NCBI GenBank assembly: GCA_016188475.1
Contig: JACPHT010000006.1
Coordinates: 2,330-66,329 of the forward strand
Source: Candidatus Uhrbacteria bacterium
GTDB lineage: Bacteria; Patescibacteriota; Patescibacteriia; UBA9934; GWF2-40-263
Direction: 5' to 3'
DNA: 64,000 nucleotides
Shown: positions 1 through 64,000 of the stretch, piece by piece
How positions within the stretch are numbered: position 1 is the stretch's first letter
How the letters are laid out: the number at the start of each line of letters is the position of its first letter
Notes under the pieces: generated by a model
The model's input: the letters and a program-made list of their open reading frames with translations, nothing else
Databases searched by the model: none
Told to the model about the DNA's origin: nothing
Translations under genes and position numbers: made by a program

Positions 1-489
1 TTGGATACAAAAGTTGTTCAACCAAAAACTGCATCAACAGCATCAAAGGAAGATCGAGCCGCTATGTTGATTCTCGGACTTTATGTGATGGACCCAGGAG
101 CTTTTCCTGAACTCTCTGCTGATATACATTTTCCAGAAAACAGCTCTTCATTAACTGTTGAGCTTTACACTCTTGCCAAAAGGCTTTACAATTCTTCCAA
201 CACTGCACAAAAACAATCTTTTTTTTCGAGGCTTGAAAATCACCTAAAAAGCGAGTCAAGAGAAGACCTTGTAAAGCTTCTCATAGAAATTTATTTTCTC
301 GCTGAAACAGCATTTTCACAATTGCCATCCGAAAATGTGCAGAAACAACTTAATATGCTCCTTTTGCTTCTGCGTCATTCAGAAGCGCAGAACAAACGCA
401 AAAATATAGCGATGGAGTTACGCCAAGCCGAACATGCCGGCGACAAGGAAACTGTTAAACGGCTTCTTTCAGAGTTAAATCATTTTTGA
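1..489 (+). CDS. hypothetical protein, 5' end truncated by window edge
   Basis: Open frame runs from base 1 to the stop at 489, so the 5' end lies outside the window. No recognisable motifs. Confidence 0.3.
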
Positions 490-490
490 G

Positions 491-1762
491 GTGAGCATGA
501 TTTTTTTTGGTATGAATAAGACAAAGAAAAAGAACAAGAAATTTGATAAGAACAAAAAAAAGCACGTGAAAAAAGTTGTAAAAAAACACGTGGCGAGAAA
601 ACGACAAGAACCGAGTAAGAAATTTGTATCAAAAAAGGTTCAACCAGAGCGTGTTCGCTATAAGCGAGCTGAACCTCCGTCTGTTGAGGTCATAAACAAA
701 ATTCTCGAGAAAGGAAAACAGCGCGGATACATTACTGAAAATGAAGTTCTGTTTACATTCACAGAAGTCGAGGATTATGTTGATTTTTTTGAAGAATTTT
801 TGGATCGTATGGAACGACTCGGGATTCATTTTATTGAACTCAAAGAAGGAATTCTTGGTCGTGAAGTAGAACGTGGGGAAGTGTATGACAAAATTCGTCT
901 CACGCATGAGCGGCAGAAAGGCGCGGCAATTCCAGAGCTGACTCAAGATTCAATTCAAATGTATTTACGCGAGATCGGAAAGATTCCATTGCTCAATGGT
1001 GAACAGGAAGTTTCACTTGCAAAACGAAAAGAGCGAAATGAAAAAGAGGCTGAACGTCGTTTGATCGAAGCAAACTTGCGCCTTGTTGTTTCGATTGCAA
1101 AAAAGTTCGTTGGAAAACAAATGTCGCTATTGGATTTGATTCAGGAGGGGAACATCGGACTTTTTCGAGCTGTAAAAAAATTCGATTATCGAAAAGGTTA
1201 CAAGTTTTCAACTTACGCGACTTGGTGGATCAGGCAAGCAATCACGCGCGCGCTTGCTGATCAGTCGCGTACAATTCGTATCCCGGTTCACATGGTTGAA
1301 ACAATAAATCGTTTTCAACAAATTGAACGCCAACTTATTCAAGACTTGGGTCGTGAACCTCTTCCGGAAGAAATTGCCGCGGAAATGGGAGAGTCAATTT
1401 CCAAAGTCCGTCATATTCGAAAAATTTCTCAAGAGACAGTGTCGCTTGAAACGTCTGTTGGTGATGATGATGAAGACTCAAAACTTGAAGACTTTTTGGA
1501 AGACGTCAAAACGATTTCGCCGGATCGTCAGGCCGCTCGAGAACTTTTAAAAGATTATGTTACAAAAGCAATGGAAGGATTAACGCCGCGCGAACAAAAG
1601 ATTTTGGAAATGCGTTTTGGTTTAACAGATGGAGTCAGTCATACACTTGAAGAAGTCGGCCGTGAGTTTGATGTGACACGCGAACGCATTAGGCAAATTG
1701 AAGCAAAAGCGCTTGAAAAGATACAAGCAGATCCACTAATTGAAAAATTGAGAGACTATTAG
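491..1762 (+). CDS. rpoD: RNA polymerase sigma factor RpoD (sigma-70) with Lys-rich N-terminal extension
   Basis: Region 2 ([12 protein letters not shown]), region 3 and region 4 ([15 protein letters not shown]...[21 protein letters not shown]) motifs are present. N-terminus is K-rich ([17 protein letters not shown]). Confidence 0.9.
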
Positions 1763-1813
1763 TTTGCAACGTTGTGAAATACTCGGCGATATACTAATTG
1801 CAAAGTCATAAAT

Positions 1814-2467
1814 ATGGCAATTAACGAAAAGGAGGTGATCGCTAATGCTCAACAAGACCCAGAGGCGTTCGGGCAGTTGTACGATGAGTACTACAAGCCC
1901 ATCTTTGGGTTTATGTACAGCAGAACCGGAAACAACGAAGTCGCAAAGGATTTAACAAGCGAAACTTTTTTTCAAGCTCTTAAAAATCTTCATCGATTTA
2001 AGTATCGAGAAGGCATATCGATTAAGTCTTGGCTTTTTGCGATTGCGGTTTCACAAATTGGAAATTATTTTCGCCAAAGAGCGAAAGTTTTTGAAGTAAC
2101 AATTGATGAAGCGCCGGAGATAATCGAACGTGATGAATTTCGGCCTGACGTTGCATTTCAAATTGGTGAAGACGTGGAAGAAGTAAGGAACAAGATAGTT
2201 CAATTGCGGCGCGTGATGAAACAGTTAAATCAAAAACAACAAGATATAATCACACTGAGATTTTTTTCGAAAATGACAATTCCAGATATCGCCGCAACAA
2301 TGAAAATGAAAGAGGGAACGATCAAATCGCATATTCATCGAGCGATTAAAAAAATGTCTGTTCTAATGATTCAAGAATCAAATGCGATTCAAGAATCAAA
2401 TGAGTCGACCAAGTCAGCTCAAAACGTATATGTCTTCCATTCTGAACCAAATCGAAGAAATGCTTGA
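1814..2467 (+). CDS. ECF-type sigma-70 family sigma factor
   Basis: Sigma-70 region 2 (FGFMYSRTGN...DLTSETFFQALKNL) and region 4 HTH (DIITLRFFSKMTIPDIAATMKMKEGTIKSHIHRAIKKM). Confidence 0.75.
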   Translation: MAINEKEVIANAQQDPEAFGQLYDEYYKPIFGFMYSRTGNNEVAKDLTSETFFQALKNLHRFKYREGISIKSWLFAIAVSQIGNYFRQRAKVFEVTIDEAPEIIERDEFRPDVAFQIGEDVEEVRNKIVQLRRVMKQLNQKQQDIITLRFFSKMTIPDIAATMKMKEGTIKSHIHRAIKKMSVLMIQESNAIQESNESTKSAQNVYVFHSEPNRRNA

Positions 2468-2837
2468 ACGTTTGGGATCTATCCAAACTCCTGAAGAAAC
2501 AGCGCATCGTTATGAATTGCGACGCGAGCTTTTGTGTTCTAGATATTTCAATAAAAGCATCGAGCAACAAAAGTGGAATCGCTTAATGACGTTTACGGTT
2601 CCGCTTTTTGCTGGAGGAGCGCTTGTTGTTGTTTTTACAATAGCAAGCGTAACGATAAATGAATCATCACAAACTGAGTCGCCGATTGTTTCACGTTCAT
2701 CGCAAATGATTACAGCGTCAACTGAAACTTTTGATTCAAAGATAGAGTTAATAAATAGCGATCAGTTTTTATCGCCTGTTGATGAGATGGTTAAATTTGT
2801 CCCTGTGCACACAGCTTCATTTGAATTTGCACAATAG
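2382..2837 (+). CDS. putative anti-sigma factor, single-pass membrane protein
   Basis: Overlaps the 3' end of the ECF sigma gene. One TM segment (LMTFTVPLFAGGALVVVFTIASV). Real start may be the ATG at 2460, which overlaps the sigma TGA stop at 2465-2467. Confidence 0.4.
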   Translation: MRFKNQMSRPSQLKTYMSSILNQIEEMLERLGSIQTPEETAHRYELRRELLCSRYFNKSIEQQKWNRLMTFTVPLFAGGALVVVFTIASVTINESSQTESPIVSRSSQMITASTETFDSKIELINSDQFLSPVDEMVKFVPVHTASFEFAQ

Positions 2838-2941
2838 ATTTTTTATTTTCGATCCGCCTATTGACAACTTCTTGCGCGTCCGTTCTCATTTGGTATTATG
2901 TTTTTACTAATTCATAACGATCTTTGAATAAAATAAGACGT

Positions 2942-3082
2942 ATGTTTTGTCCATTCAGTTTTGACATTGGAGACGATGATTGGGGAAATGGCGATGATGA
3001 TGGTTTGGCAGAAGAAGCCACGACAGATGTCGACGACGACGAAGATGGCGCAAGCGACGACGAAGAGAACGAAGATTGGTAA
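2942..3082 (+). CDS. small acidic peptide (46 aa, D/E-rich)
   Basis: ATG at 2942 to TAA at 3080-3082. About 50% Asp/Glu. Followed by a weak hairpin (cgggc-ctaagaa-gcccg-tttt) at 3091-3111. Coding status is uncertain. Confidence 0.2.
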   Translation: MFCPFSFDIGDDDWGNGDDDGLAEEATTDVDDDEDGASDDEENEDW

Positions 3083-3115
3083 ATATAAAGCGGGCCTAAG
3101 AAGCCCGTTTTATGT

Positions 3116-3143
3116 TTGACAATTTTGTAAAAAAGTGTAAGAT
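3116..3143 (+). promoter_or_regulatory. candidate sigma-70 promoter TTGACA-16-TAAGAT
   Basis: TTGACA at 3116-3121 and TAAGAT at 3138-3143, upstream of an AAGGGGG SD (3162-3168) and the ATG at 3175. Confidence 0.25.
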
Positions 3144-3174
3144 CATTCGGTCAGCTATGCAAAGGGGGATGATA

Positions 3175-3930
3175 ATGAGAAGGTTCGGCCGTTGGCTCAA
3201 GGATCCGAAGTTCGGACCTGTGCAAGGGCTTTCAAAATCAGTGGGACGTTGGCTTTCCGATCATTTCACAGCCAATCAAGTGACGCTCATCGGGCTTGTT
3301 ATCTGCATACCGATGTCTCTCTTTTTCATGCTCGATCAATACATTGTCGGAGCGACCTTGCTTACCATAAGTCTTATCACGGATTTTATGGACGGCGCAT
3401 TGAGTCGCTATCAGCAAGGTTCACGACCAGCGATGACACTTGATGAGGAAGTGTCTCTGACACTCTGGAAGCGCGTCAATTATCGAGGTGTCACACACCT
3501 TGGTCGCACACTTGATCCGCTCGCAGACAAACTACGGTTCTTTCTTGTTCTTTATTCGCTTGGAATCGGTTATGTCGCAAACTGTGTGATCGTGTTGCTG
3601 ACGGTTGTTGCTGTTTGTCTGACGCTCATGCGTCCGATCAAACAGTATCTCAAGCTCGATAACGTGAGCAGTAACCGATTCGGGAAAATCAAAATCTGGG
3701 CGGAGATCATTGGAATGGCATTTCTGGTTTTCGTACCAGAGGGCTATCATCATCCAACGATCGTAACGATAGTGAACACTGTTTTCATTTTCGCGCTCGC
3801 GTTTGGAGTGTTTTCTCTGCTCGGACACATCTTCACAGGGTATCTCTCATATCGCAGGCGTAGTTGGCAAAGAATAAAGACGGCCATTCCTGTTACAGTC
3901 GAATCTACTGATACCGACGACGACTTCTGA
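3175..3930 (+). CDS. CDP-alcohol phosphatidyltransferase family protein
   Basis: Motif DFMDGALSRY...GRTLDPLADK matches the D-G-x2-A-R...G-x3-D-x3-D signature. Multiple TM segments. Start was moved from the track's 3112 to the ATG at 3175, which has an SD. Confidence 0.6.
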   Translation: MRRFGRWLKDPKFGPVQGLSKSVGRWLSDHFTANQVTLIGLVICIPMSLFFMLDQYIVGATLLTISLITDFMDGALSRYQQGSRPAMTLDEEVSLTLWKRVNYRGVTHLGRTLDPLADKLRFFLVLYSLGIGYVANCVIVLLTVVAVCLTLMRPIKQYLKLDNVSSNRFGKIKIWAEIIGMAFLVFVPEGYHHPTIVTIVNTVFIFALAFGVFSLLGHIFTGYLSYRRRSWQRIKTAIPVTVESTDTDDDF

Positions 3931-5140
3931 AGCCTGACCGGGCTTCTTTTTTTGGCCATCTTGGACCTTTCGGACCTCTGTAACCTCTGTATTGTGGTTG
4001 TTCTGGCGCGACTGGCTCGCCAGACGGAGTTTTCATTGCAAGTGTTTTTCTAATAAGCCTTTCAATTCCGCGAACATCTGCTTTTTGTTCAGGCGCCGCG
4101 AACGAAATCGCTTTGCCAGTTTTTCCAGCGCGTCCTGTTCGCCCGATTCTATGAACATAATCTTCCAGATGATCCGGCAAATCAAAATTCAAAACAAGCT
4201 CAATGTTTTTTACATCAATTCCTCGCGCTGCAATATCTGTTGCAACCAAAACGCGATACTTGCCAGACGAAAAACCTCTTAAAGCATCTTGGCGCTGGTT
4301 TTGTGAACGATTGGAATGAATCTCGGTAACAGTGTGATTCATTTGCTTAATCATGCGCGCGACTTTTGTTGCTCCGTGTTTTGTTCGTGTGAACAAAAGT
4401 ACGGTTCCTTTGTATTCCTTAAGTAGTCGTTCGAGCAGTTGGGCTTTTTCTGTTTTTGAGACTATGTAAACTTCTTGATCAACTTTTTCAATCGTTGTTC
4501 CAGATGGAGCGACCTCGATTCGCAAAGGTTGTTTCATGTATGTTCGCGCGATCTTTGCAATTTCCTCCGGCATTGTCGCAGAAAACAACATTGTTTGACG
4601 ATCAGTCGGAACAGTAACAAGAATTTTTTTAAGTTGTGGAGCAAATCCCATATCAAGCATGCGATCCGCTTCATCAAGCACTAACACTCCAACGCGATCA
4701 AGTTTCAAGTTTCTTTGTTCGAGATGATCAATAAGACGACCGGGTGTCGCAACAATGACGTGCGGTTTTGCGCGAAGTTGTCTTATTTGCGGATTCATTG
4801 GCACTCCGCCTATGAGCACGGCTGTGCGAAGACCCATTGTTATTCCAATTTTTCGTATGACTTCATCAACCTGAACAGCAAGCTCGCGAGTAGGGAGGAG
4901 AACAAGCCCCATTTTTGAACGCGCTGACATTTGTTGAAGCATCGGAATTGTAAAAGCAAGCGTCTTTCCAGTACCGGTTTGCGCAATTCCAATAAGATCT
5001 TCGCCTGTTGCGGCAACTGGAATTGCTTTGAATTGAATCGGTGTTGGATGCTTAAACCCAAGTTTTTCAAGTCTTTCTAAAAGCGTTGGAGCGATTCCTA
5101 ATCCGAAAAAGGTTTGTTCTTGAAGTTCTTCTCTAGGCAT
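3905..5140 (-). CDS. DEAD-box ATP-dependent RNA helicase
   Basis: Q motif (FKHPTPIQ), motif I AQTGTGKT, DEAD box (VLDEAD), SAT, HRIGRTGRAG. Start set at MPREELQ (5140). Arg/Gly-rich C-terminal tail. Confidence 0.85.
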   Translation of the reverse strand: MPREELQEQTFFGLGIAPTLLERLEKLGFKHPTPIQFKAIPVAATGEDLIGIAQTGTGKTLAFTIPMLQQMSARSKMGLVLLPTRELAVQVDEVIRKIGITMGLRTAVLIGGVPMNPQIRQLRAKPHVIVATPGRLIDHLEQRNLKLDRVGVLVLDEADRMLDMGFAPQLKKILVTVPTDRQTMLFSATMPEEIAKIARTYMKQPLRIEVAPSGTTIEKVDQEVYIVSKTEKAQLLERLLKEYKGTVLLFTRTKHGATKVARMIKQMNHTVTEIHSNRSQNQRQDALRGFSSGKYRVLVATDIAARGIDVKNIELVLNFDLPDHLEDYVHRIGRTGRAGKTGKAISFAAPEQKADVRGIERLIRKTLAMKTPSGEPVAPEQPQYRGYRGPKGPRWPKKEARSGFRSRRRYQ

Positions 5141-5213
5141 ATATGCATGGAGTCTATCAAATTTCTCAAATTTTAGCAATAAAAAAAGCTGAAGTGATGA
5201 AGTTTGATTCAGA

Positions 5214-5717
5214 TTGACGAAATTGTTTTTATTGATTACGCTCAAAAGCGTCCGTTTTCAGGACGATCAAAACGAGGTAAAAAAAGTGGAAGCTATGAGA
5301 GGAGTCAGACTTAATCTTGAAAAACGTCTGAAAGCAACTTTCGGAAACTCGATCACATGCGAACAGACTGAAATAGGAATGGCTGGAAGCGGCGGATTCG
5401 CGGTTGATCATGATCAGCAAGCCACTATCACAGCAATGCAATTCAGAAACGATGGTCTTTTCGTGAAGATATGTGAGAACACTTGGTATATTGTTCTCCG
5501 AATCAAGACGAGCAACATGATCAAGGTGGATGAATTTGTTCGAACACAGATTCCTTGCAAAGCACCAAAGACAGAGTGGCCGCCTACTGATGTCGAAGAC
5601 AGGTATCGGAAGTTTCGACGACAACTTCGTTCTGCTAGGTTTTACTGTGGAACTCTTTTGTCCGCTGTACTGCGAGCTCCAGTTCGAATGTTTTCTCGTC
5701 ATCGTCGTTCAACGTAA
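5214..5717 (+). CDS. hypothetical protein (uncertain; an overlapping ORF is open on the opposite strand)
   Basis: 504-nt ORF with no recognisable motifs. An intrinsic terminator lies immediately downstream on the + strand. A - strand ORF 5229..5702 is equally open. Confidence 0.2.
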   Translation: MTKLFLLITLKSVRFQDDQNEVKKVEAMRGVRLNLEKRLKATFGNSITCEQTEIGMAGSGGFAVDHDQQATITAMQFRNDGLFVKICENTWYIVLRIKTSNMIKVDEFVRTQIPCKAPKTEWPPTDVEDRYRKFRRQLRSARFYCGTLLSAVLRAPVRMFSRHRRST

Positions 5718-5747
5718 AACTTGCGTGATAAACGCGCGACTATTCTT

Positions 5748-5771
5748 ACGACCCATTCGGGTCGTTTTTTA
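5748..5771 (+). terminator. rho-independent terminator (acgaccc-attc-gggtcgt + T6)
   Basis: Stem 5748-5754 / 5759-5765, followed by TTTTTT. Confidence 0.5.
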
Positions 5772-6647
5772 TTTCAACTTTTCCTGAATCCAAGCGATAA
5801 TATGTTTTCTAAATTTTAAATTCGGTAGGTCTTTCAAAAGTTCAGCAGTCTTATCATCCAAACAAAGAATTTTTGATGAACCTTTTTCGAGATCTTTAAA
5901 GTTTACGAATGTATAATCTGATTTTTCTGTTTTTTGAATTTCTTTCATCATACTCATGATTTCTTCTCGACGTTCAGCAAGTAGTTTATCAACGCCGATA
6001 ATTTCAATCTGACCAATCGCGAAGGTTTTTTCTTCAATGACAATCGTTTTCAAATCGCCAAACAAAATTTCGCGCAGTCGATTACCTGATAAGTCGGACT
6101 TCGCAATGAACATTTTTTGTGCGAGATCATCTGGAGCGTTTGAAATTTGTTTTAACCAATCAGCCATTTCTCGATCGCGATCAGTTGAAATTCCCGTGAA
6201 ATTTTCTGTGTTAGAAATGATTGCTCCATAAAGAAACATCGCTGATTCTTTTGACGGTTTAATGTTTTCTTTTTTGAATCGTTCGGCAACTAGAGTTGCG
6301 GAAGCGCCTACAAGTTCAATTTGTGAAATTGCATTTGGAAAAGCTTTAATGTTGTTGATTCGTCTGTGGTCAATTATTTCGATAACTTGTTTGACTTGAA
6401 GCGGTTTTGGAAGATCATCAGGTGAACTTGCATCCAAAAGAACGACTTCAGTTGTTGTGTCGTCTGTTGGACCTTTTGCCTGCGGAAGTTTGAACCTATC
6501 CATAAACCATTGAACTTCAAGATGCGGCGTTCCCCAAATCCGGGTATGAGCGTCTTTTCCTTTTGTTTGAAGAAGTTCCGCGTATGCCATCGCTGATCCG
6601 TATCCATCAAGATCAGGATTTTCGTATGATGTAGTGATAGTTTTCAT
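5769..6647 (-). CDS. DHH-family phosphoesterase; resembles family II (Mn-dependent) inorganic pyrophosphatase / NrnA-like
   Basis: N-terminal YENPDLDGYGSAMAY (HxNPDxDxxxS-like) and a DHH-like IDHR motif. About 300 aa. Start placed at MKTITT. Confidence 0.55.
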   Translation of the reverse strand: MKTITTSYENPDLDGYGSAMAYAELLQTKGKDAHTRIWGTPHLEVQWFMDRFKLPQAKGPTDDTTTEVVLLDASSPDDLPKPLQVKQVIEIIDHRRINNIKAFPNAISQIELVGASATLVAERFKKENIKPSKESAMFLYGAIISNTENFTGISTDRDREMADWLKQISNAPDDLAQKMFIAKSDLSGNRLREILFGDLKTIVIEEKTFAIGQIEIIGVDKLLAERREEIMSMMKEIQKTEKSDYTFVNFKDLEKGSSKILCLDDKTAELLKDLPNLKFRKHIIAWIQEKLK

Positions 6648-6723
6648 ATAAAAATATTTTATCATACAGTGAGACACATCAAATAAAAACCACCCTCAAA
6701 TCGAGGGTGGCTTACAACGAAAT

Positions 6724-6924
6724 TTATACGCGAGTTACATTGACAGCGGCTGGTCCTTTTGGGCCAGAGTTGTCGATCTCGAAGTTGACTGTGTCGCCAA
6801 CGTTCAACTCGTCATATGTCACACCTTGGAGCTCTTTTGAGTGGAAGAAAAGATCCTTTGCCTCGCCTTCGCGAGAAATGAATCCAAATCCCTTTTCCGT
6901 AAGAGTCTTGATTGTTCCTGTCAT
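6724..6924 (-). CDS. cspA: cold-shock protein (CspA family)
   Basis: 66 aa. MTGTIKTLTEKGFGFI...FFH motifs (RNP1/RNP2). Confidence 0.9.
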   Translation of the reverse strand: MTGTIKTLTEKGFGFISREGEAKDLFFHSKELQGVTYDELNVGDTVNFEIDNSGPKGPAAVNVTRV

Positions 6925-7224
6925 ACGAATGTGTTTTGGTTGCTTATTTTGAAACTCGACTTTGTTTCTATGTCTAAATGACAGCGATAGTATAGATTAA
7001 GTCTCTGATTTTAGCAAGGGCTTGTTAAACCCATAAGCAGCCAATGTCCTTGTCTAGAGTTTGATGCTTTGTTATAATCACGTCGTTCTTAATAATGAAC
7101 ATTCGGGGGTTCCGCCAGAGGCGGACTGACCTTTTTTGTCAGAGCTTCAGTGCTGCGCCCGCCTTTGGCGGGGCAGAGCAGTTTCAGCCTTAGGCTGACC
7201 CGCCTTTGGCGGGGGCTGTTGATT

Positions 7225-7473
7225 ATGTCTTATACAATTTATATTCTGCGCAGTCTCAAAAATGAGAAACGATACATTGGTTATACTGGGAAAAGTGTTG
7301 ATGAAAGATTCCATGAACATTTATCCGGTACGAATCAATGGACTCGACAGAACGGTCCGTTCATTTTGATTCATACTGAGTCATTCAATGACAAAGAATC
7401 AGCCATTAAACGTGAACGTTTTCTAAAAAGCGGTCAAGGTCGTAAATGGCTTGATGAAAATATTCGGGGGTAG
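7225..7473 (+). CDS. GIY-YIG nuclease superfamily protein (YhbQ/UPF0213-like)
   Basis: YTIYILRS...RYIGYTGKSVDERFHEHLSG matches the GIY-YIG core. Its stop codon TAG (7471-7473) lies inside the tRNA 5' exon. Confidence 0.7.
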   Translation: MSYTIYILRSLKNEKRYIGYTGKSVDERFHEHLSGTNQWTRQNGPFILIHTESFNDKESAIKRERFLKSGQGRKWLDENIRG

Positions 7474-7782
7474 CTCAGTGGCAGAGCAGTTGGCTGTGAC
7501 CAGGATCAGACGGTCCAAATAGCAGCTTCCGGTGGAAACATCGGATGAAAAATGAGGTGAATTGCTGGAAGTCTTCGATGAAAATATCTTGATAATCAGC
7601 AGCCAAGCCCCGCTACAGCGGGGAAGGTTCAGAGACTATCCGAAAGGAGTACTGTTTCGACTTTGGTTGAAACGGGAAGCGCCTCACGCCCTTTTGGGCG
7701 ATGATATAGTCCACCCCTTTGGGAAACCAGAGGATTATGTGTAACCAATTGGTCGTGGGTTCGAATCCCACCCCCCGAGCCA
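7464..7782 (+). tRNA. tRNA-Asn(GUU) interrupted by a 244-nt group I intron (exons 7464-7497 and 7742-7782; CCA encoded)
   Basis: The exons rebuild a canonical tRNA. Acceptor UCGGGGG/CCCCCGA; D arm GCUC-AGUGGCA-GAGC; anticodon stem GUUGG/CCAAU; loop CUGU|UAA; V loop UGGUC; T arm GUGGG-UUCGAAU-CCCAC; G73; CCA. U1 and G73 match bacterial tRNA-Asn. The alternative splice junction CU|UGUAA would give Thr(UGU). Confidence 0.7.
7498..7741 (+). ncRNA. group I self-splicing intron (IC3-like) in the tRNA anticodon loop
   Basis: P element AATTGCTGGAA at 7560-7570, Q AATCAGCAGC at 7594-7603, R GTTCAGAGACTA at 7627-7638, S GATATAGTCC at 7703-7712. Candidate IGS GCAGCU (7522-7527) pairs with exon GGCUGU (7492-7497) with U.G at the splice site. 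Terminal G is 7741. No ORF inside. Confidence 0.75.
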
Positions 7783-7971
7783 AAAAACAACCATCGTAAG
7801 TAAGATGGTTGTTTTTTGGCTCCGAACCCTGAACGAAATCCGAACTTTTTTTAGCGAAAATCCGAACGCTGAATTTTGAAAAATTTTTAAGCTCGGGCGG
7901 GCAAAAAGGAAGGAGGTTGGGGGGAAGGAATTTTTGCCCGCCCTCGCTTTTCCGCCGCCGCCGAATTTCGT
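7782..7971. repeat. left arm (IR-L) of a ~190-bp near-perfect inverted repeat flanking the 5-kb cassette
   Basis: The reverse complement of 12953-13143 matches this arm with one substitution (ggaaggagg vs ggaagaagg) and one extra A in the A-run. Contains the terminator hairpin and a nested GGGCGGGCAAAAA...TTTTTGCCCGCCC hairpin. Confidence 0.85.
7783..7820 (+). terminator. rho-independent terminator after the tRNA (aacaaccatc-gtaagtaa-gatggttgtt + T6)
   Basis: A perfect 10-bp stem followed by TTTTTT directly after CCA. It forms the outer part of the left inverted repeat. Confidence 0.6.
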
Positions 7972-8049
7972 ATTTCGCTTTGCGAAATGCGCCGCCAAAG
8001 AAGATGTTGCCCTTGCCCCAGCCCTCCCGTGCGCGGGCAACGACAAGGA

Positions 8050-8147
8050 ACTCCCTTTTGTCTTTACGAATCTCAATAAATTTGATAATATAGTAATAAA
8101 TTAAGCAATATAAATCGCTATTACTTTAATTATAGTAATATATTACA
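8050..8147 (+). promoter_or_regulatory. AT-rich promoter/operator region upstream of the XRE gene with repeated TAGTAATA motifs
   Basis: tagtaataaatt...attacttt...tagtaatatattac repeats sit immediately 5' of 8148. Possible C-box-like operator (inference). Confidence 0.3.
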
Positions 8148-8363
8148 ATGTCGTCAATAAACAAATCCACTATCGCAGAGAATATGAAGAAATACCGAAA
8201 CAAGCTCGGTATTTCTCAAGATAGGCTCTCAAAACTTGCTGATGTTACCTATAACACGATTATCAAGATTGAATCGGGAGCAAACATCAACCCAACCATA
8301 GAAACGCTGTCTAAAATCGCCAAAGCGCTTAATGTTGGCGTTGATGATTTAATACAGAAATAA
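8148..8363 (+). CDS. XRE-family HTH transcriptional regulator (controller-protein-like)
   Basis: 71 aa. HTH_XRE pattern LGISQDRLSKLADVTYNTIIKIESG. The next gene starts 2 nt after its stop. Confidence 0.75.
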   Translation: MSSINKSTIAENMKKYRNKLGISQDRLSKLADVTYNTIIKIESGANINPTIETLSKIAKALNVGVDDLIQK

Positions 8364-8365
8364 TT

Positions 8366-9502
8366 ATGGCTAGAACATCCTCAATCAAAAATCTAAAGAA
8401 AGCAAGGAAAGCAAAGAACGATGAGTTTTATACCCAATACGGCGACATTCAAAAAGAGATTGAAAAATATCTGGATTATAATCCTGATACTTTTCGCAAC
8501 AAGGTAGTGTATTGCAACTGCGATGATCCGTTTGAAAGCAATTTTTTCCGTTATTTTGTGCTGAATTTTAACAAACTTGGATTGAAACAGCTTATCACCA
8601 CCAGCTATAAACCTTCACCTGTAGCCAACACCCAGCTACAACTGTTTGGTAATGACAAGACTCTTCCGAAATCAAAAGGGCGTCCCAAGATAACCGCCAA
8701 CAAATTTATTATTAACGAAGTGCACGACATAGACGAAGACGGCGAATTCAACTTAAAAGATGTTTCCAAGCAATTAAAAGCAAACAAAAACAATGAATGG
8801 ACGCCACTAGAGGGCGACGGCGATTTTCGTAGCGATGAATGTATTAGTTTGCTTAAACAATCCGACATTGTCGTAACGAACCCCCCCTTTAGTTTGTTTC
8901 GTGAATATGTTAAGCAACTTTTTGATTATAATAAAAAGTTTTTGATTATCGGCAATATTAATTGTCTAACTTATCGAGAGATATTCCAAAAAATTAAAGA
9001 AAATAGAGCATGGCTTGGCAATGGAATGGGAAGGTGGATTTCTGGATTTATTGTGCCTGAATCTTACGAATTGTACGGATCAGAAGCACGAATAGACGAA
9101 AATGGAAACAGAATTGTCGCCACTAATAATTGTTTGTGGCTCACTAATCTTGACCACGGGCGCCGTCATCAACCATTGCCACTTATGACAATGGCGGAGA
9201 ATTTAAAGTATAGTAAACATAAAGAAATTAAAGGAAAAAAGTCGTATGATAAATACGATAATTACAAAGCAATAGAAGTACCTTTTACAGATGCAATACC
9301 AAGTGATTATAAGGGCGTAATGGGTGTGCCAATTACTTTTCTTGATAAATATAATCCTGACCAATTTGAAATTTTAGGAAATTCTAATGTTCGAGGAGAA
9401 CGAGAACATTTAATGAATAATGTAAAAAGTGCAACGGATTGCACTTATATAAACGGTAAGGCGCAATTTGCGCGTATTTTAATTAAACATAAGAAAAAAT
9501 AA
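8366..9502 (+). CDS. N6-adenine-specific DNA methyltransferase (amino-MTase)
   Basis: Motif IV IVVTNPPFSLF (NPPF). Degenerate motif I region NCDDPFESNFF. 378 aa. Confidence 0.7.
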   Translation: MARTSSIKNLKKARKAKNDEFYTQYGDIQKEIEKYLDYNPDTFRNKVVYCNCDDPFESNFFRYFVLNFNKLGLKQLITTSYKPSPVANTQLQLFGNDKTLPKSKGRPKITANKFIINEVHDIDEDGEFNLKDVSKQLKANKNNEWTPLEGDGDFRSDECISLLKQSDIVVTNPPFSLFREYVKQLFDYNKKFLIIGNINCLTYREIFQKIKENRAWLGNGMGRWISGFIVPESYELYGSEARIDENGNRIVATNNCLWLTNLDHGRRHQPLPLMTMAENLKYSKHKEIKGKKSYDKYDNYKAIEVPFTDAIPSDYKGVMGVPITFLDKYNPDQFEILGNSNVRGEREHLMNNVKSATDCTYINGKAQFARILIKHKKK

Positions 9503-9503
9503 T

Positions 9504-10106
9504 ATGAAAGGTGTTATTTATATAATAACAACGGCTGTTTCCGGTTTGATAAAGATCGGACAAACAGGCACAAATAATTATCAAGAAAGAATGCGAAATC
9601 TTGAGGCAAATGGTTATTATAATGTTTCTGGTCTAAAAAGATTTTTTGCAATTGAACTTGATGATTACAATGAGAAAGAAAATCTTTTAAAAGAAATTTT
9701 TAATAAACATCGTGTTGGGGATAGTGAATTATTTGCCCTTGATTATGATTTAGTGCGACAACTTTTGTTATCATTCGAAGGTAAAGTGATTTATCCCAAA
9801 GATGTAAATAAAGAAAAGGAATTTGACGAAGTTTCAAAAGCTAGAGAGCAAGGAACAAGGTTTAGTTTTTATAAAAAAGGAATTAAGAACGGAGAAGAAA
9901 TTGTTTTTATAGCTGACAAAGAAATCACCGCGAAAGTGGTTGGCGAGCGTGAAGTGGAATATGGCGAACAAATTTGGAAACTTGCGCCATTAACATACAA
10001 GATATACGAGCAAAAAGGAGGATTAAATGAGAGTGGCGCATACCAAGGAGCTGCTTATTGGCAATATAAAGGCAAAAGATTAAGAGATTTACCTGATATC
10101 AACTAA
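9504..10106 (+). CDS. T5orf172 / GIY-YIG-like domain protein
   Basis: GVIYIITTAVSGLIKIGQTGTNNYQERMRNLE...GDSELFALD matches the T5orf172 (Mug113-like) pattern. Starts 1 nt after the MTase stop. Confidence 0.55.
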   Translation: MKGVIYIITTAVSGLIKIGQTGTNNYQERMRNLEANGYYNVSGLKRFFAIELDDYNEKENLLKEIFNKHRVGDSELFALDYDLVRQLLLSFEGKVIYPKDVNKEKEFDEVSKAREQGTRFSFYKKGIKNGEEIVFIADKEITAKVVGEREVEYGEQIWKLAPLTYKIYEQKGGLNESGAYQGAAYWQYKGKRLRDLPDIN

Positions 10107-10115
10107 CAACATTAT

Positions 10116-11282
10116 ATGATTACAACTTTAAAAACTAACATTACTGTTAAAGACATTTGCGAAGGGTTTGTTTATAACGAACTTGAAGGCAAGGGCTTGT
10201 TTGGCTTGTCTGGTAAACTAACTATTCAGCCAGAATACCAACGCAATTATATTTATGCTTCTGACGGCGGCAAAAGAGAAATGGCTGTTATTGAATCAGT
10301 CCTCAAGGGATACCCGATAGGATTGATTTATTTTAATAAAATAATCAGCAATAATTTTGAAGTTCTTGACGGACAACAACGCATCACCAGTCTTGGACGA
10401 TTTATTACTGATAAATTTGCTATCAAAGATGAAAACGGAATGCAATATTTTGGTGGCTTAGCAAAAGACAAGAAAAATAAGATATTGGAAACTAAACTGC
10501 TTATTTATGAATGTGAGGGCACGGAAAGTCAGATCAAGGAGTGGTTCAAAACAATCAATATTGCCGGGGTTCCGCTCGTCCCTCAAGAATTGTTAAATGC
10601 GATTTATTCTGGTCCATTTGTTACATTGGGCAAAGAGGAATTCAGTAATAGCCAAAATGCCAATGTTCAAAAATGGAGCGTATACATAAGAGGAAGTGTA
10701 GATCGACAGGCATTTTTTGAAAGAGCATTAGACTGGGTAAGTAAAGGAAATATTGATGATTACATGAGCATTCATCGCAATGACAAAAATATCAATGAGT
10801 TAAAAAAATATTTCAACAGTGTGATCGATTGGATATCAAGTGTGTTTACGGATGTAGAAAGCGAGATGTGCGGACTTGAATGGGGGCGATTGTATGAGCA
10901 GTACCACAAGAAATCTTATGATCCCAAAAAAGTATTAGTCGAAGTACAAAAACTCTACGCCGATCCGTATGTAAAAAATCGCAAAGGCATTTTTGAGTTT
11001 ATTTTAGGTGGCTCTATTGATACAAAATTGCTTGAAGTCCGAGTTTTTGATGAAGCAATTAAAAAAGCAGTATACAAAGAACAAACAACTAAAGCCGAGA
11101 AGAAAAAAGTATCGAACTGCCCACTTTGTGCTATTGGACACGATGCAAACAAAGAAAAAATTTGGAGCTTGAGCGATATGGACGCTGACCATGTTTCGGC
11201 TTGGAGCAAGGGCGGTAAAAGTGATATAAAAAATTGCCAAATGTTGTGTAAAACCCACAATCGCGCAAAAGGTAATCGATAA
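10116..11282 (+). CDS. DUF262 (ParB-like, GmrS-type) domain fused to a C-terminal HNH nuclease; Type IV restriction-like
   Basis: N-terminal DGQQRITSL (the DGQQR motif of DUF262). C-terminal CPLCAIGH...DADHVSAWSKGGKSDIKNCQMLCKTHNRAKGN (HNH His-Me finger). Confidence 0.7.
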   Translation: MITTLKTNITVKDICEGFVYNELEGKGLFGLSGKLTIQPEYQRNYIYASDGGKREMAVIESVLKGYPIGLIYFNKIISNNFEVLDGQQRITSLGRFITDKFAIKDENGMQYFGGLAKDKKNKILETKLLIYECEGTESQIKEWFKTINIAGVPLVPQELLNAIYSGPFVTLGKEEFSNSQNANVQKWSVYIRGSVDRQAFFERALDWVSKGNIDDYMSIHRNDKNINELKKYFNSVIDWISSVFTDVESEMCGLEWGRLYEQYHKKSYDPKKVLVEVQKLYADPYVKNRKGIFEFILGGSIDTKLLEVRVFDEAIKKAVYKEQTTKAEKKKVSNCPLCAIGHDANKEKIWSLSDMDADHVSAWSKGGKSDIKNCQMLCKTHNRAKGNR

Positions 11283-11285
11283 ACT

Positions 11286-11945
11286 ATGAGTGATAAATTT
11301 TCAATTGAAGACTTAATAATGAAAGTAATGCCCGGAGGTTTTTTGTTGGCAATATTCTATTTTTTGTTCAGGGAAAAAATCCAATTTAACTTTATTGAAA
11401 ATTTAGATTTCTTTTACACTTTTTTATTTTTTTGTTCGGCTTATATAATCGGAGAATTATTACAAACCATTGCTCATGAAATTGAATGTATTATTAATAT
11501 TTTCTTCAAATTAAGACGGCCATCGGAAATATTTTTATACAAAAACAATCCAATAACAAAGAGCGAATACAAAAGGAATGAGTTGATGAAAGAGCTTAGA
11601 TTGGAAGAAACAGAATCAAAACTTTTTGATCAAGAATACTCCGATTTATCTTTTTGGTGGTGGAAAAGGAATAAAAAGAGTGACGAGGTATCACAAAGTA
11701 TATTTTGGAAGCTCTATTCTAATATAAACCAAACAGATGAAATAAAAATTGCAAATAGGAATTATTTATTTGTTCGCGTAATGATGTTAGAATTTTTATT
11801 GATAGGAATTATTTTTATTATTGATAAAAATTTTTATTTGAGCTTTTTAAGTTTTTTGTTTTGCATTATTTTTTTATGGAGGGGCAGAGGTACTGCAAGG
11901 GGCTTAGTATTTAAAACTATATTATTAAATTTAAAAAATAGTTGA
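11286..11945 (+). CDS. integral membrane protein (4 predicted TM), unknown function
   Basis: Two hydrophobic segments at each terminus. 3-nt gap from the upstream gene. Confidence 0.5.
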   Translation: MSDKFSIEDLIMKVMPGGFLLAIFYFLFREKIQFNFIENLDFFYTFLFFCSAYIIGELLQTIAHEIECIINIFFKLRRPSEIFLYKNNPITKSEYKRNELMKELRLEETESKLFDQEYSDLSFWWWKRNKKSDEVSQSIFWKLYSNINQTDEIKIANRNYLFVRVMMLEFLLIGIIFIIDKNFYLSFLSFLFCIIFLWRGRGTARGLVFKTILLNLKNS

Positions 11946-11946
11946 T

Positions 11947-12930
11947 ATGAAAAAACTTGTTATATTAAATGTGGGTGGCGCTTTAGCATCATACGCCGAA
12001 ATTGATGATAAAAAGGTAATAATTGATTTAGGAAAAAGTACTGATTTTTCACCAGTAGACAATTTTTTAATCCCATTGGCTCAGAAGCGATCTTTTAGAA
12101 AAACAGACATCGCTGGAAACACAGAAAAATATCACATAGACCAATTATTCCTAAGTCATTTGGACAATGACCACATTTCGGATTATGAAAAATTTAGGGA
12201 AAAATTTCATCCCAACTATATGACTTGTCCAAATGACAATGAAACACAGGATAGTATTTTTAAAATCATCATCAGTTTTTTCACTGGCGAAAATAATGCA
12301 AGAAAACTGGTTCTTTCTGATATGAAAACGAGGACGGCGAATGTTCCTGGTAATCCTTATGGGATGTCGCCTTCAAATCCGCTTGTCTCTATTATCCCAG
12401 AAATAATGAAGCTATTTTACATCAAACCGACCGAGTGCGGAAACGATGAAAATTTAAAACCCGGGTATGCAAATAATATAAGCCTTCTTCTATTTTTTCA
12501 TTCAAATAATAAAACACTTTTAATGCCTGGCGACATATTAAAAGAGGGTATGGAGTGTCTAATTAAACGCAATAACGATTTCAAAAAGCAACTTAACGAT
12601 TTTGGTGTTGACTTCTTAATTGCTCCTCATCACGGGCTTGCGACTTCATTTTCTGAACGATTATTTCAAGAAATTAAAGGAAATAAAACAAGACTAAATA
12701 TTATTTCCGAAAAAGTTAGAGAGGAAGATTCTGACGAAAACCGATCAGATGTTGATAAAAGATATTACGATTCTAATTATTCATCCGGAGAAAATTCTTT
12801 AAAACAAAACGCTGTGAAAACATCAATGGGACATATTGTAATAGATTTAGAATCTGACGAAACTGAGATTAAACAATGCTCTGATATTAATGATGTTTTA
12901 AAAGAATTTATTCCAGTTTCTAACTCGTAA
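11947..12930 (+). CDS. metallo-beta-lactamase-fold hydrolase, ComEC C-terminal-domain-like
   Basis: SHLDNDHI (HxHxDH variant), LMPGD, LIAPHHGL; compare ComEC ...HHGS. 1-nt gap from the upstream gene. Confidence 0.65.
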   Translation: MKKLVILNVGGALASYAEIDDKKVIIDLGKSTDFSPVDNFLIPLAQKRSFRKTDIAGNTEKYHIDQLFLSHLDNDHISDYEKFREKFHPNYMTCPNDNETQDSIFKIIISFFTGENNARKLVLSDMKTRTANVPGNPYGMSPSNPLVSIIPEIMKLFYIKPTECGNDENLKPGYANNISLLLFFHSNNKTLLMPGDILKEGMECLIKRNNDFKKQLNDFGVDFLIAPHHGLATSFSERLFQEIKGNKTRLNIISEKVREEDSDENRSDVDKRYYDSNYSSGENSLKQNAVKTSMGHIVIDLESDETEIKQCSDINDVLKEFIPVSNS

Positions 12931-12952
12931 GCGGCGCGCCAACTTTGTTGGC

Positions 12953-13143
12953 ACGAAATTCGGCGGCGGCGGAAAAGCGAGGGCGGGCAAAAATTCCTTC
13001 CCCCCAACCTTCTTCCTTTTTGCCCGCCCGAGCTTAAAAATTTTTCAAAATTCAGCGTTCGGATTTTCGCTAAAAAAAGTTCGGATTTCGTTCAGGGTTC
13101 GGAGCCAAAAAACAACCATCTTACTTACGATGGTTGTTTTTTT
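12953..13143. repeat. right arm (IR-R) of the ~190-bp inverted repeat
   Basis: Reverse complement of 7782-7971 (see IR-L). Confidence 0.85.
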
Positions 13144-13157
13144 ATACTTTCTTAAAC

Positions 13158-13187
13158 AAAAAAACCCGCGGGATGCGCGGGAGTGAG
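13158..13187 (-). terminator. rho-independent terminator on the - strand (cccgcg-catc-ccgcggg + T7)
   Basis: Lies downstream of the - strand gene that ends at 13201. Confidence 0.5.
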
Positions 13188-13200
13188 ATTGACTAAAGTG

Positions 13201-14067
13201 TTAACCATGCTGATGCAGAACCGCGTATGAAAGACCTGGCATGAGAGATCCGTCATCAATGTCGACAGCGAGCATACCGCCAGCGAAGAGCATTGGATAT
13301 GACGAATCCATATAGTGCCAAGTGAATGGCACAGTCGAGATGTGCGAAGGTACTGACCCGAGCGCGATGCCGTGGATGCCCCAGCGTCCTTCCTCAGCAC
13401 GTGTCCAGTCGAACGCGTCATCCGACTTTTCTATTAGAACACCTTTTGGTGACTTGTTGCGTCTGACAGATCTTTCATCCTCTGATTGGAGAATGAAGTT
13501 GACGAACGTGCTTATCCAACCATTGAAAGTATCAGAGCCAGACTCGGAGCTGAACTTGTAGAGTGACTTCCAAAAGTATTCATCGAGTATTTCGCCACCG
13601 GCTTGATCAACGATCTTTTGTAGAACCGGCAAAAGATGCTTGAAGTAGCGACCAAGCGGACGGGCAAAAACCTCGGAGAGTTGCATCGCTGCGTTCAGGA
13701 CCTTGCGGTAGTCCTCCGGTGTGCCTGCAAGGCGAATATCCGGTATTCCACATGACGTATAGGTACTATAGTCGTAGAACTTCTGCGTCGCGTTCATGAA
13801 CACGACGAGACTTGCCGCATCTGTCTCTGGCGTAGCAGTCGTGAATCCTGGCAACATGTGTTGCATGATACCTGGCGGAACGACATCCTCGAGCTTGGGT
13901 CGGAACAATACGATCGCTTCACCCCATGGACTCTTTGGGTCGCCGTAGCACAGGTTGTCGTGTTGCACGTCTATTTTCACTTTATCGCGCGAACGTGTGA
14001 ACAGGTGAGAGAACTCCTCGGGATTCAGGTTCACGGCTGTCGCGACCTCGTGCGAGATTAGGAACAT
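13201..14067 (-). CDS. hypothetical protein, GC-rich; possibly the C-terminal part of a gene interrupted by an in-frame TGA
   Basis: 288-aa ORF at about 52% GC in a roughly 38% GC genome. ORF 14110..14367 is in the same frame, separated only by a TGA at 14110-14112 plus 14 codons. Confidence 0.5.
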   Translation of the reverse strand: MFLISHEVATAVNLNPEEFSHLFTRSRDKVKIDVQHDNLCYGDPKSPWGEAIVLFRPKLEDVVPPGIMQHMLPGFTTATPETDAASLVVFMNATQKFYDYSTYTSCGIPDIRLAGTPEDYRKVLNAAMQLSEVFARPLGRYFKHLLPVLQKIVDQAGGEILDEYFWKSLYKFSSESGSDTFNGWISTFVNFILQSEDERSVRRNKSPKGVLIEKSDDAFDWTRAEEGRWGIHGIALGSVPSHISTVPFTWHYMDSSYPMLFAGGMLAVDIDDGSLMPGLSYAVLHQHG

Positions 14068-14519
14068 AAGAGCCTCTGGACGAAGTGTTAGAGGATGATG
14101 GCTAGTGAATCACTCGTGGATTGTCTGGAAAAACAGACTCGACGATGGAATGAACTCCGGGTTGTAGTCAACTGGCACAAACCCAAGTGTTTCGCGGACA
14201 ACATGCTCAATTTTGTGTCCGGGAAGAACACTCGCGAGAAAGTTGGCCGTTGGCGTTGAGGCACCTTTTGGTTGAACAGACTCGATGAAACCCGGCTGTG
14301 GACGACCATAGACATCCTTGTTTGGAATATTCAGACTGATTTGTCTGCACAATGGTGTTTTACTCAAGTTACTCTCCTTTGATTTTAAGCAAACTGCAAT
14401 GCGACGCTTTTACAGGCTATAAAAAAATATCAAAGTTGTCAACGGCCACATATAATGACTTTTTCTGTTTTCAGATTTGATAGTTTTCTTTTTCATCAGT
14501 CAAGTCTAAAATAGAACTT

Positions 14520-14780
14520 ATGCGCAACATCAAAATTTTGTTTCCAATTTTTTACATACTGATTTTTCCGTCCGTGGTTTTTGCTCTTAAACAGTTTCCT
14601 TCCATAAACGCATCAGTTGAATACTATTCGCAATCAAATGAAAACGCGGCGTCTGTTGTGGCTGTCGTAATTCCTCAAAGCCTTGAAGGGTCTGTTATCA
14701 ACGGTATTGAAATTCCACTCACAGGCAACAGACAAACAATTCCTAATCCAACAGGCGTTGCTGTTCTTGTGAACGATTGA
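14520..14780 (+). CDS. small secreted protein (signal-peptide-like N-terminus)
   Basis: N-terminal hydrophobic segment ILFPIFYILIFPSVVFA. Confidence 0.3.
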   Translation: MRNIKILFPIFYILIFPSVVFALKQFPSINASVEYYSQSNENAASVVAVVIPQSLEGSVINGIEIPLTGNRQTIPNPTGVAVLVND

Positions 14781-14849
14781 CAATGGAACGCATCTGATTG
14801 GACATGCACAATCGGAAGTGATTCTGTTCGCTGTCAAGGTAAAACAAGT

Positions 14850-15944
14850 TTGGAAGTTGGCAAGAAAACGTGTATTGCTCTATACATGTCAAAAGAAATT
14901 CAACCGTCAAGCGCTCTATCAATTTCTATGCTTGGAAAAGATGGTGAGAAACTTTTCAGCGTCGGTGCATTACTTACGACTGATCAAACGGAAACAACAC
15001 CTATTACTTCTTCAAAAACAACTTCAACTACCACACCTGCAAAAACTGATACAACGAAAACAACGCCCGCGACACCTCTTTCAACAATTCCTGTTTCAAC
15101 AAAATCATCAAATACGAATATGATATTTTTCGCCGGTCTAGCACTTGCGGTTGTTGGCGGAGGTCTTGTGTTTGCATCAAGATCAAATCTTTTTTCAATA
15201 AAACCTGCCGTTGGCGCGGTGACGTTCATTTTTGGTGGATTGTTTGTTGTATATGGCATAATGTTTCCGCGACTTCATCTTTTCACATGGTCCTGTCCTC
15301 TGGATTGTGTACCAAATGAATTAAGATGTCGCGTATCTTATGCTGTGACGACAAGCACTGATTCGATAAGCACAGAAGAAAAAAACGAACTTGAAGCTCA
15401 AAAAACAATTGATTCTCTTAAACTTCTTGAACTTCCATTTAAGGCATTGGATGATCTTGATATAGTAACAGCGGATTCTGTTGTTGACGCATACAAAGAA
15501 ATGGCTACTGCGTTGTTGGGTATTCCAGATACAACCGGAGAAGTTATAGGCAGTTCAATTCCAGGCGTTGGAAAAGTTGTTGATTTGGATGAAATTGAAA
15601 AATTTGCGCAAGCTCTGCACTCTACAAGAGTGTTCACAGATCGCGCGACAGGTGGAATGCAGTTGTTCGCTCATTTTGAACAAGATCAATGCGAGATGTC
15701 TAGTTGTTGGGTTGTGTCAAACCAAACATCATGGAAAAGAACTCGTTCATGGTTTGTGCCACTCACTCCAGAGCGAGTTCCGAGCAATCCATATCAGCAC
15801 CCGCTTTTCAGTCAACAGAAAGCAAATGGCGTATATCTTTGGACGCCTTCAGTGCTTCAAGCGCTCAATCGCGGAGATGCCGATGCTGTAATCAATGATA
15901 TCGCAAAGCAGACTTACGAAAACATGCCGGAGCAGTGCAAATAA
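14850..15944 (+). CDS. Thr-rich secreted/membrane protein
   Basis: Thr/Pro-rich low-complexity stretch (TTSTTTPAKTDTTKTTPATP) followed by a TM segment. Confidence 0.45.
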   Translation: MEVGKKTCIALYMSKEIQPSSALSISMLGKDGEKLFSVGALLTTDQTETTPITSSKTTSTTTPAKTDTTKTTPATPLSTIPVSTKSSNTNMIFFAGLALAVVGGGLVFASRSNLFSIKPAVGAVTFIFGGLFVVYGIMFPRLHLFTWSCPLDCVPNELRCRVSYAVTTSTDSISTEEKNELEAQKTIDSLKLLELPFKALDDLDIVTADSVVDAYKEMATALLGIPDTTGEVIGSSIPGVGKVVDLDEIEKFAQALHSTRVFTDRATGGMQLFAHFEQDQCEMSSCWVVSNQTSWKRTRSWFVPLTPERVPSNPYQHPLFSQQKANGVYLWTPSVLQALNRGDADAVINDIAKQTYENMPEQCK

Positions 15945-15966
15945 AAAAATTCTGAAAACCGGTTTT

Positions 15967-16842
15967 ATGAAAATAAAAAAAGCACCGTATATCTTTGTTA
16001 TAACCGCATTTCTTATTGTTGTTTTAATTGTATATAAATTTTTTTCAACAACTCAAAAATTTGATACATCCATAAGTGGTTGGTTTATTGGAAATCAAAT
16101 TTGGAGCGGGAACATTTACGTCACAGGAGATGTTGAAGTTTTAGGAAATCTCACAGTTCTTCCTGGAGCGACAGTTAAATTCGCGGTCGGAGATGATCGT
16201 CATAGCGGAGATGAAGTTTCGGCAGACGGTTTTAATGATCTTGATCCAACACGACTTAGATCATACACAACAACTCATTCAAGTCTTTTTATTCTCGGAA
16301 AATTAATTGCCAAAGGATCGCAAACTAAACCGATTATTTTTACATCAGCGGCGGAAAAACCGAATTTGGCAAACTGGGAAGCGATTATTTTTAATGGCGA
16401 TGGTAGTTTAGTTGATTCAGTTACGGTTGAATATACTCGCAATGGTCTTAATCCTATCGGCAAACAGCCAAACAGTGTTATTCAAAATACAATATCTCGT
16501 CATGCACTGTGGGGAACAATATCATCTGCAAATTCAAACATTAAAATAATCAACAATCATCTATCTGATGCAGGACACGAAGGAATTGATCTCAAATTTA
16601 ACGGCACACAAGAAGTTTCCGGAAATATTATTGATGATTGTCACACAGGAATTGCATCCATCGCCGGATCGCAGATTATTAAAAATAACACCATCACCAA
16701 TTGCGGTGACGGTGTTTATATAAGTCCGGAATCGAAAGCTGAATTAATCAACAACATTTTTATATCTGCTCCAGATGATAGCGCGCGCGAATGGAGATAT
16801 GGTGATTATAGAATTCCAATCTTTGGTTTTCCGGAAAAATAG
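15967..16842 (+). CDS. right-handed parallel beta-helix repeat protein with N-terminal TM anchor
   Basis: Repeated NNxxxxxxxGxxI/V stretches (IINNHLSDAGHEGIDL, IKNNTITNCGDGVYI) typical of pectate-lyase-like beta-helix proteins. Confidence 0.55.
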   Translation: MKIKKAPYIFVITAFLIVVLIVYKFFSTTQKFDTSISGWFIGNQIWSGNIYVTGDVEVLGNLTVLPGATVKFAVGDDRHSGDEVSADGFNDLDPTRLRSYTTTHSSLFILGKLIAKGSQTKPIIFTSAAEKPNLANWEAIIFNGDGSLVDSVTVEYTRNGLNPIGKQPNSVIQNTISRHALWGTISSANSNIKIINNHLSDAGHEGIDLKFNGTQEVSGNIIDDCHTGIASIAGSQIIKNNTITNCGDGVYISPESKAELINNIFISAPDDSAREWRYGDYRIPIFGFPEK

Positions 16843-16862
16843 CGGAAAAGCGTTCAATATTG

Positions 16863-17114
16863 TTATTTGACTGATTTGTAAAGCGCGGCAAAAAGCCAGA
16901 CAGACACGATATCAATGATGTTCCAGATAATAAGTCCTGAAATGAAATTTCCGACATTCATATCAATTGTTCCTACAGCGATTTTTGTGTGAAGAGCGTA
17001 TTGAAAGAAAAGTTCACGAATTGGCGGATAAAATGCAACGACCACGAAACAGACAACGTAAACGATCGTTGTCCAAACCGCTGTCACTTTGAGAAGATGA
17101 TTAAGGTTATTCAT
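16863..17114 (-). CDS. small membrane protein
   Basis: Two hydrophobic helices. Confidence 0.3.
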   Translation of the reverse strand: MNNLNHLLKVTAVWTTIVYVVCFVVVAFYPPIRELFFQYALHTKIAVGTIDMNVGNFISGLIIWNIIDIVSVWLFAALYKSVK

Positions 17115-17149
17115 ATAATTATAATTAATGAATTATTAGTTGAGTTAAT

Positions 17150-17635
17150 TTATTTTAGATTCCATTTGAGCGAGCGTTCAGGAATTCCGCCCACATTTTT
17201 TATTTTCAATTCTATAAAGAGCGGCAATGGTTTTATCTGGTCAAACGTGAGAATTCCTTTGAAATGATGTCCGCCAGGTTCAGGACCTTCCCAATTTTTC
17301 GGCTGATAAATATCGCCTTTATCATCAGATAAAGTTACGACTTGCAAAGGATCGTCATCTAAACTTCCTGAATGTGTATCAAAAGCAATTTCAAATTTCC
17401 ATTCATTCGAATCAGGCCCGAGTTCAGTAGGTGTTACTGTGATCGAAACAGGTTGTTGATCATCGGTTTTTGTTTCCCATTGATTTTGTGTTGAAGTTTG
17501 AGGCGAACTTTGAATAGATGATGTTGTTTGGTTTGTTTGTTGACTTTTGGATTGAACGTTTCCAGTGCTGTAAATTATAAAATACACTAAAATCGACACA
17601 GCAATAATTCCGAGAACACATAGTATGTATTTCAT
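17150..17635 (-). CDS. secreted protein with N-terminal TM/signal and S/T/Q-rich linker
   Basis: Signal-like N-terminus; linker QQTNQTTSSIQSSPQTSTQNQ. Confidence 0.4.
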   Translation of the reverse strand: MKYILCVLGIIAVSILVYFIIYSTGNVQSKSQQTNQTTSSIQSSPQTSTQNQWETKTDDQQPVSITVTPTELGPDSNEWKFEIAFDTHSGSLDDDPLQVVTLSDDKGDIYQPKNWEGPEPGGHHFKGILTFDQIKPLPLFIELKIKNVGGIPERSLKWNLK

Positions 17636-18063
17636 AATTTTTTAAACAGATATATACGTTTCAGCATTAAAATAATTCCAAGAAGATTAAAGAGCAATCC
17701 AACCCAGAAGAGTTCAATTTGATACTGTGTAATAAACGTAACAATTCCAGCAATGCCAAGTATCGGCAACAAATTAACCAAATAATGAGCGCAACAAGAT
17801 ATCATTGAGGCGGTTGATGTGGCGCCGGTTACACCTAAAATTTTCCCAGATCCGCGACCTGATTTCACGAGATTTTTTAGATATACATAAAGTCCGACTT
17901 GAATTCCAAATCCACCGGTGAGGCTCACGATAAAATACCAAAAATCTGAAAACTGGACTTGGGCAAAATTCCATCCGGAAACAAGTGTCAGGATGCCAAA
18001 ATATATGCCAAGTAAAATCAATCCCGCGAGCGCTCCGTAAAAAATTGGCTTTATAGACATCAC
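17632..18063 (-). CDS. integral membrane protein
   Basis: Four hydrophobic segments. Start overlaps the downstream gene by 4 nt. Confidence 0.4.
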   Translation of the reverse strand: MMSIKPIFYGALAGLILLGIYFGILTLVSGWNFAQVQFSDFWYFIVSLTGGFGIQVGLYVYLKNLVKSGRGSGKILGVTGATSTASMISCCAHYLVNLLPILGIAGIVTFITQYQIELFWVGLLFNLLGIILMLKRIYLFKKL

Positions 18064-18240
18064 ATTTCAAAATCTGACTTAGAACCCAAGAAAAATTTAT
18101 GAATGGCGCAGTTTTGGAATTTAGAAAAACCGAAAATGTATCTATAGACACATTGAGGATTTTTCTGAGTGAAAAACAAGCCAGTCATAATTTTAATGGG
18201 TTATTGAGTAAGATTTTGAAATGTGATGTCTATATCATGT

Positions 18241-18441
18241 TTATTGATTTTTATTGTCTATGTGAAACAGTTCGTGAAGTCCGCACCAACCGACAAAACT
18301 TTCAACAAGAGCAATCCATCCAACAATTAGGACGAGTAAATTACCCCATTCAGCGCCGAAGTGAGGCGCAAGAGGACTAAGCCACCAAAATGCGAGCGCG
18401 AATCTCAAAACCCTGTCAACTTTTCCTAAATTTTGTTTCAT
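18241..18441 (-). CDS. small membrane protein
   Basis: 66 aa with two hydrophobic helices. Confidence 0.3.
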   Translation of the reverse strand: MKQNLGKVDRVLRFALAFWWLSPLAPHFGAEWGNLLVLIVGWIALVESFVGWCGLHELFHIDNKNQ

Positions 18442-18456
18442 AAAATTTTGTGAAGT

Positions 18457-18729
18457 TTATTTATTAGATAATGTATATATCGCGATCAATTCTTTAATCG
18501 CCTTTTCATTGCCGATTTTGTTTTTCATTTGATGTTTGACATGAGTGCGTAAATGGTTTTCAAGCACAAACGCATCAAGGCTTTTGAGCGACCTTTGGAT
18601 TGAGAGTGACTGCGTTAATAATTCAGGACAGTACGTCTCTTTCTCAATAGCCTTAATAAGACCATCAAATTGGCCGCGAATAATTTTAGCTCTATGGATC
18701 GCTCGATTTTTTAGTTGTTGATCTAGCAT
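18457..18729 (-). CDS. CsoR/RcnR/FrmR-family metal-sensing transcriptional repressor
   Basis: 90 aa. RAKIIRGQFDGLIKAIEKETYCPELLTQ...H..H matches the DUF156 pattern, including the conserved Cys. Confidence 0.65.
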   Translation of the reverse strand: MLDQQLKNRAIHRAKIIRGQFDGLIKAIEKETYCPELLTQSLSIQRSLKSLDAFVLENHLRTHVKHQMKNKIGNEKAIKELIAIYTLSNK

Positions 18730-18783
18730 GTCATTATTATATACCCCTATATCCTATTTAAGAAAGTATTGTGTGGATAACTA

Positions 18784-19482
18784 TCAGATATGTTTGATCT
18801 TCCGCCAAGTTAGATGTTCATAAATACCGGACCACAAAAATCCAAAACTTAATGCGAACAGAAGTTCTTCAAGCGGAATGCCTAAAATAATTATTCCGGA
18901 AATTGCTTTTAAATTCCAAACTTGCTCAACATATCCGGGATACAAAGCAACTAAAGTTAAAAAGTAAACGAAATATAAAAATAAAAAAATAAATGCGCTC
19001 GTGAGCATTTTCTTTTTAAGATCAGGACGGCAATACCACGCAAACAAACCGCCTACGATCATTGCAATAATCGCGGAGTAAATTGGGTTTAATTTTGTTG
19101 TTGCTAGTAAAATAAAAAATGCAATTGGCGCGGAAATGATTGTAAGGAAATGATAACGGTGGTGTTGGTTATGCTGTTCTTCAGAGCTCATTGAACTGTG
19201 CTTTACGTTATAAAATTGTTCATAAATAACAACCGCGAGTCCTCCGATACCAAATGAAAAAATAAAACTTTCAATATCGAATCCTGTATTGATCGCCAAA
19301 TTGAATAAAGATGGTGGCAACCAATATTCGGGAACAAAAAAAGGCTCGGTTATTCCCAAAAGAGAAGTCCAAAAACTGACAATAAGCATTTCGCGTCTTT
19401 TATCTTTACTATTAAGTCTTATGTAAACAATAAGCCAAATTGATATCAATATCAAACTCCAAATTAACCAGGCATAATGCAT
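18784..19482 (-). CDS. integral membrane protein (His-rich loop HNQHHRYH)
   Basis: Multi-TM protein adjacent to the CsoR-like gene. Confidence 0.4.
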   Translation of the reverse strand: MHYAWLIWSLILISIWLIVYIRLNSKDKRREMLIVSFWTSLLGITEPFFVPEYWLPPSLFNLAINTGFDIESFIFSFGIGGLAVVIYEQFYNVKHSSMSSEEQHNQHHRYHFLTIISAPIAFFILLATTKLNPIYSAIIAMIVGGLFAWYCRPDLKKKMLTSAFIFLFLYFVYFLTLVALYPGYVEQVWNLKAISGIIILGIPLEELLFALSFGFLWSGIYEHLTWRKIKHI

Positions 19483-19587
19483 ATTAAAATAATACTACCA
19501 CAAAAAGCGAATCAAAGCAGTTAACTTGCCTTGGATAGCAACGAATTTTTGAAAAGAGCGATATATTAGCGTATTATTTTTAGCTAT

Positions 19588-20793
19588 ATGAATCATTCAA
19601 ATACTATTAAAGCATGGTTTTCTAATTTTGCGGCCGGATTGATCGGAGCCACAGTTATTTTATTATTCATTATTTCCGGTGGACTTAATGTTCTTAAAGA
19701 TCAAGGTTGGATTAAACCAACAAAACAAATCGAGCAAGCTGTAAACGTCGTTGCGATGGATGTAAGCGACGTTGTTGAGCGAATAAATCCTGCTGTTGTT
19801 TCGATAGTTGCAACAAAAGACGTTCCTGTTCTTGAACAGTACTTTGAAGACCCATTTTCAGATATGTTTGGTGGAAATTCTCCGTTCACTTTTCGCATTC
19901 CGAAATATCGCCAGAACGGAACACAAGAAAAAGAAGTCGGTGGCGGGTCTGGATTTTTTATTTCATCAGACGGATATATCGCAACAAACGCGCATGTCGT
20001 GAGCGATGAACAAGCGCAGTACACTGTTTTTACAAACGACGAAACAAAATATGAAGCAAAGGTTGTTGCCATTGATGATGTTTTAGATATTGCGCTTCTC
20101 AAAATTGATGCTAAAGACGTTGCGTTTCTCGAGTTTGGTGATTCGGACAAATTGCGTTTAGGACAAGCCGTTATCGCAATTGGCAACGCGCTTGGAGAGT
20201 TCAGAAACACAGTCTCAACCGGAGTTGTTTCTGGTTTGGCTCGTTCGATCGTGGCTGGAGGCAATACTGGAACGGCTGAAACGCTTGAAAACGTAATTCA
20301 AACTGACGCGGCTATCAATCCGGGAAATTCCGGAGGGCCTCTTCTTGATCTTTCAGGGAAAGTCGTTGGTGTGAACGTGGCTGTTGCGAGCAATTCTGAA
20401 AACATTGGTTTTGCTTTGCCTGCAAACGCTGTGAAAGAATCTGTCACATCAATGAAAGAGAATGGAAAAGTCATTCGACCATATTTAGGTGTTAGGTATA
20501 TGTTGATAAATGATGTGATTCAAAAACGTAACAATTTAAGCGTTGATTATGGCGCGCTTGTCGTTCGCGGAGAGCAAAAAACAGATGTCGCAGTTATTCC
20601 TGGATCTCCGGCTGACAAAGCAGGACTTGAGGAATACGACATAATTTTGGAAGTTGACGGAGTAAAAGTGGATGCCAAACACTCACTCCCATCGCTCATT
20701 CGAAAGAAAAAAGTTGGAGACACAATCAAACTGAAGATTTTACATGATGGGGAAGAGAAGAGTATTGACGTAAAACTTGAGCAAACGCCATAG
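19588..20793 (+). CDS. htrA: HtrA/DegP-family serine protease with PDZ domain
   Basis: Catalytic triad context (TNAHV; DIALLKI; GNSGGPL), a C-terminal PDZ domain, and an N-terminal TM segment. Confidence 0.85.
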   Translation: MNHSNTIKAWFSNFAAGLIGATVILLFIISGGLNVLKDQGWIKPTKQIEQAVNVVAMDVSDVVERINPAVVSIVATKDVPVLEQYFEDPFSDMFGGNSPFTFRIPKYRQNGTQEKEVGGGSGFFISSDGYIATNAHVVSDEQAQYTVFTNDETKYEAKVVAIDDVLDIALLKIDAKDVAFLEFGDSDKLRLGQAVIAIGNALGEFRNTVSTGVVSGLARSIVAGGNTGTAETLENVIQTDAAINPGNSGGPLLDLSGKVVGVNVAVASNSENIGFALPANAVKESVTSMKENGKVIRPYLGVRYMLINDVIQKRNNLSVDYGALVVRGEQKTDVAVIPGSPADKAGLEEYDIILEVDGVKVDAKHSLPSLIRKKKVGDTIKLKILHDGEEKSIDVKLEQTP

Positions 20794-20859
20794 GTTGAAA
20801 ACAGTCATCAAATGATGACTGTTTTTTCTAGGTATGTTATTATATGTCTAGAAAGATAT

Positions 20860-21249
20860 ATGGCAAAGAAAAAGAATAATGCGAGCAGGATCTTAATTGT
20901 TGAAGATGACGCGCTGTTGTTAAGTGTGCTCTCCAACACATTTAAGAAAGCTGGTTTTGAAATTGCGACAGTTGAAAATGGCCTTGAAGTCGAAGAAGCT
21001 GTAAAAAAAATCTCGCCGAATTTGATTTTACTTGATTTGATTATTCCTGGAATAGACGGATTTGAAGTTTTGAAACGACTAAAAGCCAGCGACACATCAA
21101 AAGAAATTCCTGTTATTATACTTTCTAATCTTGAAGATGTCGGAGACGTGAAATCAGGGCGGGCTCTCGGCGCTGATGAATATTTTATCAAGGCAAATAT
21201 CGAAGTTGAGAAAATTGTCGATTATGTAAAAAAGAAAATTGAAGTATAA
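20860..21249 (+). CDS. response-regulator receiver-only protein (CheY-like)
   Basis: ILIVEDD...LILLDLIIPGIDG...K. Start set at MAKKK. Confidence 0.75.
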   Translation: MAKKKNNASRILIVEDDALLLSVLSNTFKKAGFEIATVENGLEVEEAVKKISPNLILLDLIIPGIDGFEVLKRLKASDTSKEIPVIILSNLEDVGDVKSGRALGADEYFIKANIEVEKIVDYVKKKIEV

Positions 21250-21250
21250 T

Positions 21251-21634
21251 ATGCCAGCAAACAAGAACAAGATGATTCTTATAGTTGAAGACGATGAAAT
21301 AATGCTTCGCGCGATGTACCTTTCATTTCATAGAGAAAATATTTCAATCTCAACAGCGACAGACGGCGAACAAGCTTTGAAAATGACAGAAAGGCTTAAA
21401 CCTGATTTGGTTCTTTTGGATTTGATAATGCCAAAAATGGACGGATTTGAATACCTGAAAAACATGAAAGCTAATTCTGCAATATCAAAAATCCCAGTTG
21501 TTGTTCTCTCAAATCTTGGAGACAACGACAGTATTGAAAAAGCAAAAGAGTTAGGAGCCGAAGATTACTTTGTAAAATCAGATACGAATTTGTCTGATCT
21601 TGTGGCAAAAACTCGAAAATTACTTAACAATTAA
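21251..21634 (+). CDS. response-regulator receiver-only protein (CheY-like), tandem paralogue
   Basis: ILIVEDDEIM...LVLLDLIMPKMDG...K. Confidence 0.75.
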   Translation: MPANKNKMILIVEDDEIMLRAMYLSFHRENISISTATDGEQALKMTERLKPDLVLLDLIMPKMDGFEYLKNMKANSAISKIPVVVLSNLGDNDSIEKAKELGAEDYFVKSDTNLSDLVAKTRKLLNN

Positions 21635-21645
21635 TTTTTTCAAAT

Positions 21646-22473
21646 GTGAAATATGCTTGGCTCAACCTTATACTGCAACTGACGAATCGGATTTATCAAA
21701 GGAAGCAAAAGGTGGTTGAACAAGAAGGCTTTTTGGCGGTAACAAATGTCTTCTCGCTGATACTTTTAGAAACAATTTTGGCAATAGTATCACTGCCATT
21801 GTATTTGAATTTAAGACCGGAAAAAGTTGCTGCTTTTCTTGAGGAAAAAGGCGGATATGAGAAAATTACTTTTGATTATAATCTTCGTCGCATTTTGACT
21901 TTAACAGGTGTCGGCATCATTTTGTTTATCTGGATTATAAAATTACTGCTCATAATTCTTGTTCCGGTTGTTTTCGGTCCGTTGAAGCTGTATAGCATTT
22001 CAGATCTTCGACCACCTGACTTGATGGCAGTCAACACTGATTTAATCAAAGCCGAAACAGATATTCAAACCGCAAGGACAACTTCAAGTTTGACTGTTCC
22101 TGAATTAAAGGAAGTTAAAAAGAGCCAAGGCAAAAATTTCATTTTTTACGGAGTCGGTCAGCCAAATTCAACAGTCGTTCTTTTGTTGTCGGATCTGCAA
22201 ACAGCAGTGTACACAGGCGAAGTTGGGAGTGACGGCTTTTGGAAAATAGATCACAGCCAAAAGGATTTCAAATTGAATGAGGGTAATCATTCTGTCTTAG
22301 CGTTTACTTTTGATGAAAGCTCAAAAACCAGAAGTCAGTTTTCTAACGAACAATATTTTAAGGTCAGAACATCTTTTCTTGATATTGTAATAAGAGAAGT
22401 TGATGTTTTGGCCAACTGGTCTGTTGTTGTAATTCTGTTTGTTGGAATGTTTTTGGTCTTTTTGACAGTTTAA
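21646..22473 (+). CDS. membrane-anchored secreted protein; N-terminal anchor is paralogous to that of the giant gene
   Basis: N-terminal LETILAIVSLPLYLNLRPEK resembles VEMIFTVVSLPLFFIVSPKK of the next gene. Confidence 0.4.
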   Translation: MKYAWLNLILQLTNRIYQRKQKVVEQEGFLAVTNVFSLILLETILAIVSLPLYLNLRPEKVAAFLEEKGGYEKITFDYNLRRILTLTGVGIILFIWIIKLLLIILVPVVFGPLKLYSISDLRPPDLMAVNTDLIKAETDIQTARTTSSLTVPELKEVKKSQGKNFIFYGVGQPNSTVVLLLSDLQTAVYTGEVGSDGFWKIDHSQKDFKLNEGNHSVLAFTFDESSKTRSQFSNEQYFKVRTSFLDIVIREVDVLANWSVVVILFVGMFLVFLTV

Positions 22474-22477
22474 AAAT

Positions 22478-24850
22478 ATGATTGAACGTTTTTCAATTAT
22501 TTTTCTCAGATTTTCAGGAATTATTTTTAATCTCAAAGGCCGATTGATTCAAGCTGAAGGCTGGCATAGAGCTCTTCCGATTGCCGTTGAGTTGATCGTC
22601 GTCGAAATGATTTTTACCGTTGTATCTTTGCCATTATTTTTTATTGTTTCACCAAAGAAAATACAGGAATCCGGTTTCATTTTTCCGTCAAAAGAAAAAG
22701 AGCATTTTCATAATTTTTCTGTAAGAAGAAAAATTACGCTAACAACAACTTTTGGCGCGGCCTTGATCTACGCGATTAAGATTATTTTTGTTGGCATCGT
22801 GTCTTTATATTTATTCGGCGCGACCCCGCTTCTTGCCGCAATTCAAAACTGGGATTTTAGCACAGCAGGCGATTACACTTATGATTCATCAAAAATTGAA
22901 GTGACAGGTGGAGTGGCACAACTTAAAAATTTAGGCTCAACAACCAGCGGGGCAACAACAAATCCTTCGTTTGATTCTAATTCAACAGGTTGGACATATG
23001 CTGATTGGGATCAAGGTGGTGGCGAAGTAGATGTTAAGGGAGATCGTCAGACCACAGGAGGAAATCCTAACGGATGGTTAAGAATCAATGTTCCTTCAGG
23101 ATCTGATGATGAATTGGGGGGATATTGGCGTCAATCTTTTATAACGACTGTTGCTGATCCGACAACGACAGTGAGTTTTGATTGGAAAGTTACGGCGTTT
23201 GATTCGTCTCCAGGGCCAATTACGTTCAAACTTTTTGCGTTTGTTGATACTGGTTCAGGTGTTCCTGTTATAGGAAATGAGGTTTGGACGTCTGGTGAAA
23301 TAACCGGAACAAGCGGGTGGGCTTCTGTGAGCAATCTCGATGTGTCGTCAAAGGTTACAGCCGCTGGAACGTACTATCTGAAGATTGCCACTTGGGTTGA
23401 AACTCCAGGGTCTGCTACTGGTCCGTTTACTTTGGGTTATGACAATGTTCAATTGAATTGGACAAAAACAACAGTAAGTTACGATACAAGCAATCCAACA
23501 ATCACTCCGAACAGTTCTCTTACGATGTCAAAAACAATAAGTTGGAACGGGTTTACTGAAACTGCGACAAAAAATGGAGGGGAAATTTATTATCAACTTT
23601 CTGATGACGATGGTTCTACTTGGAAATATTGGAATGGCTCTATTTGGACAACAGCAGGCGCTACCAACTACAACATTGCAACAGAAGTTAATACAAACAT
23701 CGGCACATTCCCTACAACCAACAACAAAATAAAGTGGAAAGCATTTTTATCAAGCAGTGGAACTCAACAAGTGATTTTAGATAATATCGCGATCGATTAC
23801 ACTGAAAACAGTTTGCCAGTAATTAACAACTTGTCTGCAAGTCAAGGAACAAGCACGGGCCGCGTTTATATCACTTATGATTTGCAGGACAACGATAGCG
23901 ATCCGGAAAGTTTAACAGCATATGAATACTCTTTGACAGGCGCTTTTTCTGGAGAGCAAGTTACAATGACAGCCGCAACAGGAGATGGGTTGCATAGCGG
24001 TGTGACTGGTCTGACATCGTCTCCAGTTGGAATTTCACACACTTTTGTTTGGGACGCATTTTCACAACTCGGAGCAGTTTATAATACAACTGTTTATGTT
24101 CGTTTGCGTGCAAATGACGGGGTTGGAAACGGAGCTTACGCAACTTCAACTGCGTTTACGGTCGATTATGTAAATCCTGTTGTGTCAAACGTTGTTGCGT
24201 TGCAGACTGCTGGTTCAACAAATGTTCAGATCACTTATGATTTAACTGACAATACATCAGACAATCTGCTTGTTGAAATTTATATTTCAGATGATGGCGG
24301 CGCAACTTGGGCTGTAACAGACACGTCTGTTTCAGGAAGTGTTGGGTCAAGTCAAACAACTGGAGTTGGGAAAACAATCACATGGAATGCCGGAGTTGAT
24401 TTTGATGAACAAAATCAAGCTGACATTCAAGTTAGAGTTCGCGCGAAAGACAAGTGGCAAAATCAGGGGAACAATGTAGCCTCAGCAAATTTTTCGCTTG
24501 ATACTTTGAATCCAGTTGTTCTCACAACTTCCAATCTCCAATCTCAACCAAACGCAGGAGACACAACTGTTTTGATTGGAGGGTCGTTTACTGAAACAAA
24601 TCCAAACACCAATGATTTTTATGTTGCAATAAACGGCGGAGCTTATGGTTTGGCAACTTCAGGAACTACAAACACATCTTCACCTTCAAACCAAGCAACT
24701 TCTGTCGGCTCAACACTTGACGGAAACGATTACATTTCAAAAGTTAAAATCACTCACACTGATGATTATGGTCAAACAGTTGATAATGAAAACTTTGTCA
24801 TCGCCTGTAACAACTGTTTTGGATTTGACAATAAATCCAAATGTGAGTGA
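22478..24850 (+). CDS. giant cell-surface protein, fragment 1 (N-terminal anchor plus Ig/FN3-like repeats); the frame is lost near 24794
   Basis: Tandem ~95-aa domains ending ...TITWNAGVDFD..Q.D..VRVRA.D...NQG...S.F..DT..P. The C-terminal 20 aa are out of frame; a +1 T in a T3 run at 24794-24796 explains this. Confidence 0.6.
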   Translation: MIERFSIIFLRFSGIIFNLKGRLIQAEGWHRALPIAVELIVVEMIFTVVSLPLFFIVSPKKIQESGFIFPSKEKEHFHNFSVRRKITLTTTFGAALIYAIKIIFVGIVSLYLFGATPLLAAIQNWDFSTAGDYTYDSSKIEVTGGVAQLKNLGSTTSGATTNPSFDSNSTGWTYADWDQGGGEVDVKGDRQTTGGNPNGWLRINVPSGSDDELGGYWRQSFITTVADPTTTVSFDWKVTAFDSSPGPITFKLFAFVDTGSGVPVIGNEVWTSGEITGTSGWASVSNLDVSSKVTAAGTYYLKIATWVETPGSATGPFTLGYDNVQLNWTKTTVSYDTSNPTITPNSSLTMSKTISWNGFTETATKNGGEIYYQLSDDDGSTWKYWNGSIWTTAGATNYNIATEVNTNIGTFPTTNNKIKWKAFLSSSGTQQVILDNIAIDYTENSLPVINNLSASQGTSTGRVYITYDLQDNDSDPESLTAYEYSLTGAFSGEQVTMTAATGDGLHSGVTGLTSSPVGISHTFVWDAFSQLGAVYNTTVYVRLRANDGVGNGAYATSTAFTVDYVNPVVSNVVALQTAGSTNVQITYDLTDNTSDNLLVEIYISDDGGATWAVTDTSVSGSVGSSQTTGVGKTITWNAGVDFDEQNQADIQVRVRAKDKWQNQGNNVASANFSLDTLNPVVLTTSNLQSQPNAGDTTVLIGGSFTETNPNTNDFYVAINGGAYGLATSGTTNTSSPSNQATSVGSTLDGNDYISKVKITHTDDYGQTVDNENFVIACNNCFGFDNKSKCE

Positions 24851-25001
24851 AGCATCGGACGTTGAATATGCTATTGCATAAACATCGACCAATCAGTTTG
24901 TTCAAGCAAACGGAACGCTTGGAGCAAGCGCTGTTTGGGAAGTTATTGGAACATCAAGCGGACAATGGGGAAACAACACTGGAATATCTGGAAAAGTTCA
25001 T

Positions 25002-26759
25002 GTGAGCGGACTTACTTCTCCTGTTGCAAATTATATTTTCAAAGTTAAATCGAGAAATCCGAGCGACGCGGCGCACGCTGTTTCATCTGAATCTGCATAT
25101 TCCGCAACAGCACAAATTACAAATACTGCTCCGTCAATTTCACTTGGCTCAATTGCGCAAACTACCGATGGCACTGATTATGTAACAATAAATTATACTG
25201 GAACTGATGGGCAAGGTGACGTAAATAGTTTGACCGTTTTTGAATATTCTATAGACAACTCAACGTGGAGCACAATGACAGAAAAAACAGGAGTCGGATC
25301 GGACGGAACTTCGAATTTGGTGTTCTTGCCAAGCGGAAGCGCGCATGACTTCATGTGGGATGTCGGGACAGATCTGCCTAGTGTTGAAGATTCTACAGTG
25401 TATATTCGACTTCGTTCTTCAGACACATTAACGACGAGCACTTTGGTAACTTCATCGGCTTTTGAGATAGACACTGTTTTGCCTGTTGTTTCAAGTGTTT
25501 CAGCTTCACAAAATTTAGGCGCCCGCACTGTTGTATTCACATACACGCTCACTGACGCGAACAGCTCTTTGGTTGAATTGGATATATCAGAAGACGGAGG
25601 TTCAACTTGGAACGTAACAGACACATCAGTATCAGGTCATGTTGGTTCAGGAGTGACGCCTGGAAGCAAAACAATAACGTGGAATGCTGGAGCTGATTTT
25701 GATAATCAATACCAAACAGACTTGCAGGTTCGAATACGCGCGAAAGATACTTTTGGAAATCAAGGCACGAACACGTCATCATCAAATTTTACAGTTGATA
25801 CAAACGACCCTTCTGTTACAAATGTTAGTGCTGTTCAAGACAGCATGCTCGATACGTTTACATTTCATTACGACGTGAGTGAAGATGTTGGAAACGTCGC
25901 AATCGGACTTGAAATTTCAAGCAACGGAGGAACAACTTGGACAATACCAACAACAACAGTTACGGGTGATACTGGATCTGGAATTGCTCCTGGAGCAAAC
26001 AAAACAATAACTTGGAATGCGGCTGTGGATTACAACAGTCAGGAAAAAACAAACATGAAAATTCGCGTGACAGCAACGGATGGATTTAGCAATACTTCAA
26101 ACGCGAGCTCTGCAAATTTTTCACTTGACACACTTGCACCTCGTGTAACAAATGTCGGAGCATCGCAAACTCTCGGAACAACAAACATTTCAATCACATA
26201 CACTCTTGCTGATCAAAATGTGTCGCTCGTTGAAATTGATATTTCAGATGATGGCGGAGCGACTTGGGCAGTGACAGATACAAGCGTTACTGGAGATGTT
26301 GGAACTGGAGTTTCTTCAGGGAGCAAAACAATCACATGGAATGCCGGAGTTGATTTTGATGAACAAAATCAAGCTGACATTCAAGTTAGAGTTCGCGCGA
26401 AAGATGTCTATGAGCATCAAAGCGCAAATGTTGCTTCTTCAAATTTTTCGCTTGATACTTTGAATCCAGTTGTTCTTACAACTTCCAATCTCCAATCTCA
26501 ACCAAACGCCGGAGACACAACTGTTTTGATTGGAGGTTCGTTCACTGAAACAAATCCAAACACTAATGATTTTTATGTTGCGATAAACGGAGGAGCTTAT
26601 GGTTCGGCAACTTCAGGAACTACAAACACATCTTCACCTTCAAACCAAGCAACTTCTGTCGGCTCAACACTTGACGGAAACGATTACATTTCAAAAGTTA
26701 AAATCACTCACACTGATGATTATGGTCAAACAGTTGATAATGAAAAATGTGACAGTTAA
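25002..26759 (+). CDS. giant cell-surface protein, fragment 2
   Basis: Same repeat architecture. Upstream, the same frame is open from about 24795 to the TAA at 24879-24881, where the paralogous repeats have GAA. A +1 A in the A5 run at 26743-26747 then shifts the frame. Confidence 0.55.
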   Translation: MSGLTSPVANYIFKVKSRNPSDAAHAVSSESAYSATAQITNTAPSISLGSIAQTTDGTDYVTINYTGTDGQGDVNSLTVFEYSIDNSTWSTMTEKTGVGSDGTSNLVFLPSGSAHDFMWDVGTDLPSVEDSTVYIRLRSSDTLTTSTLVTSSAFEIDTVLPVVSSVSASQNLGARTVVFTYTLTDANSSLVELDISEDGGSTWNVTDTSVSGHVGSGVTPGSKTITWNAGADFDNQYQTDLQVRIRAKDTFGNQGTNTSSSNFTVDTNDPSVTNVSAVQDSMLDTFTFHYDVSEDVGNVAIGLEISSNGGTTWTIPTTTVTGDTGSGIAPGANKTITWNAAVDYNSQEKTNMKIRVTATDGFSNTSNASSANFSLDTLAPRVTNVGASQTLGTTNISITYTLADQNVSLVEIDISDDGGATWAVTDTSVTGDVGTGVSSGSKTITWNAGVDFDEQNQADIQVRVRAKDVYEHQSANVASSNFSLDTLNPVVLTTSNLQSQPNAGDTTVLIGGSFTETNPNTNDFYVAINGGAYGSATSGTTNTSSPSNQATSVGSTLDGNDYISKVKITHTDDYGQTVDNEKCDS

Positions 26760-29700
26760 TAAAAACGCGGTTGAAACAGATGGTTTGGAATATGCGATTT
26801 TTGAAACAAGTCAGAATCAATATGTTCAGACAAACGGAACGCTTGGCGCGAGTGCGATTTGGCGAACAACAGCGCAGTGGGGAACAGTGACGGTAAACGG
26901 CCTTGCGAATGATTCATATACTTATCAATTTAAAGTCAAATCTCGAAACACAAGCGATGGCTCTAACGCGGCATCAAGCGAAAGCGCGCTTTCAGGAGGC
27001 GCATCGTCTGCGAATCAATCTCCAGTGATCGTGCTTGGATCAATTGCTCAAACAACAGACGGTTCGAGATACGTCACTATAAACTATACTGGATCAGACT
27101 TGGAAAGCGAAAATACGACGATTATAACAGCCGAATACTCTACGAACGGTACGACATGGAACAACATGACGGAAAAGTCTGGAGTTGGAAGCGATGGAAA
27201 AACAGGCCTTGTTTTCGTATATACAGGAACAGCGCACGATTTCATGTGGGATGTAGGAACTGATCTTGCTAACGTTGAAGACTCGACTGTTTTTATTCGC
27301 TTGCAAGCAAATGATGGAACGTCTGACGGAGGAGTTGCAACATCAAGTGCGTTTACAATTGACGCAAAAAATCCAGTGATCTCATCAGTATCAGCTGAAC
27401 AACAAAATGGTTCAAACAATGTTGTGTTCAGTTATACACTTACTGATCTTTCAAATAGTCTTGTTGAAATTGATATTTCAGACGATGGGGGAGCTACATG
27501 GAATGTCACTGATACTTCAGTCACTGGCGATATCGGCGCAGGGGTTTCACCAGGAACAGGAAAAACAATAACATGGAATCCCGGAGTTGATTTTAGCGGA
27601 CAAGAACAGTCAGATTTGCGTGTGCGAGTTCGCGCAACAGATATTTTTGGAAATGCTGGCGCAAACGCGTCGTCAGCGAATTTTTCAGTTGATACAGAAT
27701 CGCCGCGTATCACAAATGTTACAGCTTCTCAAGATTCCGGATTGAATACTGTAACAATTGGATATGATATCGAGGACGCAAATGTTTCAAATGTTGTTAT
27801 AGAAATTTCCGAAGACAACGGATTAACATGGGGAGTCGCAACAACAACTCTTTCTGGAGATGTCGGAGCCGGTATTACATCTGGAATTGGCAAAATAGTT
27901 TCGTGGAATGCGGCCGTTGATTTCCCGAATCGTGAACAATCAGGAATGATGATTCGCGTGCGCGCGACTGATTCTCACAATAATTTAAGCGGCAATGTTT
28001 TTTCACCTTCATTTTCTGTTGACACTCTTGCGCCAGTTATTTCTAGTGTTTCCGCTTCGCAAACCTTGGGTTCTGACAATGTCGTCTTTACTTACAATTT
28101 ATCTGATAGCGGTTTTGTAAATATAGAGCTTGATATTTCACAAGACAGCGGCGCTACTTGGACAGTGACGGATACGTCTGTAATAGGTGCTATAGGATCA
28201 GGACAAACAACGGGAAATGGAAAAACAATCACATGGAATGCCGGAGTTGATTACCCAGATGAAGATCGTTCAACAATGCGAGTTCGAATTCGCGGAACCG
28301 ATGGATTCAGCAATATGAGCGTGAATGTTGAATCATCTGATTTTATAATTGACACATTTGATCCAACACCAAACGTCACTTCCAATCTCCAATCTCAACC
28401 AAACGCCGGAGACACAACTGTTTTGATTGGAGGGTCGTTCACTGAAACAAATCCAAACACTAATGATTTTTATGTTGCGATAAACGGAGGAGCTTATGGT
28501 TCGGCAACTTCAGGAACTACAAACACATCTTCACCTTCAAACCAAGCAACTTCTGTCGGCTCAACTCTTGACGGAAACGATTATATTTCAAAAGTTAAAA
28601 TCACTCACACTGATGATTACGGACACAGTGTTACAAATCAAAACACATCACCAAATACATCTTTGAAGTATGTGAAGCCTTACACTCCGCAAGCGCCAAC
28701 AGTTAATAATCCTCAAAATACATCAGTTGATGTTACGATCATTCCACATGCGTCTGAAACATCTGGTTTGGAATACGCAATTTTTGAAACAACAACTGGA
28801 AAATATGTGAAAGCCAACGGCACGCTTGACACAAGCCCTGTTTGGAGAACCACAACCGCATGGGGGACAATCACAGTGACAGGCCTATCTTCACCTGTTG
28901 CTCAATATAGTTTCAAAGTGAAATCAAGAAACACATCAGACACGCTTAACGCGGTTTCTAGCGAAAGTAATTTTTCTTCTTCAAACGCAATCGCAAATAC
29001 TTCTCCATCTATCTCGATTACAAGTGTTGCTCAACAAACGTCAACAAGTTACGCGCTGATTGAATACATTGGGACAGATACTCAAAACGACACAAATAAT
29101 TTAACGACTTTTGAATATTCAACCGACGGTTCATCATGGAATGTAATGACTGAAAAATCCGGAGTTGGAAGTGATGGAACTTCAGGGTTAATTTTCACTT
29201 CAAGCGGCGCGGCATTCACATTTGGATGGGATATTGCGGCAGACTTACCAAACACAGGCGACCAAACGGTTTACGTTCGTTTGCAATCAACCGATACGCT
29301 TGCAAACAGCAACATGGCTACTTCTTCGGCGTTTGCGGTAGACACGCTTGGTCCTGTTATTTCAAATATTCAAATAAGTCAGGCACCAGGTACAAACATA
29401 ATGACATTTACTTACGATCTTTCAGACAGCACAGCCGCGAATAATACGGTGACATTGCAAATTTCGTCTGACGCTGGTTTGACATGGACAGTTCCAACAA
29501 CTTCCGCAACAGGAGATGTAGGCTCTGGTGTTTCGTCCGGACTTGCTCGTTCAATAACATGGAACGCCGGAGTTGATTTTGACAATCAAGAAAATTCAAC
29601 AATGCAAATTAGATTGCAAGGAACGGATGTGTATGACAACAGTGGCGCAATTTCAACGTCTTCGAACTTTACTGTCGATACAAAATCTCCTGTTGTTTCA

Positions 29701-32700
29701 GGAGTATCAGCAGTTCAAGTCGATGATTCAAAAAATGTTCAAGTCAATTACACTTTGAGCGATCTATCTTCTGGTGGTTTGTTGGTTGAGTTCAGTATTT
29801 CATCAGATAACGGAACAACATGGACAGTTCCTGCTGTCACATACAGCGGAGATGTTGGATCAGGACAAACAACAGGCGCAAAACAATTTGTTTGGAATGC
29901 GGGAGCTGACTTTGATGATGAATATCAGGACGACATGAAAGTCCGCGTTCGCGCTCGAGATTATTTTGCAAATCAAGGCGTGTACACATCGTCATCGGTA
30001 TTTGAAGTTGATACAAGAGCCTCTGTTGTTTCTGATGTTTCTGCTGTTCAGAATACAGGAGCGCGCACAGTGAACATCGCTTACGATCTAACTGACGACA
30101 CTTCAAGCAATTTGAATGTTGAGTTTGAAGTTTCAGAAGATAATGGAATCAGCTGGACAATAGCGCACAGTTCATCAACAGGAAACGTTGGTTCAGGACA
30201 AACAACCGGAGCTGGAAAGATAATTGTTTGGGATGCCGGAACTGATTTTGACGGACAATTTCAAACTGACATGAAAGTTCGCGTTCGCGCAACTGATCGT
30301 TTTACAAATCAAGGGAGTTTTGTAGATTCGTCTGCGTTTACGCTCGATACTGCCAACCCAGTTGTATCAAATGTTTCAGGTTCTCAAATTTTAGGTTCAG
30401 AAACAGTATCGATTTCTTATAATCTTACAGATGGCACCTCAACCAATCTTTCAACAGTTCTTGAAATTTCTTCAGACAATGGAACGACTTGGACAGTTCC
30501 AACAACTTCTGCCTCTGGAAATATTGGATCAGGCCAGACAACGGGCGCTGGAAAAACAATAACATGGAATGCAGGAGTTGATTTTGATTCAAACGCAAAC
30601 TCAAACATGGAAGCTAGAATTCGCGCTAACGATTCATTTTCAAATCAGGGAAATTTTACAAGTTCATCAAACTTTTCTGTTGACACAAAAGATCCGGCAA
30701 CACTTGCATCATCAGATTTGCAAGCGCAACCTCATGCTGGGGATACTTCAGTTTTGATAGGCGGATCATTTATCGAGACAAGTCCTAACACGAATAATTT
30801 TTTCGTAGCGGTGAATGGAAACGGATATGGTTCGGCTTCAGCTGGAGATTCTGACACGACCTCGCCTTCAAATCATTTGACGCCTGTTGGAATCACGCTG
30901 AAAGGCAACAATCGCATTGGAAAAGTTAAGATCGTTCACGCTGATGATTATGGACATTCATTTACAAATGAGAATTTGTCTCCAGCGACTGCTTTCAAAT
31001 TTGTAAAGCCTTATACGCCGATGGCTCCGACTGTTTCAAATCCAACAACGAATTCTGTTGATGTTGTTGTAAACAAAAATGCGAATGAAGTTTCTGGTTT
31101 GGAATATGCGATTTATGAAACTACTCAAAATAAATATGTTCAAGCCAATGGAACGCTTGGCGCGAGCGCGGTTTGGCAAACCGGAGCTGTTTGGGGAACT
31201 GTTACAGTTACTGGTTTAAACTCTCCTGTTTCAAGTTACATGTTTAAGACAAAGTCGAGAAACAGTGCGGACGTCGCGCACGCCGCTACCAGCGAAAGTG
31301 ATTTGTCATCATCGGCATCTGTTTCTCAAACAGCACCATCAATCACGATTGATTCTGTTTCTCAATCTTCAGGTAACGGTTACGTCATAATAAATTATAC
31401 CGGGGTCGATGAGCAAAATGATGTTAGCAATATTTCAGTAAAAGAATACTCACTCAACGGAATTGATTGGTTTGACATGACAGAAAAATCAGGAGTCGGA
31501 AGTGACGGAATCGCGGGTCTTGAGTTTACAACAACAGGCGCGTCATTTATTTTTGCTTGGGATGCGCAAACCGATGTTTCAGATTTTGAGGATTTTATTT
31601 ATGTCAGATTAAGAGCCAATGATGGAGTTCAAGACGGTAATATAGAAACAAGTTCCGCGTTTGCTTTGGATTTGAAATCGCCAGTTGTTTCAAATGTTTC
31701 TGCTACACAGTTAGCAGGGACAACTTCAATAGAAATCTCATACGATGTTTCCGATTTTACTTCAAATATATCTGTTGCTTTTGAAATTTCTTCAGACAAT
31801 GGCTCAACATGGACAGTGCCTACAACTTCAGCCACAGGAGATTTTGGTTCAGGGCAGACAACGGGAAATGGAAAAATGATCACGTGGAACGCTGATCTTG
31901 ATTTTGACGGACAATATCAAACTGACATGAAAGTTCGCGTTCGAGCAACTGATAGTTTCAGCAATCAAGGAGATTTCAGTGAATCACCAGCTTTCGCTGT
32001 TGAGACAGCAAACCCTGTTGTGTCGAATCTATCAGCCGTACAAATGGCAGGAACAAGCGATGTTGCGGTATTTTACGACCTGTCAGACGACACATCAACA
32101 GATTTGACAGTTGTCTTTGATATTTCTGATGACAACGGCTCAACATGGACTGTTGTTGACACTTCCGTGACTGGAGACATCGGTTCTGGTCAAACAACAG
32201 GAATAAACAAGTCGTTCATTTGGGATGCTGGAACTGATTTTGCAGAACAATATCAAACTGACATGAAAGTTCGCGCTCGAGCAACTGATAGTTTCAGCAA
32301 TCAAGGAGATTTTACCGAATCATCATCATTCAGTGTTGACACAGATGTTCCTGTTGTTTCAAACGTAACTTCTTCTCAAGCAAGCGATTCAGCAAGCGTT
32401 ACGATAACTTACGATCTTTCAGACAACACATCAACAGATTTGACAGTTGTCTTTGATATCTCTGATGACAACGGCTCAACATGGACTGTTGTTGACACTT
32501 CCGTGACTGGAGACATCGGTTCTGGTCAAACAACAGGAATTAACAAGCTGTTCATTTGGGATGCTGGAACTGATTTTGGAAATGAATATCAAACTGACAT
32601 GAAAGTTCGAGTTAGAGCGACTGATAGTTTCAGCAATCAAGGAGATAACAGCGAATCCAATGTGTTTGTTCTTGATACATCCGCACCAGTGATCTCGAAC

Positions 32701-34509
32701 GTTTCAGCATCTCAAAACTTAGGATTTGGAACGGTTACAATTTCGTACGACATTTCAGACGACGTGTTGACTGATTTAATAGTTGATTTGAATGTCTCAA
32801 ATGATGGTGGACTTACTTGGACAGTTTCCCATCCGTCAGTTTCTGGAGATATTGGTTTAGGACAAACCGCAGGAGTTGGTAAAACAATTATTTGGAATGC
32901 CGGAGCTGATTTCGACGATCAAGATTTGTCCACAATGAGGATTCGACTTATTGGCACTGATAGTTTTGGGAACATAAGTTCTCCTTTTGTTTCGACGGAT
33001 TTTGCCGTAGACACGATGGATCCGATTGGACTTGCAACATTTGGAAAGTTTTTGAGCACGAGTACGTCAGTCACAATGAATTGGGGATCGGTTGTTGACA
33101 CAAACTTCGACCATTACGAATTATGGTACGGAAATAATCAAACAGACGTTCAAAATAGGTCTGGTTCTGCTTTAATTTGGTCTGTTGATGATGATTCAGA
33201 TTTGGATAATTCTTTAACGGCTTCTACAACAATCACTGGCATCACACTTGAAGCGGATTTATTTGTGAAGATTTGGGCTGTTGACTCATTCGGACACGAA
33301 ATTACAGCGCAAGATGTAAATGTGTTTACTCCTGTTGCGGCCGCTGGAGCTGTTGGTGGAGGGCAACTTTTAGACTTGATTCCTCCGAATAAACCTGTTT
33401 TGAATCCAGTTGCGACTCCAACAAACAATACAACCGCGATAATAGCCGGATTATCAGAACCAAACTCTTATATTGATCTGTACGACAATGGAGTTTTTGT
33501 TAAGCGTTTATCTTCTCAAGCAAATGCTAGCGGATTTTTCTCCGATGATTTAATTTTTGGAGAGGGAAGCCATCTGCTAACCGCAACAGCAACAGATTTA
33601 TCAGGAAATGTTAGTGAACAATCTGACTCCATCAATCTTGTTGTTGACTTGACCGCTCCAAACAAACCGACCGCATTTAATAAGAACGATTCTGAAATCT
33701 TTGAGATCTCGCCTCTTATTTTTGGAACTTCTGAACCTTTTGCGCTTATAAAAATTGTAATTGACGACACAAACGCAGTTACAACGTCAGCAGATCAAAA
33801 CGGTTATTGGCGATATTTACTTCCAACAGACTTAGCTTTGAATTTAGGAATTCATACGTTTGAATTAACTGCTTCTGATTTGGCTGGAAATGTCAGTGAG
33901 CCTGCCTTATTAACACTACACGTCGTTATACAACCAATTTTACCGCCATCTATATTCACTCCAAGTATTCCTACAATACCAACCATTTCAACGCCTGGAA
34001 TCGGATTATTGCCTGGGGCCGGACTATTAACCGTTCTGCCAACAATAGCTCCACCTGTACCAGTTTCTGAAATAATCAAAGAACAAGTCGAAGCGATTGA
34101 ATTACCGGGTTTGCCAACGCCTGATATTAAATTAGCAAGCACAGTTTATGACGGAAGAAATTTTGTGTTCAGCGGAACTGCGATACCAAACAGTGACGTG
34201 GTTGTCTATATTCACAGCGACCAGGCTCTGATATACACAAGCCACGCAAACGGTAAAGGCGATTGGAATGTGATTCATTCACAGGACGCGACTGAACTTT
34301 CAAAAGGCGATCATACTATCTATGCGATCTCGATTGATCCTATCGCAAAAATAAAAAGCGCCGTGGCGCCGATTAAAATTTTCACAGTTAATAAAAGCTT
34401 ATTGGTTTCAATGTTTAATTATCTGAATTTGCGAACAACAATCGCAAGTGTACTTGTACTTCTCGTGTGTATTTGGTGGTTATACAGATTAAGAAAACGA
34501 AATGCCTAA
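26740..34509 (+). CDS. giant cell-surface protein, fragment 3 (about 2590 aa; at least 20 tandem Ig-like/FN3-like domains; C-terminal TM anchor)
   Basis: Long periodic repeat architecture. C-terminal IASVLVLLVCIWWLYRLRKRNA. The first 47 codons of the track ORF (26599-26739) are an out-of-frame overlap with fragment 2. Confidence 0.65.
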   Translation: MKNVTVNKNAVETDGLEYAIFETSQNQYVQTNGTLGASAIWRTTAQWGTVTVNGLANDSYTYQFKVKSRNTSDGSNAASSESALSGGASSANQSPVIVLGSIAQTTDGSRYVTINYTGSDLESENTTIITAEYSTNGTTWNNMTEKSGVGSDGKTGLVFVYTGTAHDFMWDVGTDLANVEDSTVFIRLQANDGTSDGGVATSSAFTIDAKNPVISSVSAEQQNGSNNVVFSYTLTDLSNSLVEIDISDDGGATWNVTDTSVTGDIGAGVSPGTGKTITWNPGVDFSGQEQSDLRVRVRATDIFGNAGANASSANFSVDTESPRITNVTASQDSGLNTVTIGYDIEDANVSNVVIEISEDNGLTWGVATTTLSGDVGAGITSGIGKIVSWNAAVDFPNREQSGMMIRVRATDSHNNLSGNVFSPSFSVDTLAPVISSVSASQTLGSDNVVFTYNLSDSGFVNIELDISQDSGATWTVTDTSVIGAIGSGQTTGNGKTITWNAGVDYPDEDRSTMRVRIRGTDGFSNMSVNVESSDFIIDTFDPTPNVTSNLQSQPNAGDTTVLIGGSFTETNPNTNDFYVAINGGAYGSATSGTTNTSSPSNQATSVGSTLDGNDYISKVKITHTDDYGHSVTNQNTSPNTSLKYVKPYTPQAPTVNNPQNTSVDVTIIPHASETSGLEYAIFETTTGKYVKANGTLDTSPVWRTTTAWGTITVTGLSSPVAQYSFKVKSRNTSDTLNAVSSESNFSSSNAIANTSPSISITSVAQQTSTSYALIEYIGTDTQNDTNNLTTFEYSTDGSSWNVMTEKSGVGSDGTSGLIFTSSGAAFTFGWDIAADLPNTGDQTVYVRLQSTDTLANSNMATSSAFAVDTLGPVISNIQISQAPGTNIMTFTYDLSDSTAANNTVTLQISSDAGLTWTVPTTSATGDVGSGVSSGLARSITWNAGVDFDNQENSTMQIRLQGTDVYDNSGAISTSSNFTVDTKSPVVSGVSAVQVDDSKNVQVNYTLSDLSSGGLLVEFSISSDNGTTWTVPAVTYSGDVGSGQTTGAKQFVWNAGADFDDEYQDDMKVRVRARDYFANQGVYTSSSVFEVDTRASVVSDVSAVQNTGARTVNIAYDLTDDTSSNLNVEFEVSEDNGISWTIAHSSSTGNVGSGQTTGAGKIIVWDAGTDFDGQFQTDMKVRVRATDRFTNQGSFVDSSAFTLDTANPVVSNVSGSQILGSETVSISYNLTDGTSTNLSTVLEISSDNGTTWTVPTTSASGNIGSGQTTGAGKTITWNAGVDFDSNANSNMEARIRANDSFSNQGNFTSSSNFSVDTKDPATLASSDLQAQPHAGDTSVLIGGSFIETSPNTNNFFVAVNGNGYGSASAGDSDTTSPSNHLTPVGITLKGNNRIGKVKIVHADDYGHSFTNENLSPATAFKFVKPYTPMAPTVSNPTTNSVDVVVNKNANEVSGLEYAIYETTQNKYVQANGTLGASAVWQTGAVWGTVTVTGLNSPVSSYMFKTKSRNSADVAHAATSESDLSSSASVSQTAPSITIDSVSQSSGNGYVIINYTGVDEQNDVSNISVKEYSLNGIDWFDMTEKSGVGSDGIAGLEFTTTGASFIFAWDAQTDVSDFEDFIYVRLRANDGVQDGNIETSSAFALDLKSPVVSNVSATQLAGTTSIEISYDVSDFTSNISVAFEISSDNGSTWTVPTTSATGDFGSGQTTGNGKMITWNADLDFDGQYQTDMKVRVRATDSFSNQGDFSESPAFAVETANPVVSNLSAVQMAGTSDVAVFYDLSDDTSTDLTVVFDISDDNGSTWTVVDTSVTGDIGSGQTTGINKSFIWDAGTDFAEQYQTDMKVRARATDSFSNQGDFTESSSFSVDTDVPVVSNVTSSQASDSASVTITYDLSDNTSTDLTVVFDISDDNGSTWTVVDTSVTGDIGSGQTTGINKLFIWDAGTDFGNEYQTDMKVRVRATDSFSNQGDNSESNVFVLDTSAPVISNVSASQNLGFGTVTISYDISDDVLTDLIVDLNVSNDGGLTWTVSHPSVSGDIGLGQTAGVGKTIIWNAGADFDDQDLSTMRIRLIGTDSFGNISSPFVSTDFAVDTMDPIGLATFGKFLSTSTSVTMNWGSVVDTNFDHYELWYGNNQTDVQNRSGSALIWSVDDDSDLDNSLTASTTITGITLEADLFVKIWAVDSFGHEITAQDVNVFTPVAAAGAVGGGQLLDLIPPNKPVLNPVATPTNNTTAIIAGLSEPNSYIDLYDNGVFVKRLSSQANASGFFSDDLIFGEGSHLLTATATDLSGNVSEQSDSINLVVDLTAPNKPTAFNKNDSEIFEISPLIFGTSEPFALIKIVIDDTNAVTTSADQNGYWRYLLPTDLALNLGIHTFELTASDLAGNVSEPALLTLHVVIQPILPPSIFTPSIPTIPTISTPGIGLLPGAGLLTVLPTIAPPVPVSEIIKEQVEAIELPGLPTPDIKLASTVYDGRNFVFSGTAIPNSDVVVYIHSDQALIYTSHANGKGDWNVIHSQDATELSKGDHTIYAISIDPIAKIKSAVAPIKIFTVNKSLLVSMFNYLNLRTTIASVLVLLVCIWWLYRLRKRNA

Positions 34510-34513
34510 CTAT

Positions 34514-36706
34514 CTAAACCAGTGTTTTTGTACCCGATTTCTTTTTCATTCCTTTTAACGGTATTGTAACAAAGAATGTTGTTCCTTTTCCTTCTTCTGA
34601 TTCAAAACGGATTGTACCGCCAGTTTGATCAAGAATTCCTTTCACAAGGTACAGGCCGAGTCCGGAGCCATCCGTGTCAATCTTTCTGGCATTGTCAGCT
34701 CTGAACATTTTTGTAAAGATTTTGGAATGTTGTGTTTTTGGTATTCCGATTCCATTGTCAGAAATTATTATCAGAGCGTTTTTACCATTCTTTTTTACAT
34801 CAAAACTTATTGCTCCATTTTTTGGAGTATATTTTGTGGCATTTGAAAGAATGTTTTGAAAAATCATTATTGTAAGTTTTGGATCAACTTTAATCATCGG
34901 AAGATTTGGATCGAAAGATGTTTTTAAGGTTTGTTTTTTATTTATAATACTTTGCTTCAACTCATCAATCGCTGTGTCAGCGATTTTGCGTAGGTCACTT
35001 ATTATTGGCTCGCTTATAAACACACCAAGTTCAATTCTCGAGACGTTAAGCAGAGAATTTATCAACTCACTCATGCGTTTTGAACTTGAGTATACGTCCT
35101 TAAGATATAACAGTTGTTTTGTTGTCATTTTTCCTGCGTTTCCAGACATTAACATTTCAATAAACCAATTTATTGAAGTAAGAGGTGTTCTAAGTTGATG
35201 GCTCGCGAGCGACACGAATTCAGTTTTTGCTTTGTCAATTTGTTTTTCTAAAGTTACATCGCGCTCAACACCGACAAAAAAAATTATTTTTCCTTTGTCA
35301 TCAAAAATTGGCGTGATAATGATTTGCGCTGTATAAATTTCTCCATTTTTTCGTTTATTTTGGATTTCACCGTTAAAGACTTTCTTTTTGGTTTTAATTG
35401 TATTCCAGAGTTTTTTGTAAAAATCTTTTGGCATCAATCCCCCCCAAAGGGAACCTGATTTTTTTTCAATCGCTTCTGAAGGCTTATATCCGGTTATTTT
35501 TTCAAGTGAACGATTCGCATACAAAACAACTCCTTCAGGATCAGTGATAATGATTTGATCTGAAACGTTGTCAACAGCTAATTTGAATTTTTCAAGCTCA
35601 CGTGTTTTCACTTCGACCATCGATTCCAACTTATTTGAATATTCGAGAAGTTCTTTATTATTTTTTTCAAGAGATCTTGCCATTTGATTAAATGAATTTG
35701 CAAGTTCTTCAATCTCATCACTGGTTTTAACTTTAACTCTGTACTTATAATTACCACGTTGAATTTGTTTTGCTCCTAAAGTTAGAGAATAGATCGGATT
35801 TGTTATGAGTCTTCCCAGAAGCCAAGAAACAAAAACTATAAATAATAAAAAAATCAAACAAAAAATAAATATAACGATCCCGACCGTGTTCGCTGGCATT
35901 AACAATTCTTTTGTATCAATTTTTGTCACGATCCCCCATTTTCTTTCAGGAATATAACTCCAAACAGCAAACACTTTTACGCCTCGATAATCAATTCTTT
36001 GTCCTTGTCCGATTTTTTGTTGAACAGCATCTTGTATTGGCAAACCAACAGGATCGTTAATTTTGACTGTTTTGTTAAATGCCGCGTTTTTATCAAAAAG
36101 TAAAGGATTTATAAACGTGAGATATGTTTTATCAGGACTCAATACCGCAAGGAGCGTTTCTTCACTTCCGCCTATTCTTCCAGAACTTTGCACAACTTTA
36201 AATAAGTTTTCCGCGCTTATTTCCAACATGACTGTTCCTATAAAAGGTTCCCCGAGGTTGTTTATTGGTGCGCCTATAAGGAAATCTATTGAACCGTCTG
36301 TTTGATTTTTATAAAGATCACTTATAAAAATTTTATCTTGCGCGTTTTGTAAAGTTTGCTTTCCAAGATCAGGGAATTTTGCATTCGAAGAAAAAATAAA
36401 ATTTCCATCGCTATCTAGAATAAAAAGTTTTTTTACATCAGCATTCTTTTTAAGAAAACTCTCTGCTTTAGTATTTATTTGATCATTGAGTCTAATTTCA
36501 TCTATCAACGAAGTTGTTTTAAGTTTCCATTCATCAAAAAAGTTTTTGATTATCAGTATTTTTAGGTTTGCGGATTGTTCAAATGACCGTTCTTGTATAT
36601 TTATAAGTGTTTTGCGAAAACTCCAATTTGAAAACAAAAAAACAAATACTATCTGAATGATGGAAATCAATAAAATACTAAAAAGAATCTTTTTAAACAT
36701 ACTCAT
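34514..36706 (-). CDS. sensor histidine kinase (extracellular sensor, TM, HAMP, PAS, HisKA, HATPase_c)
   Basis: H-box ASHQLRTPLT; N box NATKYT; G boxes DNGIGI and GSGLGL. PAS region with a coiled-coil linker. Confidence 0.85.
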   Translation of the reverse strand: MSMFKKILFSILLISIIQIVFVFLFSNWSFRKTLINIQERSFEQSANLKILIIKNFFDEWKLKTTSLIDEIRLNDQINTKAESFLKKNADVKKLFILDSDGNFIFSSNAKFPDLGKQTLQNAQDKIFISDLYKNQTDGSIDFLIGAPINNLGEPFIGTVMLEISAENLFKVVQSSGRIGGSEETLLAVLSPDKTYLTFINPLLFDKNAAFNKTVKINDPVGLPIQDAVQQKIGQGQRIDYRGVKVFAVWSYIPERKWGIVTKIDTKELLMPANTVGIVIFIFCLIFLLFIVFVSWLLGRLITNPIYSLTLGAKQIQRGNYKYRVKVKTSDEIEELANSFNQMARSLEKNNKELLEYSNKLESMVEVKTRELEKFKLAVDNVSDQIIITDPEGVVLYANRSLEKITGYKPSEAIEKKSGSLWGGLMPKDFYKKLWNTIKTKKKVFNGEIQNKRKNGEIYTAQIIITPIFDDKGKIIFFVGVERDVTLEKQIDKAKTEFVSLASHQLRTPLTSINWFIEMLMSGNAGKMTTKQLLYLKDVYSSSKRMSELINSLLNVSRIELGVFISEPIISDLRKIADTAIDELKQSIINKKQTLKTSFDPNLPMIKVDPKLTIMIFQNILSNATKYTPKNGAISFDVKKNGKNALIIISDNGIGIPKTQHSKIFTKMFRADNARKIDTDGSGLGLYLVKGILDQTGGTIRFESEEGKGTTFFVTIPLKGMKKKSGTKTLV

Positions 36707-36757
36707 AAGATAATTATAACAAAAAAAACTTTAGAAAACAAAAAAGACCCTTGCGGG

Positions 36758-37756
36758 TCAGTTGGAGTTTTGTTTTTCAACGACCATCAGTGCGATTGTT
36801 TCTCCAATCGTGAAAGTTAGTGTTCGTTTTTCGCTGTTTTGTTTTTCGGGTCCTTGTTTTGTGGATTCTGGCCAAACATAGACATCACCATCAAGCACTA
36901 GCCTTGTATCAGACATTCTGATTATTGCCGTGCGGATTGGTTGGTTGTAACTCTTGCGCTTGATCCAGAATGGGACAAGTCCGAACCATACAAAAGGTGA
37001 GGCAAGCGCAAGGCTTCGCCAACCTCCCCAGTATGCCGCGCTGTAGTATTCGCCCATGTTTGGAATCCCCCCAAATGGCTGACACGATGCTAGCAGTTTA
37101 GGAATCGTGCTGAACGCGAACCCGACGAATGACTTTTTTGTGCAGATGGCTGTGCCAAGAATCATTTCTCCATCGACTATTTTGAGTCGTCCGTGAAGTT
37201 TGCGAATCGTGTCTGATGCAACAGAAAGTGCCGCCATTATGATGATCTGCAGAACTCTGAAAAATCCACCTTTGCCGACATTCTCATACCACTGCAGAAT
37301 ATCGCTGATAACTCCGCCAGCTACAACTGCGGCATATCGTTTTGTATTCGTGACAGAATCATGCACGCAAACTGGTTGCCAGTTTTTCCAATCGAGTTTG
37401 ATCTTGTTTGAGAAAATCCCTGCAAGATTTTTGATCGGATCTTTGCTTGGCAAACCATGGAATTTAGTCATGTAGCAGAATTGTCCGCCTCCAACAGAGA
37501 TAAGCGCTGGTCTAAGTTCTGGCTGGAGCGCCGCAATCCAGTTGAGCACGTTGTTGAATGTTCCATCGCCACCGACAACGTAAACGAAGTCGACAGTGTG
37601 TTTTTGGGAAAGAGCGTCGAGCGCGCCGATGACTTTATCAGCGCCTGAAATGTCTATGATGTGCGCGTATTTTGAAAATCTGTCGCGCACGAGCTGGCGA
37701 ATGCGACGATTCTGGCGAAGCCGTTTGGCTTCAGGGTTTACTACGATTACACGCAC
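36758..37756 (-). CDS. diacylglycerol-kinase-catalytic-domain lipid kinase (YegS/DagK-like)
   Basis: VVGGDGTF motif. Confidence 0.6.
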   Translation of the reverse strand: MRVIVVNPEAKRLRQNRRIRQLVRDRFSKYAHIIDISGADKVIGALDALSQKHTVDFVYVVGGDGTFNNVLNWIAALQPELRPALISVGGGQFCYMTKFHGLPSKDPIKNLAGIFSNKIKLDWKNWQPVCVHDSVTNTKRYAAVVAGGVISDILQWYENVGKGGFFRVLQIIIMAALSVASDTIRKLHGRLKIVDGEMILGTAICTKKSFVGFAFSTIPKLLASCQPFGGIPNMGEYYSAAYWGGWRSLALASPFVWFGLVPFWIKRKSYNQPIRTAIIRMSDTRLVLDGDVYVWPESTKQGPEKQNSEKRTLTFTIGETIALMVVEKQNSN

Positions 37757-37821
37757 GTCTTTGCCTCCTTCATGCTATAATTCCAACAAGGCTTTTGAAC
37801 ATTATCGTATTCTAAGCAAAT

Positions 37822-38229
37822 ATGCCAGTATATATTCTCATTATCTTTATTGGTTTCGCTGGATTCTTACTTTCTCATTATATTGCTCACAAAAAACGAA
37901 GAAAAGACGAACACTTTATTTGTCCGCTTCGCGCAAGTTGCACTGAAGTGGTTCATAGTGATTATTCTAGATTTTTAGGAATTCATGTTGAATATCTTGG
38001 GATGATTTATTATGGATTTATAGCGGTTGGTTACGGATTGCTCGCGTCTTCGTTTAATTTTGCTCTATTTGCAACAGCTCTTTTTTCTGTTTCAACTTTG
38101 GCTTTTCTATTTTCGGTCTATTTAACCTTTGTTCAGATATTTATTCTGAAAAAGTTCTGTACTTGGTGTTTGATTTCAGCATTTTTTTGTTTGATTATCT
38201 TTTTGATTTCAGTCTTTTCACTTGTGTAA
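37822..38229 (+). CDS. vitamin K epoxide reductase (VKOR) family membrane protein
   Basis: Four TM segments and a CTWC (CxxC) motif in the last helix. Confidence 0.55.
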   Translation: MPVYILIIFIGFAGFLLSHYIAHKKRRKDEHFICPLRASCTEVVHSDYSRFLGIHVEYLGMIYYGFIAVGYGLLASSFNFALFATALFSVSTLAFLFSVYLTFVQIFILKKFCTWCLISAFFCLIIFLISVFSLV

Positions 38230-38277
38230 AACCAGCCGTTCACAACCGGTTTGAGGTTGTGTTATACTGGCGCAACT

Positions 38278-38868
38278 ATGAAAAAGGCATTTTGTATTTT
38301 ATTTTTTACTTTGGCACTTTTTGGCTTTGGATGCGCGAACAAAATAGACACAGTTAAAGATGAGAATGCGCCAAAAGAGATCAATCGTGAACAAATACTC
38401 ACTCAAGCAAAACGAGACGGTTTAATTATGGATGATAATGAGATTGAAAAAATGTCTGATGTTTCTGTTTTACAAACAACAAATGGAAAAAATCAGACGT
38501 CTTTCGCGCAGTACATTAAAAAAGATTTTGCGGGTTGGAATTCAGCGGCGCTTGCTGATGTCACTAGTGGTGGAAGTTTTGGACTCGCATTTTCAACATT
38601 TGAAACAGGTTCTTATACGCTTGTCGTAAAAATGGGAAATTTACCAGAACTTTCCGAAGGCTCACACTATGAAGGTTGGGTAGTGAAACGTGGAAATGAA
38701 ATGCGTGTTATAAGTGTTGGGCAAGCAATAAAAAATGAAGATCAGTTTGTAATAGTTTTTAAGTCGCCGGAAGATTTAACAGCGTACGATTTTTTTGTTC
38801 TTACGCTTGAATCAAACGAAACAGATCCATCTCCTTCAAGCCACATATTAGAAGGGACATTTAGATAG
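38278..38868 (+). CDS. secreted lipoprotein
   Basis: Signal peptide with lipobox ALFGFGC. Start set at MKKAF. Confidence 0.4.
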   Translation: MKKAFCILFFTLALFGFGCANKIDTVKDENAPKEINREQILTQAKRDGLIMDDNEIEKMSDVSVLQTTNGKNQTSFAQYIKKDFAGWNSAALADVTSGGSFGLAFSTFETGSYTLVVKMGNLPELSEGSHYEGWVVKRGNEMRVISVGQAIKNEDQFVIVFKSPEDLTAYDFFVLTLESNETDPSPSSHILEGTFR

Positions 38869-38910
38869 AAATGGACAATCAATGTTGTCATCTTGAGCGA
38901 AGGTAAAGTT

Positions 38911-38937
38911 ACAGCCTTCGACTGGCTCAGGCAATAA
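38911..38937. repeat. intergenic palindromic element family 1 (IPE-1), half-site copy
   Basis: ACAGCCTTCGACTGGCTCAGGCAATAA, the reverse complement of the TTATTGCCTGAGCC(T/A)GTCGAAGGCTGT consensus. Confidence 0.6.
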
Positions 38938-38975
38938 CTTTACCGAAGTCGAAAGATCTCGTATATAATGACAAT

Positions 38976-40541
38976 GTGCTCAAACGACTTATAATTTTTT
39001 TATTTTTTGTTGCAGTTCCGTTTGTCACTTCTGCAGCCGAAGAAGCAGAGTTTTTGTCTCCAAAAATTTCAGGAGTTAACTCATCTGTTGTTTGCCCGAC
39101 TGAAGATAATTGTCAGGCGGTTTTTTTAATCAAGGGGAAAAATTTTCTAAACAGCAACGGAAGACCGCTTGTGAACATTGCAGACGAATGGGTTGAAGTT
39201 GTGCGAGCTTCAGATACACAAATTGTTGCGCTTGCTGAACCTGAATTTGTTGGCAAGGTTCCGATGGTTATTGTTGATAAAACATTGCATCGTCCGACAA
39301 TGTCATCAACGGACGGCGTACTAGTAAAAATGTTCGACGAGTCAGTTGATGTAGCGCTTGAAGTGATTGGTCAAACATCAGACGGTTCACGATATATCAC
39401 AGCCGGGCCTCGTTACACAGAACCGCTTCGAGTTTATTATCGCGATAGTTACTGGACTTCTGGAATGATTCTTCTTATCGAGCCGGCGGTTGTTCGCGAT
39501 CAAATTTTGTTGCTTGCGCGAGGAATTGAAAAAGATGGTTCAACACCAAGCGCGATTCCGGTTGATCCAAAAGGAATGACAATGCCGCTTTGGAAAGATC
39601 ATTACGATTCTGGTCCATATTTCATCATGATGGTTTATGATTATGTGAGATGGACCGGTGACACATCAATTCTGGATGAACATGTTGGTGAAAGAACAAT
39701 TCTTGCGACAATGGAAGATGTGCTGTCACATCTTGAAACTCGTGATACAAATAAAAACCTTTTGCCTGAAAAGCCGGCAAATTCATTTCAAGATTGGCTT
39801 GATAATGTTCCGCGTGGTGGGGAAGTGTTGTATGACGAAGTTTTGTATTATCGAGCGCTTCGAAACATGACAGAGCTGGCCGAGTTGGTTGGCAAAACCG
39901 CTCATGCAACAGTTTTTCATCGTCACTCGCTTCTTGTTAGATATCAAATCAACAACACTCTTTGGAATGACGCGAGGGGATATTATTATGAACGTTGCGA
40001 AAATGGAAAATGCGAAGACCGTTTGACAAACGAAATGTCGCTTGCTGTTTTGTATGACGTTGTTTGGCCTGAAAATCGAGAACGTTTGCTAAAAAATTTG
40101 GAGCAGTTGGAAACGAGATATAATTCAAGTTTACTTTATGGTGATTGGGGGGTTGTAAATGTTTTTCCCGCTTACACTTCAACAAAAGCATATTTTTATC
40201 AAAACATGACTGACTGGCCGTTTTTGGACGGTATAAACGCTGGAGCAAGATTGAAATATGGAATCGGCGATTGGTATTATCCGATGACAAATTGGTGGAA
40301 GTTTTTTAATGTTCACAGCGACAAAATTGAAAAGTTGCCGGAGTATGTTTCGCCGATTGATTTTTCAGGTGGAGTTTCTCAAGCATGGTCAGTAAATCCG
40401 ATTGTTTCGTTTGTTCGCTATGGACTTGGAATTGATCCAGCAATAGACGGAACATACACGATTCGACCATCTCCGATCGGTCAGGTTGATTTGAAAAATT
40501 TATCTGTTCGCGGACAAAGAATTTCAGTGAGCGCGAAATAG
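38976..40541 (+). CDS. secreted six-hairpin glycoside-hydrolase-like protein (GH63/GDE/trehalase-like)
   Basis: Signal peptide and N-terminal Ig-like region. Family assignment is by general composition only and is weak. Confidence 0.4.
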   Translation: MLKRLIIFLFFVAVPFVTSAAEEAEFLSPKISGVNSSVVCPTEDNCQAVFLIKGKNFLNSNGRPLVNIADEWVEVVRASDTQIVALAEPEFVGKVPMVIVDKTLHRPTMSSTDGVLVKMFDESVDVALEVIGQTSDGSRYITAGPRYTEPLRVYYRDSYWTSGMILLIEPAVVRDQILLLARGIEKDGSTPSAIPVDPKGMTMPLWKDHYDSGPYFIMMVYDYVRWTGDTSILDEHVGERTILATMEDVLSHLETRDTNKNLLPEKPANSFQDWLDNVPRGGEVLYDEVLYYRALRNMTELAELVGKTAHATVFHRHSLLVRYQINNTLWNDARGYYYERCENGKCEDRLTNEMSLAVLYDVVWPENRERLLKNLEQLETRYNSSLLYGDWGVVNVFPAYTSTKAYFYQNMTDWPFLDGINAGARLKYGIGDWYYPMTNWWKFFNVHSDKIEKLPEYVSPIDFSGGVSQAWSVNPIVSFVRYGLGIDPAIDGTYTIRPSPIGQVDLKNLSVRGQRISVSAK

Positions 40542-40645
40542 TTATTGCCTGAGCCTGCTTGCCGACCATAGCCTCTGGCGAAGGTTGGTCGAAGGCTGTA
40601 ACGCATTGTGAATAGTTATTGCCTGAGCTTGTCGAAGGCCGTACG
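40541..40645. repeat. IPE-1, two tandem copies
   Basis: GTTATTGCCTGAGCCTG...GTCGAAGGCTGTAA at 40541-40599, then AGTTATTGCCTGAGCTTGTCGAAGGCCGTA at 40614-40645. Confidence 0.65.
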
Positions 40646-40657
40646 AACTAATAAAAA

Positions 40658-40688
40658 ACGACTGCCTATTTGGCAGCCGCTTTTTTTA
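40658..40688 (+). terminator. rho-independent terminator (cgactgcc-tattt-ggcagccg + T7)
   Basis: Imperfect stem followed by a T-run, downstream of the glycosidase-like gene. Confidence 0.4.
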
Positions 40689-40837
40689 TACGAATCGCTT
40701 TTTGCTTTCGATTGCTAGCGAGTTGAATCTTTCGATCCTTTTTCCATTGTGTGCGAACTTGTTTTCTTTTGCCTGGCATAGAGTAAAAAAGTGATGAAGT
40801 GATGGAGTAAAGGAGTTAGTTTGTAGCCCACGGCTTT

Positions 40838-40886
40838 TCCGGCCTAAAGGCTGGATCCGGCTCCGCCGGAAGCCGTGGCTGTGTGA
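40838..40886. repeat. intergenic palindromic element family 2 (IPE-2: CCGGCCTAAAGGCCGGATCCGGCTCCGCCGGAA)
   Basis: cacggcttttccggcctaaaggctggatccggctccgccggaagccgtg. Related copies at 46751-46790 and 57571-57607. Confidence 0.55.
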
Positions 40887-40972
40887 AAAGATAATACTTG
40901 ATCGTTCGCTTACCGTCAAATTTAGCAAAAAGATAAGTCAATTTTATATTATTTCTCTGCTCAAATCAACAA

Positions 40973-41130
40973 TTGATCGTCCGTTTCCTCCGTTCGTCGA
41001 CATTCGCAGACGGCCAGTATAGACGTTTGGTAATCATCATCGTTTCTCGCCGTCGAGAAATAAGCCGCCGACGCTTACGTTGGTTTTCATCAACGTCCAC
41101 GGCGGCGGTCAAGAACGGAGGAACCGGACG
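40973..41130. repeat. ~160-nt highly structured element at the edge of GC-rich island A, containing a conserved 75-nt motif
   Basis: Outer arms gatcgtccgtttcctccgttc (40973-40993) and gaacggaggaaccggacgatc (41110-41130) are reverse complements with one mismatch. Inner hairpins tttctcgccgtcgagaaa and gccgccgacg...cgtccacggcggcgg. The core at 41049-41120 recurs at 54955-55030. Confidence 0.5.
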
Positions 41131-41191
41131 ATCATAAATAAAATGAACCTCCGCTGACAGTGTGTCAGACAGAGGTTCGAGAGCGACAGGG

Positions 41192-41479
41192 CTACTCAGC
41201 GAGTTTTGCGTCGTAGCCAGGACAACTGGCGTTCCGGTGGTAGATCGAGTCACACCACTCATTGTGTTCGGCGAGCTGTTTCGCTAGCACCTCGGGCGGG
41301 ACGATCACTTGTCCGTGCTTCGGACATCCCACGTTCTGGTGGTAGATCTGGTCACACCACGCCAGATGGGACACCTCGTCCAACTCTTCGTCAGTCGGGG
41401 TTGTCGAAATCTTTCCACACGCGAGAACCACGACCAGCACCATCAGAAGTGCCAGGACAAGATTCATCATTCCCTTCAT
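41192..41479 (-). CDS. small Cys-rich lipoprotein with an internal duplication (GC-rich island A)
   Basis: Lipobox LVVVLAC. Duplicated WCDQIYHQNVGCP / WCDSIYHRNASCP. Confidence 0.4.
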   Translation of the reverse strand: MKGMMNLVLALLMVLVVVLACGKISTTPTDEELDEVSHLAWCDQIYHQNVGCPKHGQVIVPPEVLAKQLAEHNEWCDSIYHRNASCPGYDAKLAE

Positions 41480-41595
41480 CTTTTGGCCCTCCTTTTGAGC
41501 CTAACTTACCGTCAAATAGTACCACATTTTAGCACTTTTGTCAAGGATTTGAAAGAAAAAACTCTCCGCACAAAAGTATTGTTTGGAGAGCGAGA

Positions 41596-42978
41596 TTATT
41601 CATCGGATACTGGAAAGATCGTTGAAAGCATGATTATTGTCTGCCGGAGATTTTCCGGAGGTACGTTTGCGAATTCAGCGATGGCATTTATGAAAAGAGC
41701 ACGATATTCCGACGGTATTTGCACGATAGATGCCGCGACTTTGAGCGTTGAAGCCACCCATGGGTATTCGTCAGTTACCAGCCGTATGTCGCTCTGACCA
41801 ATCTCTTGACCCGACACACTTGTGGCATCTGCACCATCATCATCCACTTCAACGTCAGTCTCGGCTTCGGACCCAGTTTCGAATTCTGTCTCCTCGTTCT
41901 CTTCGTCGCCATCTGGTGCTGGCTTGGCTTGATCGCCAGCTTCGCCGTCTTGGGTGTTGTGGGTTTCGTCCTCTTTCGGTCTTATCCTCTTTTCATTAGG
42001 ACCATATTCACTCATGTCTCTGGTCCACTTGTTCCCTGCGATCAGGCCTTCGTCAACCATACTTTTGAATAACTGCCGTGCGTAGAATGGAGTGCTTACA
42101 CCTATAATTTTTGCAAGTTCTCCTGCATCATTGAGGTCAAACTCGTATTTGAGTTTCTCTTCCGTTGTATCCCCGGGAGTGTTCTTCCATGCTGTACCAA
42201 GCCGTGTCCAATATCCAGAACGATGGACTGTTGCATTTTGTGAATCCCTTTTTTTATCTTTTCTTTCTGTTGGTGCTGGTGGTGCACTAGCCTCTGATCT
42301 TAAAAGGTCTATCGCCTTTTGCAGTAGCTTGTAGCGGGTCTCGCCGCCATCGCTCGTGCGCTCAAACCAACCTCTTCTGGAAGCATTATTCAAACGATAG
42401 ATTGCATCGATCCGTGTGGTCACTTTTTCAGAATTTGAGTTGATAATCCTAGCGATGACTCGTTCTTCTTCGGCCCAACCTGCTTCATCAGCGCATTTCT
42501 TTATTGCCGAGGCCAGCTCAATTTGCACAGCATTGGATTTTTCTCTCATGTTCGGTTCCCCTTTCCCCAGTTTAGACGGTTGTTCATCCGGTTGAGTATT
42601 TTCATTTGGTGGATCATCAACTGGCGGTGTTTCTTCATCTGGCTCTGATCCGGATTCTTGTTCAGACGCTGGCTCTTGAGCTGGTTCTGATTCTTGCGTT
42701 TGTTCATGCGCTCGCTCTGGAGGTGGCGGCGGCGTAGGTTTGCGCTTTACCGAAGGCGAGGCTTCTTCCGACATCTCGTCAAGTCCATCTGCTGAAATTG
42801 CAAACTCGATTCTATTACGTCTGCCTTGCGGACAACGCCAGCACGCCGTTCTGCGTTTTTCAAATGCATTGGCATCACAGTAATCATCAATGCATTTTTG
42901 CATAGATTGCTGTTTTCTTCTCGCTCTACAATAGAAATTGTTCTCAAGAACGCTTGGCCCGTCTGGCACGGTCTGCAT
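41596..42978 (-). CDS. hypothetical protein with N-terminal Cys cluster, acidic Pro-rich linkers and two wHTH-like regions (GC-rich island A)
   Basis: CIDDYCDANAFEKRRTACWRC (CxxxC...CxxC) and a long D/E/P-rich low-complexity stretch. No recognised family. Confidence 0.45.
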   Translation of the reverse strand: MQTVPDGPSVLENNFYCRARRKQQSMQKCIDDYCDANAFEKRRTACWRCPQGRRNRIEFAISADGLDEMSEEASPSVKRKPTPPPPPERAHEQTQESEPAQEPASEQESGSEPDEETPPVDDPPNENTQPDEQPSKLGKGEPNMREKSNAVQIELASAIKKCADEAGWAEEERVIARIINSNSEKVTTRIDAIYRLNNASRRGWFERTSDGGETRYKLLQKAIDLLRSEASAPPAPTERKDKKRDSQNATVHRSGYWTRLGTAWKNTPGDTTEEKLKYEFDLNDAGELAKIIGVSTPFYARQLFKSMVDEGLIAGNKWTRDMSEYGPNEKRIRPKEDETHNTQDGEAGDQAKPAPDGDEENEETEFETGSEAETDVEVDDDGADATSVSGQEIGQSDIRLVTDEYPWVASTLKVAASIVQIPSEYRALFINAIAEFANVPPENLRQTIIMLSTIFPVSDE

Positions 42979-43096
42979 GCATACATCCTTTCCAATGGTA
43001 TTGCTGACCTATGAGTTGATGTAAGGAACGAACATTATTTGAAACTAGCATCCTATACGGTTTATTGTCAATGTCACTCCATCGCTTCTTCACTCT

Positions 43097-43546
43097 GTGC
43101 TATACTTTCCTTGTATGTTTGATATTGCCAGTCTTCTTTTTTCAGATTCAAGCGTAGTTTTGTTTGGCGCCACACTTTTTGTATTCGGCGCCATACTTTG
43201 TTTAACGCTTTTGCTTAAACAAAATCCAAAACCAGTTCGAACGCTTATTGTTCTTCTTATAATTTTGTTTTTTCTTTTGCTTGGAATGGTAAGTTTGGAT
43301 TTGTTCGGAAGACGCACAGTGTATGCGTTTGAAAATTACGCGTCGTTTTCAGAACTTTTATCAACTCATCGCTTGCTTATTATTCAGCTTCCGTTTGTTT
43401 TGATCGTAAGCTCTATCGTTACATTGATCGTGTACGGCGAAAAAATTGCAAACGATCACGCGAAGGAATATCGCTATGCAATTATTGCTTCTGTTTGGAT
43501 CACGTTTTTAACGTTTTTGTTAATCGGTCTTGAATCAATGTTATAA
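43097..43546 (+). CDS. integral membrane protein
   Basis: Four hydrophobic helices. Confidence 0.4.
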   Translation: MLYFPCMFDIASLLFSDSSVVLFGATLFVFGAILCLTLLLKQNPKPVRTLIVLLIILFFLLLGMVSLDLFGRRTVYAFENYASFSELLSTHRLLIIQLPFVLIVSSIVTLIVYGEKIANDHAKEYRYAIIASVWITFLTFLLIGLESML

Positions 43547-43551
43547 AAATC

Positions 43552-43615
43552 GTTATTGCCTGAGCCTGTCGAAGGCTGTATTCAATTTTATCCATTCGAT
43601 GAGCTCACGGAATAA
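43552..43615. repeat. IPE-1 copy (imperfect palindrome)
   Basis: GTTATTGCCTGAGCCTGTCGAAGGCTGTA, followed by the degenerate inverted half CCATTCGATGAGCTCACGGAATAA. Confidence 0.65.
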
Positions 43616-43626
43616 AATTTATTTAT

Positions 43627-43983
43627 ATGAAACTTTTTGAACGATTTCGAAATCGAATTCACGAGTCAATCGCGCTTGGTGCGTTCATGTCCGCGGCTCT
43701 GACTTTACAAATCGCTTGGATCAGCAATCTTCTTGTTCATCGAAGTGAAACCGTACGCGATCTTTTTAACATTTTGCCTTCCATTGGTCCTATCTCTGGA
43801 TTATATTTCAAAACAATTATCGCATACGTATTTTTATTCGGTTTGTCAGTTTTATTTTTCAAAGGCCGCGATTGTTCTGTTTGGCGCGGTCGAGTTTTTG
43901 GATTTTTTTATATCTCCATCGTCATGTTTTTTGTACTAACGATGCCGGTTGTTTACGAATTTTCAGTGAGTGTTAGCGAATAG
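43627..43983 (+). CDS. integral membrane protein
   Basis: Three hydrophobic helices. Confidence 0.4.
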   Translation: MKLFERFRNRIHESIALGAFMSAALTLQIAWISNLLVHRSETVRDLFNILPSIGPISGLYFKTIIAYVFLFGLSVLFFKGRDCSVWRGRVFGFFYISIVMFFVLTMPVVYEFSVSVSE

Positions 43984-44079
43984 TGGATGTGGTGAATTTG
44001 TTTATCACACTTAACTACCGATCGGTAGTTAAGTGTGATTCCTTGTATTTTTTTTCAGGATCGGTTAAGTTTTCAGTCT

Positions 44080-45543
44080 ATGGATATTTCAGTTAAAAAA
44101 GGGAAAATTTTTGAACAAATTTGCGATGTTTTGATTCTTTTCATTTTTCAGGGTTCAGAGCATTCAGACGATTTCATTTCAACAGTTCTTAAAGAGGAAA
44201 AGTTCAAAGGCAAACTTTGCCAGTCTGTTTTAATTCGAACCGATGGTAAACTTCCAGCAAAACGAGTTTTGGTTGTTGGACTTGGAAAAAAAGAAGAGTT
44301 TGATCTTCAAGCTTTGCGACGCGCTTCTGCTGCTGCATATTTGACTGCAAAAGCGATTGAACCAAAAACAATAGCATTAGAGTTTTTTAGCGCGCCAAAT
44401 TTTAACGCAAAACAAGTTGCACAAGCGGTTGTTGAAAGCATCCGTCTTTCTGATTACAGTTTTACAAAATACAAAAAAGAAAATGGAAACGGAAAAAATA
44501 AAACGCAAAGTTTTGTTTTTGTTACAGACGATGGACGAATACTTCGACAAGCACAGCAAGGAATTGAACACGGAGAACTTGCGGCGCGCGCAACAATTTT
44601 TACACGCGATCTTGTTAACACTCCAGCGCAAGATATGCGTCCGATTGATCTTGTTGAATCTGCAAAATCAATCGCAAAAGGGAATGGCGCGATTCGTGTT
44701 CGTGTGTTTGATAAAGCTCAACTTGAAAAAATGGGAGCTGGAGGAATTTTGGGAATTGCAAAAGGCTCTGATGATCCGCCGTATTTAGTTCATTTAACAT
44801 ATCGTCCAAAGAAAAAAACAAAAAAGAAAATTGCGATTGTTGGAAAGGGAATAACGTTTGACTCTGGTGGTTTGTCTCTCAAACCAGCAGCCAGCATGTT
44901 TACAATGAAAATTGACATGGCAGGCGCGGCTGATGTTTTAGGTTTGTTTTCCGTGATAGATGAGATCGCGCCAGCAGTAGAAGTTCATGGAATTTTTGCC
45001 GCAGTTGAACACATGCCGTCAGGGTGCGCTGTTCGTCCTGGTGATATTTTGCGCGCTATGAACGGAAAAACAATGGAGATATTAAATACAGACGCGGAAG
45101 GTCGCGTGATTTTGGCTGATTCGCTTTTGTATGCTGTTAAACAAAAACCAGACATGATTATTGATCTAGCTACTTTGACTGGCGCTTGCATGGTTGCGCT
45201 TGGAGATGAAATTACAGGTGTTTTATCAAACGACGCAAAACTCGCGAATCGTGTTTTGACTGCCGCGGCTGGAGCCGAAGAAAAAATGTGGGAACTTCCT
45301 CTTGAAAAAAATTACAAACAATTTTTAAAATCAGATGTTGCTGATTTGAAAAATATCGGTGGAAAGTATGGAGATGTTATTTCAGCCGGTTTGTTTTTAG
45401 AAGAGTTTGTGAATAAAACTCCTTGGGCACATTTGGATATTGCTGGTCCATGTTTTGCAGAACGTGATTTTGATGAATATACAAAAAAAGGCGCGACCGG
45501 TCACGGTGTACGCACCTTGATTGAATTTTTGAAAGCGTTCTAG
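44080..45543 (+). CDS. pepA: leucyl aminopeptidase (M17 family)
   Basis: VGKGITFDSGG and NTDAEGRV(IL)ADSL signature motifs. Start set at MDISV. Confidence 0.85.
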   Translation: MDISVKKGKIFEQICDVLILFIFQGSEHSDDFISTVLKEEKFKGKLCQSVLIRTDGKLPAKRVLVVGLGKKEEFDLQALRRASAAAYLTAKAIEPKTIALEFFSAPNFNAKQVAQAVVESIRLSDYSFTKYKKENGNGKNKTQSFVFVTDDGRILRQAQQGIEHGELAARATIFTRDLVNTPAQDMRPIDLVESAKSIAKGNGAIRVRVFDKAQLEKMGAGGILGIAKGSDDPPYLVHLTYRPKKKTKKKIAIVGKGITFDSGGLSLKPAASMFTMKIDMAGAADVLGLFSVIDEIAPAVEVHGIFAAVEHMPSGCAVRPGDILRAMNGKTMEILNTDAEGRVILADSLLYAVKQKPDMIIDLATLTGACMVALGDEITGVLSNDAKLANRVLTAAAGAEEKMWELPLEKNYKQFLKSDVADLKNIGGKYGDVISAGLFLEEFVNKTPWAHLDIAGPCFAERDFDEYTKKGATGHGVRTLIEFLKAF

Positions 45544-46073
45544 TCATTTTGACTTTTTCCGAGTGTTTTTTCTCCGGCTTTCCATTCCAAAGGACATCGT
45601 TCGCCTGTTTGAAGTGCCTGAAGTACACGAAGTGTTTCAGTTACTGATCGTCCAATTCCAGGGTCTTGATACAACGCATATCGCAAAATACAGTCAGGAT
45701 CAATAATGAAAGTTCCGCGAAGGGCAATGCCATTGTCTTCCAGTAAAACTCCATAGTCGCGCGAAATCGTTCGAGTGATATCCGAAAAAAGTGGATATTT
45801 CAACTCACCCAAATCTTTGAGCCATGCTTTGTGTGAATAAACAGAGTCTGTTGATCCGCCAAGCACATCAGCGTTCAATTGTTTGAATTCGTCGTATCGC
45901 GCAGAAAAGCCAGTGATTTCTGTTGGACACACGAACGTGAAATCAAGCGGATAGAAAAATAAAACCAGCCATTTGTTTTTGTAATCATTCGAGCCAACTT
46001 TGATAAATTCTCCGTTGCCGCTGACAGCTTCAGCTTGAAAATGTGGCGCGACTTTTCCGATAAAATTATTCAT
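45540..46073 (-). CDS. peroxiredoxin (2-Cys Prx/AhpC-like)
   Basis: FTFVCPTEI peroxidatic-Cys motif. 177 aa. Confidence 0.85.
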   Translation of the reverse strand: MNNFIGKVAPHFQAEAVSGNGEFIKVGSNDYKNKWLVLFFYPLDFTFVCPTEITGFSARYDEFKQLNADVLGGSTDSVYSHKAWLKDLGELKYPLFSDITRTISRDYGVLLEDNGIALRGTFIIDPDCILRYALYQDPGIGRSVTETLRVLQALQTGERCPLEWKAGEKTLGKSQND

Positions 46074-46693
46074 AATGATATATTTTTGACTTTTTCAAAA
46101 ATTTGATTCGCCATATCCCAATTAAAGTTTTTCCAAAAGTCTGCGATGTAAGCCGCGCGATCTGAACCGTAATCAATAAAATAAGCGTGTTCGTAAACGT
46201 CCAACACGATAATCGGGATGCATCCCCATATTCCTCCTTGGTTGTGCGCGTCAGCTCCGTAGATTTTCAGTCGTCCAATGTGAGTATCCCACGCAAGAAC
46301 AACCCAGCCTCGCATTGCCATGCCAGTTGCTGAAAATATCGTCGTGAATTTTCCAAGCGATCCGTATTTTTCAACGATCGCATCAACAAGAACACCTTTC
46401 GCTTCGCCTGTTCCACCAAGTCCATCAAAATAATGTTCATGCAGATAAACCCCGTTTGTCGCAAAAGTTTCTCCGTCTTTCAAACCTCGTAATTGAGAGT
46501 ATGTTTGATTCGCTGTTTCCAATCCTGTCCCAGACGCGATCATTTCTTTCAATTGCTCCGCGATCTCTTTCATTTTTTTCACATATCCGACATAAAGCTT
46601 GTCATGATGAATTTCAATTGTCTTTTTTGAAATCCCGGTTAAATCTTTTGTAAAAGGAAGCGGCTTTGGTTCGTATTGTGTTTGGGAAGGCAT
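46070..46693 (-). CDS. Fe/Mn superoxide dismutase
   Basis: HHDKLYVGY and DVYEHAYFIDY motifs. Start set at MPSQTQ; the longer track ORF extends into the repeat region. Confidence 0.85.
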   Translation of the reverse strand: MPSQTQYEPKPLPFTKDLTGISKKTIEIHHDKLYVGYVKKMKEIAEQLKEMIASGTGLETANQTYSQLRGLKDGETFATNGVYLHEHYFDGLGGTGEAKGVLVDAIVEKYGSLGKFTTIFSATGMAMRGWVVLAWDTHIGRLKIYGADAHNQGGIWGCIPIIVLDVYEHAYFIDYGSDRAAYIADFWKNFNWDMANQIFEKVKNISL

Positions 46694-46705
46694 AAATCGA
46701 AAACA

Positions 46706-46966
46706 AGAAGTTAGAGAAGTTAAAGAAGCTGAAGAAGTTGTAGTGGAAGTCTTTTCCAGCCTAAAGGCCGGATCCGGCTCTGCCGGAAACCTTTCAGAAT
46801 AAGGAAATGGAAAAAATTGTTGACAACTTTTCACAGGGGTGAAAAAACGTCAACACTTCAGACCGAGCTTCAACTTTATATGTCGCTATGTTGTAGAAGA
46901 AGGTTTTTCCTTGTAAAAGTTAGAGAAGTTAGAGAAGCTGGAGAAGTTAGAGAAGCTGGAGAGGCT
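46706..46966. repeat. repeat-rich intergenic region: tandem AGTTAGAGAAGCT-like 13-mers flanking an IPE-2 copy
   Basis: aagaagttagagaagttaaagaagctgaagaagttg at 46706-46745. IPE-2 at 46751-46790. agttagagaagttagagaagctggagaagttagagaagctggagagg at 46916-46965. Confidence 0.5.
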
Positions 46967-47008
46967 TGTGGTAGCTGTCTGAATCCTACGGTACAATAAT
47001 AACACTTT

Positions 47009-47929
47009 ATGAATCGTCTTCAAATGATTAGTGGAATTTTAAGCATTGTTATTATTGGAAGTATTATTGTTTATTTTCAATATCGTTTTTATCGTACGCC
47101 AATCGCGTCAACTCAAGACCAAGCTGTTTTAGTTTCTGGAGGTTCGTTAAAAGACGGTATTCCTTCAATTGACGAACCGAAGTTTGAATCTGTTTCAGTT
47201 GCTGATCAATATCTTGATGATAAAGGTTATGGACTTTTTGTTTCATTAAACGGCAAACAACGATTTTATCCATATCAAATTCTTGTTTGGCATGAAGTTG
47301 TGAATGATGTGTTTGGAAAAACTCCAATTTTGATTTCATATTGTGCATTGTGTTTTTCTGGAAGCGCTTATGACCGGACAGTAAACGGAGTTGTTGTTCA
47401 ATTTGGTGTGTCTGGAAAACTCATGGACAATCATCCTGTTTTGTATAACAAACAAACAGATGAACTTTTAACTCCGCCTTTTGAAACACAACTAAAACCT
47501 GTTTTATCACTTGTAATGACCTGGGCGAATTTCAAAAATAATTTTCCAAACGGACAGGTTTTGTCGCGCGAAACAGAATTTGTGCGAGACTACACTGCAG
47601 ATCCGTACAAAAATTATGACACAAACAATGCTGTCTTATTTCCTGTTAGTCATCAAGACGATCGCTTGTCCGTGAAAACAGTTGTGTTTGGATATATAAA
47701 CGATCAAACGCAAAAAGCATATCCACTTGACTTGATTAAATCAGCCGGAACAGTTAATGATGTAGTTGGAAATGAAGAAGTCGTAATTTTTTGGGATGAG
47801 AAGCTTGAAACAGTTCGTGGATTTTCTAAACAAGATGGAAAAGAAGAGCCTATAATTTTGCGAAGTTTTTATTGGTTTAGTTGGGCAACGTTTCATCCAA
47901 AAACAGAACTTCTAGAAATTAATGAATAA
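47009..47929 (+). CDS. conserved hypothetical exported protein (DUF3179-like)
   Basis: N-terminal TM segment and a WHEVVND...SYCALC region. Family call is from memory and is weak. Confidence 0.4.
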   Translation: MNRLQMISGILSIVIIGSIIVYFQYRFYRTPIASTQDQAVLVSGGSLKDGIPSIDEPKFESVSVADQYLDDKGYGLFVSLNGKQRFYPYQILVWHEVVNDVFGKTPILISYCALCFSGSAYDRTVNGVVVQFGVSGKLMDNHPVLYNKQTDELLTPPFETQLKPVLSLVMTWANFKNNFPNGQVLSRETEFVRDYTADPYKNYDTNNAVLFPVSHQDDRLSVKTVVFGYINDQTQKAYPLDLIKSAGTVNDVVGNEEVVIFWDEKLETVRGFSKQDGKEEPIILRSFYWFSWATFHPKTELLEINE

Positions 47930-47943
47930 AAATTTTTCCTATT

Positions 47944-48618
47944 ATGCCCACCCTCTACATTGTCGCAACACCAATTGGAAATTTGAAAGACTTAAGCGAG
48001 CGTGCGAAAACCATACTTGCTTCTGTTCACACTGTCTTGTGTGAAGACACGCGAGTTACAAGTAAACTTTTTAAAACCATTGGATCGAAACCAAAACTTT
48101 TGTCGTTCCATCAACATTCAGACAATACAAAAACGAATATAGTGATAAAACTCCTTGAGCAAGGCAACGATCTCGCACTCGTCACAGATGCTGGAACACC
48201 AGGAATTTCAGATCCGGGTGGAAAATTGATCGAGACGCTTGTTAAACATTTTGGTTCAGAGCTCACGATCGTGCCGATTCCAGGGCCAAGCGCTGTTATC
48301 GCGGCTTTGTCAGTAAGCGGTTTTCCAACTGATGAATTTATTTTCCTCGGATTTCCTCCAAACAAAAAAGGAAGACAAAATTTTTTTGATCGACTTTCTG
48401 AATACGAAATAACGATTGTGTTTTATGAAAGTACACATCGCATTTTGAAAACACTCGACGAAATTAAAAAACGTTTTCCAAATTGTCAGCTTGTTGTTTG
48501 TCGTGAATTAACAAAAGTGTACGAGACTATATATCGCGGAACAGCCATTGAAGTGACAGAAAAGTTAAAAGCAAGTAGTATTAAAGGCGAATTTGTAATA
48601 GTCATCTCGAATCATTGA
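47944..48618 (+). CDS. rsmI: 16S rRNA (cytidine1402-2'-O)-methyltransferase RsmI
   Basis: LYIVATPIGNLKDLS...VLCEDTR...GTPGISDPG (tetrapyrrole-methylase fold, RsmI pattern). Confidence 0.8.
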   Translation: MPTLYIVATPIGNLKDLSERAKTILASVHTVLCEDTRVTSKLFKTIGSKPKLLSFHQHSDNTKTNIVIKLLEQGNDLALVTDAGTPGISDPGGKLIETLVKHFGSELTIVPIPGPSAVIAALSVSGFPTDEFIFLGFPPNKKGRQNFFDRLSEYEITIVFYESTHRILKTLDEIKKRFPNCQLVVCRELTKVYETIYRGTAIEVTEKLKASSIKGEFVIVISNH

Positions 48619-48620
48619 AG

Positions 48621-48685
48621 AATATTCCCTGAGCCTGTCGAAGGAATAAAATTTATTACTGCCTTCGACTAGCTCAGGCAATAAA
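48621..48685. repeat. IPE-1 copy (hairpin)
   Basis: ATTCCCTGAGCCTGTCGAAGG at 48624-48644 pairs with GCCTTCGACTAGCTCAGGCAATAA at 48661-48684. Confidence 0.65.
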
Positions 48686-48690
48686 TTTTT

Positions 48691-50136
48691 ATGAACCGAT
48701 TTTATATCTCAACAGCCATTCCATACGTAAACGCTGATCCGCACATAGGTTTTGCGCTTGAAATTATTTTAACTGATGCAGTAGCGCGTTATTATCGTCA
48801 CAAACTTGGCGCCGAAAATGTTTTTGCGCTGACTGGAACAGATGAAAACAGTTTGAAAAATGTTCGTGCCGCTGAAGACGCCAACGAAGATGTCGCATCT
48901 TATGTTGAACGTTATGCCAACGAGTTTCGATCTTTGAAAGACATACTTGATCTTTCTTTTAATGATTTCATTCGAACTCACGAAGAACGTCACATTCACG
49001 GCGCTCAAAAACTTTGGAGCGCGTGCAAACCAGAAGATATCTACAAAAAAATGTATCGCGGTTTGTATTGTGTCGGATGTGAAACTTTTTACACGGATAA
49101 AGAAGTTCCAGATGAAATTTGTCCTGAACACAAAAAACCTCTCGAGGTAGTTGAAGAAGAAAATTATTTTTTCAAACTTTCAAATTATCAAGATCAACTC
49201 ATTGAACTGATTGAAAAGGGAGATTTACGTATTGTTCCAGAATCAAGAAAAAATGAAGTTTTGAGTTTTATCAAACAAGGTCTTGAAGATTTTTCGATTT
49301 CTCGTTCGCAAGAACGCGCGAAGCATTGGGGCGTCACAGTTCCAAACGATGAATCTCAAGTGATGTATGTTTGGTTTGACGCGCTTTCAAATTACATAAC
49401 AGCGCTTGGTTATGCAGACGACACTGAAACCTACAAAAAGTTTTGGATAGAAAACGATCATCGTGCGCACGTGATTGGAAAAGGAATTTTGCGTTTTCAC
49501 GCTGTGTATTGGCCAGCGATTTTATTGTCCGCTGGAGTTCCTCTGCCAAACGAACTTTTTGTTCATGGCTACATAACAGTTGAAGGTGAAAAAATGTCAA
49601 AGTCGCTTGGGAACACAATCCATCCAAAAGCTCTTGTAGATGAATTTGGAACAGACGCTGTGCGATATTATTTTCTTCGTGAAATTCCTTCACATGGTGA
49701 CGGAGATTATTCAAAAGCTCGTATGGAAGAACGTTATGGCGAACTTGCAAATCAGCTTGGAAATTTGGTTGGACGTGTCGCGACAATGGCTGTTAAGTAT
49801 TTCAACGGACAACTTGATGACACAAACAAAGATTGGTCAGCGAAAGAAACTGCGCTTGATACACACATGAAGAATTATGATTTGCGATCATATATAGATG
49901 AAGTGTTTGAGGTTGTATCAGACGCGAATGAACTAACGGACAAAAAATCACCATTCAAATTAGTGAAGGAAGATTCAGCATCCGCGAAAGCGGTTTTGTC
50001 AGAGCTCGCTGATATGATTCGATTTATTGCTCGATCACTTTTGCCAATAATTCCACACAGTGCAGAGGAAATTCTCCGCAGATATGGTAAAGTAATAGAG
50101 GTTGGTGAGCCTTTATTTCCGCGAAGAGATAAATAG
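48691..50136 (+). CDS. metG: methionine--tRNA ligase
   Basis: HIGH-type motif (PHIGFALE), Zn knuckle CVGCETFY...CPEH, KMSKS. Confidence 0.9.
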   Translation: MNRFYISTAIPYVNADPHIGFALEIILTDAVARYYRHKLGAENVFALTGTDENSLKNVRAAEDANEDVASYVERYANEFRSLKDILDLSFNDFIRTHEERHIHGAQKLWSACKPEDIYKKMYRGLYCVGCETFYTDKEVPDEICPEHKKPLEVVEEENYFFKLSNYQDQLIELIEKGDLRIVPESRKNEVLSFIKQGLEDFSISRSQERAKHWGVTVPNDESQVMYVWFDALSNYITALGYADDTETYKKFWIENDHRAHVIGKGILRFHAVYWPAILLSAGVPLPNELFVHGYITVEGEKMSKSLGNTIHPKALVDEFGTDAVRYYFLREIPSHGDGDYSKARMEERYGELANQLGNLVGRVATMAVKYFNGQLDDTNKDWSAKETALDTHMKNYDLRSYIDEVFEVVSDANELTDKKSPFKLVKEDSASAKAVLSELADMIRFIARSLLPIIPHSAEEILRRYGKVIEVGEPLFPRRDK

Positions 50137-50187
50137 TGTTTGTTTCTCGGTCCTTTCAGACCTCTCAGTCCTTTCAGGCTTTTCACT

Positions 50188-50685
50188 ATGACATTCATTG
50201 ACATTTTAATCATAGTCATCATTGCCGCGTTTGTTTTCTTTGGTTTCTTTTTTGGATTTGTTCATACATTTGGAAGTTTGATTGGAACTATTGTTGGAAT
50301 TTTTATTGCGTCGCATCTTGTTGATCCGACGTTTAGCATGTTCGGTTTTTTGCTTGGCAACGGAGATTTTGCAAAAGTGATAGTGTTCATTATTTTATTT
50401 TTGCTCACATCTCGCATTATCGGTTTACTGTTGTGGTTTGTTAATGGTTTGTTTTACGCTTTTGCGTTCATACCGTTTGCTGGAATGTTTAATCGTTTAA
50501 TCGGCGCGCTGTTCGGTTTTGTTGAAGGAGTTGTTGTGGTAGGCGTCATAATTTTTTACGCAATGCAAATTCTTCCGGACGACACACTTCTTTTCGCGCT
50601 CGAAGGATCAGTAATGGCTAAATATCTTGTTGCTGCGATGATGGCTTTGCAAGTGTTTTTTCCAGAAGGAATGAAAGTGAAATAA
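50188..50685 (+). CDS. CvpA-family membrane protein
   Basis: Four TM segments. Conserved position between metG and tatD. Confidence 0.5.
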   Translation: MTFIDILIIVIIAAFVFFGFFFGFVHTFGSLIGTIVGIFIASHLVDPTFSMFGFLLGNGDFAKVIVFIILFLLTSRIIGLLLWFVNGLFYAFAFIPFAGMFNRLIGALFGFVEGVVVVGVIIFYAMQILPDDTLLFALEGSVMAKYLVAAMMALQVFFPEGMKVK

Positions 50686-50686
50686 T

Positions 50687-51547
50687 ATGCTCTTCGATAC
50701 CCATTGCCACGTTCAATTTCATTCGTACAAAAATGACATGGACGAAGTTATCAAACGCACCTTGGAAAAAGGTGTTTTTATGATTACGGTTGGAACGCAA
50801 AGCGACACAAGTCGAACAGGACTTGAGGTTGCTGAAAAATACGAAGGTGTGTGGGCTTCGATCGGACTTCATCCTTATCATCTTCATAAACAAGAATTTG
50901 CAGATGAAAATGAAACCGTTCATACTCGAACCGAAAAGTTTGATTTAGATTTGTTTCGAAAACTCGCGCAACATCCAAAGTGTATTGCGGTAGGAGAGTG
51001 TGGTTTGGATTATTTTCACATGCCTCCAAACGTTGATCGTGAAGAAGTGATTCGAGAACAAAAAGAAACAGTTCGCGCGCAATTTGATCTTACGACTGAA
51101 ATGAATTTGCCAGTTATTATTCATTGTCGCGATGCTTATGAAGATCAACTTGAAATGGTTGAAGAATATGTGAAAGAAGGGAAGTTGGCTCGACGTGGTG
51201 TTGTGCATTGTTTTGTTGGAACACAGGACATCGCAGATCGGTTTTTAGATTTAGGATTTTATATTTCATTCACTGGAATTTTAACTTTTCCACCACGTAA
51301 GAGTGAAAAAGGGGAAGATGGTTTGTCGCCAATACAACGCATAGCAAAAAATGTTCCACTTGAACGTCTACTTGTTGAAACAGATGCGCCGTATTTAACA
51401 CCTGTTCCGTATCGCGGAGAAAGAAACGAACCATGGATGGTTCAATTTGTCGCTGAAAAAATCGCAGAGCTAAAAGGGATAGATGTTGATGAAGTCGAGC
51501 GAGTCACAACAGAAAATGCGAAAAAATTATTTTTGTTGTCATTCTGA
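50687..51547 (+). CDS. tatD: TatD-family metal-dependent DNase
   Basis: N-terminal FDTHCH plus GECGLDY, HCR and ETDAPY motifs. Confidence 0.85.
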   Translation: MLFDTHCHVQFHSYKNDMDEVIKRTLEKGVFMITVGTQSDTSRTGLEVAEKYEGVWASIGLHPYHLHKQEFADENETVHTRTEKFDLDLFRKLAQHPKCIAVGECGLDYFHMPPNVDREEVIREQKETVRAQFDLTTEMNLPVIIHCRDAYEDQLEMVEEYVKEGKLARRGVVHCFVGTQDIADRFLDLGFYISFTGILTFPPRKSEKGEDGLSPIQRIAKNVPLERLLVETDAPYLTPVPYRGERNEPWMVQFVAEKIAELKGIDVDEVERVTTENAKKLFLLSF

Positions 51548-51574
51548 GCGACAGCAAAGGATCTTGAATAAACA

Positions 51575-51676
51575 AAGATCGTGATGCTACATCTCCGGGC
51601 CAACGCCGTGCCTGCCTTTGGCAGGGACTCCTCGCCGTTGTTCCCTGCGACGTAGCATCACGCTCTTTGTTTTTTT
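51575..51676 (+). terminator. long structured hairpin terminator with a conserved core (...CCAACG...CGCCGTTGTTC...)
   Basis: 18-bp outer stem aaagatcgtgatgctacatc / gacgtagcatcacgctcttt, followed by T7. The core is shared with 63226-63310. Confidence 0.5.
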
Positions 51677-51757
51677 GATATTCATTTTTCCGAGTGGAAT
51701 TGAAAGAGTTGTTGGAAACAAAAAGCAGTAATGAAAGATTCACTACTGCAAAGAGAG

Positions 51758-52780
51758 CTAGCCGACATAGCGACGCTTAAATTCATTTGGGTGTGATGAG
51801 TTTAACCCGGCCTCAATGTCTTTGATGCACTGTCGCAGGAGTGCTCCAATGATTCTACCCTTGGCTTCGTAAACTCCACCTAGGTAGCTGTCCCGGAGTT
51901 GCGCAGCCATCGAGATTCTGCTCGCGTCTTCACGAAGGTAAGCATCTAGTAATGCTGTATAGATCCCTTTCCACTGCCTGGTCTTGACGCATTCGCGCAT
52001 CTCGCGTGTGATTGGATTTCCCAAGGCAGCGATCTTTCTTACCTTGATTGCTGCGATTAGTTCAGTTAGTCCATTTCTTTCTATTGAGTCCTCGGTCATT
52101 TTCGCTATGTACGCATCTGGATCATCAAAGAATTCGACCAACTGGGTTGGATTAAGCCTTTGACGTCCTTGTTGTCCATCGTCTCGATCTCCACTGCTCT
52201 TTTGTACGTCTCTTCGTTCGCGCCCCGTATCGTTTCTACGGCTCATCTCGTCTCCCTGAGGTTGTGATGCAGGTTGTTTCGATTGTACACCAGCAGGCGT
52301 GGCTGGAAGAATCGGTGTTGTGCGAGGCGGTTGTGCAACTTGCACCGGGCCGCTCAACATCCGACTTGCCCCTGATTGGACACTGACTGTTGCTGTGTCA
52401 GCAACCGGTTCTACGGCCGGTTGAACAACATCGATCGGTTCAGCCGGCACAGCTGCTTTCTGTTTGTGATTTTCCGCGATTTCTGCCAGGCCGAGTTTTC
52501 GCGGATCCTCGTCTTTTAGTTCGGCGACGTATGCATCAGAATCAATACAATACTGCAGAAGTGCATTTTGCACTCGGATACAGTACGCCTTACCTTCGTC
52601 TGATACGTAATTGGAAGAAAGAATTTCCTCCAACTCCTCATCTGTTGGTTCGATCCTTGAGATAAGAATGTTGCGAAGCTCGTCTGTTGGCTCGTCATCG
52701 CCGAAGAAGGCGAAGACGGCGTCAAGATAAGTAGGCATTTTTTCCTCCCTCGGCTCAAAACCGAGATTGAAACCTACCAT
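51758..52780 (-). CDS. hypothetical protein (GC-rich island B), acidic with P/Q-rich linker
   Basis: 340-aa ORF at about 55% GC. No recognised motifs. True start may be MPTYLD (52738). Confidence 0.4.
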   Translation of the reverse strand: MVGFNLGFEPREEKMPTYLDAVFAFFGDDEPTDELRNILISRIEPTDEELEEILSSNYVSDEGKAYCIRVQNALLQYCIDSDAYVAELKDEDPRKLGLAEIAENHKQKAAVPAEPIDVVQPAVEPVADTATVSVQSGASRMLSGPVQVAQPPRTTPILPATPAGVQSKQPASQPQGDEMSRRNDTGRERRDVQKSSGDRDDGQQGRQRLNPTQLVEFFDDPDAYIAKMTEDSIERNGLTELIAAIKVRKIAALGNPITREMRECVKTRQWKGIYTALLDAYLREDASRISMAAQLRDSYLGGVYEAKGRIIGALLRQCIKDIEAGLNSSHPNEFKRRYVG

Positions 52781-52869
52781 AAATTAGTCAGAATGTCAAG
52801 CAATCCTTGACATTTTTTTGATTTTCTGCTAAATTCATTCTCTGGCAAAAGCCAGTTTGAAAGGGAAAA

Positions 52870-54411
52870 ATGGAACGAAAGCAATTGTTGCTTCAGGAAT
52901 CTGGTTTGATCGTCAAGGGCGGTGGTGCTACGAAACCGCCGACCGCGGCATCAAAGGGCGAAATCGCACAGCCGTCTCGTTTCACCCAGATGCTCGCGAT
53001 CTGGGGCGAGCTCATTGATATCGCGGTTCTGACAGACAACAGGCGTCGTGTTCCGATCGAAGTGCGCAAGCGCGAAATGACGCGTCGATTCGTCCGCGAT
53101 CCGCGCGATCCGCAAGTTCCTCTTCTCGTTAAAGCGATGATCTTCGCTGAAAACGTGACTCGATTCAATCGGGAAACCAAGGAGCATGAACTTCAACCCG
53201 GCATTGGACTCGGGTACAAGGCAGAGATTCAGGTTTCTGTCAACAAAGGAAGTGACGAGACAGTCAAGGCTGTTCCGCACATTCTCGTTGACGGAGCCGG
53301 CGGAATGATTCCGTACGGCACATTCGAGGAGTCTGGTGGAAAGACGGTCGTGAACGCGCGCGAACATTTTTGCATGGTTCTGTGGCCAATGAAGAAAGGT
53401 CAGCCGTTCAGACTCCTGCCGCTCGGTCTCGCGTCTGCTTCACGGCTCGATATGTGGAACCGCGTGGCACAGGGTCTTCCAGGCCGCGGTCTTCCGACAA
53501 TCGAGCCAATCCGCCATAACCTTCTTGCCAAGGACGGTGCTCGCTACCTCGTGTACACGCCGCCAGGAATGTGGCAGTTCGATGGCGAAGAAGGCAAGGC
53601 GAGCTACCACTACGGCCACATCTGTGGCCAGACAGCTCGCGTTATCGAAAAGGGCGGATTTCCGCCGTATGACGACGAAGAAAACTGCACGTTCTCCGAA
53701 CAGAGAGTGTTTCTCGTTGAGCTTGGCGAGCGTTCGATCGGCCTGCAATACGTGGGTCGGAAGGGCAAGGTCAAGCTTCTCGAAGGTACTATCGATCTCG
53801 GTCAATCTCTCGCGGTTGAACCGTTCGAAGCGCTCGGAGTGTCGGTTCTCACAGCCAATCCGAGCAAGCAGTCCCGAACAGCTTTCGAGCTGGCAGGGCG
53901 TGGTGCGTTCACCCTGGACAATCCGCTCTTCGCCTACGCCGTCAGGATAGGACTGGTTGATCCAGTTGTGCTCGAAGATACACAGTCTGTACGTTCTTCA
54001 CTCAATCGGCTTGCGAGTCTCGTTGTTTCAACTCTTCGCGATCAGCTCGATGACATCAAACGGCGAGTTGTGGAACAGCTCTGTCGTGATCTGCTCCCGG
54101 ATTCTGAAATCGTTCTGGATGGCAAGTCGGCCGAAGAAGTTTGGCACCGCAATGGCGGCGAAGATTTCCTCGCAAAATGGATCAACGAGCGGATCGAAGG
54201 CGACTTCGACTGGAGCTCGTGGGTTCACCGCGGAGTTCGGATGGAGCTCCTGAAGAGAATCTCCGAACGCGCTCAGAATGTCGGAACTCCTCCCGCTCTT
54301 CCTGTGACCTTTGTCAATGCGGCTCCTATCGTAGCAGAAGTTCTTGGCCTGGTACCCACGCCAGCCAAGCGCATTCGCAAGCCTCGCGCTTCGAAGCCGG
54401 CACAGGCCTAG
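52870..54411 (+). CDS. hypothetical protein (GC-rich island B), 513 aa
   Basis: Long ORF at about 57% GC. No recognised family. Followed by the hairpin gtagtgatttctttcactac. Confidence 0.45.
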   Translation: MERKQLLLQESGLIVKGGGATKPPTAASKGEIAQPSRFTQMLAIWGELIDIAVLTDNRRRVPIEVRKREMTRRFVRDPRDPQVPLLVKAMIFAENVTRFNRETKEHELQPGIGLGYKAEIQVSVNKGSDETVKAVPHILVDGAGGMIPYGTFEESGGKTVVNAREHFCMVLWPMKKGQPFRLLPLGLASASRLDMWNRVAQGLPGRGLPTIEPIRHNLLAKDGARYLVYTPPGMWQFDGEEGKASYHYGHICGQTARVIEKGGFPPYDDEENCTFSEQRVFLVELGERSIGLQYVGRKGKVKLLEGTIDLGQSLAVEPFEALGVSVLTANPSKQSRTAFELAGRGAFTLDNPLFAYAVRIGLVDPVVLEDTQSVRSSLNRLASLVVSTLRDQLDDIKRRVVEQLCRDLLPDSEIVLDGKSAEEVWHRNGGEDFLAKWINERIEGDFDWSSWVHRGVRMELLKRISERAQNVGTPPALPVTFVNAAPIVAEVLGLVPTPAKRIRKPRASKPAQA

Positions 54412-54494
54412 TTCTCTCGCAGTAGTGATTTCTTTCACTACTGTTTTTTTGTTTTTAATTGACAATTCTTGGTTGAGGGCTATTGAAATATTTT

Positions 54495-54572
54495 TATTAT
54501 TGCCTGAGCCTGTCGAAGACTGTAGGCAAACAAGCCAAATTTTACCCATTCGACAGGCTCAGGGAATAAAAT
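54495..54572. repeat. IPE-1 copy (long hairpin)
   Basis: TATTATTGCCTGAGCCTGTCGAAGACTGTAGGC pairs with CCCATTCGACAGGCTCAGGGAATAAAA. Confidence 0.65.
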
Positions 54573-54954
54573 TTGGCTTTTGTAAGCCTCTCGCTACCAG
54601 GTAGCGAGAAGATATATTCTAATTCACCAATCACACAATTTTTTTTAGAAACAACAGATATTCGTAATCTATTATATGAGCAGTTGCATCATGTTGGAAG
54701 GAGTCGAGGAGGAGTAAAGAAGCCAACTGCTTGGCTTCGTACCTCCGAGACGGGTTGGACGATGTCTGGCTGAAAGCCAGACCGTACAACACCTACGGCG
54801 AAGAGTCCGTTGGCCCGGAGACACGGTTCGATTGTCATATACTCGTCAACCAGTCTGTTGGTTCCATATTCAAATCACATATAAAATTGTTTAGACTCTC
54901 TGTTCGCCGACATCCGGAGCCGACCTGTACAAACACTTGTTAACTACGTCGATT

Positions 54955-55030
54955 CACGTCGGCGAGGACTAAGCCGCCGCCACTAACTCTGGTTGTCATA
55001 AACGTCCACGGCGGCGGTCAAGAACAGATA
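54955..55030. repeat. conserved structured 75-nt motif (second copy), at the right edge of GC-rich island B
   Basis: cgtcggcgaggactaaGCCGCCGCC...aaACGTCCACGGCGGCGGTCAAGAAC. The 3' arm is identical to 41092-41117; the 5' arm differs. Confidence 0.5.
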
Positions 55031-55149
55031 GTCTAAACGATTTTTCCACCTTCTTGACCCTCTTTTCAAAAAACTGTACACTATCGGCGCCTTTTAAAGT
55101 ATTACGCAACGCAGAGATTGCTTCGCTTCGCTCGCAATGACATTGGTTT

Positions 55150-55398
55150 ATGAAAGATATCGACGCGGCCTATCATCGTTTGGCCTACAAAATTTTTGCT
55201 GAATTTACTGGAACAATCGCTGTACCAGCTGTTCTTGCGGCACTTTTGGGCAAATGGCTTGATGAAAGATATGGAACAGAGCCGCGATACATAATTCTGC
55301 TTCTCGCATTCGCGTTTTTTTCTTCCGCAGTTATCATATTCAAAAAAGCGAAAAAATATCGAGATGAATACGTGTCAATAATTAAAAAAGATGTATGA
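55150..55398 (+). CDS. AtpZ/AtpI-like small membrane protein preceding the ATP synthase operon
   Basis: 82 aa with two TM segments. Stop overlaps the atpB start (ATGA). Confidence 0.45.
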   Translation: MKDIDAAYHRLAYKIFAEFTGTIAVPAVLAALLGKWLDERYGTEPRYIILLLAFAFFSSAVIIFKKAKKYRDEYVSIIKKDV

Positions 55399-56225
55399 GC
55401 CTTGTACTTCCTCCAGTTGCGGCTGAACAAGTTTTTCAAATCGGATCGTTTCCAATCACAAATTCCATTATCAACGGATGGATTGCTGTACTCTTTTTCG
55501 TTATATTAGCTTTTCTTGTTCGCAATCGCAGTGCGCTTGTTCCAAAAGGTTTACAAAATATAGTTGAGGGGACAGTTGAATTTTTACTTAAAGAAGTTGA
55601 AAAAGTCACAGGAGATAAAATAAGAGCCAGAAAATTTTTGCCAATCGTTGGAACTATTTTTTTGTTTATTCTTTTTTCAAATTGGATCGGGCTTTTGCCA
55701 GGGACTGGATCAATCGGAGTATGGGGTGAGATACACGGTGAAACAGAATTGATTCCACTTTTGCGACCGGCTTCAAGCGACTTGAACCTAACACTCGCAA
55801 TGGCGCTTTTTGCAATCATCACATCGCATGTGATGGCGCTTATTACTGTTGGACCTGTCAATCACATCAGTAAATTTGTGAACGTACGAGGAATTATCCG
55901 ATCAATTAAACATGGACCAATGGCGATAGTTGTTGCAGTGATAGAATTTGGTGTTGGATTGATTGAGATTGTAAGTGAGATTGCAAAAGTGGTTTCACTA
56001 TCTCTTCGTTTGTTTGGAAACATTTTTGCTGGCGAAGTTTTGATTACTGTTATGCTTGGACTGCTTGCTTATATATTGCCAATTCCGTTTATGTTCTTGG
56101 AGTTGCTTGTTGGAGCTGTTCAGGCTACAGTCTTTGCCATGTTGACTCTTGCGTATCTGGTTGTTGCAACAGATGAACACGGACATGAAGAATCTGGCGA
56201 ACATGTTGAACCAGCGCACGCTTAA
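55395..56225 (+). CDS. atpB: F0F1 ATP synthase subunit a
   Basis: Five TM segments. Conserved LSLRLFGNIFAGE motif with the essential Arg. Confidence 0.85.
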   Translation: MSLVLPPVAAEQVFQIGSFPITNSIINGWIAVLFFVILAFLVRNRSALVPKGLQNIVEGTVEFLLKEVEKVTGDKIRARKFLPIVGTIFLFILFSNWIGLLPGTGSIGVWGEIHGETELIPLLRPASSDLNLTLAMALFAIITSHVMALITVGPVNHISKFVNVRGIIRSIKHGPMAIVVAVIEFGVGLIEIVSEIAKVVSLSLRLFGNIFAGEVLITVMLGLLAYILPIPFMFLELLVGAVQATVFAMLTLAYLVVATDEHGHEESGEHVEPAHA

Positions 56226-56236
56226 TAAATAATTAA

Positions 56237-56476
<240 letters not shown>

Positions 56477-56516
56477 ATAATGCAGAACAGAAAACGGTAG
56501 CTTGTTATTAAAAATA

Positions 56517-56591
56517 ATTACCCGAACTAATCGAAGGCTGTAATAGAAATTGATAATCAATTTATCCCTTCGATAGGCTCAGGGGATAAAA
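56517..56591. repeat. IPE-1 copy (degenerate) between atpE and atpF
   Basis: ATTACCCGAACTAATCGAAGGCTGTAAT ... TCCCTTCGATAGGCTCAGGGGATAAAA. Confidence 0.55.
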
Positions 56592-56630
56592 TATGTGAAA
56601 TTAACAAGCTACTACTTTTTTTCTTCATAT

Positions 56631-57191
56631 ATGTCTGAAACAAATCTAACAACCGAGCTTGCAAATGGAACCATCAAAACTGTTGAAGCAACTGGCGGTA
56701 TTGGAATGCTTGGAATCAATTTGAAAATTTTTATTGCGCAACTTATCAACTTTGTTGTTGTTCTTCTTGTGCTTTGGAAATGGGTTTACAAACCTTTCGT
56801 AAAACTTCTTGACGATCGTTCATCTAGAATTGAAAAAAGTGTGAAGCAAACGCAGGAGATTGAAGAACGTCTTGCAAAAAGTGAAAAGGAACAAAAACAA
56901 ATTCTTGTTCAAGCGCGCGCAGAAGCCGCCTCTGTTTTGGAACAAGCGCGAACTGATGCGGAGAATAGAAAAAAAGAGCTGATCGATTCGGCAAAACAAG
57001 AAGTTCAACGAGTTGTCGCTCAAGGGAAAGAACAATTGAAAGTTGAAAAAGTCACAATGATAAAAGAAGCAAAATCAGAAATCGTTGAAATCGCGATCAC
57101 TGCGGCAGAGAAAATTTTGAAAGAATCGGTTGATCAAAAATCGTCGCAAAAGTTTGCTCAAGAAGTAGTTGATAAGATAGACAAAGTATGA
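56631..57191 (+). CDS. atpF: F0F1 ATP synthase subunit b
   Basis: N-terminal TM segment then a long charged coiled coil. Start set at MSETNL. Confidence 0.8.
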   Translation: MSETNLTTELANGTIKTVEATGGIGMLGINLKIFIAQLINFVVVLLVLWKWVYKPFVKLLDDRSSRIEKSVKQTQEIEERLAKSEKEQKQILVQARAEAASVLEQARTDAENRKKELIDSAKQEVQRVVAQGKEQLKVEKVTMIKEAKSEIVEIAITAAEKILKESVDQKSSQKFAQEVVDKIDKV

Positions 57192-57571
57192 AATTCACAG
57201 ATAAACAATTAGCAAAAGTTTTATTCGACATCGTTGAAAAAGGAAATAAAAAAGATCTGAGCGTAATTACAGATGAATTTGTGAAATTTTTAGCAGAGCG
57301 AGCCGAACTTCACAGAATGTCCGGAGTGATCCAATCTTTTGAAAAAATTTGGAAGGAACAATATGGCGCGGCAACAATTACAGTTGAAAGCGCACATCCA
57401 TTATCGACGTCATTAAAAAAACGAGTTGAAGAAATCGCTCAAGGCGCGGAGATTCGTGAAATAGTAAATGAGAAATTAATCGGCGGAGCAAAAATTAGAC
57501 TGGATGATCGAGCTGTTGATGGTTCAATATCCGGACAGTTACAAAGATTGAAAAATTTTATATCCGCATAG
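57188..57571 (+). CDS. atpH: F0F1 ATP synthase subunit delta (short form)
   Basis: Sits between atpF and atpA. 127 aa; OSCP-like C-terminus (GGAKIRLDDRAVDGSISGQL). Confidence 0.65.
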   Translation: MKFTDKQLAKVLFDIVEKGNKKDLSVITDEFVKFLAERAELHRMSGVIQSFEKIWKEQYGAATITVESAHPLSTSLKKRVEEIAQGAEIREIVNEKLIGGAKIRLDDRAVDGSISGQLQRLKNFISA

Positions 57572-57607
57572 GTAAATCCTTCGACTCTCCGGCTTTAGGC
57601 CGGATCG
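57571..57607. repeat. hybrid IPE-1/IPE-2 palindromic element between atpH and atpA
   Basis: ccttcgactctccggctttaggccggatcgctcagg. Confidence 0.5.
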
Positions 57608-57613
57608 CTCAGG

Positions 57614-59140
57614 ATGACAACAAAGAATAAATATATGTCAACAAAATCAGAGATCATTGACGCGCTAAAAAAATCACTCGAACAGTTTCACGCTTCAGCA
57701 AAAGAGGAACAAGTCGGAACTGTGATAGCTGTTGGAGATGGCACTGCTCGCATGACAGGTCTTGAAAAAGCTCAAGCATCTGAAATGTTGGAATTTCCAA
57801 ACGGAGTTTTTGGAGTCGTACTTAACTTGGAAGAAGACAGTGTTGGAGCGGTTATTCTAGGTGACGCGTCAAAAATCAAAGAAGGCGACACGGTGAAAAC
57901 AACCGGACGCATTTTGTCTATTCCGGTTTCTGAAAACGTTCTTGGTCGCGTAATTGATCCACTTGGAAATCCAAAAGATGGAAAAGGCAAAATCGAAGCT
58001 CGTGAATTTTTCCCAATTGAAAAAGTTGCGCCAGGTGTAATGACTCGAAAATCCGTCGGTGTTCCACTTCAAACAGGAATCAAAGCGATTGACTCAATGA
58101 TTCCAATTGGCCGCGGACAACGCGAACTTATTATTGGAGATCGTCAAACTGGAAAAACCGCGATTGCTGTTGATACAATCATCAATCAAAAAGGGCAAAA
58201 CGTGAAATGTATTTACGTTGCTATTGGACAAAAAGAATCCAAGGTTGCAAAAATTGTCGCAAAACTTGAAGAAGCTGGCGCAATGGAATACACGACTGTT
58301 GTTGTGGCAGGTGCTTCTGATCCAGCATCGCTTTCTTACATCGCTCCGTTTTCTGGTTGTACAATCGGAGAATTTTTCATGGCAAAAGGTGAGGATGCTC
58401 TTGTGATTTACGATGACCTTTCAAAACAAGCTTGGGCGTATCGTGAAATTTCTTTGCTTCTTCGCCGACCGCCGGGTCGCGAAGCGTATCCGGGAGACGT
58501 TTTTTATCTTCACTCGCGTTTGCTTGAACGCGCCGCTCGTTTGAGTCCAGAAAACGGAGGAGGTTCACTCACTGCTCTTCCAATTATTGAAACTCAAGCC
58601 GGTGATGTTTCAGCTTATATTCCAACAAACGTTATTTCAATCACAGACGGTCAGATTTATCTTGAAAGCGATTTGTTTTATCGCGGAATTCGTCCGGCTT
58701 TGAACGTTGGCTTGTCAGTCTCGCGCGTTGGCTCATCTGCGCAAACAAAAGCAATGAAAAAAGTTGCAGGAAAATTGCGTTTGGATCTGGCGCAGTTTCG
58801 CGAGCTTGAAGCGTTCGCGCAATTTGCGACTGACCTCGATCCGCAAACTCGAGCACAAATCGAGCGCGGACGTCGCACAACTGAAATTTTGAAACAAAGA
58901 CAATATCAGCCAATTCCATTTGAAGAACAGGTTGCGATTATCTTTGCCGTTATCAATGGATTTTTGGATGAAGTGCCAGTTGATCAAGTTGTGAAATGGG
59001 AAATGGAGTTTCGTTCATATATGTTGTCGTCAGGCGCAGTAACTCTCAAAAAACTTCAGGACGAAAAAGCGATCAGTGACGAAATCGAGGCTCTGCTCAA
59101 AAAAGATATTACAAATTTTAATCAGACGTTTAAAGGTTAG
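57614..59140 (+). CDS. atpA: F0F1 ATP synthase subunit alpha
   Basis: Walker A GDRQTGKT and many conserved blocks. Confidence 0.95.
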
Positions 59141-59205
59141 ATATTCCCTGAGCGGAGACCAAATATTTCTTCGACAGGCTCAGTAAATATTTGGTCGTAG
59201 TCGAA
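59141..59205. repeat. IPE-1 copy between atpA and atpG
   Basis: ATATTCCCTGAGCGG...CTTCGACAGGCTCAGTAAATA... Confidence 0.55.
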
Positions 59206-59214
59206 GGGTACACT

Positions 59215-60132
59215 ATGGCTGTTCAAACTCGCGCAATCAAACGTCGCATAAAATCCGTTACCAATACTCGAAAGATTACGAAAGCGATGGAATTGGTCGC
59301 GGCAAGCAAAATGCGAAAAGCAGTCGGAGCAGTTTCTGCATCTCGACCATATTCGAAATTAGCATGGGACACAGTTCTTTCTGTTGGTGGAAAAATTGAT
59401 GCAACACTTCATCCTTTAATGCGACAAAGCGGAAAAGTTGAAAACGTTTTAATCTTGCTTCTCGCGTCAGATCGAGGACTTGCCGGAGGATACAACACAA
59501 ACGTAATCAAGTCTGCGATAAATGAGATACGAAGACTTGGCGACAGTGTAAAAAGTCAAACTATCTGTATTGGAAAACGTGGAGCTGACGCGATGCGACG
59601 AATCAAACAACCTGTTCTAGCAAGTTTCACTGAAATTACCAATAATCCAAAGTTTGAAGAAATTCTGCCGATCGGGAAAATGATAATAAATGAATTTAGC
59701 GATGGGAAATACGATAAAGTTTTACTTGTGTATACAGACTTTGTCAGTGCAATAAGTCAAAAACCACTTATACTTGAACTACTGCCATTTGGAGTACAAA
59801 AAAAATCTGAAGAGTTGGGAGAAACTAGTGAAGACAAAGGAGGGCAGAAAAAGACAAAGGAGGAAAAAGGAGATTACACTTTTGAACCAACACCGCGCGA
59901 AGTTCTAGACAAGATGTTGCCGAGATTGGTTGAAACAATGGTGTATCAAGCAGTTCTAGAAGCCGCGGCTTCAGAACATTCATCACGAATGTTCGCGATG
60001 AGAAGCGCGTCGGAAAATGCAGGAGAAATGATAGACGATCTTTCATTCACATTTAACCAAGCTCGTCAGGCTGGAATCACACAAGAGATCGCGGAAATAT
60101 CAAGCGGCAAGGCGGCACTAGAAGCAAAATAA
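59215..60132 (+). CDS. atpG: F0F1 ATP synthase subunit gamma
   Basis: MAVQTRAIKRRIKSVTNTRKITKAMELVAASKMRKA N-terminus; conserved C-terminal helix. Confidence 0.9.
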   Translation: MAVQTRAIKRRIKSVTNTRKITKAMELVAASKMRKAVGAVSASRPYSKLAWDTVLSVGGKIDATLHPLMRQSGKVENVLILLLASDRGLAGGYNTNVIKSAINEIRRLGDSVKSQTICIGKRGADAMRRIKQPVLASFTEITNNPKFEEILPIGKMIINEFSDGKYDKVLLVYTDFVSAISQKPLILELLPFGVQKKSEELGETSEDKGGQKKTKEEKGDYTFEPTPREVLDKMLPRLVETMVYQAVLEAAASEHSSRMFAMRSASENAGEMIDDLSFTFNQARQAGITQEIAEISSGKAALEAK

Positions 60133-61515
<1,383 letters not shown>

Positions 61516-61590
61516 TCGATCGTTTGTTTCAAAAGAGACAGTCTGATGTTAACTTTTGTTTATCGCTAAAGAGAAAGATTAAGATAATTT

Positions 61591-62028
61591 ATGCCTCTCA
61601 TACTTAAAATCGTCACACCAGAAAGAATCGTGTACGAAGACACGGTTGATTCGGTTTCTGTTATGACACAGATGGGAGAAATAACAATTTTGCCTGGACA
61701 CATTCCACTTGTTGCCAATCTTCAAGCTGGAGAATTACGCACAAAGAAAAATGGTGAAGAAATTTTTCTGGTTTCTTCCACTGGTTTTTTGGAAGTTCGG
61801 CCTGGAAATCAAGTTACGATTTTAGCTGACACTGCAGAACGGGTTGAAGAATTAGAGTTAGAAAAAATAGAGGTCGCAAAAGAGCGCGCAAGAAAAATGC
61901 TTGAAGAAAAACGAAACATCGATGATGTAGCATTTGCTGATGCGGCCGCAATGCTTGAACGAGAACTTGCCCGTGAACGAGTTGCAATCAAGAGAAAAAA
62001 ATATCGTGATGTTGGAAAACAGGATTAG
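61591..62028 (+). CDS. atpC: F0F1 ATP synthase subunit epsilon
   Basis: LKIVTPER...TILPGH N-terminal beta-sandwich and a C-terminal helical region. Confidence 0.8.
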   Translation: MPLILKIVTPERIVYEDTVDSVSVMTQMGEITILPGHIPLVANLQAGELRTKKNGEEIFLVSSTGFLEVRPGNQVTILADTAERVEELELEKIEVAKERARKMLEEKRNIDDVAFADAAAMLERELARERVAIKRKKYRDVGKQD

Positions 62029-62105
62029 AATTCCGTATTGACATGAAAACTGTTTCATGTTAGCAATGGGTTTCGAATCCAAATCTAATAAACCACGGAA
62101 GGAGT

Positions 62106-63188
62106 ATGTCTATGCCAAATGGTCTTGATCTGCACACAATGCCAATCGCTCAATTGCGATCTTGGCTTCTTGAGCACAATAGGCAACAGAGCGAGATTTT
62201 CTGTGAGCCTGACACCAAAGGGCTTCGCATGCAACATCGAGGCATGCATCCAACGGAATTCATGGCTTTGAAGTGCATGGACGGCCGTCTCAATCTGCCT
62301 CTTATCGCGCAGATTCCGCTTGGAATCGTTCAGCCATTGCGCGGACTTGGTGGAAAATTCGATCTTGGTTGGCCATACCTCGGTGAGGTTGTGACCGACT
62401 GGGTTCGTTACTCCATGGGAAAAGGTCGAGACTGTATTATCCTTGTCACATACCACTGGTCTCGCGGCGACAAGCATCGCGGTTGCCGTGGCTTTGGTTA
62501 TGATGAGGAAGCGGCACGAACTTACACTGTCGAATTTACCGCGCAAGTTGAGAGGATGTTCGGAAAACGACATACGACCGTATACCCAGTTCGGCTCGGC
62601 GTCGAAACCGACGAAGACGCTTTGGTTTTTCACGGTGCCAATGGAAAGGTCTTGGATCTTTCAAAGGCAGATGGATATACCGAAGCTGACCTACGTGTTG
62701 CGCTCATGGATCTATTCCCAGACATGAAACAACGCATGCTGGAGGATTTGCTTCCTCTTGCAGTTGGCAATGTTCGACACATCGCGGAAGTGCGAAAATC
62801 GAATCGGCCAATTGAGGAAGCAGAACACCGTGAGCGAATCATTGGCGCTGGAAGAGGGTTTGATTGGTTGCATATCTTGAACCTCGCGTTCTTGGTTGGC
62901 CCATTTGATCCTGATCTTGCAAAGCCGATTCGAACAGCGGCGAAACTCATTGCTGATAATCTCAAAGCTGGTCGTGTGCCAGATGATGGGATTGTTCTGC
63001 TCACTTGTGCTCCTTATCGTGAGGAAGCCGGATACGATGTTCCGCGCGCTACAGAGAAAGTCATTATGCTTTCAAGGTTTGCTTTGAGTGTGATCGAGGA
63101 CGAGGTTCCAGATCTGAAGGGTCGAGTTCACATGATCACTGGAATTGTGAACCAACACACGCGTAAACTAGATGAGGTCAGTCTCTAG
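62106..63188 (+). CDS. hypothetical protein (GC-rich island C), 360 aa
   Basis: About 52% GC. CMDGR and HRGCRGFG motifs are faintly reminiscent of beta-carbonic-anhydrase CxDxR/HxxCG, but do not match. Confidence 0.45.
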   Translation: MSMPNGLDLHTMPIAQLRSWLLEHNRQQSEIFCEPDTKGLRMQHRGMHPTEFMALKCMDGRLNLPLIAQIPLGIVQPLRGLGGKFDLGWPYLGEVVTDWVRYSMGKGRDCIILVTYHWSRGDKHRGCRGFGYDEEAARTYTVEFTAQVERMFGKRHTTVYPVRLGVETDEDALVFHGANGKVLDLSKADGYTEADLRVALMDLFPDMKQRMLEDLLPLAVGNVRHIAEVRKSNRPIEEAEHRERIIGAGRGFDWLHILNLAFLVGPFDPDLAKPIRTAAKLIADNLKAGRVPDDGIVLLTCAPYREEAGYDVPRATEKVIMLSRFALSVIEDEVPDLKGRVHMITGIVNQHTRKLDEVSL

Positions 63189-63216
63189 CACCCATAACGG
63201 GTGCTTTTTCTTTTTT
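63188..63216 (+). terminator. rho-independent terminator (gcaccc-ataac-gggtgc + T-run)
   Basis: Immediately after the 62106..63188 stop. Confidence 0.5.
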
Positions 63217-63225
63217 CTGTCATCT

Positions 63226-63310
63226 AGAGCGATTTGTGTCATGTCTCCGTGCCAACGGACTCTTCGCCGTTGTTCACTCCGACATGGCACAAACCGCTCT
63301 TTTTGGTCTT
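63226..63310 (+). repeat. long structured hairpin with the same conserved core as 51575-51676
   Basis: Outer stem agagcgatttgtgtcatgtc / gacatggcacaaaccgctct. Core tccgtGCCAACGg...ctcttCGCCGTTGTTCact. T-runs follow. Confidence 0.45.
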
Positions 63311-63314
63311 TTTA

Positions 63315-63343
63315 TTGACAAAAGATCAGGAAAGCGGTAATCT
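63315..63343 (+). promoter_or_regulatory. candidate sigma-70 promoter TTGACA-17-TAATCT
   Basis: TTGACA at 63315-63320 and TAATCT at 63338-63343, upstream of an AAGGGGAG SD and the ATG at 63393. Confidence 0.35.
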
Positions 63344-63392
63344 CGTCACGGTTGTTCTACAAAGTCGAATAAAAGAAGGGGAGAAAGAGACA

Positions 63393-64000
63393 ATGTCAGA
63401 GAGGGTCATGGATTCAGCTGATCTCGGGTTCCTGGTCAAGATGGTCAAAGATGGTGTCCTAAAACCGACTGACATGGGCAAAGAACATGTGTTCAAGGCC
63501 TTCTGTACCGACCTTACTGCCAAACCTTCAATCATCGTCTGCTGTAGCGAGTACGTTTCGCAAGAGAAATTCGCGGAAGGTTCAATCGTGATCGCTGTGC
63601 TCGGAGGCGCGGTGAGGCTTGCCGATGGAAACATGATGAGTGTTCACAGTGATACAGCACCCTCGTTTTTGCGACGACAGATCAAGGAAGCAACAAAGAG
63701 CTGGCCTCATCTTCATGTCGTCCTGATTGTGGATGCTCCTTGCAGCGCACTCGACACCGAAGGTCCGCTGGATGTCGTTCAACAGATTCGCGACATGATC
63801 AGTGGATTGGAAGTTTCCGACCTCGACACAAAAACCGAAGTTTCTTGCTTCCTTCGCATCAACACATCAGCGGGCGGCACTTACTACAGAATTGAACAGG
63901 GTCTCTGGACGCTGTGGTACTCGAACTACGAGGTCGACGTTCTCGGACATGAAGACGATCCTGATCCTGGAGCGGCTGTCGCTGGCGACGATTGCGTCAC
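63393..64000 (+). CDS. hypothetical protein (GC-rich island C), 3' end beyond the window
   Basis: Strong SD (AAGGGGAG) 7 nt upstream of the ATG. ORF runs to the window edge. No recognised motifs. Confidence 0.45.
   Translation, partial: MSERVMDSADLGFLVKMVKDGVLKPTDMGKEHVFKAFCTDLTAKPSIIVCCSEYVSQEKFAEGSIVIAVLGGAVRLADGNMMSVHSDTAPSFLRRQIKEATKSWPHLHVVLIVDAPCSALDTEGPLDVVQQIRDMISGLEVSDLDTKTEVSCFLRINTSAGGTYYRIEQGLWTLWYSNYEVDVLGHEDDPDPGAAVAGDDCV

Follow-up and report, generated by a model that had tools for sequence, protein, structure and literature searches.

Group I introns that interrupt tRNA genes are classically known from tRNA-Leu(UAA) of cyanobacteria and plastids (inserted between positions 34 and 35), from tRNA-fMet(CAU) (33/34), from tRNA-Arg(CCU) (36/37) and from the tRNA-Ile of Azoarcus. 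A class that interrupts tRNA-Asn between positions 35 and 36 was described by Nakagawa et al. (mSystems 2026; preprint 2025; PMC13011429), together with the mis-call of its host genes as tRNA-Thr. That work reports 15 split tRNA-Asn genes in 95 complete genomes of Patescibacteria, places 25 of 28 introns at 35/36 in subgroup IA, and demonstrates precise self-splicing at 35/36 in vitro. According to Nakagawa et al. (PMC13011429), the class had been named 'Asn.4Ug' in Williams 2020 (bioRxiv 10.1101/2020.01.27.920355).

Here we analyse a locus of this kind in a 64-kb stretch of DNA (the window). At 7464-7782 of the plus strand lies what is almost certainly a functional gene for tRNA-Asn(GUU). It is interrupted after U35 by a group I ribozyme of 244 nt, which belongs to the P7.1/P7.2 type and contains no ORF, and it resumes at U36. 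The intron is a new example of the published class, and an ordinary one. The initial annotation had been aware of no Asn(GUU) host and had called the 35/36 position atypical; this premise of novelty does not hold, because the class has already been published (PMC13011429).

The 5' exon (7464-7497, +) comprises tRNA positions 1-35 and ends in GGCUGU, with U35 as the -1 nucleotide. The 3' exon (7742-7782, +) comprises positions 36-76, starts with UAACC, and carries G73 and an encoded CCA (7780-7782). Joined, the exons form a 75-nt cloverleaf with perfect stems and the anticodon loop CUGU/UAA, which ARAGORN identifies as tRNA-Asn(GTT). The sequence of the joined exons agrees with intron-less genes: intron-less tRNA-Asn genes located behind a homologous GIY-YIG gene are identical at 67 of 72 positions (identity reaches 93%), and two of these genes (L399 and L400) have the anticodon arm CAGTTGGCTGTTAACCAATTGG, identical to that of the joined exons. 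Since these loci share the arm, the insertion site is CTGT^TAA, and the intron-less sequence GGCTGTTAACC is compatible with the 244-nt insert at one place only, after nucleotide 35 and before nucleotide 36. In a BLAST search of E. coli RefSeq genomes with the anticodon masked, all 12 of the best matches listed are tRNA-Asn genes annotated by PGAP, while phage tRNA-Asn genes predominate in the unmasked search. The few, distant tRNAs called by ARAGORN in Patescibacteria loci did not discriminate between Asn and Thr. Neither a second, intron-less tRNA-Asn gene nor any rRNA was found within the 64-kb window. The split gene is probably the working tRNA-Asn gene of the cell.

The insert (7498-7741, +) scores 83.0 bits against the Rfam group I model RF00028 (gathering score 50; E = 1.3e-19), the sole Rfam match across the window. 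The ends of the match (7410-7733) do not correspond to the intron boundaries, because the 5' end of the model is misaligned upstream and the terminal G lies beyond the model. The minimum free energy fold of 7492-7747 recovers P1, P2, P3, P4, P5, P6, P6a, P7.1, P7.2, P8 and P9, with a z-score of -5.37 relative to 200 dinucleotide shuffles. P1 (7492-7527) pairs the exon sequence GGCUGU (7492-7497) with the guide GCAGCU (7522-7527) and places a U7497.G7522 wobble at the 5' splice site; its loop L1 (7498-7521) holds a small GACC/GGUC hairpin. P2 (7528-7534/7539-7545) is closed by a GAAA tetraloop. P3 (7553-7559/7680-7686) encloses P4-P6, the 5' strand of P7, P7.1 and P7.2. Within it are P4 (7563-7568/7596-7601), P5 (7571-7573/7591-7593), P6 (7602-7604/7626-7628) and the P6a hairpin (7608-7613/7618-7623). 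P7 (GACUA 7634-7638/UAGUC 7707-7711), delineated by the Rfam alignment, forms a pseudoknot with P3 and, by analogy, would hold the guanosine-binding site. The fold is completed by P8 (7688-7699; GCCC UUUU GGGC), P9 with a GAAA tetraloop (7716-7722/7727-7733), and the terminal (omega) G7741, the last nucleotide of the intron.

Relative to the RF00028 consensus, the intron has 39 extra nucleotides, which follow the 5' strand of P7 and precede the 3' strand of P3. These fold into P7.1 (7639-7641/7646-7648, with a GAAA loop) and P7.2 (7652-7661/7666-7675), and on this anatomy alone we class the intron as IA-like. P10 has at most 2 bp (UA/UA) and is therefore not informative. The longest stop-free stretch within the intron spans 62 codons and is not HNH-like, and no endonuclease ORF was found there; as an ORF-less short form, the intron lacks autonomous homing capacity.

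This anatomy agrees closely with what the initial annotation had read from the raw sequence. Its elements P (7560-7570, AATTGCTGGAA) and Q (7594-7603, AATCAGCAGC) correspond to the strands of P4 with their flanks, and R (7627-7638, GTTCAGAGACTA) and S (7703-7712, GATATAGTCC) to those of P7. Its assignment to group I is upheld by the RF00028 score, its host and insertion point by ARAGORN on the joined exons, masked BLAST and the syntenic intron-less alleles, and its G73, encoded CCA and missing homing endonuclease by the sequence of exons and intron. Its pairing of exon and guide with a U.G at the splice site, and its intron end at G7741, recur throughout the homologues described below.

A scan of species-representative genomes recovered the same exon architecture at no fewer than 92 other loci, giving a set of 93 split tRNA-Asn genes including that of the window; 56 homologues were used for covariation analysis. 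Across the 56, 84.8% of the cells at predicted pairs are paired, compared with 69.4% in shuffled alignments and 33-47% when the structure is slid, and none of 500 shuffles reaches the observed value. Double changes occupy 625 cells, compared with 220 after shuffling. Covariation supports nine helices, among them P2, P3, P4, P5, P6, P6a, P8 and P9. Changes on both sides affect all seven pairs of P2 and six of the seven of P9; P3 is paired in 91.6% of cells with double changes in three pairs, and P4 alternates between CTGG/CAGC, CGGG/CCGC, GGTG/ACCG and AGGG/CCTG. P7 is invariant in all 56 homologues, and covariation is therefore silent on it. The motif TCCC-loop-GGGAGTA of P7.1 is kept in most homologues, and P7.2 appears paired in 41% of cells, MAFFT misaligning this variable hairpin.

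The core pairs of P1 (UG, GC, UA and CG) do not vary in any of the 56 homologues. Exon position 31 alternates between G and A with no covariation in the guide, which reads GCAGCY even where A31 is present. Given this constancy, P1 is effectively an invariant 4-bp helix, CUGU/GCAG, with an optional extension: it is conserved, and unproven by covariation. In the full set, the intron ends in G in 93 of 93 genes, and all 93 carry U1-A72 and G73.

The split genes are found mostly in Patescibacteria, with further members in metagenome-assembled genomes of Omnitrophota, Elusimicrobia and Planctomycetes. For intron, exons and GIY-YIG gene of the window alike, the nearest relatives bear Patescibacteria labels; the closest full-length relative in the sample, about 77% identical, comes from an Uhrbacteria metagenome-assembled genome (L285). 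Introns of 524-723 nt occupy 33 of the 93 genes, and most of these encode in L1 a conserved ORF of about 100 aa with the motif CxxC...HH...CxxCH. Searches of the viral collection with the patterns R..S and R..S..GTAAYC gave no close relatives among the matches listed, which were unrelated group I introns, mostly from a single large family that interrupts a protein-coding gene; among them only one contig (L146) has a split tRNA-Asn, and this is truncated. In the scan of genomes, introns of tRNA-Asn at 35/36 extend to well over 100 species-level genomes, and the window adds little to their biology.

The classical bacterial tRNA introns and the intron of the window are alike in being short group I ribozymes of the anticodon loop, usually without an ORF, and in building P1 with anticodon-loop nucleotides. 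They differ in host tRNA and insertion position, and whereas the classical introns overwhelmingly belong to subgroup IC (IC3) and lack P7.1/P7.2, the window intron has both helices. With the tRNA-Asn introns of Nakagawa et al. it shares the host, the insertion site, the U.G and terminal-G boundaries and the GCAG guide, and its P7.1/P7.2 helices are in keeping with subgroup IA, to which these authors assigned theirs. Alignment to two sequences of Table S3 (PMC13011429) revealed common blocks at the guide, P3, P4, P6, R, S and P9. Its host tRNA has exactly the same anticodon arm as the GCA_016700035.1 member which these authors spliced in vitro. The sequence of the window intron is nevertheless different from theirs, and where theirs has an HNH ORF its L1 contains a small hairpin: compared with the HNH-encoding introns at the same site, it has the same ribozyme core in an ORF-less short form.

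Outside the intron, a gene for an 82-aa GIY-YIG protein (7225-7473, +; Pfam PF01541, 55 bits; gene call in Logan contigs) runs into the tRNA: its TAG stop codon consists of tRNA nucleotides 8-10, and the two genes overlap by 10 nt. In phage T4, SegB is likewise encoded by a GIY-YIG nuclease gene among tRNA genes (PMC2330249); SegB, however, is a full-length phage homing endonuclease with a DNA-binding part, while the window gene lies on a bacterial chromosome and Pfam finds in its product the catalytic domain only and no module for DNA binding. This arrangement raises the prospect of collaborative homing, in which the adjacent free-standing nuclease would cut intron-less tRNA-Asn alleles and so keep the intron mobile. 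Such a role would fit the distribution among split genes, where a same-strand GIY-YIG gene lies directly upstream in 11 of the 59 short-intron loci for which 300 nt or more of upstream sequence is available (the window included) and in none of the 33 HNH-intron loci; in one of the latter (L338) the only copy lies 464 nt upstream on the opposite strand. The association looks different when GIY-YIG homologues are sampled blind to introns. A search for related loci from a 5-sequence alignment gave 75 homologues, of which 59 have a same-strand tRNA gene within -15 to +80 nt, 17 of them with the identical overlap. These 59 tRNAs comprise 21 intron-less tRNA-Asn, 8 split tRNA-Asn and 30 others (Lys, Ser, Ile, Val, Pro etc.), and one homologue (L393) precedes a 528-nt intron of HNH size. 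Since the tRNA partners vary in the intron-blind sample, the GIY-YIG gene is associated with tRNA genes generally and not with the intron. Together with the missing DNA-binding module, this largely rejects collaborative homing, which we regard as very improbable from the gene contexts.

The tandem of a GIY-YIG gene and a tRNA gene is widespread, and we found no description of it in the literature. It might conceivably act as a selfish element or a regulatory unit linked to tRNA genes, although we consider this rather unlikely. Were it so, the nuclease could target tRNA loci, and the 35/36 intron could shield tRNA-Asn from a nuclease or integrase recognising the uninterrupted anticodon arm. Expression of the GIY-YIG protein could also be coupled to tRNA processing, because 5' cleavage by RNase P would remove the stop codon of its mRNA.

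The split tRNA may share a transcript with the GIY-YIG gene, starting from a promoter-like site at 7050-7078. In this precursor, pairing of the exon with the guide would form P1, and a free guanosine bound in P7 would attack 3' of U7497 in the U.G wobble. The terminal G7741 would then occupy the same P7 pocket, and exon ligation would yield the anticodon loop CUGUUAA in a 75-nt tRNA with its encoded CCA; the ligated exons would read GGCUGUUAACC. This is presumably standard group I chemistry, and the window copy probably splices. The opposite case, a decayed relic in which the intron is recognisable but splicing has been lost, leaving a tRNA pseudogene while another gene supplies tRNA-Asn, could be read into the internal loop of P5 and the almost missing P10. 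However, the core is intact at the positions invariant in the 56 homologues (P7, J8/7 GAUAUAGUCC, the U.G pair and the terminal G) and the stems of the tRNA exons are perfect. Decay is accordingly given very little weight against a splicing-competent tRNA-Asn gene.

The identity of the tRNA depends on the exact splice site. Default ARAGORN finds no tRNA across the 64-kb window, and its intron mode calls tRNA-Thr(tgt) i(33,244), as if the same intron were spliced 2 nt further 5', with exon 1 ending at U7495 and the intron at G7739. Such a 33/34 junction would give tRNA-Thr(UGU), whose cloverleaf is also perfect; a U (U7495) would precede the site, G7739 could act as the terminal G, and a G is found at intron position -3 in 70 of 93 homologues. 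In the remaining 23 there is no G at this position, and the Thr splice is therefore impossible for them. In the conserved P1, moreover, U33 pairs with an A of the guide and not with a G, leaving the Thr site without a U.G wobble, while the guide G pairs with U35 in 56 of 56 homologues at one aligned position; the possible guides for a Thr splice are dispersed over positions that are not homologous. The syntenic intron-less alleles and both the masked and the unmasked search match the body of the tRNA to tRNA-Asn. Bacterial tRNA-Thr typically has G1-C72, unlike the U1-A72 and G73 found here. In the published introns the same ARAGORN/tFind call of Thr was an error, and sequencing confirmed the Asn junction (PMC13011429); the intron of the GCA_016700035.1 homologue, which likewise ends in ...GUG and sits in an identical anticodon arm, was excised in vitro at 35/36 and the product sequenced (PMC13011429). 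On these six independent lines of evidence we reject tRNA-Thr(UGU), which is scarcely credible.

The mis-call is common to the window and the introns of Nakagawa et al. The initial annotation had suggested intron detection with ARAGORN as a check and had named this very junction (CU|UGUAA, Thr UGU) as a refuting outcome. The program does call an intron of 244 nt and reports that junction, but the isotype it assigns results from a wrong splice, and the site picked from the raw sequence was the right one. For annotation, a split gene of this type is either invisible to default tRNA finding or mislabelled as tRNA-Thr in the intron-aware mode. Inferences of genome completeness and codon capacity are biased by such missed or mislabelled tRNAs, unless the junction is compared with intron-less homologues.

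Across the 3' end of the tRNA, a hairpin followed by a U-run (7777-7822, +) is likely a terminator. The repeat search showed that the left arm of a 190-nt inverted repeat begins with this same hairpin. A 41-nt direct repeat, considered as an att site of a tRNA-integrated island, is actually part of this inverted repeat. The 190-nt inverted repeats, starting at the CCA end of the tRNA, bound a 5-kb segment of low GC content.

A search with the Rfam models gave a single match across the 64-kb window, to Intron_gpI (RF00028; E = 1.3e-19 and 83.0 bits, above the gathering score of 50), bearing out the group I class proposed in the initial annotation. The intron (7498-7741, + strand, 244 nt) separates tRNA exons at 7464-7497 and 7742-7782; these boundaries, also taken from the initial annotation, proved exact on reading 7300-7950. 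The Rfam match itself spans 7410-7733, because the 5' part of the model is misaligned onto upstream DNA and the model ends short of the terminal G. The joined exons (75 nt) fold in ARAGORN as a tRNA-Asn(GTT) whose acceptor stem (U1-A72) has 7 bp; G73 is present, the CCA is encoded, and the anticodon loop reads CUGUUAA. Default ARAGORN called no tRNA genes in the whole 64-kb window. The intron-detection mode recovered the split gene with its 244-nt intron and departed from the initial reading in the isotype, tRNA-Thr(tgt) with the intron at position 33.

Combining the Rfam alignment with a thermodynamic fold of 7492-7747 (MFE -95.9 kcal/mol; z = -5.37 over 200 dinucleotide shuffles) predicts a complete group I secondary structure. 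In P1 the exon GGCUGU (7492-7497) pairs with the guide GCAGCU (7522-7527), with U7497.G7522 at the splice site, and the intron ends in G7741, both as claimed initially. The model further contains P2 (7528-7534/7539-7545, GAAA loop), P3 (7553-7559/7680-7686), P4 (7563-7568/7596-7601), P5 (7571-7573/7591-7593), P6 and P6a (7602-7628), P7 (7634-7638/7707-7711), P8 (7688-7699) and P9 (7716-7733, GAAA loop), all on the + strand. The core elements P and Q recognized from the sequence are the strands of P4, and R and S contain those of P7. Relative to the Rfam consensus, an insert of 39 nt separates the 5' strand of P7 from the 3' strand of P3 and folds as two hairpins (7639-7648 and 7652-7675); this site is occupied by P7.1 and P7.2 in subgroup IA introns. 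The longest stop-free stretch of the intron is 62 codons, so it holds no endonuclease gene, as the initial annotation had stated.

Generic core patterns were uninformative in the search for relatives, being saturated by unrelated phage introns. We scanned species-representative genomes with a pattern joining the S element, G|TAAYC and the T-arm, which gave at least 120 matches; with a script for the matching 5' half, we detected among them at least 92 loci besides the window with the same split architecture. Among the matches listed (93 with the window), it consists of exon 1 'UC.....UAGCUCAG...CUGU', the intron and exon 2 'UAAYC...GUUCGA...', with U1, A72, G73 and the terminal intron G present in 93 of 93 split genes. 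By record title the listed hosts are mainly Patescibacteria (Saccharibacteria, Parcu-, Uhr-, Portnoy-, Falkow-, Moran-, Doudna-, Magasanik- and Kaiserbacteria, Gracilibacteria), with Omnitrophota, Elusimicrobia, Planctomycetes MAGs and some loosely labelled bins. The 93 introns form two length groups, 60 of 185-450 nt and 33 of 524-723 nt. The window intron is a divergent short form, ~77% identical to its best full-length relative among the matches listed (locus L285 of our scans). Of the long introns (among them L247, L259, L261, L262, L264, L266, L271, L274, L275, L281, L294, L296, L299 and L300), most contain a conserved ORF of ~100 aa with a CxxC..HH..CxxCH motif that runs from the first intron bases, in L1, and at 19-20 bits narrowly misses the Pfam HNH cut-off of 21.4. 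The ORF appears frameshifted or decayed in several loci, such as L256, L307, L331, L332, L334 and L348. An R..S..GTAAYC pattern also picked up over 100 contigs from viruses or giant viruses (L121-L238). These carry one highly conserved intron family, unrelated to the tRNA intron, and its 3' flank (TAATCCTCAAATTACTTTCTGGAAAGT...) apparently lies within a protein-coding gene.

The fold was examined by projecting the window helices onto an alignment of 56 introns of at most 350 nt with six exon bases per side. Standard pairs occupy 84.8% of cells, compared with 69.4% after shuffling, and none of 500 shuffles attained the observed value; sliding the 3' partners by 1-3 columns lowers pairing to 33-47%. 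Double-sided changes were observed in 625 cells against 220 in the shuffles. Covariation is seen in P2, P3, P4, P5, P6, P6a, P8 and P9, with P4 occurring as CTGG/CAGC, CGGG/CCGC, GGTG/ACCG and AGGG/CCTG. P7 and the four core P1 pairs never vary, and are thus conserved but neutral with respect to covariation. P7.2 is paired in 41% of cells, a low score due to the inability of MAFFT to align this length-variable hairpin. A minority of the aligned 35/36 introns (L246, L265, L298, L326, L330, L346 and L356) have a different core, in which GGGATAAC..GGTGAA replaces GGTGAATTG..CTGGAA and P7.1/P7.2 are absent after GACTA. Judging by these sequences, there seems to be more than one structural lineage at this site.

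Splicing two bases further 5' on both sides would yield tRNA-Thr(UGU) with the intron at 33/34, the junction called by ARAGORN and one that the initial annotation had itself raised against its reading. Six independent lines overrule it and favour tRNA-Asn(GUU) interrupted at 35/36. First, in metagenomes, intron-less tRNA-Asn(GTT) genes up to 67/72 identical to the joined exons lie directly 3' of a homologous GIY-YIG gene; two of them (L399 and L400) have exactly the anticodon arm CAGTTGGCTGTTAACCAATTGG, against which the 244-nt insert can be placed only as CTGT^TAA. Second, the joined exons were searched against 5,426 RefSeq E. coli genomes after masking of the three anticodon bases, and 12/12 best listed matches are PGAP-annotated tRNA-Asn (83-85% identity, 88% query coverage); in an unmasked search of a phage collection, 17 of the 25 matches listed are annotated tRNA-Asn and four tRNA-Val. 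Third, all 93 listed split genes carry U1-A72 and G73, features that mark bacterial tRNA-Asn; bacterial tRNA-Thr typically begins with G1-C72. Fourth, the guide GCAG stands at one aligned position with its G opposite U35 in 56/56 introns; the same P1 helix places U33 opposite A instead of G, and the guides available to a Thr splice occur at dispersed sites within the 93 listed split genes. Fifth, intron position -3 is not G in 23 of these 93, leaving the shifted splice without a usable terminal G there. Sixth, excision at 35/36 was sequenced in a homologue, where in vitro self-splicing is GTP-dependent and a terminal G-to-C mutation abolishes ligation (Nakagawa et al., PMC13011429).

That study reports 15 tRNA-Asn(GUU) and 3 tRNA-Asp(GUC) genes with 35/36 group I introns in 95 complete Patescibacteria genomes, nearly all of subgroup IA, four of the tRNA-Asn introns having HNH endonuclease genes, and finds that ARAGORN and tFind systematically mis-annotate these genes as Thr(UGU) 33/34 (PMC13011429). 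It credits the first listing of the class, as 'Asn.4Ug', to Williams 2020 (bioRxiv 10.1101/2020.01.27.920355). The tRNA-Asn of GCA_016700035.1, spliced in vitro in the same work, shares its anticodon arm with the window (GCAGTTGGCTGT | TAACCAATTGG); both introns end in ...GTG, and their cores are homologous in an alignment of the window intron with two published members (Table S3 of Nakagawa et al.). By sequence, the window element is therefore a further member of this experimentally validated class. The split tRNA is real and was interpreted correctly from the outset, including the difficult splice site, but the premise that an Asn(GUU) host was new and position 35/36 atypical no longer holds. 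Long introns make up about a third of our listed split genes (33/93), most with the HNH-type ORF, above the 4/15 reported for complete genomes.

Splicing of the window intron would follow standard group I chemistry. P1 would present U7497.G7522, exogenous guanosine bound in P7 would bring about cleavage after U7497, and G7741 would then take its place in the same pocket, with exon ligation producing tRNA-Asn(GUU).

The tRNA gene is preceded by a gene for an 82-aa GIY-YIG protein (7225-7473, + strand; Pfam 55 bits), which consists of the catalytic domain alone and is weakly similar to TIGR01453. The two overlap at 7464-7473, the TAG stop forming tRNA nucleotides 8-10. In eleven of the 93 listed split-tRNA loci, all with short introns, the tRNA immediately follows a same-strand GIY-YIG gene (besides the window, L285, L265, L326, L253, L246, L286, L322, L352, L288 and L257), and eight, window included, share the identical overlap. 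These loci suggested a free-standing homing endonuclease for the intron. We largely rejected this on an intron-blind sample of 80 GIY-YIG homologues from metagenomes (L364-L443), 75 of them with at least 100 nt downstream: a same-strand tRNA starts within -15 to +80 nt in 59/75, and the partners (21 intron-less Asn, 8 split Asn, 8 Lys, the remainder Ser, Ile(UAU), Val, Pro, Phe, His, Ala, Arg and Gln) indicate an association with tRNA genes in general. The window's exact overlap recurs in 17 homologues of this sample. We found no description of the tandem in the literature searched; it is the only, mildly novel, thread left beside the intron. A promoter-like TTGTCT-17-TATAAT with an upstream TG (7050-7078) lies 5' of the GIY-YIG gene and none was found between that gene and the tRNA, so their co-transcription is possible; RNase P cleavage would then strip the stop codon from the mRNA. 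A hairpin with a U-run (7777-7822) lies 3' of the CCA. In four metagenome loci (L369, L373, L376 and L378) ARAGORN calls the tRNA directly 3' of the GIY-YIG gene Ile(TAT); a genome-encoded UAU anticodon for Ile is uncommon among bacteria.

A 190-nt inverted repeat (7782-7971 and 12953-13142, 99% complementary) begins with the final nucleotide of the tRNA, in its CCA end. It encloses 4,981 nt (7972-12952) with a GC content of 33-35% against ~41%, where reading of ORF translations gives, among others, a putative XRE-type regulator (8148-8363), a probable DNA methyltransferase (8366-9502), a putative DUF262/HNH-like protein (10116-11282) and a putative MBL-fold-like protein (11947-12930). This segment may represent an island at the tRNA that is either invertible or bounded by TIRs, or it may have arisen as an artefact of assembly. 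Matching Logan contigs from SRA runs SRR121133xx-121134xx are short and broken at the tRNA. Positions 1-7100 present an ordinary bacterial chromosome context, with Pfam labels from matching Logan gene calls: the dnaG 3' end, rpoD (491-1762), an ECF-type sigma factor (1814-2467), a CDP-alcohol phosphatidyltransferase (3112-3930), a DEAD-box helicase (3905-5245, minus strand), a DHH/DHHA2 phosphoesterase (5769-6677, minus strand) and a cold-shock protein.

Follow-up and report, generated by a model that had tools for sequence, protein, structure and literature searches.

The described system closest to the gene pair analysed here is PDC-M48, which comprises a small four-TM protein (M48A) and an MBL protein (M48B); it is one of 145 'guilt-by-embedding' candidates, identified through its location inside Type I R-M, BREX or DISARM loci (Payne et al. 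2024, 10.1101/2024.01.29.577857). Our literature search for the name PDC-M48 found no paper. ComEC-related MBL folds also serve as modules of anti-phage systems, namely HamM (of Avs, Hachiman and others), the LmuA-MBL of Lamassu, the DRT-associated RTasMBL, Avs1a and 6A-MBL, and the protease-activated MBLs, which are remotely ComEC-related, are Zn-dependent dsDNA nucleases (PMC12642450, PMC12799240). The nuclease domain of ComEC carries metal-ligand substitutions specific to it and operates as a Mn-dependent DNA endonuclease (Silale et al. 2021, PMC8579336); this C-terminal domain (CTD) is extracellular (PMC8579336). In both Kiwa (KwaA with KwaB) and lambda RexAB, a small four-TM protein (KwaA or RexB) is combined with a cytoplasmic partner directed at nucleic acids. 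The rexAB genes follow cI in lambda and are transcribed with the prophage repressor. As for Kiwa, it senses phage-induced membrane changes (PMC11785009).

The window studied here, a stretch of 64,000 nucleotides from a Candidatus Uhrbacteria bacterium, harbours a pair comparable to these systems. PDC-M48 resembles it in being a two-gene unit, a small four-TM protein gene with a ComEC-type (HxDxDH) MBL gene, embedded in Type I R-M operons. In one related locus (L003), moreover, an MBL that is 77% identical to the window MBL is paired with a true PDC-M48A protein (8.8e-65). The TM protein nevertheless has no match to PDC-M48A (PADLOC, E up to 10; hhalign probability 4%), and the MBL protein matches the M48B model PDLC04675 over nearly its full length with 40 bits (5.7e-11). 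Indeed, the MBLs of the window clade score 32-51 bits against PDC-M48B, no better than LmuA or RTasMBL, whereas true M48B proteins reach up to 428 bits. Since the M48A match is absent and the M48B scores are weak, the published PDC-M48 models do not cover the TM gene and probably not the MBL gene either. An earlier, sequence-only reading had called the pair not a named system; this probably holds for the two proteins themselves, but not for their architecture, which is already a PADLOC candidate. We regard the pair as a variant of the candidate PDC-M48 architecture, which is not wholly unnamed.

Organization of the gene pair and its cassette

The pair stands at the 3' end of a single operon of closely spaced genes, among them those of a Type II R-M system and a PDC-S57 candidate, thereby closing a six-gene cassette composed of the C-protein, EcoRI-like methylase, PDC-S57, DUF262-HNH nuclease, TM and MBL genes (Table 1). 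The DUF262-HNH protein is likely the restriction endonuclease of the cassette, and the PDC-S57-like gene sits between the methylase and nuclease genes. Homologues of the C-protein-like regulator (55-68% identity) also occur upstream of the pair in four related loci (L001, L007, L011 and L012). The cassette is bracketed by inverted repeats, the right one ending outwards in a terminator-like hairpin (13107-13142), and its GC content (0.27-0.37) contrasts with that of its flanks (0.40-0.52). It lies beside an intron-split tRNA gene, the trial splicing of which yielded ambiguous anticodons.

Table 1. Coordinates of the gene pair and of the surrounding cassette in the window.
Feature	Position	Strand	Remarks
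Inverted repeat, left arm, 190 nt	7782..7971	.	starts at tRNA gene 3' end
HTH_3 / C-protein-like regulator, first gene of the cassette	8148..8363	+	HTH_3 3.3e-16; PADLOC control protein
EcoRI-like N6-adenine DNA methyltransferase	8366..9502	+	Pfam EcoRI_methylase 1.5e-131; PADLOC MTase_II 4e-119
T5orf172 / GIY-YIG-like protein, PADLOC candidate PDC-S57	9504..10106	+	3.6e-55
GmrSD_N (DUF262) + HNH nuclease	10116..11282	+	PADLOC REase_II PDLC03418 1.2e-83, full length
Four-TM protein gene ('type A' partner), 219 aa	11286..11945	+	stop TGA at 11943-11945
MBL-fold protein gene, 327 aa	11947..12930	+	start ATG
Motif II, H71-L-D73-N-D75-H76, ComEC-type metal-binding motif	12157..12174	+	
Inverted repeat, right arm, 190 nt	12953..13142	.	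99% complementary to left arm

A single T (11946) separates the stop codon of the membrane-protein gene from the start codon of the MBL gene, as the sequence-only reading had correctly described. Among the related loci, 23 have a TM gene upstream of the MBL gene, at a distance that ranges from -23 to +40 nt and is most often 1 nt; from this narrow range, the close spacing of the two genes is not due to chance. Their translational coupling, which that reading had proposed, is presumed from the spacing; the start codon of the MBL gene is not preceded by any visible Shine-Dalgarno-like sequence. A promoter scan gave matches that were at least as frequent in shuffled sequence, so that no internal promoter can be claimed for the pair.

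The ComEC-like MBL protein

The 327-aa MBL protein is predicted to be a cytoplasmic ComEC-CTD-like metallo-hydrolase operating as a Mn/Zn-dependent DNase. Its AF2 model (pLDDT 91.2) returned the ComEC MBL domain 9ic4 as the best Foldseek match (E 8.5e-10, TMt 0.70), RNase J and CPSF73 appearing only at about 1e-5 with TM-scores near 0.35, and its HMM profile matches the solved ComEC/Rec2 across NNxS...GD...APHHG. The model includes a conserved loop of low confidence (residues 255-273). The second-best Foldseek match was the phosphorylcholine esterase Pce/CbpE (1wra and 2bib, E ~1e-8), in view of which a non-DNA phosphodiester substrate is possible.

The HLDNDH, LLMPGD and LIAPHHG motifs occupy residues 71-76, 191-196 and 224-230, respectively, where they had been placed from the DNA alone, and ten residues are invariant across 48 homologues (D27, H71, D73, D75, H76, N176, N177, D196, H228 and H229). 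Both of the ligand substitutions specific to ComEC are present (in motif II the second His is replaced by Asp, in motif III the His by Asn), so that the protein combines HxDxDH, the motif III Asn, the motif IV Asp and the motif V His of the ComEC-CTD type. Together, the best fold match and the ligand set bear out the earlier suggestion that the protein is ComEC-like; it is not RNase J/Z- or beta-lactamase-like, and its pairing with the membrane protein is conserved, as described below.

The C-terminal MBL domain of ComEC/Rec2 is therefore the best structural and sequence relative of the window protein, with an identical metal-ligand set and the NNxS, GD and APHHG motifs in common. In contrast to that domain, the window MBL is free-standing, contains an insertion of about 60 residues (residues ~95-160) and is devoid of OB or competence-channel domains; it is presumably cytoplasmic, because it has no signal peptide, whereas the ComEC domain is extracellular. 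Its N-terminus forms the initial beta-hairpin of the fold and lines up with the 'DVGQG' segment of ComEC. The lack of a competence channel, which the earlier reading had claimed, extends to both proteins of the pair, as neither has a Competence or DUF4131 Pfam match. The TIGR00361 (ComEC/Rec2) score of the MBL protein is 25.9 bits as compared with a cutoff of 190, residues 171-246 alone being matched. Judged on its fold and sequence, the protein belongs to a ComEC-CTD-type clade and is not ComEC/Rec2 itself.

The other matches of the MBL protein are weak (PDC-M48B, RTasMBL, LmuA, ComEC_Rec2, 6A-MBL and Avs1a), and its reciprocal HMM matches with the defence-associated MBL families all fall under the family cutoffs. 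In comparison with those systems, the pair has no protease, STAND, SMC or RT partner, its constant partner being a small membrane protein. A protease-activated MBL (HamM or Avs-associated), in which inhibitory linkers occlude the active site in the case of HamM, would be expected to have a trypsin-, caspase- or subtilisin-like protease fused or next to it; in the window, no protease domain directly adjoins the pair, and the only peptidase found in the related loci is an S24 LexA/CI-type repressor, present in some of them. Two candidate assignments were discarded: 6A-MBL, which is linked to ubiquitin-like machinery and against which the window MBL scores 23.7 bits (cutoff 220), and Rst_Hydrolase-3Tm, the hydrolase of which is HAD-like (PMC9122126) as opposed to the MBL fold found here.

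The four-TM protein and its counterparts

The four TM helices of the membrane protein are backed by both hydropathy (TM segments starting at 10, 45, 161 and 182) and the AF2 model (pLDDT 90; helices 7-27, 41-65, 151-179 and 183-218), in agreement with the sequence-only reading. The K+R counts place the middle region (64-155) and the C-tail in the cytoplasm, and we predict a small inner-membrane protein of N-in/C-in topology, in which two TM hairpins lie on either side of a basic, helical cytoplasmic region of about 90 residues, with a basic C-tail. Conserved polar or charged residues occur within the helices (E57 and Q60 in TM2, R164 in TM3). The protein has no match in Pfam, PADLOC, PHROG or NCBIfam, and its fold search against the PDB gave no match below E = 2. 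Its family counts 137 homologues (70 representatives at 50% identity), all of at most 280 aa and none fused to another domain.

Neither protein of the pair has a PADLOC Kwa match, the fold of the TM protein is not matched in the PDB, and no sequence or fold similarity links the pair to Kiwa or RexAB, where the partner is a DUF4868 protein or RexA instead of an MBL hydrolase. As with RexAB, the unit is apparently transcribed with a repressor in three loci (L016, L017 and L023). We take the resemblance to Kiwa and RexAB as an analogy for a possible mode of action only.

Besides type A, MBLs of this clade are found after small multi-TM proteins of at least four further, unrelated families, among them the PADLOC PDC-M48A. 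The hhalign probabilities among the partner families (A/B, A/C and B/C) are below 5% each, with the proviso that the B and C alignments are shallow and that hhalign may miss very remote homology. On these values homology among the TM partner families was discarded. All TM partners are small four-TM proteins of similar layout. Since the MBL pairs with at least five dissimilar TM families, and by analogy with effector swapping elsewhere, the TM protein could be an exchangeable effector and the MBL a constant sensor or enzyme.

Conservation and genomic contexts of the pair

Across Patescibacteria and other lineages, the MBL gene is immediately preceded by a type-A TM gene in 14 distinct loci, and the two genes are spaced by -4 to +6 nt. 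The pairwise distances of the TM and MBL proteins are correlated (r = 0.86), and an HxDxDH MBL comes next even after the distant type-A relatives. The neighbouring genes vary from one locus to another, and those upstream of the pair in the window are not needed for its occurrence; the pair is thus conserved as a unit elsewhere, which answers a check that accompanied the earlier reading. In two loci (L007 and L008), the pair is about 90% identical to that of the window at the DNA level, whereas identity falls to 35-50% for the R-M proteins encoded upstream. The pair is therefore independent of its neighbouring genes.

Its members are sporadically distributed among Patescibacteria, Gracilibacteria, Bacteroidota, Verrucomicrobiota and Atribacterota-like MAGs, at 45-94% identity, the contexts coming mostly from MAGs of uncertain binning and taxonomy. 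In Eudoraea (L005) the MBL gene is intact but solo, with no TM gene upstream in any frame, and in another locus (L028) a truncated TM gene is fused to a truncated MBL gene. A tblastn search of 50,697 phage genome records gave no match and IMG/VR a single one; the plasmid databases yielded three weak matches, and the context of the one inspected was uninformative.

R-M systems of five or more different kinds precede or enclose the pair in some loci; in others, the pair lies beside CBASS, or by CI/LexA-like repressors in prophage-like regions. It follows an EcoRI-like MTase and a DUF262-HNH gene in the window, L007, L008 and L011; M.HpaII/R.HpaII in L012; a D12 MTase in L014; and a Type IIG enzyme in L040. 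In L041 and L042 it is located inside Type I operons, between hsdS and hsdR, and in L019, L021, L022 and L028 it lies directly 3' of hsdS. CBASS is found nearby in L001, and S24 CI/LexA-like repressors with ParB-MTase and terminase genes in L006, L016, L017, L023 and L026; in L016, L017 and L023, the unit follows the repressor on the same strand. These contexts are typical of defence and point to such a role.

Proposed function of the pair

From the above findings we propose, with moderate confidence, that the pair is an autonomous, horizontally mobile two-component defence module directed against phages or other mobile elements, which would add one more defence layer to the mobile 5-kb cassette. 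The first product, the small inner-membrane protein with its four TM helices and helical cytoplasmic domain, may hold or regulate the nuclease on the cytoplasmic side of the membrane. Through this protein, an infection cue arising at the membrane (for instance the injection of DNA or a perturbed envelope) could be coupled to the activity of the nuclease. The activated enzyme might then cut DNA, either the incoming DNA near its entry site or all cellular DNA, leading to abortive infection. The physical interaction between the two proteins, their respective roles as sensor and effector, the trigger and the DNA substrate are presumptive elements of this proposal.

The roles may also be inverted, the membrane protein killing the cell as a pore or depolarising channel, similarly to lambda RexB and the TM effectors of CBASS/Pycsar, and the MBL sensing or regulating, by hydrolysing a nucleic-acid or nucleotide cue or by restraining the TM protein. 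The variation of the TM partner (at least five unrelated families) next to a constant MBL, the conservation of E57, Q60 and R164 inside the TM helices and the position of the unit after a CI/LexA-like repressor in L016, L017 and L023, like that of rexAB after cI, all speak for this inversion. We nevertheless regard it as unlikely, for the partners are all small four-TM proteins of similar layout and not a mix of effector types, and related MBL clades serve as effectors elsewhere. The invariance of the full catalytic ligand set suits a sensor enzyme and an effector equally and does not discriminate between the roles. That the unit is rather a toxin-antitoxin-like addiction module, stabilising the mobile R-M cassette or prophage instead of sensing phages, would fit its constant presence on mobile or accessory DNA (inverted-repeat cassettes, recombinase loci, prophage-like regions), its tight coupling as two genes, and the occurrence of the truncated TM-MBL fusion (L028) and of the solo MBL (L005). 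However, R-M systems are already self-stabilising and neither protein resembles a known toxin-antitoxin family, making such a module improbable; in addition, toxin-antitoxin modules often serve in defence too, so that this possibility overlaps with the defence module that we favour.

The enzyme could alternatively be a membrane-recruited phosphodiesterase acting on phospholipid or teichoic-acid head groups, as Pce does, or on cyclic nucleotides, a membrane partner being well suited to put an enzyme with Pce/CbpE as its second-best fold match (1wra and 2bib) beside lipids. We attach a low probability to this alternative, since both substitutions that separate ComEC from Pce are present (the motif II Asp and the motif III Asn), ComEC gives the best matches in both structure and sequence, and a signal peptide is absent, the N-terminus of the protein aligning with the 'DVGQG' segment of ComEC. 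As to the cyclic-nucleotide phosphodiesterase with an anti-defence role, which the sequence-only reading had considered, the data lend it no support: motif II is HxDxDH and not the canonical HxHxDH of the phage-encoded Apyc1-like proteins, the ligands are of the ComEC type, the phage genomes and IMG/VR gave none and one match, respectively, and the annotated phage MBL-domain protein (BFVD) compares poorly with the window MBL (E 0.3, TM-score 0.23-0.31). Finally, the pairing of a ComEC-type nuclease with a membrane protein, in hosts many of which are CPR bacteria, could evoke a split, minimal ComEC-like machine for housekeeping DNA uptake or nucleotide scavenging in reduced-genome Patescibacteria. 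This appears very improbable: the TM protein does not resemble the competence or DUF4131 domains of ComEC, the predicted location of the MBL is cytoplasmic and not extracellular as for the ComEC CTD, the distribution is patchy across phyla yet of high identity, and the pair is found within R-M operons and prophage regions, the cassette of the window being unlike its flanks in GC content.

If the pair is a defence module, as we favour, it would add to the known systems a widespread clade of ComEC-type nucleases lying beyond the current HMM sets, and it would escape scans of the DefenseFinder or PADLOC style in Patescibacteria and further uncultured lineages, about whose defence repertoires little is known. 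The association of a constant nuclease with swappable four-TM partners offers a natural experiment on the membrane gating of cytoplasmic effectors, and the recurrent position at the 3' end of R-M operons that are not related to each other makes a cooperation with restriction conceivable.

In a bolder and doubtful extension, interchangeable small four-TM proteins would sense the entry of phage DNA or a perturbed envelope and would then permit a constant ComEC-type, Mn-dependent DNase to act on the cytoplasmic side of the membrane. This would constitute a new mechanistic class of membrane-gated immunity, appended to any type of R-M system as a second layer and representing the third gene of many PDC-M48 loci; if true, the chemistry of a DNA-uptake nuclease would have been turned on incoming DNA. 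In six loci, an MBL gene matching PDC-M48B (1.6e-16 to 3.9e-129 where scanned) and then a small TM gene directly precede an MBL gene of the window clade; the TM gene is of the M48A type in half of these loci (3/6). This arrangement suggests that some PDC-M48 loci consist of three genes (MBL-TM-MBL) and not two.

The pair: a ComEC-like MBL protein and a four-TM membrane protein

The MBL-fold protein carries the motifs HLDNDH (residues 71-76), LLMPGD (191-196) and LIAPHHG (224-230), and its only Pfam match is a sub-threshold one to Lactamase_B. Its AlphaFold2 model (pLDDT 91.2, pTM 0.91) best matched, in a Foldseek search of the PDB, the beta-lactamase-like domain of ComEC (9ic4; E 8.5e-10, target TM-score 0.70), followed by the phosphorylcholine esterase Pce/CbpE (E ~1e-8) and then by RNase J, CPSF73 and RNase Z (E ~1e-5, TM-scores ~0.35); the low rank of RNase J/Z argues against a grouping with these enzymes or with beta-lactamases. 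Among PDB sequences, the MBL profile matched ComEC/Rec2 chains alone (9vc9, 3e-5; across NNxS...GD...APHHG), and the sub-threshold NCBIfam matches were to ComEC_Rec2, 6A-MBL enzyme and Avs1a. The ComEC C-terminal domain, a Mn2+-dependent DNA endonuclease, differs from its nearest MBL relatives by an Asp in place of one motif II His and an Asn in place of the motif III His (Silale et al., PMC8579336). Exactly this ligand set, with both substitutions, occurs in the window MBL family, in which D27, H71, D73, D75, H76, N176/N177, D196 and H228/H229 are invariant (48 aligned homologues, mean column identity 61%). Since fold and active site agree, they support the sequence-only reading that the protein is a ComEC-like nuclease domain without the competence channel. 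Its N-terminus forms the first beta-hairpin of the fold and aligns with the 'DVGQG' segment of ComEC, leaving no signal peptide, so that the MBL protein is predicted to be cytoplasmic, whereas the MBL domain of ComEC is extracellular.

The partner is a four-TM membrane protein, as supported by four hydrophobic stretches that begin at residues 10, 45, 161 and 182 and by its AlphaFold2 model (45 homologues as input; pLDDT 90, pTM 0.84), which has long helices at 7-27, 41-65, 151-179 and 183-218 and a helical region (67-147) between. Because Lys+Arg average 16 per sequence in the middle region and 4.4 in the C-tail, both parts are predicted to be cytoplasmic (N-in/C-in), with two short loops outside. 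The ORF coordinates confirm that the two genes lie 1 nt apart, the commonest distance (range -23 to +40 nt) between TM-gene stop and MBL start in the 23 related loci where a TM gene precedes the MBL gene. Of the translational coupling claimed earlier, the tight spacing is thus conserved, while the coupling itself we infer from that spacing.

Features of the window at and around the gene pair
Feature	Position	Strand	Remarks
GIY-YIG ORF	7150-7473		small
Group I intron match	7410-7733		Rfam RF00028, 83 bits
tRNA gene with group I intron	~7464-7782		
Inverted repeat, left arm	7782-7971		190 nt, 99% complementary
HTH C-protein-like regulator	8148-8363	+	first cassette gene
EcoRI-like methylase	8366-9502	+	Pfam 1.5e-131
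T5orf172 / GIY-YIG-like protein	9504-10106	+	PDC-S57 match, 3.6e-55
GmrSD_N (DUF262) + HNH nuclease	10116-11282	+	PADLOC Type II REase model, 1.2e-83
TM protein gene	11286-11945	+	219 aa, stop TGA 11943-11945
MBL protein gene	11947-12930	+	327 aa, ATG one base past the TM-gene stop
Inverted repeat, right arm	12953-13142		190 nt, 99% complementary
Terminator hairpin of DUF4419 gene	13165-13181		
DUF4419 gene	13201-14067	-	directly right of cassette

Conservation of the pair

Homologues of the TM protein (137) and of the MBL protein (224) were found on the same contigs with adjacent locus tags. In 14 of the 25 distinct loci (window counted), the MBL gene is immediately preceded by a TM gene of the window type (type A), with varied neighbours, and the pairwise distances of the two proteins correlate across these 14 loci (r = 0.86). 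An HxDxDH MBL comes next even after TM genes remotely related to type A (profile E-values 1e-9 to 1e-36). Two related loci (L007 and L008) share ~90% nucleotide identity with the window over the pair, beginning at position 11147, whereas the upstream methylase and HNH proteins are just 35-50% identical. From this identity pattern and the varying neighbours, the pair is a unit that moves and evolves on its own, and it is also found where the upstream genes of the window are absent.

In Eudoraea (L005), the MBL gene is intact and no TM ORF lies upstream, and L028 carries a truncated TM + MBL pair. In Gracilibacteria and Peribacteria, the members in L006/L024, L023, L026 and L027 are intact only if TGA encodes an amino acid (translation table 25). 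In the databases, some proteins of these groups have W at conserved G positions (e.g. P0084 and P0187), which suggests that they were translated with the wrong genetic code.

Exchangeable membrane partners and relation to PDC-M48

In the loci without type A, MBL proteins of this clade, sharing 44-77% identity with that of the window, follow small multi-TM proteins of other types: type B (165-180 aa; L003, L020, L021, L022, L028 and L042), type C (226-248 aa; L016, L017 and L025), type D (~200 aa; L023) and type E (206 aa; viral contig L048). Profile-profile comparison of types A, B and C gave no similarity (probabilities <5%). In the neighbour-joining MBL tree, drawn without bootstrap values, L003 (type B) is nested in the type-A clade and L020 (type B) stands beside L016/L017 (type C); this intermixing of partner types implies that TM partners have been replaced.

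The type-B partner is M48A (8.8e-65, full length), the small 4-TM component of the PADLOC candidate defence system PDC-M48, whose other component, M48B, is an MBL protein. PDC-M48 is one of 145 'phage defence candidates' drawn from genes found inside Type I R-M, BREX and DISARM loci (Payne et al. 2024, bioRxiv 10.1101/2024.01.29.577857), and was thus nominated by the same kinds of genomic setting as those of the window-type pair. Our literature search found no mention of PDC-M48 by name. The window-clade MBL matches the M48B models weakly (32-51 bits), comparably to its scores for LmuA, which belongs to Lamassu, and RTasMBL, which belongs to DRT. The TM + MBL architecture, earlier described as not a named system, is therefore already flagged by PADLOC as a candidate, but the existing models cover neither window protein; the pair represents new TM and MBL clades of this candidate architecture.

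MBL-TM-MBL triplets occur in L016, L017, L021, L022, L025, L042 and L048, where the TM gene is flanked by a second MBL on its upstream side and by the window-clade MBL on its downstream side; in L048, a frameshift splits the upstream MBL. This upstream MBL matched PDC-M48B (1.6e-16 to 3.9e-129) in all four loci scanned among L016, L017, L021, L022, L025 and L042. The window-clade MBL of the triplets looks like an unrecognised third gene, which suggests that some PDC-M48 loci carry an unmodelled component.

Genomic contexts and putative function

Elsewhere, the pair follows M.HpaII and R.HpaII (L012), a D12 methylase (L014), a Type IIG/ISP enzyme (L040) or, immediately, hsdS (L019, L021, L022 and L028), or lies within Type I operons between hsdS and hsdR (L041 and L042). 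A CBASS operon is near in L001, and in L005 a Type I system lies at a distance of two genes, on an island bearing an integrase. In L006, L016, L017, L023 and L026, the unit adjoins a CI/LexA-like S24 repressor gene, with ParB-methylase, terminase and serine-recombinase genes near. These contexts are typical settings of defence and superinfection-exclusion genes, and the core idea of the sequence-only reading, a defence-like pair of membrane protein and nuclease, holds up: the pair is real, conserved and found in defence-type contexts.

The S24 repressor gene stands just upstream of the unit in the latter five loci and in L001 and L043. Such loci often encode DUF2188 and a ~270-aa unknown protein, several with ParB-methylase and terminase genes downstream, which points to a prophage-like element with the module beside its immunity region. 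A search of 50,697 phage genomes gave no match, and IMG/VR a single one.

The best-supported reading is a putative membrane-associated two-component defence module, the enzymatic output of which would be DNA cleavage by the ComEC-type MBL. Cleavage of DNA is favoured because the catalytic ligands are invariant, the ComEC domain is itself a DNase and a further clade of defence MBLs, distantly related to ComEC, is a proven DNase (PMC12642450, PMC12799240). By analogy with Kiwa, in which the 4-TM protein KwaA senses membrane changes caused by phage (PMC11785009), we propose that the TM protein may anchor or gate the MBL nuclease and may link it to a membrane-level infection signal. The main rival inverts these roles, with the TM protein as a pore effector and the MBL as a sensor, in favour of which the TM gene is the exchangeable member. 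We regard as less likely that the pair is an addiction module, that the MBL is a phosphodiesterase acting on substrates other than DNA, or that the pair serves housekeeping DNA uptake or phage anti-defence. The putative module, with its proposed function, trigger and split of roles between the two proteins, seems well suited to experiments.

The cassette carrying the pair

In the window, the pair ends a cassette of six same-strand genes with gaps of only 1-9 nt and a GC content of 0.27-0.37, against 0.40-0.52 in the flanks. The cassette is bracketed by an inverted repeat, the arms of which lie 4981 nt apart, are the only two copies in the window and have terminator-like hairpins as outer ends; a 65-nt piece of it (98% identical) recurs in L007, downstream of the MBL gene. 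The arms may represent terminal repeats bounding a mobile, non-autonomous cassette or may delimit an invertible segment; an assembly artefact is a further possibility. The left arm starts at the 3' end of a tRNA gene. This gene is interrupted by a group I intron, and the small GIY-YIG ORF lies directly upstream. ARAGORN found no tRNA across the 64-kb window; trial splicing gave an ambiguous anticodon, His-GUG being the commonest among complete anticodons.

The EcoRI-family methylase is partnered by the DUF262-HNH nuclease, not by an EcoRI-type endonuclease, as also in L007, L008 and L011. This pairing is unusual because GmrSD-like domains are usually the hallmark of modification-dependent (Type IV) enzymes. 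Between the two genes lies a second embedded defence candidate, the PDC-S57-matching gene, which is present in L008 (75% identical) and absent from L007 and L011. The DUF4419 gene, with its own terminator hairpin and a GC content of ~0.50 against ~0.30 inside the cassette and ~0.40 farther out, may be another acquired gene.

Follow-up and report, generated by a model that had tools for sequence, protein, structure and literature searches.

Two out-of-frame deletions and a nonsense codon in the assembled giant surface-protein gene of a groundwater Candidatus Uhrbacteria bacterium, probably a recent pseudogene

Giant bacterial adhesins built of Ig-like domains, such as SiiE, the LapA/MpIBP type with its Ca-tandemer/Big_13 modules and the Bap/Embp-like proteins, exceed 4,000 aa and consist of tandem beta-sandwich modules, and the protein described here resembles them in both respects, as well as in its C-terminal Big_13/Ca_tandemer domains and in being encoded by one of the largest genes of its genome. 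Homopolymer contingency loci offer a second parallel (i.e. a surface-protein gene with frame changes beside mononucleotide runs), and the known tracts of that kind are far longer than T3 or A5, typically 7 or more. A third likeness is to the BNR/Asp-box sialidases, because the motif S-x-D-x-G-x-T-W is repeated in the giant protein. The locus stems from a groundwater Ca. Uhrbacteria MAG, and in GenBank it appears as three separate proteins. The MAG may belong to the groundwater study PMC7906910, in which assembly was by MEGAHIT with IDBA-UD scaffolding.

In the window (the whole stretch of DNA that was analysed, 64,000 nt), the ORFs 22478-24850, 25002-26759 and 26599-34509 are collinear parts of one surface-protein gene (Table 1). 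The first-pass annotation had taken them for pieces of a single gene of ~4,000 aa, which is borne out by syntenic orthologs that are single ORFs of 3,180-3,993 aa (and in one case at least 4,492 aa), and the positions that it gave were all correct (TTT at 24794-96, TAA in frame at 24879-81, AAAAA at 26743-47, end of the third ORF at 34509). Deletion of one T from the first run and one A from the second yields a frame of 12,030 nt and 4,009 codons, in which codon 801 is the sole internal stop. The ancestral gene had ~4,057 codons and encoded a giant, repetitive, membrane-anchored surface protein. Fragment 1 holds two N-terminal hydrophobic segments, an N-terminal module of ~330 aa, two beta-sandwich units and X-module 1, while fragment 2 (annotated as HYV69_01465, with a GTG start at 25002 and 585 aa) supplies the remainder of F-module 1 along with four beta-sandwich units and X-module 2. 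Fragment 3, annotated as MBI2475072.1 (ATG start at 26722, 2595 aa) under the name 'exo-alpha-sialidase', comprises F2, X3-F3, X4-F4, 11 Asp-box beta-sandwich units and Ig domains of the Big_13/Ca_tandemer type, along with a Pro-rich linker and, at the C-terminus, a hydrophobic helix that carries a basic tail. In GenBank, one disrupted giant surface-protein gene should replace the three CDSs, of which the last is misnamed.

Table 1. Coordinates in the window of the gene fragments, lesions, repeat blocks and neighbouring genes
Feature	Position	Strand	Remarks
Two single-domain response-regulator genes	20812..21634	+	conserved upstream of the locus
275-aa ORF, HYV69_01455	21646..22473	+	upstream, ends 4 nt before the giant gene
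Fragment 1, HYV69_01460	22478..24850	+	790 aa; out of frame after 24793; ends with TGA at 24848-50
Homogenised block copy 1	24371..24792	+	ends at deletion junction 1
Deletion junction 1	24790..24796	+	GAAAAC/TTTGTC; 56 nt absent; microhomology AAC
In-frame TAA	24879..24881	+	replaces GAA (Glu) in the motif L/V-x-Y-A-x-x-E-T/S
Fragment 2	24882..26759	+	frame open after the TAA; ORF 25002-26759
Homogenised block copy 2	26325..26746	+	ends at deletion junction 2
Deletion junction 2	26743..26749	+	GAAAA/ATGTGAC; 86 nt absent; microhomology 0-1 nt
Fragment 3	26749..34509	+	ORF 26599-34509
Homogenised block copy 3	28378..28619	+	followed by intact linker and F-module
dCache-HAMP-PAS histidine kinase	34514..36706	-	convergent with the giant gene

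Both the architecture of repeats and the hydrophobic anchor at the C-terminus, which had been recognised at first sight, are real, but the main repeat unit measures 110-112 aa (330-336 nt spacing), instead of ~95 aa. The whole protein contains 15 Asp-box units, 5 related units and 4 X-F super-repeats, and the Asp-box motif occurs 16 times. A 113-aa unit was modelled with AF2 as a beta-sandwich (pLDDT 93.9), for which the top Foldseek matches are generic Ig-like folds with weak E values (6e-3 or higher), while the C-terminal part matches Big_13 with an E value of 1e-14 and the NCBIfam Ca_tandemer model above its cutoff. The prediction for copy 3 of the X-module plus F-module is poorer (mean pLDDT 53.9), with X unpredicted and F, at ~70-85, again a beta-sandwich, and Foldseek returned nothing significant for this model, so that the label 'FN3-like' that the F modules had been given is at most tentative; Pfam fn3 also misses them. 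The identity as exo-alpha-sialidase was rejected, since BNR reaches only 23.5 bits (cutoff 27), no sialidase family turned up in the Pfam and NCBIfam scans and the units fold as beta-sandwiches. BNR is outscored by Reelin subrepeat-B, which aligned only around the Asp-box. The orthologs conserve both the hydrophobic segments at the N-terminus and the basic-tailed helix at the C-terminus, and it is through these that the protein appears to be anchored. The N-terminal module is common to Patescibacteria type-IV-pilin-like proteins, and together with the overall architecture it suggests that the giant protein presumably acts as an adhesin.

The surroundings of the gene are conserved as well. At syntenic loci the order is response regulator, response regulator, 275-aa ORF and giant gene, in which the small ORF (HYV69_01455) combines an Ig-like module with a C-terminal anchor common to the C-terminus of the giant protein and has a counterpart at nearly all orthologous loci; at one of them (L002) a homologous histidine kinase also comes after the giant gene. 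Among 29 related loci from other Patescibacteria, the giant gene is uninterrupted in 25, also through the positions of the lesions, either as a complete single ORF (15 loci, up to 3,993 aa) or open to the end of the contig (10 loci). Breaks at related loci consist of a 1-nt deletion in L001 and a CAG->TAG change in L002 (both k-mer-based Logan contigs, by which it is clear that real lesions do occur in this gene family), a T6->T7 frameshift in the L006 ortholog at a coverage of 3.3x, and two similar internal, out-of-frame deletions in L030, another MAG of the same family. What emerges is a conserved, uncharacterised Patescibacteria locus, present in several lineages, in which two response regulators and a small anchored protein are accompanied by an Asp-box/Ig-like protein of 3,000-4,500 aa, the latter being a plausible host-attachment factor.

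The two frame changes had been ascribed to +1 slips in homopolymers, yet at both sites comparison with all intact copies reveals a deletion junction instead. The motifs KVKI.H.DD and LEYAI.ET lie 67 aa apart in every matched intact paralog and ortholog, versus 48 aa in copy 1 (19 missing) and 38 aa in copy 2 (29 missing), and the corresponding gaps in the DNA alignment are 56 and 86 nt, both 3n+2. At junction 1 the missing piece amounts to 18 codons plus 2 nt, i.e. the linker ..TSP..YKYVKPYTP.AP and part of a Thr codon, the position of the ~56 missing nt being preceded by GATAATGAAAAC and followed by ACTTTGTCATCGCCTGTAACAACT. Codon by codon, ACT TTG TCA TCG CCT GTA ACA ACT was kept (TLSSPVTT, the end of the linker), so that the TTT at 24794-96 is part of the ancestral ACT-TTG (Thr-Leu) and 'LSSPVTT', once thought paralogous to 'NENLSPATA', actually corresponds to '(AP)TLS.PVTT' in the orthologs. 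At junction 2, where GAAAA precedes and ATGTGACAGTTAATAAAAAC follows the position of the ~86 missing nt, ~29 codons were lost, namely those for the linker and for the strand with which F-module 2 begins; this junction can alternatively be parsed as an in-frame deletion of 87 nt plus one extra A. Both deletions thus hit the linker and first strand of a beta-sandwich F module after an X module. The proposed one-base repairs do restore the reading frame, but not the ancestral protein, from which 19 + 29 residues remain absent. More generally, what looks in a repetitive gene like a frameshift beside a short run of one base may turn out to be a deletion junction, which only comparison with paralogs and orthologs brings to light.

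The third lesion, a TAA in place of GAA, had been identified correctly, as the Glu at this position is invariant both among the orthologs (15/15) and among the intact paralogs (3). Reassignment of the stop codon was considered and rejected, given that the orthologs are unbroken and that the window uses all three stop codons normally, with TAA the commonest genuine stop (20 uses among 47 genes). Three lesions in 12 kb of this gene, versus 5 in ~210 kb at the 29 related loci and none seen in the other ~52 kb of the window, are more than chance events. Elsewhere in the window, housekeeping genes are full-length (ATP synthase alpha/gamma/beta, MetRS, M17 peptidase, DEAD helicase, sigma factor), and no gene-breaking frameshift was detected at 71 long homopolymers.

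Both deletions begin at the identical base, which is the 3' edge of blocks that are nearly identical in modules 1-3. Copies 1 and 2 share exact stretches of at least 31 nt (of which 141 nt at 24652-24792), while copy 3 is 96.7% identical to copy 1 over 24527-24768 and 98.8% identical to copy 2 over 26481-26722 (242 nt). None of 17 orthologous genes has internal repeats that reach 88% identity over 80 nt, and because no ortholog has such near-identical blocks, recent intragenic gene conversion is suggested. That the repeats exist is confirmed by raw reads, as a Logan contig of run SRR12113419 (L035) matches window 13113-24400 at 99.99% and ends exactly 30 nt (k-1) inside the first exact repeat. 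It was the only independent assembly recovered, and its end at 24400 lies before the lesions. ORF1, ORF2 and ORF3 have no second copy in the Logan assemblies (only the NCBI contig was found), no near-identical fragments were obtained when the stretch between the frameshift sites (reconstructed aa 773-1424) was searched as protein, and for the 38-aa frame-2 piece there was no exact match. A candidate 23-mer from upstream of both junctions had a single match among metagenome contigs, a chance one in an FtsX-like gene, and was discarded.

Following these results, it seems that the lesions are real and that the gene is a recent pseudogene with three lesions, a reading to which we assign a probability of roughly 60%. 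The principal alternative is that the gene is intact in the cells and that the contig results from wrong joins at the exact repeats, with the TAA as a minor allele or consensus error. At each junction (24792 and 26746) an exact repeat comes precisely to its 3' end, and because the de Bruijn graphs of assemblers branch at such points, a repeat-associated join error is a natural suspect; the Logan contig does break at the 5' border of this repeat system. The downstream 7.8 kb, wholly open and with all conserved motifs intact, would also fit an artefact, as would the similar deletions in L030. However, junction microhomology of only 0-3 nt is far below any k-mer overlap, a path through the graph requires read-supported k-mers, and the window is free of the Ns that joins made in scaffolding normally leave behind. 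In the rest of the 64 kb no broken gene was seen, the repeats are confirmed from raw reads and the G->T nonsense change would be left unexplained, which makes an artefact somewhat unlikely while keeping it the most serious competitor.

Phase variation and recoding are both unlikely. Slippage by +1 in the T run and the A run, whether as slipped-strand phase variation or as miscalled runs, draws on the fact that removal of one base at each run gives a continuous frame, that an in-frame loss of 87 nt with a subsequent A4->A5 is formally allowed at the second site, and that the L006 ortholog has its low-coverage T6->T7 frameshift. Yet 19 and 29 conserved residues are missing exactly at these runs and stay missing after repair, so the extra base would have to coincide with a junction twice; the T3 is ancestral sequence, runs of T>=3 and A>=5 are ubiquitous in the locus (296 and 24, respectively), longer runs elsewhere in the window are unaffected and the TAA is not reversible by this route, all of which leaves slippage very improbable. 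Hardly any credence at all is given to a functional split, whether into three separately expressed proteins, as the three annotated CDSs would have it, or through programmed +1 frameshifting with stop read-through. Both shifts are indeed +1 and share the upstream context GTTGATAATGAAAA, and L001 is broken within ~10 codons of site 1 too, but the shared context is merely the homogenised block and the L001 lesion is of a different type (a 1-nt deletion) in a different sequence. The uninterrupted state of 25/29 related loci through both sites and the orthologs' Glu at the position of the TAA, the main stop codon here, further disagree with such a split. Nor do fragments 2 and 3 have hydrophobic N-termini or signal-like sequences there, and promoter-like sites (32 versus 32.0 by chance, with a consensus scan that is crude for CPR bacteria) do not exceed chance, none lying directly 5' of either fragment.

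If, then, the gene is a recent pseudogene, its inactivation would have involved a 56-nt deletion out of frame at 24793, a nonsense change GAA->TAA at 24879 and an 86-nt deletion out of frame at 26747, the deletions being presumably caused by intragenic gene conversion or template switching that was resolved illegitimately at the level of microhomology. The 2,586 codons 3' of the last lesion display no more decay, all 15 Asp-box units keeping their invariant residues, which fits either very recent inactivation or a gene that is intact in the cells; the MAG may also be the consensus of a population that is polymorphic for the lesions. As judged from the sequence, the 790-aa N-terminal fragment, which alone keeps the start and the membrane/secretion segments, could still be expressed, whereas fragments 2 and 3 appear to lack an export signal and are probably silent. 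With real lesions, the organism would recently have lost or truncated a plausible host-attachment factor. A further-reaching and decidedly doubtful idea is that lineage-specific gene conversion of the X-modules actively makes null or truncated host-attachment alleles in this episymbiotic CPR bacterium. It would imply on/off or length variation at the population level that is based on recombination, not on homopolymer slippage, and the breaks in 5/30 lineages would be the outcome of recurrent selection, be it for loss or in favour of the truncated form of 790 aa.

Compared with the known systems, the giant protein departs from the Ig-like adhesins in that no known sorting motif (RTX/T1SS signal, LPXTG) is recognised in it, that its main units carry an Asp-box hairpin and reach the cutoff of no Pfam family, and that its N-terminal module is the one of the type-IV-pilin-like proteins. 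From the BNR/Asp-box sialidases it differs by units that are beta-sandwiches of ~112 aa instead of beta-propeller blades, and by the lack of a sialidase catalytic domain in the Pfam and NCBIfam scans. Unlike the homopolymer contingency loci, it combines runs of just 3 and 5 nt with deletions of 56 and 86 nt and an extra nonsense codon, and because of the deletions at the frame changes and this codon the change is not reversible. With the bacterial pseudogenes that arise in large surface-protein genes by frameshifting deletions and nonsense mutations it shares intact syntenic orthologs, several independent disabling lesions, and the clustering of these lesions in one gene between intact neighbours, while two of its three lesions are set apart in having the same left breakpoint, which lies where gene-converted repeats end.

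The three consecutive open reading frames ORF1 (790 aa), ORF2 (585 aa) and ORF3 (2,636 aa), here also called fragments 1 to 3, each lie in a different frame of the same strand. ORF1 matches HYV69_01460, from a 'Candidatus Uhrbacteria bacterium' MAG (147,865-bp contig), at 100% identity, ORF2 is HYV69_01465 in GenBank, and ORF3 is present there as MBI2475072.1, so that the public record takes the pieces as three ordinary proteins. Read in all frames, the ORF overlap at site 1 gives '...HTDDYGQTVDNEN' and then, in frame +1, 'LSSPVTTVLDLTINPNVSEASDVEYAIA*TSTNQF...', while that at site 2 gives '...HTDDYGQTVDNEN' and then, in the next frame, 'VTVNKNAVETDGLEYAIFETSQNQY...'. Taking one T out of the first run and one A out of the second opens a frame of 4,009 codons (12,030 nt) whose single internal stop is the TAA; in ORF listing, frame reading and repaired frame, every coordinate of the first-pass annotation proved correct. 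The window is otherwise a normal bacterial chromosome (~40% GC, with HtrA, two response regulators, a histidine kinase, the ATP synthase operon and MetRS among its genes), and its 47 genes employ all three stop codons (TAA 20, TAG 17, TGA 10).

Features of the window, and lesions of broken orthologs at their own loci
Feature	Position	Strand	Remark
ORF1	22478-24850	+	
ORF2	25002-26759	+	
ORF3	26599-34509	+	
Fragment 3 in GenBank	26722-34509	+	start ATG 26722; 'exo-alpha-sialidase'
N-terminal module	22835-23812	+	residues 120-445, ~330 aa
Site 1	24794-24796	+	TTT
Nonsense codon	24879-24881	+	TAA
Site 2	26743-26747	+	AAAAA
Homogenised block, copy 1	24380-24792		
Homogenised block, copy 2	26334-26746		
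Homogenised block, copy 3	28378-28619		
275-aa ORF	21646-22473	+	directly 5' of giant gene
GIY-YIG homing-endonuclease ORF	7150-7473	+	
Group I intron	7410-7733	+	within 7100-7790
GC-rich ORF	52870-54411	+	1.5 kb, 513 aa
Broken ortholog L001	~10030-10060		1-nt deletion, ~10 codons from the window's site 1
Broken ortholog L002	7291-7293		CAG->TAG
Broken ortholog L006	~7240-7250		T6->T7, assembly at 3.3x coverage
Broken ortholog L030 (MAG)	~1450-1470 and ~4680-4700		two out-of-frame internal deletions

Related loci were found in Uhr-, Magasanik-, Buchanan- and Falkowbacteria and in other Patescibacteria, 31 through a genome-collection scan and 2 more in Logan assemblies (public k-mer assemblies of raw sequencing runs), with a common neighbourhood of two response regulators, the conserved 275-aa ORF and then the giant gene. 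The latter is a complete single ORF at 15 loci (3,180-3,260 aa at L004, L005, L007, L013, L015, L016, L018 and L025; 3,993 aa at L010), is open up to the contig end at 10 (at least 4,492 aa at L003), and is broken at 4 of the 29 other loci by lesions that differ between them. The three fragments are collinear with these single ORFs at loci of the same neighbourhood, by which comparison the proposal that they constitute one gene is confirmed. Five of the records (L003, L005, L008, L018, L019; TPA MAGs) are titled 'uncultured Gammaproteobacteria bacterium' and bear the Patescibacteria-type locus at 52-73% identity; their organism names look wrong.

Both frame breaks had been read as +1 slips in homopolymers, which does not hold, because they are the junctions of out-of-frame deletions. 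In a DNA alignment of the four X-F super-repeats (X module, linker and F module), copy 1 is 56 nt short of the intact copies 3 and 4 and copy 2 is 86 nt short; each length is 3n+2 and so equal in effect to a +1 shift. Exactly 67 residues separate 'KVKI.H.DD' from 'LEYAI.ET' in all intact paralogs and in every pattern-matched ortholog copy, and BLAST against 15 orthologs gives a gap of 19 residues at site 1 and of 27-29 residues at site 2. Where orthologs have the codons ...AAT GAA AAY ACN TCN CCN ...(linker)... GCG CCA ACN TTG TCN .. CCT GTN ACA ACN, the window has GAT AAT GAA AAC|TTT GTC ATC GCC TGT AAC AAC T, which one base over reads (A)CT TTG TCA TCG CCT GTA ACA ACT (TLSSPVTT); by this codon-level comparison, the TTT is part of ancestral Thr-Leu codons, and microhomology at the junction amounts to 3 nt (AAC). 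At site 2 (junction GAAAA|ATGTGACAGTT, ancestral ..GTT GAT GTG ACA GTT), an 86-nt deletion (microhomology 0-1 nt) would explain the sequence; the less parsimonious alternative is the loss of 87 nt in frame together with the gain of one A. Two in-frame deletions, each later gaining one base at its own junction, would need two coincidences. In the predicted F-module structure, the copy 1 deletion takes the linker together with the beginning of the first strand, and that of copy 2 the whole first strand and the start of the second. The TAA, noted earlier as replacing the paralogs' GAA, indeed takes the place of a Glu present without exception in the three intact paralogs and in 15/15 orthologs.

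Phase variation by slipped-strand mispairing, likewise suggested from the sequence, is rejected together with the homopolymer mechanism. The T3 and A5 runs are ordinary in a locus that holds 296 runs of T>=3 and 24 of A>=5, and known contingency loci use much longer tracts. Among the 71 runs of A/T >=7 or G/C >=6 in the window no split genes were found, and its suspect ORF pairs and housekeeping genes gave full-length family matches. Moreover, slippage can undo neither the two deletions nor the TAA.

Favoured instead are two out-of-frame deletions and a nonsense mutation, which we connect with gene conversion confined to this lineage. Near-identical DNA blocks lie within X modules 1-3, with copies 2 and 3 98.8% identical over 242 nt and copies 1 and 3 96.7% identical over the same stretch. 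Copies 1 and 2 differ at just 8 positions across 24486-24792, and their last 141 nt (24652-24792 in copy 1) are exact, ending at 24792 and 26746, which are the two deletion junctions. Six copy 1-specific differences cluster in 24556-24651, and one alone alters an amino acid. The pattern, mosaic and sharp-edged, is as would be expected of gene-conversion tracts, and points to two or more distinct tracts within sequence that had been subject to purifying selection. Intragenic repeats of >=88% identity over 80 nt were absent from 17 orthologous genes (0/17), so that the homogenisation belongs to this lineage alone, or else to this assembly. It may be that the X modules were homogenised by ectopic recombination or template switching between them, and that illegitimate resolution of the event's 3' end, in the diverged linker, deleted the 56 and 86 nt.

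We put the probability of a genuine pseudogene, with real lesions, at about 0.6. At 0-3 nt, the microhomology at the junctions falls well below any assembler overlap, the window has zero Ns, a nonsense substitution is not a repeat-type error, and three lesions fall in one gene versus none detected in ~52 kb of flanking sequence; lesions of the giant-gene family are also carried by the k-mer-based Logan contigs L001 and L002. A further Logan contig (L035, assembled independently at k=31 from raw run SRR12113419) matches window positions 13113-24400 with one mismatch; its end lies exactly 30 nt inside the first exact repeat, whose start is at 24371. Given a repeat present in the reads, 24400 is the point where a unitig must stop, and the repeat system is therefore real, at least at its 5' edge.

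An assembly artefact is rather unlikely, even though each junction coincides with the end of an exact repeat, which is a branch point for graphs, and both deletions have one left breakpoint in common. It would also fit the 7.8 kb downstream, which are undecayed (15/15 Asp-box units retain their invariant residues), and the two similar out-of-frame internal deletions of MAG L030 and the T6->T7 change of L006 at 3.3x coverage. All other explanations together are very improbable.

The reconstructed protein, described in its own coordinates, begins with two hydrophobic segments that are conserved in orthologs, followed by the N-terminal module, which sequence matches place at 38-41% identity (E about 1e-76) to a module in Patescibacteria proteins beginning with a prepilin N-methylation motif. 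Single copies or tandem pairs of this module are found in prepilin-type proteins annotated PilV or PulG (P0040, P0096). One extra B unit and one A unit precede the four super-repeats, each running from an X module through a linker and a beta-sandwich F module to a B unit and 3-4 A units (15 A units in total). Then come two Big_13/Ca_tandemer Ig domains (NCBIfam NF033510, 55.4 bits versus a cutoff of 50), a Pro-rich stretch, a further Ig-like domain that occurs in the upstream 275-aa protein too, and, at the C-terminus, a hydrophobic helix with a basic tail. The A unit (113 aa, with the Asp-box S-x-D-x-G-x-T-W) is predicted as a beta-sandwich (pLDDT 93.9), for which Foldseek returned generic Ig-like folds only, with weak E >= 6e-3. 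The name 'exo-alpha-sialidase' of fragment 3 is a misnomer that stems from the Asp-box motif, its sole support; the units are Ig-like beta-sandwiches, with no sialidase domain. For the F modules, earlier termed FN3-like, a beta-sandwich is predicted with moderate confidence (pLDDT about 70-85); FN3 identity is a candidate only. We infer a surface adhesin role for the giant protein. The 275-aa ORF, kept at nearly every orthologous locus (L001-L031), is ~30% identical to the C-terminal Ig-like module and anchor of the giant protein (residues ~3,880-4,000), and its product may be a partner or a paralogous anchor protein.

Elsewhere, the window contains a complete group I intron (Rfam RF00028, 83 bits), with a GIY-YIG ORF just upstream and overlapping it and tRNA-like halves on either side of the pair. 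ARAGORN found no tRNA in the window as it stands, and in silico spliced candidates gave tRNA-Lys(UUU) in 520/637 calls; the site is probably an intron-split tRNA gene. A 52% GC stretch (versus the ~40% background) holds a 513-aa ORF, which has no Pfam match and, by Rfam, no rRNA.

As the sequence is written, fragment 1 is the one piece that could be made with a start and membrane/secretion segments of its own. Fragments 2 and 3 begin inside domains, have no hydrophobic N-terminus, and show no promoter signal above chance (32 promoter-like sites found versus 32.0 +/- 4.7 expected). Disrupted giant surface-protein genes in MAGs are a known kind, of which this locus is a new example, with modest extra value for CPR surface biology and annotation.

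Follow-up and report, generated by a model that had tools for sequence, protein, structure and literature searches.

Introduction

REP and REPIN elements together with RAYT genes are reportedly called 'REPtrons' (Nunvar 2010; Bertels & Rainey 2011). GIY-YIG enzymes are classic homing endonucleases, E. coli has yhbQ, and Penelope-like elements combine GIY-YIG with hammerhead ribozyme repeats. A kink-turn consists of a C-stem, a 3-nt bulge, tandem sheared G.A pairs and an NC-stem. REPIN-RAYT systems are each confined to a lineage and passed on vertically (PMC5581495). The CGTC-tagged REPs, which include Neisseria dRS3 and Rickettsia RPE-4/6, are described by Di Nocera et al. 2013 (PMC3733652) as mostly alphaproteobacterial yet present in several phyla, arranged mostly as head-to-head dimers, and built of an unpaired CGTC, TGTC or CCTC tag, an 8–9-bp stem starting A-T, a 4–5-nt loop and a CCA tail; no dedicated transposase is known for them. 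Among nucleases, Slx1 is structure-selective and belongs to one family with YhbQ and YazA (PMC7017083), while no function has been assigned to the UPF0213 proteins of bacteria (PMC1839093). The stretch of DNA analysed here (64,000 nt, hereafter the window) comes from a Candidatus Uhrbacteria (CPR) bacterium.

A family of intergenic hairpin elements

Scanning the window for the core CCTGAGCCTGTCGAAGG at up to three mismatches gave nine matches, every one within 38,915–59,184; shuffles predict 0.05, and nine was reached in 0 of 100 of them. A covariance model describing the unit as a 6-bp stem with a 13-nt loop recovered 11 units at E<0.02, all confined to 38.9–59.2 kb, and none in 1–38.9 kb or 59.2–64 kb of the window. 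The window repeats are a real, non-random family of hairpin elements, with nine sites in 38.9–59.2 kb that together hold at least 14 hairpin units and are intergenic throughout. A twelfth model match (44537–44561, E=0.04) is M17 peptidase coding sequence and not an element. The sequence-only reading had proposed at least eight dispersed palindromic copies, all intergenic and three of them inside the atp operon; gene calls bear out the intergenic placement, and on a Logan contig of identical sequence the Pfam-annotated genes place the three sites at atpE/atpF, atpH/atpA and atpA/atpG. That reading had also raised whether the motif is limited to the window and whether the copies carry a paired inverted half: the family extends beyond, with 37 units in 102 kb of related metagenome contigs, and the paired half is real.

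Two unit types recur, the A unit (TTATTGCC...GGCTGTAA) and the B unit (TTATYCC...GGRATAAA). The first site, between the stop of ORF 38251–38868 and the start of a glycoside-hydrolase-like gene (38976–40541), is a two-level nested element (38890–38957, plus strand), whose outer long form, ATCT-TGA-GCGAAGG[...]CCGAAG-TCGAA-AGAT, surrounds an A unit in inverted orientation (minus strand, 38909–38941; model match 38911–38935 minus, E=6e-6); a paralogue in L246 shows compensatory changes in both helices. The supposed half copy at 38911–38937 is the inner unit of this nested hairpin. One nucleotide past the stop codon of the same glycoside-hydrolase-like gene begins a long-form A unit on the plus strand (40542–40601), TTATTGCC-TGA-GCCTG[CTTGCCGACC..GGTTGG]-TCGAA-GGCTGTAA, a complete unit with an extra inner hairpin at a site earlier delimited as 40541–40599. 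A single A unit on the plus strand follows at 40614–40645 (model match 40618–40642, E=3e-6).

All four doublets in the window (43552, 48621, 54495 and 56517) pair an A unit with an inverted B unit. The doublet at 43552–43615 (A plus, 43555–43579; B minus, 43589–43613) occupies the gap between ORFs 43097–43546 and 43627–43983. At 48621–48685 the order is reversed (B plus, 48624–48648; A minus, 48658–48682), between a TP_methylase gene (47944–48618) and the MetRS gene (48691–50136), with folding z-scores of -6 to -8. The doublet at 54495–54580 (A plus, 54499–54523; B minus, 54543–54567; outer arm GCCAAATTT/AAATTTGGC; z=-8.8) lies downstream of gene 52870–54411 and upstream of the atp operon. Inside the operon, the atpE/atpF doublet (56514–56591) combines a degenerate A unit (plus, 56517–56541) with a B unit (minus, 56563–56587), at model E-values of 0.012 and 4e-5. 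What was previously taken for a hybrid copy at 57571–57607, in the atpH/atpA gap, is a complete unit of the long form (minus strand, 57576–57615; ATCC-TGA-GCGA[TCCGGCC..GGCCGGA]GAG-TCGAA-GGAT). Between atpA and atpG, the copy first placed at 59141–59205 is refined to a long-form unit on the plus strand (59141–59209), CCC-TGA-GCGGAG[ACCAAATATT...AATATTTGGT]CGTAG-TCGAA-GGG, with an inverted short unit on the minus strand at the tip of its inner helix (59164–59188; model match, E=5e-5).

Architecture and covariation of the unit

The unit is a variable stem around the conserved core Y-GAGC-(2–4 nt or extra helix)-GUCGA-R, folding from stem I through the core into either a 2–4-nt tip or a second variable helix, which may itself be another unit. 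Units occur singly, as inverted doublets or one nested in another; across all loci, doublet pairs at most 120 nt apart number 72 in the '+-' and 39 in the '-+' order. In long forms, TGA...TCGAA is kept around arbitrary helices. Full-length copies are palindromes of about 125 nt with inverted outer arms, which vary among copies and are complementary within each. Tandem, truncated and nested copies are common, and we found partial duplications such as GTCGAAGGGTCGAAGG as well as tandem arrays with a 21–70-nt period.

In 137 matches picked regardless of their flanks, the three closing pairs were paired in 88–91% of cases, with CG, GC, UA and AU all in use, and the covariation score was 0.593 against 0.244 for shuffles, equalled in 0 of 500. 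Core positions 1 and 13 are T-A (n=365) or C-G (n=44), any other combination occurring at most four times. The unit structure is under constraint. Its core may pair through one Y-R pair and two sheared G.A pairs (YGAR on both strands), leaving a 1–2-nt pyrimidine bulge.

Distribution across phyla

Core scans returned at least 120 genome matches and at least 120 viral matches. The 17-nt core with covarying stems was found in Chloroflexota, Actinomycetota, Cyanobacteria, Bacteroidota, Proteobacteria, Acidobacteriota and CPR, and among the matches listed an identical 17–25-mer spans more than 12 phyla. Of the 80 titled genome loci, 74 have a stem of 3 bp or longer, isolates of Pedobacter, Novosphingobium, Microbacterium and Sphingobium among them. 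Within phage-like operons the position of the units is variable. Rfam 15 gave no match to the unit, just sub-threshold miRNA-like long-hairpin matches, and the core was not found in the searchable literature.

Gain or loss between close relatives

In the relative L256, whose AtpA is 98% identical, genes overlap or abut and the model finds no match at the positions of window sites 48621, 54495, 57576 and 59141: the TP_methylase and MetRS genes overlap with no doublet between them, and atpH and atpA are 3 nt apart where the window has the unit 57576–57615. Because L256 has tight junctions without units, the elements have been gained or lost between close relatives. L257 and L258 (87% identical) have none of the units; L259 (86%) carries units between atpD and atpC, a gap that is free of them in the window, and L251, an orthologue of window 5061–5379, has an additional gene together with a doublet. 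The comparison, at about 10% divergence, defines neither a target-site duplication nor an exact element boundary. Between filled and empty sites the entire hairpin is new, stems included, so the core was not merely dropped into pre-existing palindromes. Measured against close relatives, this gain or loss of the window copies is recent, and recent insertion is the simplest account.

These comparisons bear on whether the unit is a cis-acting structured RNA, a protein-bound, K-turn-like tandem-G.A internal loop recruited for mRNA processing, stability or translational coupling, its spread being secondary. Functional RNAs typically show what is seen here, an irregular conserved core with a freely covarying helix on either side, one helix being optional or variable in length. 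In operons, copies fit precisely between one gene's stop codon and the next gene's start codon, and the folds of doublets are much more stable than those of shuffled sequence (z as low as -8.8). The sequence would permit the tandem G.A pairs of a kink-turn (YGAR on both strands), but the bulge of 1–2 nt falls short of the canonical 3 nt. However, orientation is mixed (24 antisense against 21 sense under strict gene calls, and 3:1 among the window doublets), the G.A pairs are impossible on the reverse strand, the same junctions are empty in L256, and the variable placement in phage-like operons, the frequency of tandem, truncated and nested copies and the lack of an Rfam 15 match also speak against such a role. 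We regard this explanation as unlikely. A putative role as mRNA stabiliser or attenuator would not be an essential one, since L256 lacks elements at the same junctions; if transcribed, the copies would add stable intercistronic hairpins, three of them in the atp operon, which may alter mRNA decay or translational coupling, though dispensable.

Association with a small GIY-YIG nuclease gene

A GIY-YIG gene of 90–110 aa is flanked by units on both sides in eight independent lineages of CPR and Alphaproteobacteria: Uhrbacteria L250/L252/L260 with exact A units, Uhrbacteria L248 with variant units, Sungbacteria L261-266, the CPR lineage L300-308 with a compensated variant core, and four alphaproteobacterial lineages (L202; L278-281; L282-289; L290). 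Eleven GIY-YIG lineages were sampled, the first four from motif-selected loci; those of Peribacteraceae, Daviesbacteria and Sphingobium L236 have only a degenerate unit or other palindromes. The association is drawn from CPR and Alphaproteobacteria, a minority of the motif-bearing phyla. As background, 243 kb of Uhrbacteria-lineage DNA contain 239 genes, of which only 3 are bounded by units at both ends; the GIY-YIG gene accounts for two of them, which leaves at most 1 in 237 for other genes. In L250/L260 an ORF-carrying form of about 0.4 kb, in which a unit and an inverted unit enclose an 88-aa ORF, coexists with ORF-less doublets built from that unit type, and unit arrays alternate with tandem GIY-YIG genes. 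The flanked ORFs match PF01541, their nearest solved structures being the UPF0213 proteins 1ZG2 and 1YWL (E=3e-10), and the gene is predicted to encode a small GIY-YIG nuclease of the UPF0213 (YhbQ/YazA, Slx1-like) family. That the same protein family accompanies lineage-matched unit variants, one with a compensated core change, points to co-evolution. The window has no UPF0213-type GIY-YIG gene, and the association is seen in related contigs. Separately, a GIY-YIG gene in the window adjoins a group I intron.

We consider it fairly probable, from these sequence comparisons, that the window copies are non-autonomous members of a GIY-YIG-associated hairpin-repeat mobile system of the REPIN/MITE kind, although its mechanism is inferred. 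The irregular core junction, on folded single-stranded or cruciform DNA, would be the putative site recognised and nicked by the GIY-YIG nuclease, and nicking could initiate the copying or mobilisation of DNA bounded by units. The window's doublets, which have no ORF, would depend for movement in trans on a nuclease gene at another place in the genome, probably the orthologue of P0121. Insertion at new, non-homologous sites calls for more than a nuclease.

The GIY-YIG gene could also be a passenger homing into hairpins and not their mobiliser. On that account host replication or repair (fold-back priming, slippage, palindrome recombination) or another enzyme would spread the hairpins, and the GIY-YIG genes would be free-standing homing-type endonuclease cassettes landing in them. 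The outer arms, different between full-length copies yet complementary within each, would suit such an origin, partial duplications such as GTCGAAGGGTCGAAGG and the 21–70-nt-period arrays resemble slippage products, a homing-type GIY-YIG enzyme lies beside the window's group I intron, and IS110-family elements are known to insert into REP sequences (PMC12288879). Against it, filled sites differ from the empty one by the whole hairpin, stems included; one protein family goes with unit variants that match it lineage by lineage, including the compensated core; and tandem GIY-YIG genes alternate with unit arrays. We give this account a low probability and favour the GIY-YIG-associated mobile system.

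Comparison with known systems

The CUGA...GAA core between two helices beside a GIY-YIG gene superficially resembles the hammerhead/Penelope-like arrangement, but there is no reverse transcriptase. A hammerhead ribozyme was rejected: its CUGANGA...GAAA core and third helix are absent, the unit being YGAGC...GUCGAR with two helices, and no Rfam hammerhead matched even at E<=10. As in the URI-type GIY-YIG proteins Slx1, YhbQ and YazA, the flanked ORFs have PF01541 matches and UPF0213 best structures; unlike at the unit-flanked genes, E. coli lacks these repeats (core in 0 of 5,426 genomes) and phage-contig homologues (n=9, 36–46% identical) have no units.

Many copies outside the window are preceded by TGTC, CCTC or GCTC and have a stem starting AT, TGTC-ATCC and CCTC-ATCC heads being frequent, which recalls CGTC-tagged REPs, but they carry an 11–13-nt structured core or second helix and the window copies are untagged. 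Presence in several phyla, head-to-head dimers and the lack of a known dedicated transposase are further likenesses. The comparison is with the published description; the core strings do not occur in the text and supplements of PMC3733652, and identity with a CGTC family would be conjecture.

The sequence-only reading had suggested a REP/BIME- or MITE-like family. Dispersed intergenic palindromes of the REP/REPIN/MITE kind are indeed supported: as in REP/REPIN-RAYT systems, short intergenic imperfect palindromes occur in many local copies, two inverted units fold into a longer hairpin (four such doublets in the window), a single small nuclease-type gene is flanked by repeats on both sides in related contigs, and ORF-less copies are presumably moved in trans. 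The polymorphism between relatives would also fit a classical REP/REPIN family that owes its mobility to a RAYT gene at some other genomic location. The suggested RAYT link is not supported. The GTAG (GTGG) head is missing: window units start TTATTGCC or TTATYCC, and the flanks of units outside it are ccgttcgY, TGTC or CCTC. A tblastn search with approximate IS200 TnpA and E. coli RAYT query sequences, over the window and all loci (about 2.4 Mb and about 300 loci, including the 243 kb of Uhrbacteria-lineage DNA), gave one marginal match and none adjacent to a unit, and 5,062 neighbouring ORFs hold no transposase cluster. The flanked position is taken by a different nuclease gene, a GIY-YIG (UPF0213/Slx1-like) gene in place of a Y1 HUH transposase; conservation lies in an internal-loop core and not in the stem, units nest recursively, and the core is common to many phyla, unlike the lineage-specific REPIN-RAYT systems, in which high-copy REP 16-mers are tied only to RAYT groups 2 and 3 (PMC5581495). 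We hold a RAYT-mobilised family to be very improbable.

Compared with MITEs, which derive from IS by ORF deletion, the elements show no DDE or other known transposase, their outer arms vary between copies and a target-site duplication is not definable at the divergence compared; they share with MITEs the pairing of an ORF-carrying (L250/L260) form with ORF-less doublets of one unit type, and full-length palindromes with inverted outer arms.

A dispersed family of hairpin units in the window

The 17-mer CCTGAGCCTGTCGAAGG, with up to three mismatches, occurs nine times in the window, always between 38,915 and 59,184, against a chance expectation of 0.05 in shuffled sequence, and the same sites are marked by the direct and inverted repeat families D14, D17, D18, I2, I5-I7, I13, I19, I20 and I25 of the repeat finder. 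A covariance model of the single unit (6-bp stem and 13-nt loop) recovered 11 units at E<0.02, every one inside the same 20 kb, and thus confirmed the dispersed palindromic family proposed in the sequence-only reading. Three more copies are long forms, which the model misses since their core is split by a second helix. A twelfth, weak match at 44537 lies in the coding sequence of an M17 peptidase and was hence rejected. All sites are intergenic, as had been claimed, and the Pfam-annotated genes of an identical Logan contig place one site in each of the atpE/atpF, atpH/atpA and atpA/atpG gaps.

Each unit consists of a conserved segment, TGAGC-(2-4 nt)-TCGAA, closed by a variable stem. Two stem types occur in the window: A (TTATTGCC/GGCTGTAA; full unit TTATTGCCTGAGCCTGTCGAAGGCTGTAA) and B (TTATYCC/GGRATAAA). 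Four doublets, in each of which an A unit is joined to a B unit in inverted orientation, fold as long hairpins much stabler than shuffled sequence (z -2.4 to -8.8), in agreement with the paired inverted half described earlier for the copies. In the long forms, a helix takes the place of the two central nucleotides, as at 57576-57615 (CC-TGA-GCGA[stem]GAG-TCGAA-GG), and this inner helix may itself carry an inverted unit (38890-38957 and 59141-59209). Since such nested and long forms exist, the copies that the sequence-only reading had labelled a 'half copy' (38911-38937) and a 'hybrid copy' (57571-57607) are both complete variants. The full element, as seen in related contigs, forms a ~125-nt palindrome with outer arms that differ from copy to copy and are complementary inside each copy.

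Presence and absence among close relatives

AtpA homologues assign the window to Candidatus Uhrbacteria (Patescibacteria/CPR). In L256, a contig from a relative with 98% identical AtpA, the TP_methylase and MetRS genes overlap, the atpH/atpA gap is 3 nt and the atpA/atpG spacer is short; the window has an element at each of these junctions. The whole 21.5 kb of L256, scanned with the covariance model, gave zero matches. Two relatives at 87% identity have no units, and one at 86% identity carries units within the atpD/atpC gap, where the window has none. L251, a 1.4-kb contig 86% identical and orthologous to window 5061-5379, has a segment (L251 144-1155) that the window lacks, comprising a further gene of 299 aa, weakly similar to serpins, and an A/B doublet; it separates two divergent genes that are direct neighbours in the window (5212/5213). 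A pattern for the window-specific A arm retrieved 14 metagenome contigs (several sites), with 37 units in 102 kb altogether.

This distribution across syntenic contigs points to copies having been gained or lost between close relatives, most simply through insertions in the window's lineage, and speaks against the window copies being fixed regulatory sites. The ATP synthase operon would then be a place where even a streamlined CPR genome tolerates recent insertions. The dropping of a bare core into pre-existing palindromes was ruled out for the window, as the empty sites of L256 have no palindrome.

A constrained core shared across phyla

Scans of sequence collections, seeded with one exact 17-mer, gave at least 120 matches in IMG/VR and at least 120 in the GTDB genome set. 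Titled genome loci among the matches listed belong to Chloroflexota, Actinomycetota, Cyanobacteria, Bacteroidota, Ignavibacteria, Calditrichota, Alpha-, Beta-, Gamma- and Deltaproteobacteria, Acidobacteriota, Eremiobacterota, Planctomycetota, Latescibacterota, Zixibacteria, Spirochaetes and CPR, and include cultured isolates; a third closing pair or more was present in 74 of the 80 titled loci among these matches. An identical 25-mer, TCATCCTGAGCCTGTCGAAGGATGA, occurs in genomes of 33% to 69% G+C. The segment TGAGC-N2-4-TCGAA was found at 464 sites in 2.07 Mb of fetched DNA, where the closing pairs include CC/GG, GC/GC, GG/CC, CA/TG and AT/AT. At 137 sites whose flanks played no part in the selection, the three closing positions are 88-91% paired, double-sided changes are numerous, and the covariation score is 0.593 versus 0.244 for shuffles (0 of 500 as high); slid registers all scored at most 0.20.

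Core positions 1 and 13 also covary (T-A 365, C-G 44, each other combination at most 4), which argues that the invariant part is Y-GAGC...GUCGA-R. YGAR is thereby read on both strands of the junction, and YGAR is the favoured context for tandem sheared G.A pairs. The junction would contain one Y-R pair and two G.A pairs, and a pyrimidine bulge of 1-2 nt would connect it to the second helix.

Rfam 15, applied to the window and eight other loci at gathering and permissive thresholds, returned no described bacterial family, the matches being sub-threshold miRNA-like long hairpins. The family is missing from the annotation of megaplasmids that carry it, and was not found in cultured phage genomes or in 5,426 E. 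coli genomes. A search of the open-access literature for the core, on both strands, as RNA or DNA and as translated peptides, yielded nothing relevant. Translated units presumably account for recurring junk ORFs of high-GC genomes (e.g. ...PFVLSLSK... and ...FDKLRANG...), and annotation would improve if the family were recognised. On the basis of sequence, we dismissed hammerheads, integron attC sites, mimicry of the tRNA-Asp anticodon arm, LexA or parS-type protein sites and primase sites, whose features do not fit the conserved positions.

DNA element or cis-acting RNA

Transcribed copies must form strong hairpins, and the units could be taken for dedicated cis-regulatory RNAs, a reading that we disfavour. 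The orientation of units relative to flanking genes was 41:19 with the crude gene calls made for this analysis in the fetched loci, but 24:21 with strict GC3-based calls, so the bias is not robust. Doublets occur in both orders, and unit positions differ among related phage-like operons. Units often form tandem arrays (period 21-70 nt), are partly duplicated or lie nested in one another, and copies are present or absent between close relatives. Taken together, these observations favour a DNA-level element over a dedicated cis-regulatory RNA. The asymmetry of G.U versus A.C in stems, as an indicator of the folding strand, gave no consistent signal. A Shine-Dalgarno role for GAAGG upstream of start codons was ruled out by the absence of a spacing preference.

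Some tandem arrays have identical 'spacers': L164 ~4560-4800 (period ~54 nt), L245 2959-3120 (~45 nt), L046 5482-5684 (~70 nt) and L125 89-153 (~24 nt). These loci resemble CRISPR arrays on the surface only, as spacer diversity is absent.

Search for a transposase

The sequence-only reading had proposed a REP-associated tyrosine transposase (RAYT) as the mobiliser; with IS200 TnpA and E. coli RAYT as queries, no homologue was found near any copy in about 2.4 Mb of fetched DNA, and the proposal was not supported. When the 5,062 ORFs lying no more than 2.5 kb from a motif were clustered, no transposase emerged either. Phage or GTA head genes formed the leading clusters, a reflection of the IMG/VR origin of the loci, and the clustering missed the GIY-YIG genes because these are short and divergent. 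One such locus (L005, IMGVR_UViG_2767802479_000002) holds 12 long-form units, all from a single alphaproteobacterial subfamily (atccTGAGGTGCCCG...CGGGCCTCGAAggat), across 13.7 kb of a phage/GTA-like head gene cluster, and one short-form core inside another common palindrome, ccttctccccgc...gcggggagaagg.

A GIY-YIG nuclease gene flanked by units

In Uhrbacteria-lineage contigs (L250/L252), an 88-aa GIY-YIG ORF (PF01541) occupies precisely the interval from an A-type unit to an inverted A unit, the latter identical to the unit at 43552 in the window. A 91% identical orthologue from another sample (L260) has two units upstream and one downstream, and a second Uhrbacteria-lineage homologue (L248, 35% identical) has variant units on both sides. 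Across 243 kb of Uhrbacteria-lineage DNA, only 3 of 239 genes have units at both ends, and two of these three are the GIY-YIG gene.

Eleven GIY-YIG lineages were inspected. Sungbacteria homologues (L261-266), which include a tandem pair of GIY-YIG genes, lie within arrays that combine short with long units, and those of another CPR lineage (L300-308) have units with a compensated C...G core change. In Alphaproteobacteria, full doublets flank the gene in L202, a chance find in a motif locus, and long-form units or doublets flank all three homologues (L278-281, L282-289 and L290) picked by protein similarity alone from 3,111 clusters; in L290, the gene's stop codon, TGA, coincides with the TGA of the unit downstream. 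Only a degenerate unit or other palindromes were seen in Peribacteraceae, Daviesbacteria and Sphingobium (L236). Nine phage-contig homologues (36-46% identity) have no units, and single-protein scans of viral contigs for the GIY-YIG gene gave no match. In Sphingobium sp. sgz301304 (L236 3150-3800), the homologous gene is flanked by another GC-rich palindrome family, GTCGCCCCGGGCTTGACCCGGGGC / GCCCCGGCTCAAGGCCGGGGCGAC, which hints that other hairpin families may pair with the same nuclease family.

The flanked proteins match the UPF0213 structures 1ZG2 and 1YWL, and NCBIfam models gave no match to them. YhbQ and YazA belong to one family with Slx1, a structure-selective nuclease (review, PMC7017083), and the role of small COG2827 genes has been described as unknown (PMC1839093).

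Other features of the window

The window has a GIY-YIG ORF of another kind (7150-7473, 107 aa), which has no units, weakly matches the group I intron endonuclease family and belongs to a group I intron (7410-7733, + strand; Rfam RF00028, 83 bits), into whose 5' end it runs. A tRNA or rRNA gene that could host the intron was not found in the window. Two arms of 190 nt (7782-7971 and 12953-13142), 99% complementary to each other, enclose a 5-kb block in which G+C drops to 34%. Its products are an EcoRI-type adenine methylase, a T5orf172 protein, a GmrSD-N/HNH nuclease and two further, unassigned proteins; the whole region (7782-13142) resembles a mobile defence island. From 22478 to 33000, one very long stretch of coding sequence consists of more than 10 repeats of ~330-336 nt (~110 aa) with 60-90% identity, and its first ORF (790 aa) has no Pfam match.

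A second, unrelated non-coding repeat set comprises the 29-nt ACGGCGAAGAGTCCGTTGGCCCGGAGACA (54795-54823 and 63242-63270, inverted, 97%), which is kept in L256 upstream of the atp operon. There is also an 80-nt direct repeat (41040-41119 and 54949-55028, 83%). For a CPR genome, the untranslated DNA upstream of atpI, 580 nt, is unusually long. Two 9-nt repeat clusters (AGAAGTTAG/AGAAGCTGG) ~200 nt apart (46697-46973) lie at the junction of ORFs 46070-46834 (-) and 46817-46999 (+).

Interpretation and comparison with known systems

The data establish a repeat family that is structurally constrained, spread across phyla, polymorphic between close relatives and associated at its flanks with a GIY-YIG gene. 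The nuclease would recognise the folded junction, would act on DNA and might cause the movement of units; a homing-type or repair-templated route to new sites, or the use of the hairpins as landing pads, is also possible. It is conceivable, if on balance doubtful, that units and nuclease gene together represent a class of bacterial selfish element not recognised before. This class, analogous to a 'REPtron', would extend from CPR to Proteobacteria; in it, a GIY-YIG nuclease of ~90 aa, similar to Slx1/YhbQ and enclosed by hairpin units (~0.4 kb overall), recognises the tandem-G.A junction in folded DNA and spreads both itself and ORF-less doublets. Such a class would explain what UPF0213 proteins do, and would provide the enzyme so far missing for those REP families that are reported to have no transposase of their own. 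The cross-phylum core and the small GIY-YIG nuclease (UPF0213/COG2827, no known function) form a concrete candidate enzyme-substrate pair, small enough to test with an 88-aa protein and a 29-nt oligonucleotide. No link of GIY-YIG genes to bacterial hairpin repeats was found in the open-access subset of the literature, which does not in itself prove novelty.

REP-like repeats are abundant in bacteria, and among REP classes we know of an enzyme, RAYT, for the GTAG class only. Of the systems known, REPIN/RAYT and the CGTC-tagged REPs come closest. The CGTC class apparently has no dedicated transposase, and the core of our family is absent from the text and supplements, consensus figure excepted, of the study describing it (Di Nocera et al. 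2013, PMC3733652). As in RAYT-REP, a small nuclease gene is bounded by repeats dispersed through the genome, and by this analogy the window copies are best read as non-autonomous members of a GIY-YIG-associated hairpin-repeat system. This system differs from RAYT-REP in having another enzyme fold and in that its conserved feature is an irregular junction between two free helices.
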